Assembly: GCA_964016885.1 (NCBI GenBank)
Contig: CAXHJY010001288.1
Span: 62,001 to 126,000, forward strand
DNA length: 64,000 bases
Direction: 5' to 3'
DNA from: Eledone cirrhosa
Taxonomy: Eukaryota
In this document: positions 1 to 64,000 of the stretch, piece by piece
Layout: every line of letters starts with the position of its first letter
Numbering within the stretch: the first letter of the stretch is position 1
Translations under genes and position numbers: made by a program
Notes under the pieces: generated by a model
Told to the model about the DNA's origin: nothing
Database searches by the model: none
Seen by the model: only the letters and a program-made list of their open reading frames with translations

Positions 1-3000
1 AGTTATGTTAGACATTGTGGAGTAGTTATGTTAGACATTGTGTAGTAGATATGTCAGACATTGTGGAGTAGTTATGTTAGTTATTGTGGAGTAGATATGT
101 CAGACATTGTGGAGTAGTTATGTTAGTTATTGTGGAGTAGTTATGTTAGTTATTGTGGAGTAGTTATGTTAGACATTGTGGAGTAGTTATGTTAGACATT
201 GTGTAGTAGATATGTCAGACATTGTGGAGTAGTTATGTTAGTTATTGTGGAGTAGTTATGTTAGTTATTGTGGAGTAGTTATGTTAGTTATTGTGGAGTA
301 GTTATGTTAGACATTGTGGAGTAGTTATGTTAGACATTGTGGAGTAGTTATGTTAGACATTGTGGAGTTATGTTAGACATTGTGGAGTTATGTTAGACAT
401 TGTGGAGTTATGTTAGACATTGTGGAGTTTTGTCAGAAATGATGGAGTAGTTATGTCGGAGATTGTGGAGTAGTTATGTTAGACATTGTGGAGTAGTATG
501 CTAGACATTGTGAAATAGTTATTTTAGACATTGTGGAGTAGTGATGTCAGACATTGTGGAGTAGTTATGTCAGACATTGTGGAGTAGTTATGTTAGATAT
601 TGTGGGGTAGTTATGTCAGACATAGTGAAGTACTTATGTCAGACATTGTGGAATAGTTATGTTAGTTATAAGGGAGCAGTTATGTTAGACATTGTGGAGT
701 AGTTATGTTAGACATTGTGGAGTAGTTATGTTAGACATTGTTGAGTAGTTATGTCAGACATTGTGGAGTAGTTAAGTTTAAACATTGTGGAGTTGTTATG
801 TCACATATTGTGAAGTAGATATGTTAGACATTGTGGAGTAGTTATGTTAGTTATTGTGGAGTAGTTGTGTTAGTTATTGTGGAGTAGTTATGTTAGATAT
901 TGTGGATTAGTTATGTTAGTTATTGTGGAGTAGTTATGTTAGATATTGTGGAGTAGTTATGTTAGATATTGTGGAGTAGTTATGTTAGACATTGTTGAGT
1001 AGTTAAATTTAAACATTGTGGAGTTGTTATGTCACATATTGTGAAGTAGATATGTTAGACATTGTGGAGTTATGTTAGACATTGTGGAGTAGTTATGTTA
1101 GAAAATATGGAGTAGTTATGTTAGACAATGTGGAGTAGTTATGTTAGAGATTGTGGAGCAGTTATGTTAGACATTGTGGAGTAGTTATGTCACTTATTGT
1201 GTAGTTATGTTAGTTATTGTGTAGTTATGTTAGACATTGTGGAGTAGTTATGTCACTTATTGTGTAGTTATGTTAGTTATTGTGTAGTTATGTTAGACAT
1301 TGTGGAGTAGTTATGTTACACATTGTGGAGTTATGTTAGACATTGTGGAGTAGTTATGTCAGTCATTGTGGAGTAGTTATGTTAGACATTGTGGAGTTAT
1401 GTTAGACATTGTGGGATAGTTATGTTAGTTATTGTGGGATAGTTATGTTAGTTATTGTGGAGTAGTTATGTTAGACATCATGGAGTAATTATGTTAGACA
1501 TTGTGGAGTAGTTATTTTAGACATTGTTGAGTAGTTATGTTAGACGTTGTGCAGTAGTTATGTTAGACATTGTGTAATATTTATGTTAGACATTGTGGAG
1601 TAGTTATGTTAGTTATTGTGGAGTAGTTATGTTAGACATTGTGGGGGTAGTTATGTTAGACATAGTGGAGTAGTTATGTTAGACATTGTGGGGGTAGTTA
1701 TGTTACACATAGTGGAGTAGTTATGTTAGACATTGTGGGGGTAGTTATGTTACACATATTGGAGTAGTTTTGTCAGACATTGTGGAGTAGTTATGTTAGT
1801 TATTATGGAGTTATGTTAGACATTGTGCAGCAGTTATGGTAGACATTGTGGAGTAGTTATATTAGACATTGTGGAATAGTTATGTTAGACATTGTGGAGT
1901 AGTTATGTTAGACATTGTGGAGTAGTTATGTTAGACATCGTGGAGTTATGTTAGACATAGTGGAGTAGTTATGTCGGAGATTGTTGAGTAGTTATGTTAG
2001 ACATTGTGGAGTAGTTACGTTAGACATTTTGGAGTAATTATGTTAGTTATTGTGTAGTTATGTTAGACAGTGAGGAGTAGTTATGTTAGACATTGTGGAG
2101 TTATGTTAGACATTATGGAGTAGTTATGTTAGACATTGTGGAGTAGTTATGTTAGACATTGTGTAGTAGATATGTCAGACATTGTGGAGTAGTTATGTTA
2201 GTTATTGTGGAGTAGTTATGTTAGTTATTGTGGAGTAGTTATGTTAGTTATTGTGGAGTAGTTATGTTAGACATTGTGGAGTAGTTATGTTAGACATTGT
2301 GGAGTAGTTATGTTAGACATTGTGGAGTTATGTTAGACATTGTGGAGTTATGTTAGACATTGTGGAGTTATGTTAGACATTGTGGAGTTTTGTCAGAAAT
2401 GATGGAGTAGTTATGTCGGAGATTGTGGAGTAGTTATGTTAGACATTGTGGAGTAGTATGCTAGACATTGTGAAATAGTTATTTTAGACATTGTGGAGTA
2501 GTGATGTCAGACATTGTGGAGTAGTTATGTCAGACATTGTGGAGTAGTTATGTTAGATATTGTGGGGTAGTTATGTCAGACATAGTGAAGTACTTATGTC
2601 AGACATTGTGGAATAGTTATGTTAGTTATAAGGGAGCAGTTATGTTAGACATTGTTGAGTAGTTATGTCAGACATTGTGGAGTAGTTAAGTTTAAACATT
2701 GTGGAGTTGTTATGTCACATATTGTGAAGTAGATATGTTAGACATTGTGGAGTAGTTATGTTAGTTATTGTGGAGTAGTTGTGTTAGTTATTGTGGAGTA
2801 GTTATGTTAGACATTGTGGAGTAGTTAAGTCGGAGATTGTGGAGTAGTTAAGTCGGAGATTGTGGAGTAGTTATGTTAGACAATGTGGAGTAGTTATGTT
2901 AGACAATGTGGAGTAGTTATGTTAGAGATTGTGGAGCAGTTATGTTAGACATTGTGGAGTAGTTATGTCAGTTATCGTGTAGTTATGTTAGTTATTGTGT

Positions 3001-3662
3001 AGTTATGTTAGAGATTGTGGAGTAGTTATGTTACAAATTGTGGAGTAGTTATGTTAGACATTGTGGAGTAGTTATGTCAGACATTGTGGAGTAGTTATGT
3101 TAGACATTGTGGAGTTATGTTAGACATTGTGGAGTTTTGTCAGAAATGATGGAGTAGTTATGTCGGAGATTGTGGAGTAGTTATGTTAGACATTGTGGAG
3201 TAGTATGCTAGACATTGTGAAATAGTTATTTTAGACATTGTGGAGTAGTGATGTCAGACATTGTGGAGTAGTTATGTTAGACATTGTGGAGTTATGTTAG
3301 ACATTGTGGGATAGTTATATTAGTTATTGTGGGATAGTTATGTTAGACATCGTTGGGGTAGTTATGTTACACATATTGGAGTAGTTATGTCAGACATTGT
3401 GGAGTAGTTATGTCAAACATTGTGGAGTAGTTATGTTAGACATTATGGAGTAGTTATGTAAGTTATTGTTGAGTAGTTATGTCAGATAGTGTGGAGTAGT
3501 TATGTTAGACATTGTGGAGTAGTTATGTTAGACATTGTGGAGTAGTTATGTTAGACATTGTGGAGTAGTTATGTTAGACATTGTGGAGTAGTTATGTTAG
3601 ACATTGTGGAGTAGTTATGTTAGACATTGTGGAGTAGTTATGTTAGACCTTGTGGAGTAGTT
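1..3662. repeat. 23-bp tandem minisatellite (AGTTATGTTAGACATTGTGGAGT, with 20-bp variants); runs off the window start; intronic to PDXDC1
   Basis: Unit directly visible throughout. A diagnostic variant block (TTTTGTCAGAAATGATGGAG...GTATGCTAGAC...GTGATGTCAG) recurs at ~428, ~2388 and ~3135. Confidence 0.97.
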
Positions 3663-4029
3663 AAAGTATGTCTTGAGATGCCTTCTGGTGTTTATTTTGA
3701 CCCTCTGTGTTCTGAGTTCAAATTCTACCCGCTATCATCAGAAAAGTGGTGACACTTCTACCTGGAATTGTGGCGACAGATAACATTAGCAATGGAAAAA
3801 CCATTGGAAACACAATTTCCTTGTTCCTTTCTGAGTATCAGATTCTTTCTTTTCTTTATTGGTTTTCTTTCATGATGTCAACATTTTCATCACACTATCT
3901 GTGACCTCGTCACTGACACAACTCCATTGTGCTAGTGATAAGCTTGCAGAGTCTATGATGGAAATTCAGATATAAAAGAAATAATTAAAATGTGATTACA
4001 ACAGTTTGTGTGTGATTATTGAAATTACT

Positions 4030-4506
4030 TGATGGAAACCGCGGAGTGGGGAGACCCAAGATGACTTGGGATGAGGTGATAAAAGCCGACCTTACCCAAC
4101 TACACCTCTCAAAGTCAATGACACACGACCGTGACTTCTGGCGTCACGCAGTAATACAGGGTACCCGACCTCCCATGGGTACATGCTGAAGCATATAAAC
4201 AATATGCCCCCCCCCCCCCCCCCCCCCTCCACCGCAAGGTGGCCGTGGAGGTGCCACGGCAAAAAAGCACCCAGCCCACACTGTAAAGTGGACGTGTAGG
4301 CGCCACGAAAAAGCACCCAGCACTCACTGTAAATGAGGTTGGTGTTAGGAAGGGCATCCAGCTGTAGAAATCAAGCCAGATCAGTTCCTGTATGAGCAAG
4401 GCATGGTCAGCCGACCAGACACTGCCCACAACAGGACAACCCGTCTAACCCATGCTAGCGTGGAAGAACGGACGTAAAACGGTGATGATGATGATGATGA
4501 TGATGA
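4030..4506 (+). mobile_element. 3' fragment of an RTE-clade LINE (end of ORF, 3'UTR, (GAT)n tail)
   Basis: Encodes GRPKMTWDEVIKADL, like GRPRKTWDELINSDL of the 7.8-kb copy. Ends with AACCCATGCTAGCGTGGAAGAACGGACGTAAAACGG(TGA)n, a tail shared with the longer RTE copies. Confidence 0.8.
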
Positions 4507-4635
4507 CTTGAATGATTCTTCCATCATGTAATTGCTTTCTTTCAACACAATTTCAGATCAAGTTATTCGCTTTTGCAAGTATATCTGTGATATTTTGACA
4601 TGAATGTTTTAGTAATTATTTTTATATCTAAACAG

Positions 4636-4760
4636 ATATATTCCAGCCAGTTGGACAGAGAAACTTGCAGAGTTACCAGAACATGGGAAAAATGATATCA
4701 ATACTTTAAATATTGAATTGGTTCACAAACTGAAATCTACCGACAGTGCATTCTCTCTTG
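4636..4760 (+). CDS. PDXDC1: PDXDC1 internal coding exon (first in window)
   Basis: AACAG acceptor, G|GTAAAT donor. Encodes YIPASWTEKLAELPEHGKNDINTLNIELVHKLKSTDSAFSL(G). The phase-1 end joins the next exon in frame. Confidence 0.85.
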
Positions 4761-5012
4761 GTAAATATAGTTGTTAATTCTTGACAGCAATATCTGAATC
4801 GTGTAGATATTGTTTATAGTTATATACCCTATTTATAGTATTACATGACAGCTGTAACCTCACAACTTCCCTAGTGCTGGTGCCATGATAAAATACACTC
4901 TATAGATGGTGGGCTCGTATGTCAGGACCCTGGCTCACCTGGAGGTCTGTGGTTCTGCATGAGTATTGACTTGGTCTGTGACAACACATCCAACCCTTAC
5001 TAGCAGGAAAAA

Positions 5013-5425
5013 TGGACACTAAATAATTGTTTCTCCTTTAGGCACAAAGCCAGCAATTACCCAGTGCATTACTGGCACTTTATTTTATCGACCCCCGTAA
5101 GGATGAAAAGCAAAGTCAACCTTAGCGGTTTTGAACTCAGATCGTAAAGGGACGTAACTATGCTGGAAAGCATGGCGTCCGACCCTCTACCGATACTGCC
5201 AATCCACCGCCAATTGGACACTAAATAATTGTTTCTACTTTAGACACAAGGCCAGCAATTACCCAGTACATTACTGGTACTTTATTTTATCGACCCCGTA
5301 GAGATGAAAGGCAAAGTTAACCTCGGCGGGATTTGAACTCAGACTGTAAAGGGACATAACTATGCTAGAAAGCATGCCCTCTACCGATACTGCCAATTCA
5401 CCGCCCAATTGGACACTAAATAATG
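5013..5425 (-). mobile_element. Two tandem tRNA-derived SINE copies (MetaSINE-like central domain)
   Basis: The minus strand reads ...GTTCAAATCCCGCCGAGGTTAACTTTGCCTTTCATC...GGGGTCGATAAAATAAAGTACCAG twice. TGGACACTAAATAAT occurs three times, bounding the copies. Confidence 0.8.
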
Positions 5426-5774
5426 ATGATTATGATGATGATGTTTGTGTGTACATTCATTTTTTGAGAAATCATTTAATACAATGTTTATTTTTTAGAC
5501 TTCCTTAACTCTTAACATCCTGTATTGCACAAAACGGCATTAGAAAGATATTCTTAAAAAAATTCAAACATCACTATGGCTGCATCATGTTAAAAATTAA
5601 AGTCATTACTCTAATATTGCAAATTTTTACAATGATACTATAGACACTTGAATTAACAAACATATTCGTTAGGTAATTTCTGCTGAATCATTACGTTAAG
5701 AGTTAAGTGGGAGATATTGTTAATATTAGTTTGTTGTGGTCAGTAATATCATTACAGATATATACAGTTTGCTT

Positions 5775-6241
5775 CACAAACTGTAAAATGGGCGTGTAAG
5801 TGTCACGACAAAAAGCACCCAGTCCACACTGTAAAGTGGTCATGCAGGTGCACGACAAAAAGCACCCAGTCCACACTGTAAAGTAGTCGTGTAAGTGTCA
5901 TGACAAAAAGCACCCAGTCTATAATGTAAAATGGTCATGTAAGTGTCACGACAAAAAGCACCCAGTCCACACTGTAGAGTGGTCATGTAGGTGTCACGAC
6001 AAAAAGCACCCAGTTACACTGTAAAATGGTCATGTAGGAGTCATGATAAAAAGCACACAGCACACACTGTAAATATGGCTGGCATTAGGAAGGGCACCTG
6101 GGCATAGAAACAAAGTTAAAAACAGTTCTGTATAAACAAGGCATAGTTACCGGACTTAGCATTGCCCACAACAGGACAACTCGTCTAACCCATGCTAGCG
6201 TGGAAGAATGGATGTAAAACGGTAATAATGATGATGATGAT
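5775..6241 (+). mobile_element. RTE 3'UTR fragment with an expanded internal ~48-bp tandem repeat and (GAT)n tail
   Basis: About 6 copies of AAAAGCACCCAGTCCACACTGTAAAGTGGTCATGTAGGTGTCACGAC, followed by the shared RTE terminus. Confidence 0.75.
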
Positions 6242-6439
6242 AAGATATGTACATACATACTCACACACTTATAGATATTTAATATAAGATGTGAAGGATT
6301 AAGAAAAAATTAAAAAGAGGTTGCAGATGCATCTAACCAAATAAATGGTGTCTAATGCTATAAAATATCTGTAATATATGTGGGATTATATACATACATA
6401 TATATATATGTATGTGTGTGTGTGTGTATATATATGTAT

Positions 6440-6773
6440 ATCATCATTTCATTTTACGTCCGCTTTTCCCTGCTTGCAAGGGTGGGACGGGAACTGATTC
6501 TGGCATGATTTCTACAGCTGGATGCCCTTCCTAACACCAACCTCATTTACAGTGAGTGCTGGGTGCTTTTTTGCCGTGGCACCTCCACGACCACTTTGCA
6601 GTGGAATGATAGAGACCCCAGTCCCTATCATCTCATTTCTACAGCTGAGTAAACTGGAGCAATGTGAAATAAAGTCTCTTGCTCAAGGAAACAACACATC
6701 ACCCGGTCTGAGAATTGAACTCACAACCTTTCGATTGCAAGGCCAATGCTCTAACCACTAAGCCATATGCCTC
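6440..6773 (-). mobile_element. Young tRNA-derived SINE (A/B-box head, CORE-like CCTTGAGCAAGACACTT, RTE-derived 3' tail)
   Basis: Nearly identical to copies at 39718-40057 and 51052-51367. Its 3' part matches the RTE 3'UTR. Confidence 0.88.
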
Positions 6774-7084
6774 CATATATATATGTGTGTATATAAATAT
6801 GTATAAATGTGTATGTGTGTGTGTATATTTATGTATATATGTGTATATTTATATATGTATGTGTGTGTATATATATATATATCAGTTCCTGTATGAGCAA
6901 GGCATGGTCAGCCGACCAGACACTGCCCACAACAGGACAACCCGTCTAACCCATGCTAGCGTGGAAGAACGGACGTAAAACGGTGATGATGATATGTATG
7001 TGTGTGTATATAAATATGTATATATGTGTGTGTATATAAATATGTATATATATGTGTGTGTATATAAATATGTATGCTTGTGAA

Positions 7085-7278
7085 GGCGTGTGACTGAGTG
7101 GTTAGAGAATTGGTTCGCAATCGTAAGGTTGTGAGTTCGATTCCTGGACCAGGCGATGCATTATGTCCTTGAGCAAGACACTTTATTTCACGTTGCTCCT
7201 TCTACCTGGAGTTGCGACCGATAGATAGTATTAGCAATTGGAAAGACCAACAGAAACATTGTTCCCTCGGTCCGATTT
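7085..7278 (+). mobile_element. tRNA-derived SINE with the same type of head but a different 3' body
   Basis: TGACTGAGTGG A-box, GTTCGATTCC B-box, CCTTGAGCAAGACACTT. A second copy lies on the minus strand at ~53060-53272. Confidence 0.8.
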
Positions 7279-7312
7279 GACGAAAGTCGATCGTTCCTTT
7301 ATATATATATAT

Positions 7313-7362
<50 letters not shown>

Positions 7363-7370
7363 ATGAGTAT

Positions 7371-8898
7371 ATCATCATCATCATCATCATCAACGTTTAA
7401 CGTCCGTGTTCCACGCTTGCATGGGTTTGGACGGGGGTAGTCCCACTTGAGGCAAGAGTGATTGTCTTGCTCGCATAGGACTGTCTGGCAGGTTTTCTAC
7501 AGTTGGATGTCCTTCCTAACACCAACCACATTTACAGTGTGGGTCTGGGAGGTTTTTACCGTGTTGCCTACACGGCCACATTACAGCGTGGACTGTGTGT
7601 TTTTTTTTGTCGTGACACCTACACGATCTCATTTGTTTCGGCCTGGATGGCGCGGCACCAACATAACTTTACATAGAACGGGGTGGTGTGGATGGGGTGG
7701 GGGTGGTGGTGGTGGGACGGGGTGTATTTTGTTAGAGATGCCTACTGGCTGTAGTAGGTTTTACTATGTATTTAGGTAAGGCGGGTCTTCTCTATTACTG
7801 AGTACCGCCAAAGGTCTCGGTCCAGTGACATTGTCTTGGAGAGGTGTAAGTGTGTGAGGTCGGAGTTTATCAGCTCGTCCCAGGTTTTTCTGGGTCTGCC
7901 TATTCCGTGGCTACCGTCTATCTTTATTTCCCTGCACTTTGTTATACAGCTATCGACTTTCATGCGCATCACGTGTCCATACCAACGTAGCCTTCTCTCG
8001 AGTAAACAACATCTGATCCCTCTTATTTCTAATTTTTTCCTTAGTTCGTTTATGCTTTGCCGTTCACGTATATTACTGTTACACATCCAGCGGAGCATGC
8101 AAGCTTCGTTCCTCTCTAGTCTGCATATATCCTCTGCACACAATGCCCAGGTCTCACTGCCATGCAACATTGCTGTTCGTATGCAGGCATCGTACAATCT
8201 GCCTTTCATTTTTAGGGAGAACCCTTTAGCAGCTAATAGTGGTATAAGCTCTCTGAACTTTTTCCAACCAGTTCTGACTCTAACTACTGTACTTTCAGAG
8301 CACCCTCCCCCACTGCTGATTTTATCGCCCAGGTAACGGAAGCTGTCCACTATTTCTATAGAACCCTCTGCGCAATTGAAAGAGCTAGTATTTTGTGGGC
8401 ACTTGCTGCTACTTATTGCACCAGAGCACCGGCCACATGTAAAATCTATGTTCTTAGTTAGCTTACCTGTGATCCCACTACATCTTTTATGCACCCATAC
8501 TTTGCATTTAGGACATAAAATGGAGTTTCTACCTACGCCTTTCCTACACACCGAGCATGATCATTTCCCAGAAGGGACCGCCGCCTTATTTTCTTTCCTA
8601 CAAACTAGAACTTTAGTCTTAGCCAGGTTAATTTTAAGTCCTTTTGATTCTAGGCCATGCTTCCATGTTTGGAATTTCTTCTCTAGCTCGGCCATTGATT
8701 CCGCTATGAGTGTCAGGTCGTCTGCGTATAGGAGTTCCCATGGGCAGCCGGTCTTGAACTCCTCTGTTATAGCCTGAAGGGCAATAATAAATAGTAGGGG
8801 GCTGAGAACAGAGCCCTGATGGACGCCAATTTTTACGCTAAACTCTTCACTATATTCGTTGTTAATTCTAACCTTGCTGACTGTTTCTTTATACATGG
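7371..8898 (-). mobile_element. 5'-truncated RTE-clade LINE (RT C-terminal half with PHD-type finger, 3'UTR, (GAT)n tail)
   Basis: GVHQGSVLSPLLF, LYADDL, FRYLG, LRWYGHV and GRPRKTW motifs. One in-frame TGA at 8561-8563. Flanked by TA-rich microsatellite. Confidence 0.95.
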
Positions 8899-10163
8899 CA
8901 TATATATATGTATATATGTGTATATATATCATATTCCATACTTCACATTCGGTCTTGCTTTATATTCTATGTTATTTTATAATATAATATATTTTTCATT
9001 TTTCATAATTTTTTTCATATTTTCTCATATTTTCATTCTTCATATTTTTAAATCTTTATTTTCCTATTTCCCCTTAATTCTGCCACTATAATCACCATTA
9101 CCAATCTATCACTATATCTTCCCTAACTTTGCAAATTTTACAAATCTCCTTTTATCATCATCATCATCATCATCACCTATTTCTTTTCCTTTTTCTCTCC
9201 TTTTTTTTCCTTGTTCCTTTTTCCTCCCCTTTTATTTCTCTTCACCTTTTCATATCCACTCCTACTTCCTCCTCATCATCATCATCATCAACCACTGACC
9301 ATGTAATATATTTTCATCACCACCACCACCACCCAAAAATTTACTGAACCATCTCACTTCATTCACACCATCCTGTTTTTTTCACATACAATAAATACTT
9401 TTCAGTAAACATCTTAATTCACCCCCCCCCCCCAACCTATTGATATATTTACCCTGTTCATGATGATGGTGATGATGATGATGATCATCATCATCACCAT
9501 CATCACCAAATTTTCACTCCTTACTAATTCCTACCCCTATCATCACACACCCCTCATTTCCATAACCTCCTTTATTTCTTTATTTCTCTTAGAGTTTCCT
9601 CATCCTTCTCTTGTCATAACTCCCCTCCACTCCCTCCTGAAACACCCATTCAGTAACTTTGCCATCATCATCATCATCATCATCACATATACCATGTCCA
9701 CACCTTTTTATCTCTCTTAGAGTTTCCTTTTTCACCTTTCTCTTTTCATAATACCCTCCTCATACACTCATTCAAAAATACCTCTCCACCCATTATTTCA
9801 TTGAACAATTTAGTCAGTGTCAACATAAATACAAACATGGATACACACACACACAGATACACACTCACTCACACACACACACATGCAGCAAGCCTCTTCA
9901 CCATTTCCATCTACCAAATTTGGCCAAATGAAGGCTTTCGTAGAAGATATTTACTCCAAGGTACCATGCAGTGAGACTGAACCCAGAACCAGATGGTTCT
10001 GAAGCTCATTCCTTAATTCTATGGCTATGCCTGGACACACTCACACGTGTGTGTGTGTGTGTGTGTGTGTGCATGCGTGTGTTTGTATATCACCATCATT
10101 GTCATCATTTTCCATCTGTTTTTTTTTTCCAACTCTTCTGTCTATCATAACCCTCTGTTGTCT

Positions 10164-10232
<69 letters not shown>

Positions 10233-10292
10233 ATGCATGCACGCACACATCCATGGACTTCTGTTGTGTTCCAGTTGCTGTATCAGCAGAAA

Positions 10293-11900
10293 TTAATAAT
10301 AATAATGAAAATATTGTGTACAGTGCTCAGGTGCACTACAACTCATCAAAAGTGTATGTATAGTACATAGGGTAATGTACAAACGTCAGGAAAATGAACA
10401 GTGCATGAGTCATGATATACACGTGTGCATGTGTATGGAAGGGGGACATCAGGTGTAGTTTTTGCGAATTTCGGGAAGCATGAGGGTTTTAAAGGATGCA
10501 GTGTCTCGGCAGCTAACAATTGATGCAGGCAGTTTGTTCCATGGTTCAGCAACTCTAAGTGTGAAAAAATGTTTCCGAAAGTCATAGGAGCTGTGCTGTT
10601 TTTTGACTTTGTAGGCATATCCACGTGTGTTAGACACATGGAGATCAAAAAGGTGCTCAGGGTTGTTGTTGGCGAGATGGTTAATAACTTTGTGGGTGTT
10701 TACCAAGTCCATTGCCAGACGTCAGAGCTTCAATGAATCCATGCCCAGGGAAGCAAGGCGTTCAGAGTATGGTAGGTGTCTGATGGAGGGTATGCGCTTG
10801 GTTGCACGTCTCTGAACAGTTTCCAGGAGGTCAATGTTCTGAGTAAGATAGGGGTTCCAGACTGATGATGCGAATTCCAAGTGTGGTCATACCATAGCTG
10901 TATACAGCTTTAAATAGATGGCTGGAGAGTGGCTAACAAAGGACTTGCTGAGTGATGCCAAGACACCCTCGGCCTTCTTGACAATTTTAGAGATGTGCTT
11001 TGTCCAACGCAAATTGCTGCTGACAGTAATGCCTAGGTCACGTTCACAAGAGGACTTCTTGATATCAGTGTTATGGAGGGAGTATGTGGACGCTGGATTT
11101 TTCCTCCCAAAATGCATGGTGGTACACTTATCCACAGCCAGCTTCAGTTGCCAGTCTGTGATTCATTGCTGCATTGTGTCCAGGTCTGATTGTAGGAAAG
11201 AGTAATAGATTTCAGGATCTGTCCTTTTGATTTCAAGGTACAGCTTGATGTCATCTGCATACTTCAGTACCATGGCATTCTTTAAGTTGGCATCTATGTC
11301 ATTAATGTATGCAACAAACAAAAGGGGACCAAGAACAGATCCCTGTGGTACACCAGATGACATCTCATATGGCGAAGAATGCTGTCCTAGAACCATGACT
11401 ACTTCTTTTCGGCTGAGAATGAAGGATTTCAACCAGTTAAAAAGATCATCCCTCACACCCATTGCAGAGTTTCGCCATAACTCTTTTGTGTGGCACAGAA
11501 TTAAAAGCCTTAGCGAAGTCAAGGTAAACAACATCCACCCATGAGCCGCTGTGCGTGATCCGGGTAATGTCTTCAAGGAACTCGATAAGCTGATCACAGC
11601 AGCTGGAGTTAGAGATAAATCCAAATTGCAAGGGCCGGATGAGGCTGTGAGAGCTCCAGAAGTTCCAAAGTGTTTCTCTGATACAGGATTCCATCAGTTT
11701 GGCAATACAGCTAGTAAGACCGACTGGACGAAAGTTGACAGGTGACGTGCGGGCGCCCTTTTTGAACAGGGGAATGACACTGGCAGTTTTTCACTGCTCC
11801 GGAGTAGCACCATTGTTGAGACAGTGATGAGCAAGTGTCTGAGCATTCGACAGACATATGAACCCTTAACATAACTTTCAGGAAGATTCAACGTGACACG
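10293..11900 (-). mobile_element. 5'-truncated, frameshifted CR1-clade LINE (RT domain and C-terminus)
   Basis: QFGF, VVYLDFAKAFNSVPH, GVPQGSVLGPLLF, YADDIKLY, ERDLG, and the CR1-type tail RKHFFTLRVAEPWNKLP. Short (ATT)n 3' end. Confidence 0.92.
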
Positions 11901-12099
11901 GTGTGTGACAAGACTGGCCCTTTAAATTATAGGTACAGTCCATTTGATGGGCTTCCATACAGCTTCCATCTGCCTAATTTCACTCACATGGCATGGGCCG
12001 ACTCATTATGGCACACAATGGAATTGAACCTGGGACCCACATGTTGCGAAGTGAGGTTCTTAACAATTTTGCCAAGCTGCATTCACTGCATGCACGCGC

Positions 12100-12440
12100 A
12101 TACACATAAGCGCGAGCACACACAGACAGATGCACACAAACCGACAGATACACACAAACACACATACAAACACATACAAACACACACAGATACACACACA
12201 GATACACACACAGATACACACACAGATACACACACACAGATACACACACACAGATACACACACACAGATAGACACACCGAAACACACACAGATACACACT
12301 CACACACACATATACACACACACACAGAAACACTCACACAGATACACACAAACACACACAGACACAAACACAGAAACACACACACACACGTAGACATAAA
12401 CACAGAAACACACACACACACACTCACACAAACATACATG
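12100..12440. repeat. Degenerate (CA)n / CACACAGATA microsatellite
   Basis: Directly visible. Confidence 0.9.
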
Positions 12441-12889
12441 GACAAAGAGAGGAAACCATCAATATCTGTTGTATATAATGTTTACACAGTTTTTACAGCT
12501 GGTGGCACTTAACCATCATGGGAGCTTATCATGACAGACTAATAGCAGATTGATTATTGGTTATTCAAGATCAATAGATGGAGTGAGTGTGCATTTGTGT
12601 GTCTGTGTGCAAGTGTATATGTTCACACACACACACACACATATGGACACTTATATTGTTAGCTTACCTTCTTCCTTTCGATTTATTAAAACATAGCATT
12701 ATTATTTGTCTGTCTACAGTCCCCACTTGGGTATTTTCACTGCAATAATTTGATGTTTTTTTTAATTAAGGGTGTGAAGTTTTGTAGCCAAGTTGTTAAA
12801 GTGTTGATCATAAGGTTATGGGTTCAATTCCTAGACCTGGCAGCACATTATTTTCTTGAACAAGACACTTCATTTCATGAGGCTTTTCA

Positions 12890-13272
12890 TAATAGGATTG
12901 GAGCCCCCTATCATTAAAACATCTGAAAAACCTTGCATAAGGTGAGCTAAACCTGCATAGATGTTAGCTGTGATAACAACTACATGATAGAACTGGGGCT
13001 CCTATCATTAAAAACCCAAGAAACCTCATATGAGATGAGTTAAACATAGATAGATGTTAGCTGTGACAACAACTATATGATAGGACTGGGGTCCCTATCA
13101 TTAAAACTCCCAAGAAATCTCATATGAGGTGAGCTAAGTATGGATAGATGTTAGCTGTAACAAAAACTACATGATAAGACTGGGGTCCCTGTCATTAAAA
13201 CACCCAAGAAACCTCGTATGAGGTGAGCTAAACCTCGTCAGAAGTCAGCTGAACCTGCATAGATGTGAGCTG
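12890..13272. repeat. ~94-bp degenerate tandem repeat, about 4 copies, ending just before the exon acceptor tract
   Basis: ATAGGACTGGGGTCCCTATCATTAAAA-like motif at ~12892, 12987, 13080 and 13174. Confidence 0.85.
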
Positions 13273-13308
13273 TGAAGTTCATTTTGTTTTTCTTTTTCTT
13301 TAATTCAG

Positions 13309-13427
13309 GACAGTGTGCAGATGATATTGCATGTGTGAAATTTGGTCTTATCACCGCAGAAACAGAAATTGAGGAATTAATTTCTCTGGTAGAAACTGTA
13401 GGAAAACAACTTGAAGAATCATCTAAG
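13309..13427 (+). CDS. PDXDC1: PDXDC1 internal coding exon
   Basis: Pyrimidine tract + TTCAG acceptor, AAG|GTAAAA donor. Encodes (G)QCADDIACVKFGLITAETEIEELISLVETVGKQLEESSK. Confidence 0.9.
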
Positions 13428-14175
13428 GTAAAATCCTGTTATAACTGGTATCATGATGTTTAGAATAGTAACTCTTTTATGACTGTATTTCTAATAAAAT
13501 AATACACTTATTTCAATTCATTTATGCAACATTTCAGGGATTTACTAAAATTATTAATTATTTCATTATTATGATAGTGACTTAACCCAGCCAAAACCGG
13601 CCCTGGTTCTATGAAATAAAACCACACATTTTAAAGGTTCCCAGTTTAAATTAAAATCTTCCACCTTAATTTTATATAAGAAGCTTACATTAAGTTACTC
13701 TCTTAGTAATGAAATAATGAATATTTTCAGTAAATCTTTCAAAATTCTTCATTAATTAATTAAAATAGAGTGTATTTCTTTAGAAATGTAGTCATGAAAG
13801 AGTTAACATGATTCTTTCATAAAATTATATTGAAAGATATTAGTTTAAATAGGTACCATTGAAAATGAGTTGCTTTGTTTCATAGAAGCAGAGCCAGTTT
13901 GGTATCAAATGGGTTAACTTGTAATGAGTATTCATTGTTGCTTGTTGAATAGTAGTTGAGGATGTATCACCTCTCTAGTCTCGAAGCTGAAAAACCTATT
14001 ACATGGTGTTATTCAAAGTGACAAGAGACAGTTTTTATTTTGGCTTACATAGAACAACAAAAAGGGACTTTAACTGTTTTGTTACTATATTTCTAATGAA
14101 ATATACTGCCTATAATTTTAAAATCATTATGAGAATAATCAAGAATTGGTTAACAGTAACATATTGATGTATCTG

Positions 14176-14415
14176 GTTGAAGGTGACACCATATGAGACT
14201 GTCTTATGGTTGAAGGTGACACCATATGTCTCTAATAACATTTTGTCCCCAGCTAATTTACAGCTATTCTATAACAATAACAACATTTTGACCCCAGCTA
14301 ATTACAGCTAAACGATAACAAAAACAACATTTTGACCCCAGCTAATTACAGCTATTCTATAACAATAATAACATTTTGACCCCAGCTAATTACAGCTACT
14401 CTATAACAGTAACAA
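14176..14415. repeat. Short duplication (GGTTGAAGGTGACACCATATG x2) followed by a ~45-bp tandem repeat x4
   Basis: AACATTTTGACCCCAGCTAATTACAGCTATTCTATAACAAT repeated. Confidence 0.85.
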
Positions 14416-14469
14416 TCAGTTCTTCAAAGTTTGTAACTCAGTTAAAATTTTGTGGGATTTTTTTTCCAG

Positions 14470-14562
14470 TTTCTTGAAACAATGTCTGAAAGAATCTTAA
14501 AAGGAATAGAAGAAGCTAGCAAAGATCTTCAACGAGAAAACCATGAACGTATTATACAAGAA
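14470..14562 (+). CDS. PDXDC1: PDXDC1 internal coding exon
   Basis: TTTTTCCAG acceptor, GAA|GTAAGT donor, 93 nt, phase 0-0. Encodes FLETMSERILKGIEEASKDLQRENHERIIQE. Confidence 0.92.
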
Positions 14563-15726
14563 GTAAGTTGTCATTCTATGATTTCTTTAAATAACTCAAA
14601 TATTTTCCCCATGAAGTTTTCTCTCGGGAGTTTTACTATTTTGTACTTCATCATCACTGCCACTGCCACCATAGCAACAACAGCAGCAGAGGTATATTTT
14701 CAATGATTGAATGGATTAAAAAGGTTGTTATATTATGAGGCTTGACATTCCAGGTGACTGCATGTCGCTCAAATGTTCCATTCAGGCACGGTTTCTATGA
14801 GTGGTTGCCACTTCCTAATGCCAACCACTTTACAGCAAGTGTCATGTGCATTTTATTGTGGCACCAGCACTACCACTTTACAGGGTGGACTAGATGCATT
14901 TTATTGTGGCACCAACACTACCACTTTACTCATCCTTTTTGAGACAGTGTTATGCAGACAAATGCCCTCCTTAATGCCAACCCTTTTAGTCATGACAGTC
15001 AGGGATATGTTGTATTTATTCTAAACTGGATACACACAGCAATGTTAACTATACAAAAGAGTTATCTCTGTAATATTTTGTGCAATGTGTCTTAGTGATT
15101 TCAAAATTTGGTTAAATGATTTTTAGGAAATGTCTTAAATGAAATCTCAGATACAAATGCCTTAGTGTTGGAATGTGATAGTACTGACTACACAATAAAA
15201 TGTGCTCAGCCCACACAGAAAAGTGGAAGTACTGGTGTCCTGATGAAATGGACTTGGCTCACTTTGTAAAAGTGGTAGTGCTGGTGACATGAAAAAAAGT
15301 ACCCAATTGACTCTGCCAGATGGTAGTAGTGGTACCATAAGAAAACGAACCCAGTAGACACTGTGGAATGGTTGGTGTTAGGAAAGGTATCCAGCCATAG
15401 AAACCATGGAGTGTATCAGTCAGACATAGCCGCCTGACCTGCATGTCTAGCCACAGAATGTGACAATCCATCTAACCTATGCGAGTGTAGAAAATTGACA
15501 CAAACAGTGATGATGATGATATTTTCTATGATGTGAATCTGTGACTCAACTTCAATTCTAATTTGTATCTTCTTAACATCTGTTGTTCTTGTAAAATACA
15601 TGAACAGCACGATGATTCTTTTCTGTCTTCCTATATGTTATTGCATTTTCATATTTGTGTGTGTTTTTAATTGCTTATTCAAATCATTTTTGCTTCTCAT
15701 CAAATGAAAACATTGATGTATTTTAG

Positions 15727-15826
15727 GGTCTCCTTCGACAAGTGCCTTTGGTGGGTTCCCTTCTGAATTGGTGGTCCCCGCCACCAAAAGAAGCACTCAA
15801 GGGAAGGACATTTGATTTAAGTTCAG
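15727..15826 (+). CDS. PDXDC1: PDXDC1 internal coding exon (most diagnostic segment)
   Basis: TTTTAG acceptor, CAG|GTAAAT donor. Encodes GLLRQVPLVGSLLNWWSPPPKEALKGRTFDLSS(G), which matches the PDXDC1 motif as I recall it (GVLRQIPVVGSVLNWFSP...KGRTFNL). Confidence 0.93.
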
Positions 15827-15984
15827 GTAAATATTGTCTTTATTATGTGCATGCATGTTTATAAATAGAGACACTGACCTTAAGAAGTTAAACTTCAACA
15901 CGGAGATGTGTCTAAAAGGGATCTCTCCACTCAATGAGGTCCCTCATCTCTCACCATATTTACTTTTAGTATCGTCGTCTACTT

Positions 15985-16700
15985 ATTATTATTCTTTGCC
16001 CACTTGTTCCTGGGAAGATCGTAGCAGCAGAGTCCTGAAGCACACCTTCTATTGGGTCTTGACAGATGCAACTGCCTCCAATTGATCTGGCTGGATCCCC
16101 AAGTGAGACCAGCTGAGCTCATGGATGTTATCCAACCATCTTGCTCGGGGTCTACCCCTGGGTCTCCTGCCTCTTGGTTTCATCTGTTATATCTGTTCAG
16201 TGATTCTTTCTTGAGACATTCTACCCATGTGTTCATAATATCAGAGCTGTGATATTTCAATTTGGAGAAATAATGACTTTCCTTGGAGCAGCTCTCTGAT
16301 CTCCAAGCTATGCACTCTATCGAGTAACATTACTCCAAAGACCCATTGGAGGAACCCCATTTTGGCCGCTTATGTTTGTGATTGTATTCTTTCAGTTACT
16401 TCTAGTGTCTTTTTAATATTGTTTGATGGGTCTTTTCTTGCATATTAAGTCACTAGTTATCACATTCCTATATCATCTCCTTTGTCAGTTTCAGTTTCTT
16501 TGTACCATTGCTTCCTTTACTGCCATTGTTGCCAGCAAAGGTATTGTAGTTTGAATACAACCATCAAACAATCTTGTCTTTCACTCCTAACGAGACTCCC
16601 ATTGTTACCAGCAGAGGTAACAACTTACTGAATTTTTTCTACCTTGTTCTCACTCTGGCTACAACATTTTCACTATATCCACTTCCATTGCTAATAAGAT
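15985..16700 (-). mobile_element. Old degenerate RTE-like LINE 3' fragment
   Basis: The minus strand at ~16130-16172 encodes GRRPRGRPRARWLDNI, a typical RTE C-terminal motif. Boundaries approximate. Confidence 0.6.
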
Positions 16701-17141
16701 ATTCTAGCTAACAAAGCTTTCTACAGACCTGCCAACCTCTAAAAACCCAAATGGGGAGTACCATGAAAAAAAGTGGTGGCACAAAACGGAGAAATGAGGC
16801 AAAATGGGGATATTTTACATAATGAAAGCTATACCCATTTTCACAAGTGAAGACATCTCTCACCCACCCCAAAGTGGGTGGAAGATCTCCCTGTCGGACG
16901 GGGAGAGTTGACAGGTCTGTTTCTACCACTTTTAATGAATGTTCTAAGCATTTGAGGGAGTTTATGTCATGAGTAACTTTAATTTTTCTTATTCCTGTGC
17001 ACCTGTCACATATGAAGTTTAGATGTGAATTATTTTAATTCACATATTGAAAATTACTTTACTACTTCAATATTTTGTTATATCATAATCGTTGTGCCAC
17101 AGCTTACTGTATCATGATCTTGATTTTTCTCTTTGTCACAG

Positions 17142-17496
17142 GGCGGATAATTTCTACAGAAACAACATATAAATATCACATGCAGATTCAGGAAGACAGT
17201 GATAGCATTAAGAATCCATCACCATTACCGCCGCCACCTCTGGATATGAATCAGAAATCCGTGCAGTTACATGCGACAGCACAACATGTCGATAGCAGCC
17301 ATGACACCACATTGGAAGATGGTGCTAATGATGACAATAATGAACAGTCTGTTAGTATTGATAAAAATATTAATGCTGTGCCAGCAACAGAGGAAGAGTT
17401 AGAAAATATTGTACAAACCGCTCCTCCAACTGATGCTGAGACTACAGAAGAAAGTACCAATGTAAATACTGTATCAGAACAAATCGCTACTGATGG
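17142..17496 (+). CDS. PDXDC1: PDXDC1 penultimate coding exon (or terminal exon if read to TGA at 17498-17500)
   Basis: CTTTGTCACAG acceptor, phase compatible with the previous exon. Encodes (G)RIISTETTYKYHMQIQEDSD... followed by an acidic low-complexity tail. Ends at GG|GTGAGT. Confidence 0.88.
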
Positions 17497-17716
17497 GTGA
17501 GTTTTGTGAGAATGACAGGGTGAACATTTGTGTTCTCTTTGTTCCTTGATTGTTTATTGTTGAGGTCAGTTTAGTACAAAAAGATGACCATTGATGATGA
17601 TGATGATGCCATTGACAATTTCTAATTTAGGAATAAGGTCAACAATTTTCGGGGAGAGGAAATTGATTATATTGATCACAGTACTTGACTGATACTTTAA
17701 CCTGTTGACTGGCACA

Positions 17717-19115
17717 TATATTTTACACAGCTACAGCTGCGTATACTTTACACAGCTACAGTTGCGTATACTTTACACAGCTACAGTTGCGTATACTTTA
17801 CACAGCTACAGTTGCGTATACTTTACACAGCTACAGTTGCGTATACTTTACACAGCTACAGTTGTGTATACTTTACACAGCTACAGTTGCGTATACTTTA
17901 CACAGCTACAGTTGCGTATACTTTACACAGCTACAGTTGTGTATACTTTACACAGCTACAGTTGCGTATACTTTACACAGCTACAGTTGCGTATACTTTA
18001 CACAGCTACAGTTGTGTATACTTTACACAGCTACAGTTGCGTATACTTTACACAGCTACAGTTGTGTATACTTTACACAGCTACAGTTGCGTATACTTTA
18101 CACAGCTACAGTTGCGTATACTTTACACAGCTACAGTTGCGTATACTTTACACAGCTACAGTTGCGTATACTTTACACAGTTACAGTTGCGTATACTTTA
18201 CACAGCTACAGTTGTTTATACTTTACACAGCTAAAGTTGCGTATACTTTACACAGCTACAGTTGTGTATACTTTACACAGCTACAGTTGCGTATACTTTA
18301 CACAGCTACAGTTGCGTATTCTTTACACAGCTACAGTTGTGTATACTTTACACAGCTACAGTTGCGTATACTTTACACAGCTACAGTTGTGTATACTTTA
18401 CACAGCTACAGTTGCGTATACTTTACACAGCTACAGTTGCGTATACTTTACACAGCTACAGTTGTGTATACTTTACACAGCTACAGTTGCGTATACTTTA
18501 CACAGTTACAGTTGCGTATACTTTACACAGCTACAGTTGTTTATACTTTACACAGCTAAAGTTGCGTATACTTTACACAGCTACAGTTGCGTATACTTTA
18601 CACAGCTACAGTTGCGTATACTTTACACAGCTACAGTTGCGTATACTTTACACAGCTACAGTTGCGTATACTTTACACAGCTACAGTTGTGTATACTTTA
18701 CACAGCTACAGTTGCGTATACTTTACACAGCTACAGTTGCGTATACTTTACACAGCTACAGTTGTGTATACTTTACACAGCTACAGTTGTTTATACTTTA
18801 CACAGCTACAGTTGCGTATACTTTACACAGCTACAGTTGTGTATACTTTACACAGCTACAGTTGTGTATACTTTACACAGCTACAGTTGTGTATACTTTA
18901 CACAGCTACAGTTGCGTATACTTTACACAGCTACAGTTGCGTATACTTTACACAGCTACAGTTGTGTATACTTTACACAGCTACAGTTGTGTATACTTTA
19001 CACAGCTACAGTTGTGTATACTTTACACAGCTACAGTTGCGTATACTTTACACAGCTACAGTTGCGTATACTTTACACAGCTACAGTTGTGTATACTTTA
19101 CACAGCTACAGTTGC
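17717..19115. repeat. 25-bp minisatellite (GTATACTTTACACAGCTACAGTTGC/T), about 56 copies, intronic
   Basis: Directly visible and highly homogeneous. The main variant is CG>TG. Confidence 0.98.
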
Positions 19116-19932
19116 TGAAGTTATGAACTGTTCGAAATGAGTTATATCGTCTGTGGCACTGAAATGCAAACATGTTAGGACGAGTTATCTCGTCTACAGC
19201 ACTGAAGAGGTTAAAGTTGACCTTGGCAAAGCTTTGAACTCAGAATATAAAGAATGAGAACAAATACCACTAAGGCATTTTATCTGATGCTCTACCGATT
19301 CTGTCAATCTACTACCATTGATGAAATCATTACCGGCAGACATAATGTCATCTGATTCAACCCTTTCTTTCATTACCTTATTTCCAAAAAGACATTGCCT
19401 ATGATTTTCAAATAATCAAGAATTTGGAAGATATTTAATAATATAGCTAACTTTCTCATTATTAACTGGTGTTTGGATCAGGACAAAGATTCTTGCATAA
19501 AATTATTAAAGGCTTTTAGATAAATATAAATATGTTAAAATGAACAACTTTGTATCATAAATCTGAGGCAGTTTGGTATTAAAAGAGTTAACACCACCAC
19601 ACTATCACCACCACTTAGCCTTTGGGTGCTTTCAGCAGAGTCCACTCTACTGTGGCCTTTGGGTCACTTCAGTGGAGTCCACACTGTTGTAAACATTTGG
19701 ACCAGGTTTTCAGTTTTAGGATACTTTTTTTCCCATCCATCAATTCCCCATTCCCTAAAAAGGGTCATGAGCATTGCCTTTCTTACTGACCAAGTGATAA
19801 AATGTAAAAAGGTTGACAAAATGAAACTTAAGTAATTCAAACCAATGTTGTTATCAACTTATTTTGTTACCACAAAGCCCTGCGATGTCTTACAATAGAT
19901 CACTTTCTTAGAATTATTTCAAACCTCATGAT

Positions 19933-20157
19933 TTAACTCTTTAGCATTTAAACTGGCCATATCTGACCAGAATTCTCTTACCTCTTTCTGTTCAAACTGG
20001 CTATAACTGGCTGCTCATACTGACGTTAAGGTATAGTTCTCAAATAAATAATACCAAAATCTCATAGATTCAATGTGTGAGATAATTATGTAAGATAAAG
20101 CCTTTACCACAAAAATACAATAGTATATATAGAGTAATGTAAATGCTAAAGGGTTAA
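19933..20157. mobile_element. piggyBac-type MITE
   Basis: TTAA at both ends; TIR ACTCTTTAGCATTTA / TAAATGCTAAAGGGT. Confidence 0.75.
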
Positions 20158-20273
20158 CTGAAGTTTATGTCACAAAAACAATCAGTCATGTAAATATTCA
20201 AATATCTTTTGAAAACATTAATTGAGACCAAAGGAAAATAGTATTTAATGAAGAAATCATAATCTGCTATTAA

Positions 20274-20345
20274 TTCTTGGTAGTATAGTGGTAAGTATCC
20301 CCACCTGTCATGTGGGAGACTGGGGTTCAATTCCCTGCCAGGAGG
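20274..20345 (+). pseudogene. tRNA-Asp(GTC)-derived copy, probably a pseudogene
   Basis: 72-nt match to the metazoan tRNA-Asp sequence as I recall it (TAGTATAGTGG...CTGTCA...GGGGTTC.ATTCCC). Differences are mostly CpG>TpG/CpA. Confidence 0.85.
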
Positions 20346-20619
20346 GATTATTTATTTGGCTATATGATCCAGTTTAAAATAGATACACCATACCCCTGCA
20401 TGTTGTAAGAAGCAATTAAAAGGGTTGATGTCAGGAAGAGTATCTGACTGTAAAACATTGCCTCGAAAAGTCCCCTACCACCTATACCAGCATGGAAAAG
20501 TCATGGAAAATAAATAAGATGATGAATCTGCGAATCTTTCTCCTTTGTATTGGTCTAAGATGCTAAATCTTCCAGCATAGTATATCTAGGACTACATTAG
20601 TCTATGTGACCTGTCTTGT

Positions 20620-20847
20620 TTAACCCTTTATATATAGAGTAATTTATATTTATTATTGTATTTTCGCAATAAAGGCTTTATATCACATAATTATCTTACA
20701 TAATATTGAATCTATGAGATTTTGATATTATTTATTTTGAGAACAATACCTTAACATCAGTATGAGCAGCTGGTTGCAGCTGGTTTGAATAGAAAGAAGT
20801 GAGAGAATTCTGGCCGGATATGGCTGATTTAAACGCTAAGGGGTTAA
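20620..20847. mobile_element. Second copy of the same piggyBac-type MITE, in opposite orientation
   Basis: TTAACCCTTTA...TAAGGGGTTAA. The body is the diverged reverse complement of 19933-20157. Confidence 0.75.
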
Positions 20848-22526
20848 GATGGTAGGGTGTGATTTGAGATAGATTTTGGTTGCTATTTTTAGCAGATTGA
20901 TTTACTGCATCAATCTAGGTACTAGACTTGAAACTACTTGAATCTAGGGTTTCTAAATTGTGCACTATCCATTGTGTTGTCTATTACTAAGTCCATTACT
21001 CATCTTGTCCTGTTGTGCTACATGTCATGGTTGAATGGTTAATGACAGGAAAGAACACCTAGATGTCAAAATATTCCCATTTGGTAAAACTAATGTCATC
21101 TAATGCATGATACATTGAAAACTTCATGTTCATATAGTAATTGTTGAAAGGACCAGCAGGGTGGCTTTGAGGAAATTTGAGCTAAGACTGCTGACTAATC
21201 AAACACCAATCAGTTACATAGTGGCTCTGATACTTACAGTTAATAACTCTACTTACTATATCTTAAATAGAGACATAATACATCACTGATGATGAGGGGG
21301 CAGGGAATAACCCCCCCCCCCCCCTCCCTCGACACACAAACACTCACTGATTCAACCAGCTGTGACTTTCAAATGTAAAACTTCAAATAAAACAATACTG
21401 GAACTTTTACTTTTCCAGTGTATCATCATCATCATCATCATTTTATGTCCATATTCCATGATATCATGCGTGAGTTGAATGAGTTGCCATCTTCTGAGAC
21501 TGGAAAGGTCAGTGACCATGTTTTGCACGTACATTCTAGTTATGCATGGTTTCTATAGTTGGCTGCTCTTCCTATCATCAACCACTTTACAATATGTCCT
21601 ACCACTTTATCGAATGTGTTGAGTGTATTTTATTGTGGCACCAGCGCTACCATTTTACAGATTCAACTGGGTGCATTTAATCATAGTAATAGGGTTAAAG
21701 AAAAAGAAAAAATGATTTTAAGCAGAAAGTGAAAAACAAAAGACTGAATTCGCAGTTGCTATAGAATGATATTTTTTTCAGTCTTTCTGCACTCTGAATT
21801 CAAATATTGCCAAGGTCAACTTTGCCTTTCATCCTCTCAGGGGTTATAAAATAAAGTACCAGTCCAAGTTAGTGGATTGGTGGAATTATTAGTGTTGGAT
21901 GAGTTGTTTTGTCGTGTTTCTTCTCGTATCTTGTATTCTGAATTCAAATTTCACTGCAGCTTATTTACATAGGAGACTTAATCTGCCATACAGATTAACC
22001 TTTTTGATATCAAACTGCCGAACACCAACCATGGTTCTATGATAAAAAGCTATTTATTTTTAAATGTTTATATTTATTTAAAAACCTTCCATCATTATTG
22101 TATTTAAGAACCTTTGTTATGTTCCAGACACCAGAAAATTAGTTATAATCCCTCCAATTTATTTATATGAAAACCATGGGCAGTACTTTTCATTAGAAAT
22201 ATAGTAACAAAAAGTTTAACTCCATCACTTGGCCTTTGGTCTTCTTGCAAGTATTGGTGTCCGGTATCTGGTTTCAGTATGATATCTTCCACCATCCCCT
22301 TCACCAACCTCAGTGGTTCTGATACCTACCACCCTCCCTCTCACCTATCTCAGAAGCCCTGATCCCTTTCTTCCTTCCTCATGACTTTCAGTATCCGATG
22401 CCCTGAAAAGGACCATTGGGTACCATCCCTTTTCCTAACTAAATTGAAATTTTGTTTTAATTTATAAATTCTGAACCTGTAATTTCACTTGTAGTTGAAT
22501 GTTTCTGTTTGTTGATGTCATTTCAG

Positions 22527-22569
22527 GGAGCTAGCTACGACAGAGTCCAGTGAACTAACAGACAAGTGA
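22527..22569 (+). CDS. PDXDC1: PDXDC1 probable terminal coding exon
   Basis: TTTCAG acceptor after a T-rich tract. Phase-2 join GG|G gives [14 protein letters not shown], with composition continuous with the preceding acidic Ser/Thr tail. Confidence 0.7.
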
Positions 22570-22712
22570 GCTGTATTGGATACTAACACATGCTATCTTG
22601 GGTATATCTATCTATGTTACACTTACAGGGTATTTTAGGGTATATCTATATTGCAGATTATATTTGGCTTTTATAATAAGCAGCTGGAAAACTCTACAAG
22701 TTAGGCAACTTA

Positions 22713-22714
<2 letters not shown>

Positions 22715-22787
<73 letters not shown>

Positions 22788-22868
22788 ATATATGTGTGTG
22801 TATATATGTATATATGTGTGTGTATATATGTATATATGTATATACATATATACATATATGTATATATG

Positions 22869-22899
<31 letters not shown>

Positions 22900-23415
22900 G
22901 TGTATGTATATATATATGTATATATATGTATGTATATATATGTATATATATATATGTATATGTATGTATATGTATATATATATATATGTATGTATATGTA
23001 TGTATATGTATATATATATATATGTATGTATATGTATGTATATATGTATATGTATGTATATATATATATGTATGTATATATATATATATATGTATGTATG
23101 TATATGTATGTATATATATATATGTATGTATATATATATATGTATGTATATGTATGTATATATATATATGTATGTATATATATATATGTATGTATATATA
23201 TATATGTATGTATATATATATATATATATGTATGTATATATATATATGTATGTATATATATATATGTATGTATATAGATGTATATATATATATGTATGTA
23301 TGTTGGTATATGTGTATATATATGTATATGTATATATATGTATATATATGTATATGTATGTATATGTATATATATATATGTATGTATGTGTATATGTATG
23401 CATATGTATATATAT

Positions 23416-23449
<34 letters not shown>

Positions 23450-23476
23450 GTATGTATGTGTATATGTATGCATATG

Positions 23477-23512
<36 letters not shown>

Positions 23513-23521
23513 TGTATACAT

Positions 23522-23618
<97 letters not shown>

Positions 23619-23735
23619 TGTATGTATATATATATGTATGTATGTATATATATGTATGTATGTATGTATATGTATATATATGTATGTATATATATATGTA
23701 TGTATGTATATGTATATATATGTATGTATATGTAA
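22715..23735. repeat. (TA)n/(TATG)n compound microsatellite
   Basis: Directly visible. Confidence 0.98.
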
Positions 23736-23911
23736 GGTAGATATAAGTTCTGTATTATCGTGTATATATAGAAGTATAGTATACGATATATATGGTGTGA
23801 GTATATATATATATATATATATAGATATAGATATAATGGGTTATATAGTGGGGGTGTGTGATCTGTATTTGTAAAACGCGCAGCACACACGCACACATAA
23901 TATAACACACA

Positions 23912-23947
<36 letters not shown>

Positions 23948-24115
23948 CATTATATCTACCTGCTGTATGCAGCAGCCCTCTCTCTTTTGGGGGATGGGGT
24001 CTTCTTTTTCTAAATAGGTTCTCTATATGAAGTTTGTAAGTGACACAATTATCTGAATGTTTTCAGCTAGCTAACTTGGTCAGAGCCCTGTGTTTATATG
24101 TATGTGGATGAGTGG

Positions 24116-26487
<2,372 letters not shown>

Positions 26488-26554
26488 AGTTCAAAATACC
26501 AAACTCCTGGCTGATCTCATGAAAGGGTGAAAGCAGATATTCTGTGTATATATA

Positions 26555-26626
<72 letters not shown>

Positions 26627-26629
26627 CAC

Positions 26630-26706
26630 ACACAGTGTTCCAAACAATGTATACACACTTTGATTAGAATGCTGTTGAAGTGTGTATACATTTATTTGGG
26701 ACATTG
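26630..26706. mobile_element. Degenerate copy of the tiny Tc1/mariner-type MITE at 44595
   Basis: CAGTGTTCCAAACAATGTATACAC...TTAGAATGCTGTTGAAGTGTGTATACATTTATTTGGGACA aligns with 44595-44691. Confidence 0.6.
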
Positions 26707-26858
26707 GGAAATCCTGTGTGTAATATATATATATATATATATAGTAATAATAATAATAAATTTGAAGACTAAAATATATTATATATATAGTAGTAATAGT
26801 TTGGTAAAGATATCTAAAGTGTAGAGCAACTCAAGTCCGTAGGGTGAATTGAAATATA

Positions 26859-27070
26859 ATTACTAAGGCCAGTTACTACAATGGCACCATAGCAGGTACA
26901 TACGTTTCATTAGCTCTGAGGACCAACTTGTTCAACCTGTGCTGATGAAAATGAACCCGAAAACATTCTGCTGTTCATTTTTATTGGCACAGGTTGAACA
27001 AGTTGGTCCTCCAGACTAATGAAACATATGTACCTGCTTTGGTGCCATTGTAGTAAGTGGTCTTAATAAT
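26859..27070. repeat. Long imperfect inverted repeat (~98-bp arms, 16-nt spacer)
   Basis: ACTACAATGGCACCA...GAGGACCAACTTGTTCAACCTGTGC mirrored by GCACAGGTTGAACAAGTTGGTCCTC...TGGTGCCATTGTAGT. Confidence 0.9.
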
Positions 27071-28555
27071 TGTTTCTACTTTTGGCACAAGGCCAGCAAT
27101 TTTTTTCCAGTGTATTACTGGTACTTTATTTTATCGTGGTCTTAATAATAATATATAGATATGTGTGTGTGGGCACAATCAGTTTTTTGTGGGTGATGGC
27201 AAAATATATGAGTGCTGTATACATATATTTATAATTGTGAAAATAAACAGTGCCAGATTGCATATATATATATATATAGTTCAAGGAGACAACAAACAGA
27301 AGTACATACACACATACACACATATATAATAAAATAGAGATAAATTCAAATAAGATCTTCTCACTGATTGTCCCATTCTCTGTTTCTCCCACCACACTTT
27401 CTCTCTCACTCTTTATTATTTAGTAGTATTTTGCAAAGATGTTAATCTATAAGCTATATTTCCATTATTCCATTCCTTATGGCCATTTTAAGAAAAAGTT
27501 TCCTGGTAGATTTGCCATAAAACAGTTCCTTAATCTTGACTATGTCACATTTAGTTTGTATTAAATTTCAATAGTGTTGTTTATGTGTTTACTTTTATAC
27601 CTGTTTTGGTTTTGGTTGAGTTAGTTAGTTTCTTTCACAAGGCTCTCTTCTCATATGTTCTTGATATTCTGGTTATTTTAAAAATAAACCTTAGCAGTCT
27701 TTATTCTAAAATTGGAACAAGGCAGAAAAGATTAGGGAAGCCACTGCACAAAGATGGCACACAAGTTCCCTGAAACATTCCATATTTTCTCCCCAGGTCA
27801 ACTTTACTTATCATCCTTCTGAGGTCATTATCATCATCATCATCATCATCATTATCATCATTGTTTAACATCTATTTGTCCATGCTTGCATGGATTAGAC
27901 AGGTTGTCACATTATGAGACAATTCATGTTAGATGACCACGTCTTGTTTATAGGTTAATAAAATAAAGTACTAACTGGTCTAGTATTGGTGTTGATGATT
28001 TTAACTGTATATACTATTGAACGAGGTGCCACATGATAGTCAATTTGACTGAAATCAGCAAAAGAATCATAGAAGAAATTGCTGAGGAATATCAGAAAGT
28101 TTTATTTGCTAATATATAATTAATCATCCTAACTGTGAGAAGGTGATGTCATATGGGATGACAAATGTCAACTTTATCTAACCTTCTGAAATGGCACCAT
28201 GTTTCTCCCTTGCTGTCTACTGCCTGTTCGTGGATAAGATCTCTTTTACTAAGGGCAGATGGGAATTTTAACAAACAGCCCTCAACTCTCTTCATACCTG
28301 TGATGTTTTTAGTACAGGCATCAACAAGTAGGAGCCAATGACTCTCTACATATCATTGAAGGGGACAGCAGACTTTATCACCAGATGGAGTGATAATGAT
28401 GATGTTGATGATAGTTTCACTTCATATAATTGTGAATAGAGTTTTGTTTTTAAGTATTTTTGAATATTGCTATATCTATATTTCTTTATTTGATTATAAT
28501 CTCAGCAATAGTTAAGAAATTTGTCTGACATAAATATAATCTAAGTGACAGCACT

Positions 28556-31500
28556 TATAGTTACGACTGTTTTAAGACTGCCTGTTACTGTTCTAATCTA
28601 TAGTTACGACTGTTTTAAGACTGTCTGTTACTGTTCTAATCTATAGTTACGACTGTTTTAAGACTGTCTGTTACTGTTCTAATCTATAGTTACGACTGTT
28701 TTAAGACTGCCTGTTACTGTTCTAATCTATAGTTACGACTGTTTTAAGACTGTCTGTTACTGTTCTAATCTATAGTTACGACTGTTTTAAGACTGCCTGT
28801 TACTGTTCTAATCTATAGTTACGACTGTTTTAAGACTGCCTGTTACTGTTCTAATCTATAGTTACGACTGTTTTAAGACTGCCTGTTACTGTTCTAATCT
28901 ATAGTTACGACTGTTTTAAGACTGCCTGTTACTGTTCTAATCTATAGTTACGACTGTTTTAAGACTGCCTGTTACTGTTCTAATCTATAGTTATGACTGT
29001 TTTAAGACTGCCTGTTACTGTTCTAATCTATACTTACGACTGTTTTAAGACTGCCTGTTACTGTTCTAATCTATAGTTACGACTGTTTTAAGACTGCCTG
29101 TTACTGTTCTAATCTATAGTTATGACTGTTTTAAGACTGTCTGTTACTGTTCTAATCTATAGTTACGACTGTTTTAAGACTGCCTGTTACTGTTCTAATC
29201 TATAGTTACGACTGTTTTAAGACTGTCTGTTACTGTTCTAATCTATAGTTACGACTGTTTTAAGACTGCCTGTTACTGTTCTAATCTATAGTTACGACTG
29301 TTTTAAGACTGTCTGTTACTGTTCTAATCTATAGTTACGACTGTTTTAAGACTGCCTGTTACTGTTCTAATCTATAGTTACGACTGTTTTAAGACTGCCT
29401 GTTACTGTTCTAATCTATAGTTACGACTGTTTTAAGACTGCCTGTTACTGTTCTAATCTATAGTTACGACTGTTTTAAGACTGCCTGTTACTGTTCTAAT
29501 CTATAGTTATGACTGTTTTAAGACTGCCTGTTACTGTTCTAATCTATAGTTACGACTGTTTTAAGACTGCCTGTTACTGTTCTAATCTATAGTTATGACT
29601 GTTTTAAGACTGCCTGTTACTGTTCTAATCTATAGTTACGACTGTTTTAAGACTGCCTGTTACTGTTCTAATCTATAGTTACGACTGTTTTAAGACTGCC
29701 TGTTACTGTTCTAATCTATAGTTACGACTGTTTTAAGACTGTCTGTTACTGTTCTAATCTATAGTTACGACTGTTTTAAGACTGCCTGTTACTGTTCTAA
29801 TCTATAGTTACGACTGTTTTAAGACTGCCTGTTACTGTTCTAATCTATAGTTACGACTGTTTTAAGACTGCCTGTTACTGTTCTAATCTATAGTTATGAC
29901 TGTTTTAAGACTGTCTGTTACTGTTCTAATCTATAGTTACGACTGTTTTAAGACTGTCTGTTACTGTTCTAATCTATAGTTACGACTGTTTTAAGACTGT
30001 CTGTTACTGTTCTAATCTATAGTTACGACTGTTTTAAGACTGTCTGTTACTGTTCTAATCTATAGTTACGACTGTTTTAAGACTGCCTGTTACTGTTCTA
30101 ATCTATAGTTACGACTGTTTTAAGACTGCCTGTTACTGTTCTAATCTATAGTTACGACTGTTTTAAGACTGTCTGTTACTGTTCTAATCTATAGTTACGA
30201 CTGTTTTAAGACTGTCTGTTACTGTTCTAATCTATAGTTATGACTGTTTTAAGACTGTCTGTTACTGTTCTAATCTATAGTTACGACTGTTTTAAGACTG
30301 CCTGTTACTGTTCTAATCTATAGTTACGACTGTTTTAAGACTGCCTGTTACTGTTCTAATCTATAGTTACGACTGTTTTAAGACTGCCTGTTACTGTTCT
30401 AATCTATAGTTACGACTGTTTTAAGACTGCCTGTTACTGTTCTAATCTATAGTTACGACTGTTTTAAGACTGTCTGTTACTGTTCTAATCTATAGTTACG
30501 ACTGTTTTAAGACTGCCTGTTACTGTTCTAATCTATAGTTACGACTGTTTTAAGACTGCCTGTTACTGTTCTAATCTATAGTTACGACTGTTTTAAGACT
30601 GCCTGTTACTGTTCTAATCTATAGTTACGACTGTTTTAAGACTGTCTGTTACTGTTCTAATCTATAGTTACGACTGTTTTAAGACTGCCTGTTACTGTTC
30701 TAATCTATAGTTACGACTGTTTTAAGACTGCCTGTTACTGTTCTAATCTATAGTTACGACTGTTTTAAGACTGCCTGTTACTGTTCTAATCTATAGTTAC
30801 GACTGTTTTAAGACTGCCTGTTACTGTTCTAATCTATAGTTACGACTGTTTTAAGACTGCCTGTTACTGTTCTAATCTATAGTTACGACTGTTTTAAGAC
30901 TGCCTGTTACTGTTCTAATCTATAGTTACGACTGTTTTAAGACTGCCTGTTACTGTTCTAATCTATAGTTACGACTGTTTTAAGACTGCCTGTTACTGTT
31001 CTAATCTATAGTTACGACTGTTTTAAGACTGTCTGTTACTGTTCTAATCTATAGTTACGACTGTTTTAAGACTGCCTGTTACTGTTCTAATCTATAGTTA
31101 CGACTGTTTTAAGACTGCCTGTTACTGTTCTAATCTATAGTTACGACTGTTTTAAGACTGCCTGTTACTGTTCTAATCTATAGTTACGACTGTTTTAAGA
31201 CTGCCTGTTACTGTTCTAATCTATAGTTACGACTGTTTTAAGACTGCCTGTTACTGTTTACGACTGTTTTAAGACTGCCTGTTACTGTTCTAATCTATAG
31301 TTACGACTGTTTTAAGACTGCCTGTTACTGTTCTAATCTATAGTTACGACTGTTTTAAGACTGCCTGTTACTGTTCTAATCTATAGTTACGACTGTTTTA
31401 AGACTGCTGTTACTGTTCTAATCTATAGTTACGACTGTTTTAAGACTGCCTGTTACTGTTCTAATCTATAGTTACGACTGTTTTAAGACTGTCTGTTACT

Positions 31501-34500
31501 GTTCTAATCTATAGTTACGACTGTTTTAAGACTGTCTGTTACTGTTCTAATCTATAGTTACGACTGTTTTAAGACTGTCTGTTACTGTTCTAATCTATAG
31601 TTACGACTGTTTTAAGACTGCCTGTTACTGTTCTAATCTATAGTTACGACTGTTTTAAGACTGCCTGTTACTGTTCTAATCTATAGTTATGACTGTTTTA
31701 AGACTGTCTGTTACTGTTCTAATCTATAGTTACGACTGTTTTAAGACTGTCTGTTACTGTTCTAATCTATAGTTACGACTGTTTTAAGACTGCCTGTTAC
31801 TGTTCTAATCTATAGTTACGACTGTTTTAAGACTGTCTGTTACTGTTCTAATCTATAGTTACGACTGTTTTAAGACTGCCTGTTACTGTTCTAATCTATA
31901 GTTACGACTGTTTTAAGACTGCCTGTTACTGTTCTAATCTATAGTTACGACTGTTTTAAGACTGTCTGTTACTGTTCTAATCTATAGTTACGACTGTTTT
32001 AAGACTGTCTGTTACTGTTCTAATCTATAGTTATGACTGTTTTAAGACTGTCTGTTACTGTTCTAATCTATAGTTACGACTGTTTTAAGACTGCCTGTTA
32101 CTGTTCTAATCTATAGTTACGACTGTTTTAAGACTGCCTGTTACTGTTCTAATCTATAGTTACGACTGTTTAAGACTGTCTGTTACTGTTCTAATCTATA
32201 GTTATGACTGTTTTAAGACTGTCTGTTACTGTTCTAATCTATAGTTACGACTGTTTTAAGACTGCCTGTTACTGTTCTAATCTATAGTTACGACTGTTTT
32301 AAGACTGTCTGTTACTGTTCTAATCTATAGTTACGACTGTTTTAAGACTGCCTGTTACTGTTCTAATCTATAGTTACGACTGTTTTAAGACTGCCTGTTA
32401 CTGTTCTAATCTATAGTTACGACTGTTTTAAGACTGTCTGTTACTGTTCTAATCTATAGTTACGACTGTTTTAAGACTGTCTGTTACTGTTCTAATCTAT
32501 AGTTACGACTGTTTTAAGACTGCCTGTTACTGTTCTAATCTATAGTTACGACTGTTTTAAGACTGTCTGTTACTGTTCTAATCTATAGTTATGACTGTTT
32601 TAAGACTGTCTGTTACTGTTCTAATCTATAGTTACGACTGTTTTAAGACTGTCTGTTACTGTTCTAATCTATAGTTACGACTGTTTTAAGACTGCCTGTT
32701 ACTGTTCTAATCTATAGTTACGACTGTTTTAAGACTGTCTGTTACTGTTCTAATCTATACGTTACGACTGTTTTAAGACTGCCTGTTACTGTTCTAATCT
32801 ATAGTTACGACTGTTTTAAGACTGTCTGTTACTGTTCTAATCTATAGTTACGACTGTTTTAAGACTGTCTGTTACTGTTCTAATCTATAGTTACGACTGT
32901 TTTAAGACTGTCTGTTACTGTTCTAATCTATAGTTACGACTGTTTTAAGACTGCCTGTTACTGTTCTAATCTATAGTTACGACTGTTTTAAGACTGCCTG
33001 TTACTGTTCTAATCTATAGTTACGACTGTTTTAAGACTGTCTGTTACTGTTCTAATCTATAGTTACGACTGTTTTAAGACTGCCTGTTACTGTTCTAATC
33101 TATAGTTACGACTGTTTTAAGACTGTCTGTTACTGTTCTAATCTATAGTTACGACTGTTTTAAGACTGTCTGTTACTGTTCTAATCTATAGTTACGACTG
33201 TTTTAAGACTGCCTGTTACTGTTCTAATCTATAGTTACGACTGTTTTAAGACTGCCTGTTACTGTTCTAATCTATAGTTACGACTGTTTTAAGACTGTCT
33301 GTTACTGTTCTAATCTATAGTTACGACTGTTTTAAGACTGCCTGTTACTGTTCTAATCTATAGTTACGACTGTTTTAAGACTGCCTGTTACTGTTCTAAT
33401 CTATACTTACGACTGTTTTAAGACTGCCTGTTACTGTTCTAATCTATAGTTACGACTGTTTTAAGACTGCCTGTTACTGTTCTAATCTATAGTTACGACT
33501 GTTTTAAGACTGTCTGTTACTGTTCTAATCTATAGTTACGACTGTTTTAAGACTGCCTGTTACTGTTCTAATCTATAGTTACGACTGTTTTAAGACTGCC
33601 TGTTACTGTTCTAATCTATAGTTACGACTGTTTTAAGACTGCCTGTTACTGTTCTAATCTATAGTTACGACTGTTTTAAGACTGTCTGTTACTGTTCTAA
33701 TCTATACTTACGACTGTTTTAAGACTGCCTGTTACTGTTCTAATCTATAGTTACGACTGTTTTAAGACTGCCTGTTACTGTTCTAATCTATAGTTACGAC
33801 TGTTTTAAGACTGTCTGTTACTGTTCTAATCTATAGTTACGACTGTTTTAAGACTGCCTGTTACTGTTCTAATCTATAGTTACGACTGTTTTAAGACTGC
33901 CTTTTACTGTTCTAATCTATAGTTACGACTGTTTTAAGACTGCCTGTTACTGTTCTAATCTATAGTTACGACTGTTTTAAGACTGTCTGTTACTGTTCTA
34001 ATCTATAGTTACGACTGTTTTAAGACTGCCTGTTACTGTTCTAATCTATAGTTACGACTGTTTTAAGACTGCCTGTTACTGTTCTAATCTATAGTTACGA
34101 CTGTTTTAAGACTGCCTGTTACTGTTCTAATCTATAGTTACGACTGTTTTAAGACTGTCTGTTACTGTTCTAATCTATAGTTACGACTGTTTTAAGACTG
34201 CCTGTTACTGTTCTAATCTATAGTTACGACTGTTTTAAGACTGCCTGTTACTGTTCTAATCTATAGTTACGACTGTTTTAAGACTGTCTGTTACTGTTCT
34301 AATCTATAGTTACGACTGTTTTAAGACTGTCCTGTTACTGTTCTAATCTATAGTTACGACTGTTTTAAGACTGCCTGTTACTGTTCTAATCTATAGTTAC
34401 GACTGTTTTAAGACTGTCTGTTACTGTTCTAATCTATAGTTACGACTGTTTTAAGACTGTCTGTTACTGTTCTAATCTATAGTTACGACTGTTTTAAGAC

Positions 34501-36769
34501 TGTCTGTTACTGTTCTAATCTATAGTTACGACTGTTTTAAGACTGTCTGTTACTGTTCTAATCTATAGTTACGACTGTTTTAAGACTGCCTGTTACTGTT
34601 CTAATCTATAGTTACGACTGTTTTAAGACTGTCCTGTTACTGTTCTAATCTATAGTTACGACTGTTTTAAGACTGTCTGTTACTGTTCTAATCTATAGTT
34701 ACGACTGTTTTAAGACTGTCTGTTACTGTTCTAATCTATAGTTACGACTGTTTTAAGACTGCCTGTTACTGTTCTAATCTATAGTTATGACTGTTTTAAG
34801 ACTGTCTGTTACTGTTCTAATCTATAGTTACGACTGTTTTAAGACTGTCTGTTACTGTTCTAATCTATAGTTACGACTGTTTTAAGACTGCCTGTTACTG
34901 TTCTAATCTATAGTTACGACTGTTTTAAGACTGCTCTGTTACTGTTCTAATCTATAGTTACGACTGTTTTAAGACTGTCTGTTACTGTTCTAATCTATAG
35001 TTACGACTGTTTTAAGACTGTCTGTTACTGTTCTAATCTATAGTTACGACTGTTTTAAGACTGTCTGTTACTGTTCTAATCTATAGTTACGACTGTTTTA
35101 AGACTGTCTGTTACTGTTCTAATCTATAGTTACGACTGTTTTAAGACTGTCTGTTACTGTTCTAATCTATAGTTACGACTGTTTTAAGACTGCCTGTTAC
35201 TGTTCTAATCTATAGTTACGACTGTTTTAAGACTGTCTGTTACTGTTCTAATCTATAGTTACGACTGTTTTAAGACTGCCTGTTACTGTTCTAATCTATA
35301 GTTACGACTGTTTTAAGACTGTCTGTTACTGTTCTAATCTATAGTTACGACTGTTTTAAGACTGTCTGTTACTGTTCTAATCTATAGTTACGACTGTTTT
35401 AAGACTGTCTGTTACTGTTCTAATCTATAGTTACGACTGTTTTAAGACTGCCTGTTACTGTTCTAATCTATAGTTATGACTGTTTTAAGACTGTCTGTTA
35501 CTGTTCTAATCTATAGTTACGACTGTTTTAAGACTGTCTGTTACTGTTCTAATCTATAGTTACGACTGTTTTAAGACTGTCTGTTACTGTTCTAATCTAT
35601 AGTTACGACTGTTTTAAGACTGCCTGTTACTGTTCTAATCTATAGTTACGACTGTTTTAAGACTGTCCTGTTACTGTTCTAATCTATAGTTACGACTGTT
35701 TTAAGACTGTCTGTTACTGTTCTAATCTATAGTTACGACTGTTTTAAGACTGTCTGTTACTGTTCTAATCTATAGTTACGACTGTTTTAAGACTGTCTGT
35801 TACTGTTCTAATCTATAGTTACGACTGTTTTAAGACTGTCTGTTACTGTTCTAATCTATAGTTACGACTGTTTTAAGACTGTCTGTTACTGTTCTAATCT
35901 ATAGTTACGACTGTTTTAAGACTGCCTGTTACTGTTCTAATCTATAGTTACGACTGTTTTAAGACTGTCTGTTACTGTTCTAATCTATAGTTACGACTGT
36001 TTTAAGACTGTCTGTTACTGTTCTAATCTATAGTTACGACTGTTTTAAGACTGTCTGTTACTGTTCTAATCTATAGTTACGACTGTTTTAAGACTGCCTG
36101 TTACTGTTCTAATCTATAGTTACGACTGTTTTAAGACTGTCTGTTACTGTTCTAATCTATAGTTACGACTGTTTTAAGACTGTCTGTTACTGTTCTAATC
36201 TATAGTTACGACTGTTTTAAGACTGTCTGTTACTGTTCTAATCTATAGTTACGACTGTTTTAAGACTGCCTGTTACTGTTCTAATCTATAGTTACGACTG
36301 TTTTAAGACTGCCTGTTACTGTTCTAATCTATAGTTACGACTGTTTAAGACTGCCTGTTACTGTTCTAATCTATAGTTACGACTGTTTTTAAGACTGTCT
36401 GTTACTGTTCTAATCTATAGTTACGACTGTTTTAAGACTGCTGTTACTGTTCTAATCTATAGTTACGACTGTTTTAAGACTGCCTGTTACTGTTCTAAAT
36501 CTATAGTTATGACTGTTTTAAGACTGCCTGTTACTGTTCTAATCTATAGTTACGACTGTTAAGACTGCCTGTTACTGTTCTAATCTATAGTTATGACTGT
36601 TTTAAGACTGCCTGTTACTGTTCTAATCTATAGTTACGACTGTTTTAAGACTGCCTGTTACTGTTCTAATCTATAGTTATGACTGTTTTAAGACTGCCTG
36701 TTACTGTTCTAATCTATAGTTATGACTGTTTTAAGACTGCCTGTTACTGTTCTAATCTATAGTTACGAC
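28556..36769. repeat. 8.2-kb 43-bp satellite array (TATAGTTACGACTGTTTTAAGACTG[C/T]CTGTTACTGTTCTAATC), about 190 copies
   Basis: Period 43 measured between TTACGAC at 28561 and 28604. Extremely homogeneous. Confidence 0.99.
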
Positions 36770-37926
36770 ATTGTGCTAACATTTTCATAAAATGTTCAGT
36801 CTCTCAACTTAAGAATATAAGAATATTAAATATTATTTCTAATGTAAAGAGTTGCAGAGTTGGTTTAGCTGATAGAATATTAGAGTACTTGTTGGGAGGT
36901 AATTTTGTCACATGTCTATTATCAACCCATTTAACACTTGCTGCTGCAGTCTACTTAGATATTGTACCACATGAAACCACATTGACTGACAAGACAATCT
37001 TGGAAAAGTATAAAACACCATTACAGCTGTTTCATATTAAAAATTTACTCTAATACTGCACATTCTTATAATGATCTGCCACAGTACAGATAATATAAAC
37101 ATTTTAATTAAGAAACCCAGTTTTTAGATATTTTCTGATAAGTTTTTACATGATATTAAGAGTTAAATAGTTAACACCAGGACTATGCAGCTTACAACTC
37201 GATTGTCTAGTACTTTTCATTAGCTGCAGTGTTGAGCAAACATTTTTCTTTAAGGTCTGTATAATGTAACTGAAACAGTACTTCAATTTAGACTTGAAAA
37301 CCCTGTAGGATTTTCATTGACAGGAGTTTACCAAGAACTTGTGTATCTTTTTGATATTTTTATCTTATCACATATGCCTCGAACATTCTTTCTGCAAAAT
37401 ATTGTTTTGAATCTTCATGTAAGATTCCTGACACTCTTGAAGTATTGTCATCAGTCTTTCATTATTTCTTCTGTAATTTATCACTCTCACTATTAATCAC
37501 ATTCTACCATTATATTGGCTAGTATTCACAACCTTAAATCCTCTTACCATCTTTGATTTTTTACGCCTTCTACCTTGTCAGTCTCCAAGGCAAAGATGTG
37601 CTTTAATATTCACAAGCCGTTGCTAGCAGGGAAAACAGATGTTAAATGATGATGATGATGCCTCTCTGGCTTTCATTAAAAAAAGAATCATTATTAGTGC
37701 AATGAGCATCAGACAAAATATCTTGTGGTATTAATTTCATCTGTTAATGTTTTAAGTTAAAATTCTGTCAAGGTTAGTATTGTCTTTCATTCTTCCAAGG
37801 ACAATAAAATAAAGTGCCAGTCAAGTTCTGTGGTCATATATAATCAACTGTTCTCTCCTCCCTCAAATTTCTGGCCTTCACCCATCTTAGAAATAATTAA
37901 ATTATTATTATTATTATCATTATTAT

Positions 37927-38065
37927 TGTTCTTTGAGTCTCAGTCATTGATGTTATTTAACTGGAAAGTTTGTTGAAATGAATATCAAGCCGCTACCTGT
38001 AGCCTCAGATATTCAGGACGTATCGGAGGGTTCTTGCTGTTCCCAGCAAGCATGCCTTTTGAAGT
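37927..38065 (-). mobile_element. Extreme 3' stub of an R4/Dong-like (RLE-type) non-LTR retrotransposon in a (TAA)n tract
   Basis: The minus strand encodes LQKACLLGTARTLRYVLNI*, followed by a short 3'UTR, with (TAA)n on both sides. Dong elements are known to target (TAA)n. Confidence 0.7.
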
Positions 38066-38082
38066 GTTATTATTATTATTAT

Positions 38083-38563
38083 TATTTCATCCTTACGGGG
38101 TCGATAAAATAAAGTACCAGTAATGCACTGGGTAATTGCTGGCCTTGTGCCTAATATAGAAACAATAATAATAATAATAACATGGTCTGTGTTCAAATCC
38201 CGCTGAGGTTAACTTTGCCTTTCATCCTTACGGGGTCAATAAAATAAAGTACCAGTAATGCACTGGGGTCGATTTAATCTACTTTCCTCTCCCCCCAAAA
38301 TTACTGGCCTTGTGCCTATACTAGAAACCATTATTATTATTATTATGACAGTGGATTGGCAGTATCGGTAGAGCGTCGGACAACATGCTTCACAGCATAG
38401 AATTATATTCCTTTACATTCTGAGTTCAAATCCCGCTGAGGTTAGCTTTCCCTTCCATCCTTACTGGGTCGATAAAATAAAACACCAGCAACACACTGGG
38501 GTTGATTTCATCGACTTTCCCCTCCCTAAAATTTCTGGCCTTGTGCCTAAATCAGAAACCATT
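38083..38563 (+). mobile_element. Three tandem partial or complete MetaSINE-like copies separated by (ATT)n/(AAT)n
   Basis: Repeated TTTCATCCTTACGGGGTCGATAAAATAAAGTACCAG...GGCCTTGTGCCTA..TAGAAAC. Confidence 0.85.
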
Positions 38564-39201
38564 GAAGCGCAGGGTGGTTCAAGGATTGGTGGGGTACCTG
38601 AGTCACCCCTGGGTCGTCCACCCTCTATAGGGGAATTTATTTTATTTTATTTTGTTATATATTTATGCATAGTTTGTTTATTTTATATTTTTTATATCTT
38701 CATTGTTAAATTAGTCTTGCCATTGTGCACTTTTACTCGACCTCATTGTAAACCCCCACTGTCCCTGTCTTTGTATTGTCCCCTACATGTCGGCCCTTGT
38801 GGCGAATAAATGAAATCATTATTATTATTGTTAGCAAGGCTGTAGCTGACAGAATTAGTAGATCATGAATCTTATCATAGAAATAATTAAATAATTGTTA
38901 TTATTATTATTAGCAAAGGCAGTGAATGACAGATTCAGTGGAGCATTGAACAAAGTTTCTTGAAATATTTAGTTGTGTTTCTTTACATACTGAGTTGAAA
39001 TCCTTACCAGGTTAACTGTGAGACTTCCGGTTTGATAGAATAATTGTCTGTCTAGAACAGAGATAACTCTAATCAACTGAAAATGTGCGGCCATCTTGGA
39101 AAACATTATTATGGTTGTTTTATTGTTTGATACTTTTTTCTTACTAGAAGCCCCCCAAAGTGTGTGTATGTGTGTATATATGTGTGTGTGTATACATACA
39201 T

Positions 39202-39257
<56 letters not shown>

Positions 39258-39717
39258 GTATATTCATATATATATACACATACATTCATATATATACATA
39301 CACATATATATATATATATTTATATATATATTATAGATTATGATATATATATATACACACACGCACGCGCGCACGCGCGCACACATATATATATATATAC
39401 ACACATGCACACACACACACACATACATGCACACATATGTATATATAAATTAAAGATAGGCACAATATTACTTCATGGACAACCAATAGTTCTTCATAGA
39501 CAGTCACTTATTGTGTAAGTTTCCTGTTTGAGTGAGAAACAATTGGTAGCCTATGGAATAATGCTGTGTATAAGATTACTAAATACTAGCTCTTCCACAA
39601 GTTGCAGACCACTTTCTTTACTTGGTCATTGCACACACACATATACATATAGAAATATATAGGTAACTAGCTGAAACCACTAAGCTTGCAGTAGGTCCTC
39701 TACTTTCACTAATATAT

Positions 39718-40057
39718 ATCATCATCATCATTTCATTTTACGTCCGCTTTTCCCTGCTTACAAGGGTGGGCCGGGAACTGATTCTGGCTTGATTTCTACA
39801 GCTGGATGCCCTTCCTAACACCAACCTCATTTACAGTGAGTGCTGGGTGCTTTTTTACCGTGGCACCTCCACGACTACTTTGCAGTGGAATGATAGGGAC
39901 CCCATTCCCTATCATCTCATTTCTACAGCTGAGTAAACTGGAGCAATGTGAAATAAAGTGTCTTGCTCAAGGAAACAACACATCACCCGGTCTGAGAATT
40001 GAACTCACAACCTTTCGATTGCAAGGCCAATGCTCTAACCACTAAGCCATGTGCCTC
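39718..40057 (-). mobile_element. Young tRNA/CORE-like SINE with RTE tail (copy 2)
   Basis: Near-identical to 6440-6773. Confidence 0.88.
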
Positions 40058-40149
40058 CATATATGTGTGTGAATTCAAAATTGGGTGCACACAGGATGAA
40101 AACAATGGAAAGATGGACAATCCCATCTCCCCAGTTATATGTATGTATA

Positions 40150-40211
<62 letters not shown>

Positions 40212-40455
40212 GGGTTCAATCGAGAGCAACCACAGTAAATAAGGTACTCAATACATAGCAGAGTATAAATATTTAATATAGAAATGGCTTCTATATATAT
40301 ATATATATGAGAGAGGGAGAGAGAGAAATGAATCTAGTATTTTGTTAAGTAATATTGGGTATGAAAGAAAAAGAGAACAAAAATATTTGAAATAAAACAA
40401 GGGGAAATATATATATGTATATATATATATATATGTGTGTATATATGCATGTGTA

Positions 40456-40500
<45 letters not shown>

Positions 40501-40586
40501 CTATGTATATATCTGTGTATATATATATGTATATCTGTGTATATATATATGTATATCTATATGTATATACATGAATATGTATATAC

Positions 40587-40622
<36 letters not shown>

Positions 40623-41149
40623 ATATATATACATGTGTATATCTATATCTATACTATTATGTGTGTGTCTGTGTAACATATATAGAGAAACATATTTATG
40701 TTATTTAACAAAAATCTATCTGTAAAAATGTGATAGATACCACAGAAATATCTCTATGGTATCCATGGTATGAGACCAAGTTTTTATTTTTTTTTATTTT
40801 CTTTTACGTTACATTTTTTCCAATATCATTATTTTTTGGGGAATACCTTAATGTTTTTTGGGGTGTTCTTTTCAGTGGGGTAGGGTGGGATGTCTGGGTT
40901 GGGTTAGTACCTGAATGGTAATATTAACAGGGAAAGGGAGGTAAGGCTGTTGTACTCTGTTTTTTTTTTGTTGTTGTTTTCTTTCTATGCTTAATTAACT
41001 TGATAGCCATCTGGTTGTTGTGTTTGGCCTGTTTATTTAATGACACACATACACACACATACACACACATGCAAAGGAAAAAAAGGACCCACCCCCAGCA
41101 CATTGTGTTGTGTGTGTGTGTGTGACAGCTATTGAAGTGTTCTCTTGCT

Positions 41150-41233
41150 CTACTGACTCTACTACTATTACTGACATTACTACTACTATTACTGACACTA
41201 CTACTACTACTACTACTGACACCTCTAACTCTT

Positions 41234-41278
<45 letters not shown>

Positions 41279-41292
41279 TTACTACTACTACT
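41150..41292. repeat. (TAC)n microsatellite
   Basis: Directly visible. Confidence 0.9.
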
Positions 41293-41514
41293 GTGTTTGT
41301 CACATACATTGATGTCTGTGTTTTTAAGATTTAGTGACATGTGGTCTAGCTAAATTCTCAAGGACTTTGCAAACAAACTTTTGCAGAATATAGAAAAAAT
41401 GGCAATGTTTCTCTGTTTATATATTTATTTGTTTTGTTTCTCAATATTTCTTTGGCACAAGGAATAAACCTTTATTCACATTTCCAGAATTTAATAATTT
41501 ATTTGGCCAAATCC

Positions 41515-42900
41515 AGGGCAGTGGGTCAGCAGACTTATTAGAGCATCTGATGAAATTGCTTTTCAGTATATTGTTATGACCAGTAATTCTAGTTTCAAAT
41601 CCCACCAAGGTCAGCTTTGCCTCTCGTTCTAGGGTCGATAAAATAAAGTACTGGCTGGGGATTGGTAGTTAATATAACCGGCTTTCTCATCCCCTGAAAA
41701 AACTGTTGGCCTTGTGACAAAATTAGAAACCATTAAGAGCAGTGGATTGTCATTGGAGTCATTAGACCATGAGATAGAATTCTTTGCACTATTTCTTCTG
41801 GCTGCCTGGTAACTGAGTTCAAATCTCCATTAAGGTCTACTTTGCTTTTCATCCTTACAGGGTCAATAAAATAAGGCACTGGGGTTGATTTAATCGTCTT
41901 TCCCCTCTCCCCCAAAATTATTGGCCTTGTGACTAAATCAGAAACCATTCTTGGGCAGGTGGATTGGCAGCATTAGTAGGGCTTTGGACAACATACTTTG
42001 TGGCATTGTGTTATGGCTACATTGTGTCCAAATCCTGCCGAGAATAGCTTTGCCTTTCATCCTTACAGGGGTCGATAAAATAAAGTACCAGTTATGCACT
42101 GGGGTTAATTTAATCGACTTTCCCCTCCTCCCAAAATTATTGGTCCTGTGCCTAAATTAGAAACCATTATTATTTTTTTTTTATGGTTGTGGATTGGCAG
42201 AGTGTCAAACAAAATACCTTGTGGTATTTATTCCAGCTCTTTAAGTTCTGAATTCAAATGCTGCTGAGGTTAACCTTGCCTTTTATTCTCCAAGGGTTGA
42301 TAGAATAAAGTACCAGTAATGCACTGGGGTCAATTTAATGAACTTTCCCCTCTCCCAAAATTGTTGGTCTAATGCCTAAATTAGAAACCATTATTATTAT
42401 TGATATTTTGTAAGGGCCATGGATTGGTAGAATTGTTAGATCATAGGAGAAAATGCCTTCTGGTATTTGTCCCAGCTCTTTATGTACCAAGTTCTAATCC
42501 AGCTGAGCTCAACTTTGCCTTTCATCCTTCCAGCGATGATAAAATAAAGTATAAGTTAAGTACTGGAGTTGATGTAATTGATTTTCCCTTCCCTGCAAAT
42601 TGTTGGCCTTGTGCCTAAATTAGAAACCATTATTAACATTGTGTAAGAAATGGTTGTCTTTGTTAAGAAAAGTGGCAAAGTCGGTAGATGAGAAAAAGAA
42701 CAAAGCGGTAGATATGATTTCGGGTGGTATTTATTTCTGCCATTTTATATTCTTAGTTCAAATTCGACTCGAGTCAACTTTGCCATCTGTCAAGAGTCGA
42801 TAAAACCAAGTAGTAGACCTGTACTTGAGTAGGTTTCATCAGCTACACTCCTCCTCCTCTTTGCAAATTCCTGGCCTTGTGTCAATAGAAGAAATCGTTA
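41515..42900 (+). mobile_element. Cluster of about 6 diverged head-to-tail MetaSINE-like copies
   Basis: Repeated GTGGATTGGCAG A-box, GTTCAAAT B-box, CTTTGCCTTTCATCC...GATAAAATAAAGTACC and TTAGAAACCATT end, at ~210-240-bp spacing. Confidence 0.85.
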
Positions 42901-43832
42901 TTTAAAATCACTTAAAGATTCAGTTAACATTTATTACATCGCAGTGGAACGTCTGTTATGAAATAGTGTCACTCTATTTATGGAATATAGGTCTTTTTTT
43001 TTGTTTGTTTTTTTTTCTTCTTTTTATTCCTCATATTTCATAGTTTTAAAGTAAGTAAATGATGTTGATAATCATAAATATTTCTATAAAATGTTTGGCT
43101 GATAAATAACCTTGTATAGAAAAAAATATATATATAAGAGAAAGAAAACAACACAAAACAAAACAAAAAAAAAATGAAATAAAGCAAAAGACAAAGGAAG
43201 AAAAGAAGCACTTAATAAAGTAAGACTTTTAGAATTTGTTATATGGCAAGAAAACGAGGGATTATTGAAATAAAACTTTTGGAATTATAAATTGTTTAAT
43301 TTATTTATTTACTCTTTTACTGGTTGCAACCAATGGGCTGTGACTATATTGGAGTATTGGTATTTTTTGTGTGTGTATCATCATCATCATCATCATCATA
43401 GTTTAACGTCCATCTTCCTCGCTAGCATGGGTTAGACGGTTTTGTTCCATTTGATGTGGGAATGGTCGGGAGACCGTGTCTCTGGCAGGATTTTTACAGC
43501 TGGATCATCATCATCATCATCGTTGTCGTTTAACGTCCATCTTCCACGCTAGCTTGGGTTTAGACGGGATGCCCTTCCTAATACCAACCACATTTACAGT
43601 GTGGACTGGGAGCCTTTTTACCATGTCTCTTACATGAGCACTTTACAGTGTGGACTGGGAGCCTTTTTACCATGTCTCCTACACGAGCACTTTACAGTGT
43701 GGACTGTTGTGTCATCAACACAGTGGACGGAACGCGAGAGGGAGGGTGGGGTAGAGTGTATGGGGTGGGGGTGTACATTGGGTTAAGAGGTGCCTACTGA
43801 CTAGGTTTGTATGCAATGGCAGTCACGTCTTC

Positions 43833-43897
<65 letters not shown>

Positions 43898-44044
43898 AGG
43901 ATACTATTTATGGTTATGTATATTTTAAACTTTTTATAGTTATGTATATTAAACCTTAAACAGTGAAGGTCAGTAATTTATTACTACCTTATTACCAGTA
44001 AGATAAATAGCTCAATGTAATAACATCAGTTGTTCTACAGAGGT

Positions 44045-44411
44045 TATATAGAATTCACAAGAATCAAAGCTATGTTCAAAGCATTTATTCACTTACAATT
44101 GTTTCATCCAAACCTAGGCTTGGAGTCTTCGGAGCATTTTTCAATGTTTGTACATATAATTGACCTCCTTTCCAACGCAAGAGACATACAGATACATATA
44201 TATATATATTGATGTACAGTGGAGTGACATATATACTGTACATCAATATATATATATATATGTATCTGTATGTCTCTTGCGTTGGAAAGGAGGTCAATTA
44301 TATGTACAAACATTGAAAAATGCTCCGAAGACTCTAAGCCTAGGTTTGGATGAAACAATTGTAAGTGAATAAATGCTTTGAACATAGCTTTGATTCTTGT
44401 GAATTCTATAT
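44045..44411. repeat. Near-perfect fold-back palindrome (~175-bp arms, 14-nt spacer) bounded by TA repeats
   Basis: 44045-44220 is the reverse complement of 44235-44411. By eye the only differences are one substitution and TA count. Confidence 0.97.
44321..44367 (+). ncRNA. Putative minimal type-I hammerhead ribozyme motif (variant core CCGAAGA); mirrored on the other arm
   Basis: TGCT-CCGAAGA-c-TCTAAG[CCTAGG]TTTGGA-t-GAAA-CAATTG-TA-AGTG. Palindromic helix III (ACAATTGT), GUA cleavage triplet, weak helix I. Confidence 0.5.
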
Positions 44412-44594
44412 ATATATATATGTGTATGTATGTAAATGTGGTTGGCTCTAGGAAAGTCATCCAACCGTAGGAACCAGCCAGAAACAGTCCTATATGAGCA
44501 AAACATGACTCTAAATGGGACAAACCCTTCTAACCCATGCTAGCATGGGAGATGGACGTTAAACGATGATGATGATGATATATATATACGCATA

Positions 44595-44691
44595 CAGGGT
44601 GTCCCAAAAAATGTATACACTCTTATTACCTGTGCAGGAAAAATTTATTAGAACGCTGTTGAAGTCTGTATACATTTTTTGGGACACCCTG
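44595..44691. mobile_element. 97-bp Tc1/mariner-type MITE
   Basis: TIR CAGGGTGTCCCAAAAAATGTATACA / TGTATACATTTTTTGGGACACCCTG, preceded by TA. Confidence 0.8.
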
Positions 44692-44715
44692 AACATATAT
44701 ATATATATATATATA

Positions 44716-44905
44716 ACGAAGGAAATGTGGTAAGGAACCAGGTGGACCATAACGCACCAAAGTACTCAATACTTAGGGTAGTAGAGTGGGTAATAGGAAC
44801 AAGTAAGACCCCGACGGCTGAGCTCAAGCCGTTTCGACGGATTATTCAGTCCAGAATTAGCCGTCGAAACGGCTGGAGCTCAGCCGTCGGGGTCTTACTT
44901 GTTCC

Positions 44906-44908
<3 letters not shown>
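44716..44908. mobile_element. Short TA-embedded element with a terminal hairpin; related copy at 52460-52621
   Basis: Shared leader ACGAAGGAAATGTGGT...GTACTCAATACT...GTAGAGTGGGTAATAGGAAC, then an inverted repeat over ~44793-44908. Confidence 0.7.
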
Positions 44909-44943
<35 letters not shown>

Positions 44944-45181
44944 ATTATATATATTATATATATATATATTATATATATATTATATATATATTATATATAT
45001 ATATATATTATATATATATTATATATTATATATATATTATATATATATTATATATATTATATATATTATATATATATATTATATATATTATATATATATA
45101 TATATTATATATATATATTATATATATATATATATTATATATATATATTATATATATTATATATATATTATATATATATAT

Positions 45182-45215
<34 letters not shown>

Positions 45216-46047
45216 ATTATATATATATATTATATATATATATTATATATATATATATATAATATATATATTATATATATATATTATATATATATATATA
45301 TATAATATATATATTATATATATATATTATATATATATATATATTATATATATATTATATATATATATTATCATCATCATCATCATCATCAGGTTTAGCG
45401 TCCGTGTTCCACGCTTGCATGGGTTTGGACGGGGGTTTTCCCACTTGAGGCAAGAGTGGTTGTCTTGCTCGCATAGGACTGTCTGGCGGGTTTTCTACAG
45501 TTGGATGCCCTTCCTAACACCAACCACATAATATATATATATATTATATATATATATATATTATATATATATATTATATATATATATATATATTATATAT
45601 ATATATATATTATATATATATATATATTATATATATATATTATATATATATTATATATATATATATATTATATATATATTATATATATATATATATTATA
45701 TATATATTATATATATATATATATTATATATATATTATATATATATATATATTATATATATATTATATATATATATATATTATATATATATTATATATAT
45801 ATATATATTATATATATATTATATATATATATATATATTATATTTATATTATATATATATATATATTATATATATATATATATATATTATATTTATATTA
45901 TATATATATATATATTATATATATATATATATATTTTATATATATATTATATATATATTATATATATATTATATATATATTATATATATATTATATATAT
46001 ATTATATATATATATATATTATATATAATATATATATATATATATAT

Positions 46048-46094
<47 letters not shown>

Positions 46095-46182
46095 TATATA
46101 TATATATATATTATATATATATTATATATATATATATATTATATATAATATATATATATATATATTATATATAATATATATA
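44908..46182. repeat. (TA)n/(TATAT)n microsatellite interrupted by an RTE 3' stub (~45370-45528, minus strand)
   Basis: Directly visible. The stub matches 7371-7530. Confidence 0.95.
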
Positions 46183-46404
46183 GATTCATTAGTGATGCCT
46201 ATTTTACACATCCTATATCATGCACAAGACAAAAACTCCCACCATATTTATATGGCACTTATTGTTCTATTGATTCTTAGTGAGGATGATGTATTTAACC
46301 GTGCCATTCATGATGTTGTAAGTATATAAATATTTCATGTCACTCATTAGACCACAGCCATGCTGACGTATCACCTTCAATGGACTTTGGTCAATCATAT
46401 CAAC

Positions 46405-46862
46405 TCCCAGTACATATCAACCCCAGTACATATCAACCCCAGTACATATCAACCCCAGTACATATCAATCCCCGTACATATCAATCCCAGTATATATCAA
46501 CCCCAGTACATATCAACCCCAGTACATATCAACCCCAGTACATATCAACCCCAGTATATATCAAACCCCGTACATATCAATCCAGTATATATCAATCCCA
46601 GTATATATCAACCCCAGTATATATCAACCCCAGTATATATCAATCCCAGTATATATCAATCCCAGTATATATCAACCCCAGTATATATCAACCCCAGTAT
46701 ATATCAACCCCAGTACATATCAACCCCAGTACATATCAACCCCAGTACATATCAACCCCAGTACATATCAACCCCAGTACATATCAACCCCAGTACATAT
46801 CAACCCCAGTACATATCAACCCAGTACATATCAACCCAGTACATATCAACCCCAGTACATAT
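46405..46862. repeat. 16-bp minisatellite (TACATATCAACCCCAG)
   Basis: Directly visible, about 28 copies. Confidence 0.95.
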
Positions 46863-46957
46863 AGATATATTATTTCAAGTCTGTTACTTCTTTTTTCCTT
46901 TTTTATGTTAAACAGTTAACAATCTGTCTATTAAATTTCACTCACAATGCATCTGTA

Positions 46958-47002
<45 letters not shown>

Positions 47003-47008
<6 letters not shown>

Positions 47009-47811
47009 ATACTTTGGGAGCGTCGTGTTTGTGTAATGTTGCCAGAATTAATAACAGTACTATACGAACATGCCAGACAACAACACAACGGTAACATAGA
47101 CAACATAGAAATTAGAATAATATCTAAACATAGAAATGACCCAGCAGATAGGCAAATCAGAGAGGCCAGTGAAATAGAACTTAGAAGGCCAAGGCTAAAC
47201 AGAAAAAATGAATGGAATAACAACAACACTCAAACAAACAACACTGACCTAAGAGAAGTATAAATAAATAAATAAATAGATAAATAAATAAATTAATACA
47301 TACACAAGTACAATAACAACAAACACATAAACACACACTAGTAAAGATAGAATACATTAACCAATACACAATCACCCAATCACGAACACACATCAAACAA
47401 AACACTATACACACACGCATGCGCAAAGAAGACAAAATAAAATAAACAAATAAATAAATATATAAACAGACTAAATAAAGATGGCGTAGAAAATACAATG
47501 CAACGGGAGGAAACAATAGCACCACTGACGATGTTGCAGATGTGCAACGAAAGAACTTTGATAAACTATATATATGTGTTTTGTGTCTATATTGTATCTG
47601 TATTTTTGACCGTTGGTCAGTCAATGGCAACATTGAGGACCGAATAAATTAGATTACCGATATAAAAGACACAGAAGCGAAAAGCAAAAACCAACCAAAC
47701 AGTGAGTGTGTTCTGATATTAATTCTGGCAATATTACACAAATGTGACCCTCCCCAAGTATAACAATATTTGTTTTGTCACACGATTTCATATCAAAAAC
47801 CTCGCAAAACT
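47003..47811 (+). mobile_element. Heavily 5'-truncated Penelope-like element (end of GIY-YIG ORF, 3' pLTR) with an inverted 5' piece
   Basis: Encodes VLYEHARQQH...IREASEIELRRPRLNRKNEW, matching the end of ORF 56319-57761. 47003-47057 is an inverted copy of ~47713-47770. Inserted in (TA)n. Confidence 0.92.
47521..47562 (+). ncRNA. Minimal hammerhead ribozyme motif in the Penelope pLTR (copy 1)
   Basis: ACCA-CTGACGA-t-GTTGCA[GATG]TGCAAC-GAAA-GAAC-TT-TGAT. Canonical CUGANGA/GAAA core and a 6-bp helix II. Confidence 0.65.
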
Positions 47812-47828
47812 ATATATATATACATATA

Positions 47829-50800
47829 TGGGTAGATAAGGTTATCAACATAAATATAAATAGAGTAAATGACAGAATAATTAAAATAAGGTTAGTTCTA
47901 AATAAAACTACTGTGACAATAATATCCGCTTATGCACCCCAATCTGGTCTACTTGATGTTATAACCGACAGCGACTACCTAATTATTGCTGGCGATCTAA
48001 ACAGCCACGTTGGACAACATAGTGATGGCTATGATGGAATCCATGGAGGCTATGGGGTTGGAAATAGAAATTGAGGAAGGCTTGAGAATCCTGGAATTCT
48101 GTGACGTCAATAACCTAACTATCTGTAACACAAACTTCAAAAAACGTGAAAACCACTTGATCACCTATAGATCAGGGGAACACGCCAGCCAGATAGATTA
48201 TATCCTTACTAGAAGACGGGACAAAGTGTCTGTTGTAAACACTAAATCCCGCCCCCCGTGAAGAATGCACCTCCCAACATAGCCTAGTAGTTAGTAACCT
48301 CACAGTCAGGAATAGACGTACTCGACGACAGAGGAGGCCTACCTTGAAGAGAAGAATACGGAAGTTGAAGGACCCCATAGCCTGTGACAAATTTAAAAGC
48401 TTATTACTTGATGCCTTTGACAATAAAGAAGAGCAATTAGAGACGTGCGATATAGAGGAACAGTGGCAATTCTTGAAAGTGAAACTGCTGAAAGCAATGG
48501 ATGAAATCTGGGGCTGGAGCAGACCTATTGGCAGGAGGAGAGTAACTTGGTGGTGGAACAGTAAGGTAGAAGAGACAATCAAGGCCAAAAAGCAGGCTTG
48601 GAAAGTATGGCAGGATGGGGAAGTAGAGAGCACTATCAAGTGGCCAGGAGAAAAGCTAGGAGACAAGTGTACCTTGCAAAAAGGGAAGCAGAGGAAAGAA
48701 AGTTCAAGCATGTTCTACAACGTGAGGACCAAAAACGCGAGGTGTTCAGGATTGCTAGACAATGTGTCAAGGAAAACCGTGATATTGTCGGGGAGAAGTG
48801 TGTCCGTAATGATAACGGTGTACTTGCCCTCACTGATGCTGATAAAAAGATAGCCTGGAAGTGTCACTACGAGAGACTATTAAATGAGGAGAATAAGTGG
48901 GAAAAAGATAGTCCTGCCCCAAATCGATCCAATAGAAGGACCAGCGGTGCAAGTTAAAGGTAGTATAATAAGTAAGGCAATCAAAGATATGAAGACAGGC
49001 AAGGCAGCTGGGCCTTTGGAGATAGTTGCTGAGATGTTGAAGGCATCTGGAATGGTGGGACATACTATGGTCACCCGTATAGTTAACCAAGTAATACAGA
49101 ATGGGGTCATACCAAAAAACTGGCGTAGCATCATCATCATTAACTGCTACAAGGGTAAAGGAGGTGCTCTAGATAGAGGAAACTGTAGAGGCATTAAGTT
49201 AGTTGACCAGGTCATGAAGGTCACAGAAAGAGTTATAGTGCAACTAATCAGAGAGCGAATTGATCTAGTTGAAATGCATTTTGGGTTTGTGTCAGGTAAA
49301 AGTACCACAGACGCTCTTTTCCTTGTACGACAAATACAAGAGAAGTACCTAGCTAAAAGTAAACCCCTCTACTTAGCTTTTGTAGACCTGGAAAAAGCCT
49401 TTGACAGAGTCCCCCGCTCCATTATCTGGTGGGCTCTTAGAAAACTAGGTGTAGATGAATGGCTTGTGAGAGCTATACAAGCTATGTATAATGAAACAGT
49501 CAGTAAGGTTAGAATTAACAATGAATATTGTGAAGAATTTAGTGTAAAAGTTGGTGTTCACCAAGGCTCTGTCCTTAGCCCCCTCCTATTTATTATTGTT
49601 CTTTAGGCTATAACAGAGGAGTTCAAGACCGGCTGCCCATGGGAACTCGTATACGCAGATGATCTAACGCTCATAGCTGAATCTATGGCTGAACTAGAAA
49701 AGAAATTCCAAACATGGAAGCATGGCCTAGAATCAAAAGGCCTTAAAGTTAACTTGTCTAAGACTAAAGTCCTAGTTTGTAGAAAGGAAAATAAGGCACA
49801 GGTACCCTCAGGGAAATGGCCTTGCTCAGTGTGTAGGAAAGGAGTAGGCAGAAATTCAATTTTATGTCCCAAATTCAAAGTATGGGTACATAAAAGATGT
49901 AGTGGGATCACAGGTAAACTATCTAAGAACGTAGACTTTATATGTGGCCAATGATCAGGTGCAATAGGTAGCAAGTGTCCACAGGATACTAGCCCCTTCT
50001 ATTGCCCAGATGGTTCTATAGAAATAGTAGACACTTTCTGTTACCTGGGTTACAAAATCAGCAGTGGTGGAGGGTGTTCTGAAAGTACAGTAGCCAGAGT
50101 CAGAACTGGATGGAAAAAGTTCAGAGAGCTTATACCGCTGTTGGCCACAAAAGGTTTCTCTTTAAAAATGAAAGGTAGATTGTATGATGCTTGTATACGA
50201 ACACCAATGCTACATGGCAGTGAGACATGGGCATTACGTGCAGAGGACCTGCGTAGACTGGAAAGGAACAAAGCATGCATGCTCTGTTGGATGTGTAATA
50301 GTAATATACGTGAACGGCAAAGCATAAATGAACTAAGTGAGAAATTAGGAATAAGAGGGATCAGATGCTGTTTACTTGAGAGAAGACTACGTTGGTATGG
50401 CCATGTGATGCACTTGAAAGACGACAGCTGTATAAAAAAAGTGCAGGGCGATCAAAATTGATGGTAGTTACGGAGCAGGTAGACCCAGAAAAACCTGGTA
50501 CGATCTGATAAATTCTGGCCTTACACACTTGCACCTCTCTAAGACAATGTCACTGGACCGAGATCTTTGGCGCTACGCAGTAATGCAGAAGACCCGCCTT
50601 GCCTATGAACAAAGCGAAACCTACAGTCAAGTAGGCACCTCTTAACCAGATATACACCCCAATCCACTAACCCTACCCTATTCTCCCAGTCCCACCAACA
50701 CCACCCTCTCTCTATAAAGTTGGTACCACAACATCCAGTCCAAATAAATGAGATAATGAGATCGAGATCGTGTAGGTGTCATGAGAAAAAACACACAGTC

Positions 50801-51020
50801 CACGCTGTAATGTGGCCATGTAGGAAACACGGTAAAAAGTTCCCAGTTTCACACTGTAAATGTGGTTGGTGTTAGGAAGGGCATCCAGCCGTAGAAAACT
50901 TGCCAGATAGTCCTATACGAGCGAGACACGGTCACCCGACCAACCTTGCCTCAAGTGGGACAACTCCCGTCTAACCCATGCTAGCGTGGAAAATGGACGA
51001 TAAACGAAGATGATGATGAT
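47829..51020 (+). mobile_element. Long RTE-clade LINE copy (partial APE endonuclease, RT, PHD-type finger, 3'UTR, (GAT)n); disabled by stops and frameshifts
   Basis: ISAYAPQ, GDLNSHVG and SQIDYIL (APE); FVDLEKAFDRV, GVHQGSVLSPLLF and YADDL (RT); LRWYGHV. Same family as 7371-8898. Confidence 0.96.
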
Positions 51021-51051
51021 ATATATATATATATATTATATATATATTATA

Positions 51052-51367
51052 CGGAGGCACATGGCTTAGTGGTTAGAGCATTGGGCTTGCAATCGAAAGG
51101 TTGTGAGTTCAATTCTCAGACCGGGTGATGTGTTGTTTCCTTGAGCAAGACACTTTATTTCACATTGCTCCAGTTTACTCAGCTGTAGAAATGAGATGAT
51201 AGGGACTGGGGTCCATATCATTCCACTGCAAAGTGGTCGTGGAGGTGCCACGGCAAAAAAGCACCCAGCACTCACTGTAAATGAGGTTGGTGTTAGGAAG
51301 GGCATCCAGCTGTAGAAATCAAGCCCCTTGCAAGCAGGGAAAAAGCGGACGTAAAATGAAATGATGA
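51052..51367 (+). mobile_element. Young tRNA/CORE-like SINE with RTE tail (copy 3)
   Basis: TGGCTTAGTGG A-box, GTTCAATTC B-box; near-identical to copies 1 and 2. Confidence 0.88.
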
Positions 51368-54150
<2,783 letters not shown>

Positions 54151-54407
54151 TGTTACCATCTTGAAGTAAGTGAGTATATTTACTTATATATTAATTGTTC
54201 TGTATATATGTAGAAACTACTGGTAGTTTCTCAATTGATATATATCGTTTAAACTTGTTATATAGAAACGGAATGACTGTGAATTAACACTTGGAATATA
54301 TCATGTTATCTCGCTTTCTTTCCATTTCTTTATTCATTTATATATATATTTTTTTGTAAATAAGTAAAATTTTTCCTATAAGTATGTGTGTAAGAAGAAT
54401 AGGCTGT

Positions 54408-54670
54408 AGTGTGCAGGAGAGCAGATTACGTTAGTACGGCCACGTGATGCGCATGGATGATGACCGCTGGGTGAAGAAGTGCCAGGTGATCCCAGTGGAA
54501 GGAAGACGCAAACCACAGAAGACCTGAACGGAAGTGGTGAGAGCTGACTTCAGATCGTTGAAGGCTACGGAGGAGATGATGAACGATCGTGACAAGTGGA
54601 GAGATGCTGAAGAGTACCCGTCCCACTGTTACAAGCAGGGAAACGCGGACGGACGTAAAATGATGATGAT
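54408..54670 (+). mobile_element. 3' stub of another RTE subfamily
   Basis: Reads VQESRLR*YGHVMRMDDDRWVKKC and ends GGACGTAAAATGATGATG. Confidence 0.7.
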
Positions 54671-55860
54671 ATAGCTTAGTGTGCGTGTGTTTAGAGATTT
54701 ACTTTTTTCTATTCGACGAGGTAAGTATTTATATATAATTGTCACCATGAGGAATGTCTAGAGAAGGTTTAGTTTCTTAGGAGATGTATGGAGCTAGACA
54801 AAGTAAGTATGTATATACAAATGTCACAATTAGGATAGATTGCCTTGCAGTATTCGTTTCAGCTCTCTGAGTTCAAATCATACCAATGCCAACTTTTCCT
54901 TTCATGCATTGAAGGTCGATGAAAATGTACCTGTTTAGTACTGGGGTGGATTCTTCCTCTCACTCTTTATACTTTATCTAGAAGAAATCTGCTGCATTCG
55001 GATCTGGGCTATGCCAGGTATTAAAACACGTATTCCAATACAGAGTTATTACAGCTTCGAGGCTCTGCATGCATAGTTCGCAGCCAATACACTAAAGCGT
55101 TCTTTAATAATACCTTATTTCACGTTACTCCAGTACACTTAGCTGAGGAGTTAATCCTGCAATAGACTAGCATCCTATCCTGGTAGAGGATAGGATGCCA
55201 GTGATGTGCTGAGAATATACTATGAGTTAATATTATATATATACTAAACTTATCTTTAATCAATACATCTTGAAGCTGAAGCGTATAGACAGTATGCCCC
55301 ACCCCTCCTGCTGTAAAGTGGTCGTGTAGGTGTCACAACAAAAAAGCACTCAGTCTACTCTGTAAAGTGGTCGTGTAGGCACCACGGTAAAAAGCACCCA
55401 GTACTCATTGTAAATGAGGTTGATGTTAGGAAGGGCATCCATCTAGAAATCAAGCCAAAATCATTTCTGTGAGAGCAAGACATGGTCATCTGACCTGGCA
55501 CTGCCCACAACAAGACAACCCGTCTAACCCATGCTAACGTGGAAGAATGGACGTAAAATGGTGATGATGATATATATATACGGGAATTTTACCCGCCCTA
55601 TATATATATATCTAGGGTGGGTAAAATTCCCGATATATATATTGTTAAAAAAAACTGGAGGTTATATCCAAAGTTGGCAGAGTACTCACTCCAAAGTACG
55701 AGTTTGGTATAGAGTTAGTTACACTATATATATATGTGTGTGTATATGTATACATGTATATGTATATATGTTTATATATATATATATATATGTATACATG
55801 TATATGTATATATGTGTGTATATATATATGGTGGTGAATTAGTTTTGCGAGGTTTTTTAT

Positions 55861-57761
55861 ATGAAATCGTGTGTCGACCACAAGACAGTCGACGACCCGA
55901 CAACAGGACCACCAACAAGACCCGTATGCGGAGCTAATATAGCTAGCAACTACAGGATCTCCTACTTCCTCTCAATGGTTATACGCCCCATAATCAAGAT
56001 GTCCCCAGATGTATGTGACAGTACAGAGGACCTCCTCAGCAGAATCAGTGAGTGCAACAAAAACAGGAGCCTATCCAACTGCATAATAGGCAGCATGGAT
56101 GTGGTGTCACTGTACCCATCCATTAACATTGATTTTGCTGTGAAAAGATGTGTGGAGATGATCATTGAGAGTGAGGTGGAGTTCTGCGACGTCGACACAG
56201 ACGAATTGGGCCTCCTACTTAGACTTACCTACGACACTGACTACCTAGACAGCCATGACCTTAGACGTTTCTGCCCTAGTAGACCTATAAGAGGTAGACC
56301 CCCCCCACCATAACCTCAATGGCAAAAAAGACTCCCATGGGAAGGTGGATTGGGTGGACCAAAGCTATACGGACCCCCCAAAACAATGATCAGGTAAGAA
56401 AAATGGTTGCACATGCAATAGGGGCTAGTATCAAAACTACCCTAAAGGGCCACATATTTAAGTTCAACGAGAAGATCTACACCCAAAATGAGGGAGCAGC
56501 CATCGGCGTCAGCATAGCTGGTGATGTTGCCAACCTTTTCATGATATGGTGGGAAAGGAGACTTAAAGATCTCCTTAATGAGAGCTCCATAGACCTCATC
56601 ATGTACTCTCGTTATGTAGACGATATCAATATAGTTATAAGAACACCCCCACTAGAGAGCACTAACAAGTTTGATTTAGAACGTAGCACGATGGAAAGCA
56701 TCCAGCAGATAGTTACAGTTATACTCTGGTGTATGGAATTAGCTATCGACTTCCCTTCCAAACACCCTAACAATAGACTACCTGTATTAGACACAGAACT
56801 CTGGATTAACACTATAGACGAGAGAGCCCAAATTCTCCACTCACACTATGCTAAACCTATGGCCTCCAAATACCTGATACTCAAAAACTCAGCAATGTCC
56901 AGTAGTGCTAAGTTTAATATTCTGATCGCAGATTTGGTACGAGTGATGAAGAATGTGTCCCGCATGTGCGACCCAACAGAAATGGAAAGACACATCCAAC
57001 ACTTCATCAACCGCATGCAGTTCTCTGGCTACAACCAAAGAGACAGAGTCAGAGTATACGAAGGAGCCATGGAAAAGTATAAGACCCTCATAGAACTGGA
57101 CATGAAAGGAATTTGCCCATTATACAGGAGCAAATCATGGAATAGCTTAGATAGGGCTAGACATAAGATAGGGAAAGCCACCTCATGGTACGACAACCAG
57201 AGATACCAGAGTGTCATGTTTGTGGACGCCACCCCTGGAGGGAAATTAGCTAACCAGTGTAGAAAGGCCCTGAGAAAGACCCACTTAAAAATAAATGTGG
57301 TAGAAAAGCCAGGAACCACCATAAAATCCCTGATCAGCAAAACCTGCCCTTTTAAGAAAACCCACTGTACCAATAGGAAATGTATCATATGTAAGGTGAA
57401 CCCCCGGATAAACTGTAAAACTAGAAACGTAGTCTATAGCATAAGATGTACAGAGGGTACTTGCAGAAACATGACAACAACATACATAGGTGAGACAGCT
57501 CGTAGCATAGGTGAAAGGATAGACCAACACTGGGGGGAACTAAAAGGACGAAAAAACGGGTCAGTACTATACGAACATGCTAGACAACAACATGACGGTA
57601 ACATAGAAATTAGAATAATATCTAAACATAGAAATGACCCAGCAGATAGGCAAATCAGAGAGGCTGGTGAAATAGAAATTAGAAGACCAAGGCTAAACAG
57701 AAAGAATGAATGGAATAACAACAACGCCCAAACAAACAACACTGACCTAAGAGAAGTATAA
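55861..57761 (+). pseudogene. Penelope RT-GIY-YIG polyprotein, split by one frameshift in the C8 run at 56299-56306
   Basis: TRPVCGA, SMDVVSLYPSI, QNEGAAIG and YSRYVDDI (PLE RT); LPVLD; CTNRKCIIC linker; VVYSIRC...TYIGETARSIGERIDQH (GIY-YIG). Confidence 0.93.
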
Positions 57762-57974
57762 ATAAGTAAATAAAATGAAATAAATAAATAAATACATACA
57801 CAAGCACATAAACACACACTAGTCACACAGCAAACAGAACACTATACACACACGCAAACGCATGCGCAAAAAAGACAAAATAAAATAAACAAACAAGCAA
57901 ATAAATAAATAAATATCTTGACAGACTGAATAAAAATGGCGTAGACATACAATACAACAGGAGGAAGATATAAC

Positions 57975-58016
57975 ACCACTGACGATGTTGCAGATGTGCA
58001 ACGAAAGATTTATGAT
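57975..58016 (+). ncRNA. Minimal hammerhead ribozyme motif in the Penelope pLTR (copy 2)
   Basis: ACCA-CTGACGA-t-GTTGCA[GATG]TGCAAC-GAAA-GATT-TA-TGAT. PLE pLTRs are known to carry minimal hammerheads. Confidence 0.65.
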
Positions 58017-58223
58017 AAACTATATATATGTGTTTGTGTCTATATTGTATCTGTATTATTTTTGACCGTCGGTCAGTCAATGGCAACATTGAGGACCGAG
58101 TAAGTTAGATTACCGATATAAAAGACACAGAAGCGAGAAGCGAAAACCAACCAAACAGTGAGTGTGTTCTGTTATTTATTCTGGCAATATTACACAAATA
58201 TGACCCTCCCCAAGTATAACAAT

Positions 58224-58432
58224 ATATATATATGTATACATGTATATATATATATGTGTATATATATATGTATATATATATGTATGTATATGTATATATG
58301 TATATGTATGTATATGTATATGTATGTATATGTATATATGTATTTATATGTATATATATATATGTATATATATGTATGTATATGTATATATATATATGTA
58401 TGTATATGTATATATATATATGTATGTATATG

Positions 58433-58491
<59 letters not shown>

Positions 58492-58874
58492 GTGTATATG
58501 TATATATATGTATATATATGTATGTATATGTATATATATATGTATGTATATATATATGTATGTATATGTATATATATGTATATGTATATATATGTATATG
58601 TATATATATATGTATATGTATATATATATGTATATATATATGTATATGTATATATATATGTATATATATATATATGTATGTATATGTGTATGTATATGTA
58701 TATATATATATATGTATGTATATATATATGTATGTATATATATATGTATGTATGTATATGTATATATATATATGTATGTATATATATATATGTATGTATG
58801 TATATGTATATATATATATGTATGTATATATATATGTATGTATATATGTATGTATGTATATATATGTATGTATG

Positions 58875-58910
<36 letters not shown>

Positions 58911-59203
58911 TATATGTGTATATATATATGTATGTGTATATATATGTATGTATATATATATATGTATATATATATGTATGTGTATATATATGTATATATA
59001 TGTGTGTATATGTATGTATGTGTATATATATATATGTATGTATATATGTATGTATGTATGTATGTATATATATATATATGTATGTATATATATATATATG
59101 TATGTATATATATATATATGTATGTATGTATATATATATATATGTATGTATGTATATATATATATGTATGTATGTATGTATGTATATATATATGTATGTA
59201 TAT

Positions 59204-59242
<39 letters not shown>
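58224..59242. repeat. (TA)n/(TATG)n compound microsatellite
   Basis: Directly visible. Confidence 0.97.
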
Positions 59243-59245
<3 letters not shown>

Positions 59246-59939
59246 AGTATATAGAGAAGAAAACACAAAGGGGTATGTTTTTAATTACGAGGGATGGGGA
59301 AACACCAGAGTGAACAACAAAGTCTACGAAAGGAGTGGAAAATACATATTAATTAAAAGAGTAAATCAAAATGTACAGACCAACCTTTTATAACTATAAA
59401 CACCTGGGCAAACTCTAATAAGAGAATGTTTCGTCATAAAAAGTGTCGATACCACACCGCTCAGGGCTTATCAACAGGTGTAAAGACAGTATGGTCGAGC
59501 CTTCTAAAGAAACTTCAGACAGCTGAAATATTGCACATGGTGAGAGAAGATACGAAAACATGCGCGCTAGACAGTACATAGTGGCTTTGATTTATATACA
59601 TGTAGCATTCGTCCATTGGAAGTATATTTTGACTGTAGTTTGGTGACCGCTACAGAAAACTGAGATCAATGTACAGAGAAATATTGAGTAATGAATCTGT
59701 TTAGTATAGTTCTAGCAATAAAAGAGGCGATTTAGGCTGACTGCCTTTTGTATGCTTGCTGACCTATTTCGTACAAGATCTAGATTAGTAATTCCAGACA
59801 TGGAAGCCAAATGTTGAATCGAGGGGCTTTATAGTAAACTTAGCAAACTAATGTAATTCACTGTACCCTAAGTAAACTATGAGCACATAATATGTGGTGG
59901 GATAACAAGTAAGATAGCATTAAAAATTAAGTTGGTAAG

Positions 59940-60570
59940 TGGCAAATGTACAGAGAGTGTTAATAGCAAGAAGAAACGAGAACTAGACGCCCTTCAATGT
60001 TTCCTGTAAAAAGTTGATCGCCTTTGTTACCTAGGAGACCTCGATAACAGTGGAAGAAAGTGCGCTAAAAGCATAGTATCCAGACTAAAAACGGGTTGTA
60101 AATATTTCAAGCAGCTATGGCGTCTATTAGTAACGAAGGATTTCTTTCTCGGGGTAAAGAGCAAATTTTATGATGTTTATGTACGAAGTGCGATGCTGCG
60201 GGGCATAATTTTATAGTTTATAAATGAGAAGATTTGCGAACACTAGAAAGAAATGAAGTGATGCTGCTCCGCTGGATTTGTGAAGTTAATGTGCACGAAC
60301 AATTGAGCACAAATAAACTTAGAGAAAAGCTAGATATGAGAGGAGTCAGATTTAGTGTCTAAGAGAGAAGATTGCGCTGGTATGGGCATGTGATGTGTAT
60401 CTATGAAGGTTGTAATTGTATAAAGAAATGATGAGTGTTCGAAGTAGATGCAACCTGTGAAAAAAAGATACAGAGGAAGACATGTGGTTAAGGGCGATTT
60501 TAAGAAGCTGAACATCATGATGACATTCAATCCATGTTAACATGGAAACAAGTGTGATGATCACTAACAA
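59940..60570 (+). mobile_element. Old degenerate RTE LINE 3' fragment related to the 7.8-kb and 48-kb family
   Basis: Remnants of CYLGD, LVTKDF..GVKSKFYDV, LERNEVMLLRWIC and RLRWYGHV across broken frames. Confidence 0.75.
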
Positions 60571-60851
60571 CGAAGATATGGTATCTATAAATCTCTTAGA
60601 GATATTAGTAGCGTTAATATAATTGTTACATGTAATAACCTTAGCTCGCACGAAGCTGAAGTTTACAATTCTCTAAATCTACGATATATGAGTTTCTTTA
60701 GACTTGAGACAAACATCTCCATAAGATTTTCTACATAAGTTAGATGAAATGGCTTAAGTGGGAATAGATAATTGGCTTACTAAGTGTTTACTCGTAGTCT
60801 ACTCAACAGTACCTGTTATCTTTTCTAATAGTCTCTCCCTCTCTTTCTCTC

Positions 60852-60905
<54 letters not shown>

Positions 60906-61005
60906 TTATATATATATATATGTAAAAGGTAAACAGAAATAATACAATCAATACAGTATATGGAAGGAATATATTAGGTTAACGCTTGAAATAGCAAGAA
61001 GAAGG

Positions 61006-61041
61006 TCTTAACGTTTCGGACACTAGTCCTTCATCTGAAGA
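61006..61041 (-). ncRNA. Putative minimal hammerhead motif (variant core CAGAUGA)
   Basis: Minus strand: TCTT-CAGATGA-a-GGAC[TAGT]GTCC-GAAA-CG-TT-AAGA. Helix I TCTT/AAGA; palindromic helix III (ACGT). Confidence 0.55.
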
Positions 61042-62404
61042 AAGAATGAGAAATAAGATAGATTGAAGAGACGGGCGGGTTGGAATTGGGAAACATTTTT
61101 AGATAGAAAAGATTTTCCAGTTAGAGGTTGTGAATACTCCGTATTGTGGATAGTTTTAGCGTACGGCGTTGTTTGACTCAAACAATGCTCGCCAATAAAA
61201 TCTGGCAGCTTAAAGATACAAACCAGGAATACGGGATTAGCTGGTCGAAACTGTCAGGGGCAAAGGCCTATAAAATGGAATGTCCCACTGCGGACTTTGC
61301 AATATGGAGTTGCTCCATATTTTAAAATATGACAAAATGCTGCTTAACAGCAAAATAAAACGGTCAATTTTCTGTAGGCATAAAGCAGCTATTAAATTCG
61401 CTAATTTAAAACCAACTTGATTCGACCCAACAATTCCATAATTCAAACTGAACCACCTGAGTCTATTATAATAACCCATTATTATTAACTGTCAATAAAT
61501 CAACTAATCACTGAATCAACATCATAACCTCCTAACTTTTCTTTCTTTCACTCTCTTTCACTAAAGCTATTTCACCTCTTCCATTATATCCTATCGTGTT
61601 CTCTTCACTTCTAACATAACTTCAAATTTAATTTATTAATTTACCCTTTATTTTAGCACTGTACTATTTCTTCATAATATAATTTAACCAATACATATAT
61701 GTATATATTTAGTATTTTCATGTTTATACCATCACATATTTATATTTTAACCACCAACACCACAACTATTTTCAACAATCATATTATGTTCACTTTTCTT
61801 CACACGCATATACATTTTTTTACTTATTTTTTATCATCTTCATTCTAACTTATTTATTATTATTTATTTATTATTTTTTCTTTTTCTTTATCTTTCTTTT
61901 TCTCTTTTCTTTTTTCTTCTTTTTTCTTTTTCTCATTCTCTTTTTCTTTTTTTCTTTTTCTTTCTTTATTACTGATGTTGTGATTTGAATTTTCCTAGTA
62001 TATTACAAACGCCGTGTATAATTTTAATCAGTTTTTCCGATGATTTGATTAAGCACAACTTCAAATGATTAGCAATTTTTAGACAACTTAATCAATGAAA
62101 CAATTGTTAATACTGTAAATAAAACCCTTTTGTACTATTGACCATGTTATTCTTCACTCTTTCAATATATATATATATATATATATATACAAAACGAATA
62201 AAAAAAGGTGAGTGAAGGTAAAGAAAAACGAACGAAACTCAGAACAGTCCCTTCACATCAGTCAACCGCTGGAGGTCCTCGCAGTTTCAGTTTATATATA
62301 TGTATATATAAAGGAACGGGCGAAGGCATCAAGAACTTTATCCTTGTCCGTTCCCTTGTCGTTTTAATTTGGATTGACTCGAGAACGTAACCTTATTATG
62401 TAAG

Positions 62405-62482
62405 AAGCTGTCTGATGAGATCATGGCACTGGTTAGGCAGAATCACGTAGCCACTGTCGTCATTGAAATATGTATCAAGCTT
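62405..62482 (+). ncRNA. Putative hammerhead motif with canonical CUGAUGA core and long helix II
   Basis: AAGCTGT-CTGATGA-...ATGGCA/TGTCGT and TGGTTA/TAGCCA stems...-GAAA-TATGTA-TC-AAGCTT. Confidence 0.5.
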
Positions 62483-62582
62483 ATGTATAAACCTTAACAT
62501 CTGAAACTACTTTGCATTTTCTTATCACCCCTCTCTCTCTCTCTATATATATATATACTTTATATATATATATATATATACT

Positions 62583-63191
62583 TAACAATCAAAGAGTGTT
62601 TAATAACATTTAATTACTAACGATCGTTTCATCCAAGCACAAGGCCGGAATCATCGGAGTATAAATCAAAAGTTAGAACACAGATAACTTTGTCAAAGAA
62701 CATTCCTGGGATACAGCATATGGGAAGAAAGCAAACATAACAGATATTAACATTGATATAAGAGAGGAAAGCAAGAAGCTCATAAAAGCATGATCATATA
62801 AATATAATTAACAATAATCAGCAGCTAGAGGCATTAAAAAAACTTAAAAACAAGCTGGTATAAAGAAAAGAAAAAAGCTACTAAAAGGAATTTAAGCATA
62901 ATGTAGGCATATCATATACTGACAAATTTACATACAACATAGGCATCATAACAGTCTATAAAAGCTAGTGCATGGATATAAACTTAAATATAAACTTAAA
63001 TTTAAGAATGTAAAAATACATCTTCAAGGTACATTTTTACTATATTCATGGAAAATGGAGTTGAACTTTTTATTATGAATATAGTAAAAATGTACCTTGA
63101 AGATGTGCTTCTTGCTTATATCAATGTTAATATTGTGCTTGGATGAAACGATCGTTAGTAATTAAATGTTATTAAACACTCTTTGATTGTT
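62583..63191. repeat. Nested fold-back element: ~60-bp terminal inverted repeats plus an inner ~33-bp inverted repeat
   Basis: TAACAATCAAAGAGTG...TTTCATCCAAGCACAA mirrored at ~63133-63191. ACATCTTCAAGGTACATTTTTACTATATTCAT mirrored at ~63074-63105. Confidence 0.9.
62615..62661 (-). ncRNA. Putative minimal hammerhead motif (variant core CCGAUGA)
   Basis: Minus strand: TACT-CCGATGA-t-TCC...GGA-t-GAAA-CGATCG-TT-AGTA. Perfect 4-bp helix I; palindromic helix III (ACGATCGT). Confidence 0.6.
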
Positions 63192-63290
63192 ATTTATAAA
63201 GAATTCCAGCTCTGCATTATATTTGTTATTTTACATCGAGCTACTCTCATACTGGCAATTGGATAATATTTATTATTTAATATTACCCCC

Positions 63291-63386
<96 letters not shown>

Positions 63387-63798
63387 TAGAGGCGTACATG
63401 GAATCATACACAATATGTTTATGTATAATAACATACATAAGTCTCACTATCGGTATTATAAGTTGTGATAATGTCAGCCGCCCCTGTAGCTGTGTGCGAA
63501 CTAATGTTTCAGGATGTTTTCCATTTTCAGTGACTCATTCAGTGCTGAGGCAAAATAAGCTGTAACTAATATAGATTTTGATGTGTGAGTGTGTGAGTGA
63601 ATGAATGTGGTGAGAGTGTGTGTGTATATGTGTGTATGTGTTTGTGTGTATGTGTGTGAGTGAATGCGTGTGAGTGTGTGTATGTGTGTGTGAGTATATG
63701 TGAGTGCATGTGTATATACATATGTGTGTGTGAGTACGTGTGAGAGAGTGAGTGTGTGTGTATGTGTGAATGAGTGTGTATGTGTATGTGTGAGGCCA

Positions 63799-63832
63799 TC
63801 AACAGATTCTTTGATTTCTTCTGCCGAGAAAT
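63799..63832 (-). CDS. Possible short terminal exon of a neighbouring minus-strand gene (product unknown)
   Basis: Strong pyrimidine tract + TTCCAG acceptor on the minus strand. One frame gives (x)FLGRRNQRIC*; the other two frames run into CA repeats. No homology recognised. Confidence 0.25.
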
Positions 63833-63894
63833 CTGGAATAAAACTTGAGAAAGAAAAAAAGCTAAAGAAATGAAATAAAGAAATATCATTTAAA

Positions 63895-64000
63895 AACAAC
63901 AACAACACCAACAACACCACCACCAACAACACTAAAACCAACAACACCACCAACAACACCACCACCAACAACACCAAGACCACCAACAACACCACCACCA
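63895..64000. repeat. (CAA)/(CAC)n trinucleotide microsatellite
   Basis: Directly visible. Confidence 0.9.

What the first reader, a model, noticed from the sequence alone, without database searches (positions are those of the whole stretch)
26859..63191. Unrelated fold-back palindromes all carry hammerhead-like motifs: a possible class of non-autonomous ribozyme fold-back elements in (TA)n
Seen: four sequence-unrelated inverted-repeat elements (26859-27070, 44045-44411, 44716-44908 with its relative 52460-52621, and 62583-63191) each sit in or beside TA tracts. Each has a GAAAC-(self-complementary helix III)-GUH motif in its arms, and three also have an upstream CUGANGA-like box and matching helix I. 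Known: Penelope-like elements carry minimal type-I hammerheads in their pLTRs and often make inverted 5' ends. Inference: these ORF-less palindromes are head-to-head PLE termini from several families. They are either abortive insertion products or an independently propagating fold-back retrozyme-like class. Either strand would be transcribed into long dsRNA containing a ribozyme motif.
Basis: partly seen in the sequence, partly recalled or inferred. Interest (0 to 1): 0.75.

Follow-up and report, generated by a model that had tools for sequence, protein, structure and literature searches.

The report
Head-to-head Penelope insertion footprints
These hairpin-shaped repeats are the paired ends of four ordinary Penelope-type jumping genes, likely written afresh at each insertion when both ends of a cut TA repeat are copied from the element's RNA, so they are probably not a self-spreading ribozyme class, though the shortest ones likely mark where that RNA begins.

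Summary
The four palindromes and their hammerhead-like motifs are real (10 motifs against 0.39 expected), but they are not ORF-less entities of their own. Each arm is the 3' end (pLTR, with or without tail) of a high-copy Penelope-like retrotransposon; longer copies run into RT/GIY-YIG frames with Hydra-clade motifs, and family C has intact 784-aa copies in 3531-bp tandems. Junctions differ per locus (B 10 of 10, A 16 of 16); in C, 63 of 69 palindromes have one tailed and one short end and both arms share subfamily variants (56 of 62). This fits two cDNAs primed on both sides of a cut, not a propagating unit. C palindromes hold only half a hammerhead; B and D are related. Of 233 short C arms, 232 stop within 12 bases, at a TATA/initiator-like site: likely the RNA 5' end (no RNA data). 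One C junction recurs and is unexplained. Inverted copies, tails and opposite-strand hammerhead pairs are published; the scan noted the same layout and stop elsewhere in this genome.

The parts
26789..27071 (.). Element A: head-to-head pair of 3' ends of an old Penelope-like family; tail 26789-26858 on the left arm
   Evidence: family 3' region follows a CxC-linker/GIY-YIG-like frame in L200
26990..27036 (+). Hammerhead-like motif, right arm of A: helix I 4 bp, core UUGAACAA, helix II, GAAAC-AUAU-GUA
   Evidence: three-way fold of helices I and II (z -0.51, not beyond shuffles)
26893..26939 (-). Hammerhead-like motif, left arm of A
43884..44412 (.). Element B: left arm 43884-44234 (sense on minus, 189 nt plus 164-nt tail), right arm 44235-44412 (175 nt, short end)
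   Evidence: near full-length relative L110 with RT and GIY-YIG pieces
44320..44368 (+). Hammerhead-like motif, right arm of B, core CCGAAGA (mirror copy about 44089-44137 on minus)
44716..44908 (.). Element C: tail 44716-44792, left arm 44793-44847, right arm 44848-44908 starting at the inferred RNA start; 3' half of a hammerhead only; modal junction
52460..52621 (.). Second C copy (subfamily of the intact elements): both arms reach the inferred RNA start with one central base (52559); left arm has an internal deletion
62577..63310 (.). Element D: left arm 62577-63049 (sense on minus, short end), patchwork junction 63049-63132, right arm 63133-63198 with tail to 63310
   Evidence: family continues into CxC-linker frame in L114
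62615..62661 (-). Hammerhead-like motif, left arm of D, core CCGAUGA; the right arm is cut inside helix II and lacks the box

Best explanation
The four palindromes are head-to-head 3' ends of four (TA)n-targeting Penelope-like retrotransposon families with Hydra-type proteins, likely made anew at each insertion rather than copied as units. Shown: each arm is the end of a longer element that leads into an RT/GIY-YIG frame; insertions sit in TA repeats; nearly every two-armed copy has one arm ending at an inner point and the other at the end of the tail; both arms carry the same subfamily variants; junctions vary. Inferred: the endonuclease cuts both strands of a TA repeat, each 3' end primes a cDNA on the element's RNA, one at the inner and one at the outer internal start site (as shown in vitro for a lizard element), and the two cDNAs are joined where they end. 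Inferred for C (and probably A): most priming uses the pLTR/tail copy near the RNA's 5' end, so the cDNAs run off a capped 5' end after about 60 and 140 nt, which gives the very short palindromes; priming at the downstream copy of a tandem transcript gives the long ones. The hammerhead is a passenger of the pLTR; no arm starts at its cleavage site.
For: ORF linkage: B (L110, L112), D (L114-116); C (L177-183, intact 784-aa frame in 3531-bp tandem); A (L200); RWR/DKT/CxCx5C motifs. Ends: C 63 of 69 tailed+short; A 16 of 16 distinct two-armed loci tailed on one side (by eye); B 9 of 10; D 3 of 4. Junctions: B 10 of 10 and D 4 of 4 differ, A 16 of 16 differ. Arm concordance 56 of 62 against 27% expected. 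Same layout around kb-long copies. 11 of 16 short tailed arms of the youngest C subfamily are identical over 132 nt to a long copy. Sharp stop: 232 of 233 short C arms at -3..+8, 75 long, none between; contig word depth rises over tenfold at that place and collapses after the tail (one study, summed depth, a hint only). Two subfamilies have T where their short copies have C, one base before the stop, so the arms begin at A+1. TATA-like word 29 nt upstream and initiator-like context (consensus recalled). Literature: PMC8557442, PMC4209133, PMC11167929, PMC3846280.
Against: No RNA run was available, so the start site and cap are inferred. The boundary also reads as a 3' splice acceptor. One subfamily has a weaker TATA-like word. 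The cap-G signal is thin: 18 G against 1 A before +1, but 6 G are templated by the partner arm and 6 were picked by my anchor, leaving 6 G against 0 A. One C junction is 39 of 89 in the anchor sample (inflated by the anchor; about 4 of some 27 incidental copies, by eye) and is not explained by microhomology with two of the masters. B and D show no sharp stop (samples were picked for long arms). One 5-kb palindrome (L180) is tailed on both arms. Long copies of two minor C haplotypes were few or unseen. No tree against named PLE references was built.
Confidence: 0.8

Rival explanations
1. An independently propagating, non-autonomous fold-back class: short palindromes are transcribed and re-inserted by the PLE protein, most plausibly the modal C junction.
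For: Modal C junction 39 of 89, in five or more haplotypes, with the tail on either arm; about ten copies carry junction-type read-through bases (by eye); the junction restores an initiator-like word; short arms far outnumber long ones.
Against: Haplotypes are those of ORF-bearing subfamilies, so the junction arose anew in each; the anchor selects for it; short copies lack the upstream TATA-like word and half the ribozyme; A, B, D junctions do not recur; youngest short arms match intact elements exactly.
Confidence: 0.08
2. Self-priming: one cDNA (or an antisense template, as proposed in PMC3846280) folds back on itself and the second arm is copied from the first.
For: Explains arm concordance and small templated duplications at some junctions; proposed in print for rotifer PLEs.
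Against: Does not readily give arms of unequal 3' reach with the tail on either side of the same junction, nor left arms longer than the arm they would be copied from.
Confidence: 0.08
3. DNA-transposon MITEs with terminal inverted repeats.
For: TA flanks, inverted arms, high copy number; two MITE-like palindromes do lie in the window.
Against: Arms are collinear with RT/GIY-YIG elements, are asymmetric, and occur solo and in tandem.
Confidence: 0.02
4. Fold-back assembly chimeras.
For: No short-read contig bridged the centre of A (a hole proves nothing).
Against: Symmetry stops at fixed element ends, flanks differ, the tail is one-sided, arms of A have diverged 14%, and the layout recurs at many loci; contigs cover each arm of A with its own flank.
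Confidence: 0.02

Closest known systems
Hydra clade of C-terminal EN+ Penelope-like elements (PMC8557442; section 11 and passages read)
   Same: Single ORF RT then GIY-YIG; DKT; CxCx5C linker; CxxC and CxH near the C-terminus; no CxxC inside the GIY-YIG core; (TA)n targets; hammerhead in the pLTR.
   Different: RWR for RWK; C unit is 3.5 kb and B over 4 kb (Hydra generally under 3 kb); hammerhead cores are variants, not canonical; tails of 70-164 nt against 30-40.
EN+ PLE insertions with an inverted 5'-truncated copy and one-sided tail (PMC8557442 Fig. 2 legend; PMC3846280 passages; PMC2377424 passages)
   Same: Exactly this layout, including palindromes at head-to-head junctions.
   Different: Here both copies are often so short that no ORF remains, and in C and A they stop at one site.
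Minimal PLE hammerheads (PMC4209133; parts 1-2 of 4 read)
   Same: Palindromic helix III, short helix I, long helix II, U3-A8 core variant (C, probably A), and pairs 100-700 bp apart on opposite strands assigned to truncated PLEs.
   Different: The CCGANGA core with a pyrimidine mismatch at the base of helix II (B, D, 62037) was not in the parts read; supplements not seen.
Poseidon element of Anolis in vitro (PMC11167929; parts 1-2 of 4 read)
   Same: Both strands cut and extended, two internal RT start sites that define the tail, hammerhead cleavage not needed, predicted dimer.
   Different: Different clade; the parts read do not explain inverted copies or run-off products.
Animal non-LTR retrozymes (bioRxiv 10.64898/2026.07.22.740005, part 1 of 5 read; PMC7229834 listing only)
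   Same: Type I hammerhead, PLE-derived, no ORF in the short copies.
   Different: Retrozymes are tandem monomers with a whole ribozyme each; these four are single truncated ends of autonomous families, and C has half a ribozyme.

Membership tests
EN+ Penelope-like element | Single ORF with RT and C-terminal GIY-YIG | tested here: met
   784-aa frame with YRDD and YIG..R in C; pieces in B, D, A. Pfam gave no family for the intact frame and a sub-threshold GIY-YIG for B; 2036 homologs, top hit annotated PF01541.
EN+ Penelope-like element | Tandem/partial tandem copies forming pLTRs | tested here: met
   3531-bp tandems in C; not seen for A, B, D
EN+ Penelope-like element | Inverted 5'-truncated copy and one-sided tail | tested here: met
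EN+ Penelope-like element | RT phylogeny within PLEs | not tested
   no named reference proteins were held
Hydra clade | DKT motif and RWK motif | tested here: met
   DKT and RWR (variant) in C and B; these regions not recovered for A and D
Hydra clade | CxCX5C linker; CxxC and CxH flanking the C-terminal E/N | tested here: met
   C, B, D have CxCx5C; A has a spacing of 7; CxxC and CxH in C
Hydra clade | CCHH absent from EN | tested here: met
   no CxxC between the GIY and YIG parts in C or B (and by eye)
Hydra clade | (TA)n insertion | tested here: met
Hydra clade | Generally under 3 kb | tested here: not met
   C unit 3531 bp; a tendency, not a strict criterion
Type I hammerhead | Complete core and three helices in the window's arms | tested here: inconclusive
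   A, B and D-left: variant cores; C, 52460 and D-right lack the 5' box. Long C copies fold as a three-way junction, z 0.34.
Type I hammerhead | Self-cleavage | not testable with these tools
   needs an in vitro assay
Non-LTR retrozyme | Tandem monomers each with a whole hammerhead | tested here: not met
   single truncated arms
Non-LTR retrozyme | Circular RNA | not testable with these tools
   no RNA holder listed
MITE / DNA transposon | Symmetric TIRs with a fixed interior, linked to a transposase | tested here: not met

The most novel reading that the evidence does not exclude
The modal short palindrome of family C is itself a template: the junction rebuilds an initiator, the copy is transcribed, and the PLE protein re-inserts it, making a minimal fold-back parasite of a Hydra-type element. 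A less bold and likelier novelty (about 0.55) is that thousands of short palindromes are two cDNAs run off a capped 5' end, mapping the RNA start and both RT start sites from DNA alone.
Probability: 0.08. Interest if true: 0.75.

Novelty: new member of a known kind. Interest (0 to 1): 0.42.

Why it matters
How Penelope-like elements make their inverted copies is an open question (PMC8557442 discussion; PMC3846280 proposes self-priming). This genome holds a young family with intact proteins and thousands of short two-armed insertions whose three fixed coordinates (+1, +62, +140) predict the RNA start and both priming sites. That gives an exact in vitro test of two-sided priming against self-priming. 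It also warns that such palindromes can be mis-annotated as MITEs or microRNA hairpins. As a new class of ribozyme element the finding does not hold.

Tried and rejected
Rfam: only microRNA-hairpin noise over the palindromes in the 150 of 270 rows shown. A Fisher test suggested two C subfamilies had no long copies (1 of 47 against 14 of 29, p 1.3e-6), which would have favoured propagation; rejected as an artefact, because their long copies differ at the first base of my anchor. First reading of the linker as Neptune-type was dropped after reading the Hydra definition. Tail-only DNA search found nothing (common words are skipped). No RNA holder listed. Contigs did not bridge the centre of A and showed no usable fold-back joints for C. 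Pfam and PDB sequence searches of the intact ORF were empty; weak Pfam hits and 39 other than GIY-YIG are treated as chance. Hammerhead monomers do not fold better than shuffles. The permissive arm extension gave false peaks at -8 to -15; the strict count is used. A genome-wide count of junction types was not obtained, so junction shares rest on samples. Conservation of motif against flanks within families was not scored; only subfamily differences were read. Paper searches found no paper on run-off palindromes or two-sided priming in PLEs; the library omits most subscription papers, and supplements of PMC8557442 and PMC4209133 (family and hammerhead lists) were not read.
Full report
Observation. 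The four inverted repeats are at the stated places and the 3' half of a hammerhead, GAAAC, a self-complementary helix III and GTH, is far above chance: 10 in the window against a mean of 0.39 in 100 local resamples, 7 of them in these elements. The 5' box is never canonical: UUGAACAA in A, CCGAAGA in B, CCGAUGA in the left arm of D, and absent from C, from 52460-52621 and from the right arm of D. B and D are relatives. Three elements are larger than reported, because one arm carries a tail: A 26789-27071, B 43884-44412, D 62577-63310.

What they belong to. The window lies in a 2.996-Gb animal assembly. Each element is a family: 831, 727, 2190 and 921 first-look candidates for C, A, B and D, and 2747 exact matches of a 27-mer of C. 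Followed inwards, all four lead into Penelope-type coding sequence. B: L110 has an inverted arm, RT and GIY-YIG pieces, the pLTR and the tail. D: L114-L116. A: L200 has a linker and endonuclease frame just upstream of the shared 3' region. C: frames of 784-819 aa that begin in the pLTR were found in 12 of 14 loci fetched for their long frames, some in 3531-bp tandems. C and B have RWR and DKT, C, B and D a CxCx5C linker, and C and B no CxxC inside the endonuclease core, which matches the Hydra clade as defined in PMC8557442 section 11. Pfam and PDB did not recognise the intact frame; it has 2036 homologs of similar length near 40% identity. No tree against named references was built.

Unit or by-product. 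B: of 29 distinct loci picked by one arm, 10 had an inverted partner within 1.5 kb; all 10 junctions differ and 9 pair a full tail with a short end. D: 4 of 29, all different, 3 of 4 short plus extended. A: 16 distinct two-armed loci, all with different centres and a tail on one side (by eye). C: of 89 loci taken in genome order from the first 100 places listed, 69 have an inverted arm; 63 of the 69 pair a tailed with a short end; both arms carry the same three-site haplotype in 56 of 62 (27% expected). The same frame surrounds insertions of kilobases. In the youngest C subfamily 11 of 16 short tailed arms are identical to a long copy over 132 nt. This is what two cDNAs from one kind of RNA, begun at two fixed points on either side of a cut, would leave. 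PMC11167929 showed both-strand cutting, both-strand extension and two internal start sites bounding the tail for another clade.

The result against. One C junction makes up 39 of the 89 loci, with the tail on either arm and in five or more haplotypes. The share is inflated because my anchor needs the base that this junction supplies; among about 27 incidental copies it is about 4, beside other recurrent junctions (by eye). Two haplotypes seemed to lack long copies (p 1.3e-6), but targeted searches found them: the intact elements are one of these haplotypes, and 28 long arms of the other were found, 10 with the family's endonuclease frame within 1.5 kb. Because the haplotypes belong to ORF-bearing subfamilies, the junction must have formed anew in each. 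Why it is favoured is unexplained: those two subfamilies offer no matching microhomology.

Why so short. Of 308 distinct C arms in all loci held, 75 are long and 233 short; 232 of the 233 end between -3 and +8 and none between -7 and -14 (arms cut downstream of +8 are not counted, and many were anchor-picked). Contig word depth from one study rises more than tenfold at this place and collapses after the tail, with loose ends at all three fixed points (a hint, not a copy number). Two subfamilies have T at position 0 where their anchor-picked short copies have C, so those arms begin at A+1. A+1 lies in an initiator-like context with a TATA-like word 29 nt upstream (consensus recalled), 231 nt before the ATG; PMC3846280 notes a TATA/Inr pair in a rotifer pLTR and PMC2377424 an internal promoter in Penelope. 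Before +1 stand 18 G and 1 A, but only 6 G and 0 A remain after removing partner-templated and anchor-selected cases; an extra G is the known trace of a copied cap in L1-driven insertions (PMC3287187 passages). A behaves alike: 54 of 59 arms stop within -35..+7 of helix I. B and D do not, in samples picked for long arms. The site also reads as a splice acceptor, and no RNA run was listed, so the start site is inferred.

The ribozyme. Long C copies hold a whole type I motif with the U3-A8 core described in PMC4209133 and fold as a three-way junction; subfamilies vary at the free position 7, and one has a C3-A8 mismatch. The inferred start falls in the loop of helix II, so short C copies keep only the 3' half. 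No C arm mapped begins at the cleavage site. A transcript through the palindrome would fold as a long hairpin (-99.9 kcal/mol) that hides the motif.

What is known. The inverted 5'-truncated copy with a one-sided tail (PMC8557442; PMC3846280) and pairs of minimal hammerheads 100-700 bp apart on opposite strands (PMC4209133) are in print. The searches named under Tried and rejected found no paper on run-off palindromes. Earlier notes of this scan on other DNA of this genome reached the two-armed reading and the RNA-start reading; I had written both down before seeing them (and the reading given), and they are not independent support.

Verdict. Real, explained, and a new member of a known kind: insertion footprints of Hydra-type Penelope elements (0.8). 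A propagating fold-back class is unlikely (0.08). The value lies in a young, intact family with three fixed coordinates that make the mechanism of inverted copies testable. Interest 0.42.

Noticed in passing
window 62030-62180 (+): A fifth, solo hammerhead-like end in TA: core CCGAUGA, U-U at the base of a different 9-bp helix II, GAAAC-AAUU-GUU; same variant core as B and D.
   Followed up: partly
window 26603-26743 and 44578-44706: Two related TA-flanked palindromes without the motif, MITE-like.
   Followed up: no
window 55570-55642: Short inverted repeat around a central TA run.
   Followed up: no
window 27686-27789 (+): Diverged U6 snRNA copy above the Rfam gathering score; tRNA-like hit at 20274-20345.
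   Followed up: no
window 1-3663; 22719-26626; 41586-42641: Long tandem and simple-repeat arrays.
   Followed up: no
window 37033 (-) and 19823 (+): Two further GAAAC-palindrome-GTA motifs with no 5' box seen; possibly chance.
   Followed up: partly
L180:443-5400: 5-kb palindrome of family C with the tail on both arms, an exception to the one-tail rule.
   Followed up: partly
G000:C1:437198668-437213196: Five tandem 3531-bp units of family C, four with the full 784-aa frame: a likely active source.
   Followed up: partly
L112:3568-5441; L113:7102-8092; L177:2294-3649: Other Penelope-type frames nested beside or inside these insertions; the L113 one has a CxxC inside its GIY-YIG core, so a different clade.
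   Followed up: no
L309-L338: One C subfamily has a C3-A8 mismatch in the hammerhead core yet many copies, suggesting cleavage is dispensable.
   Followed up: partly
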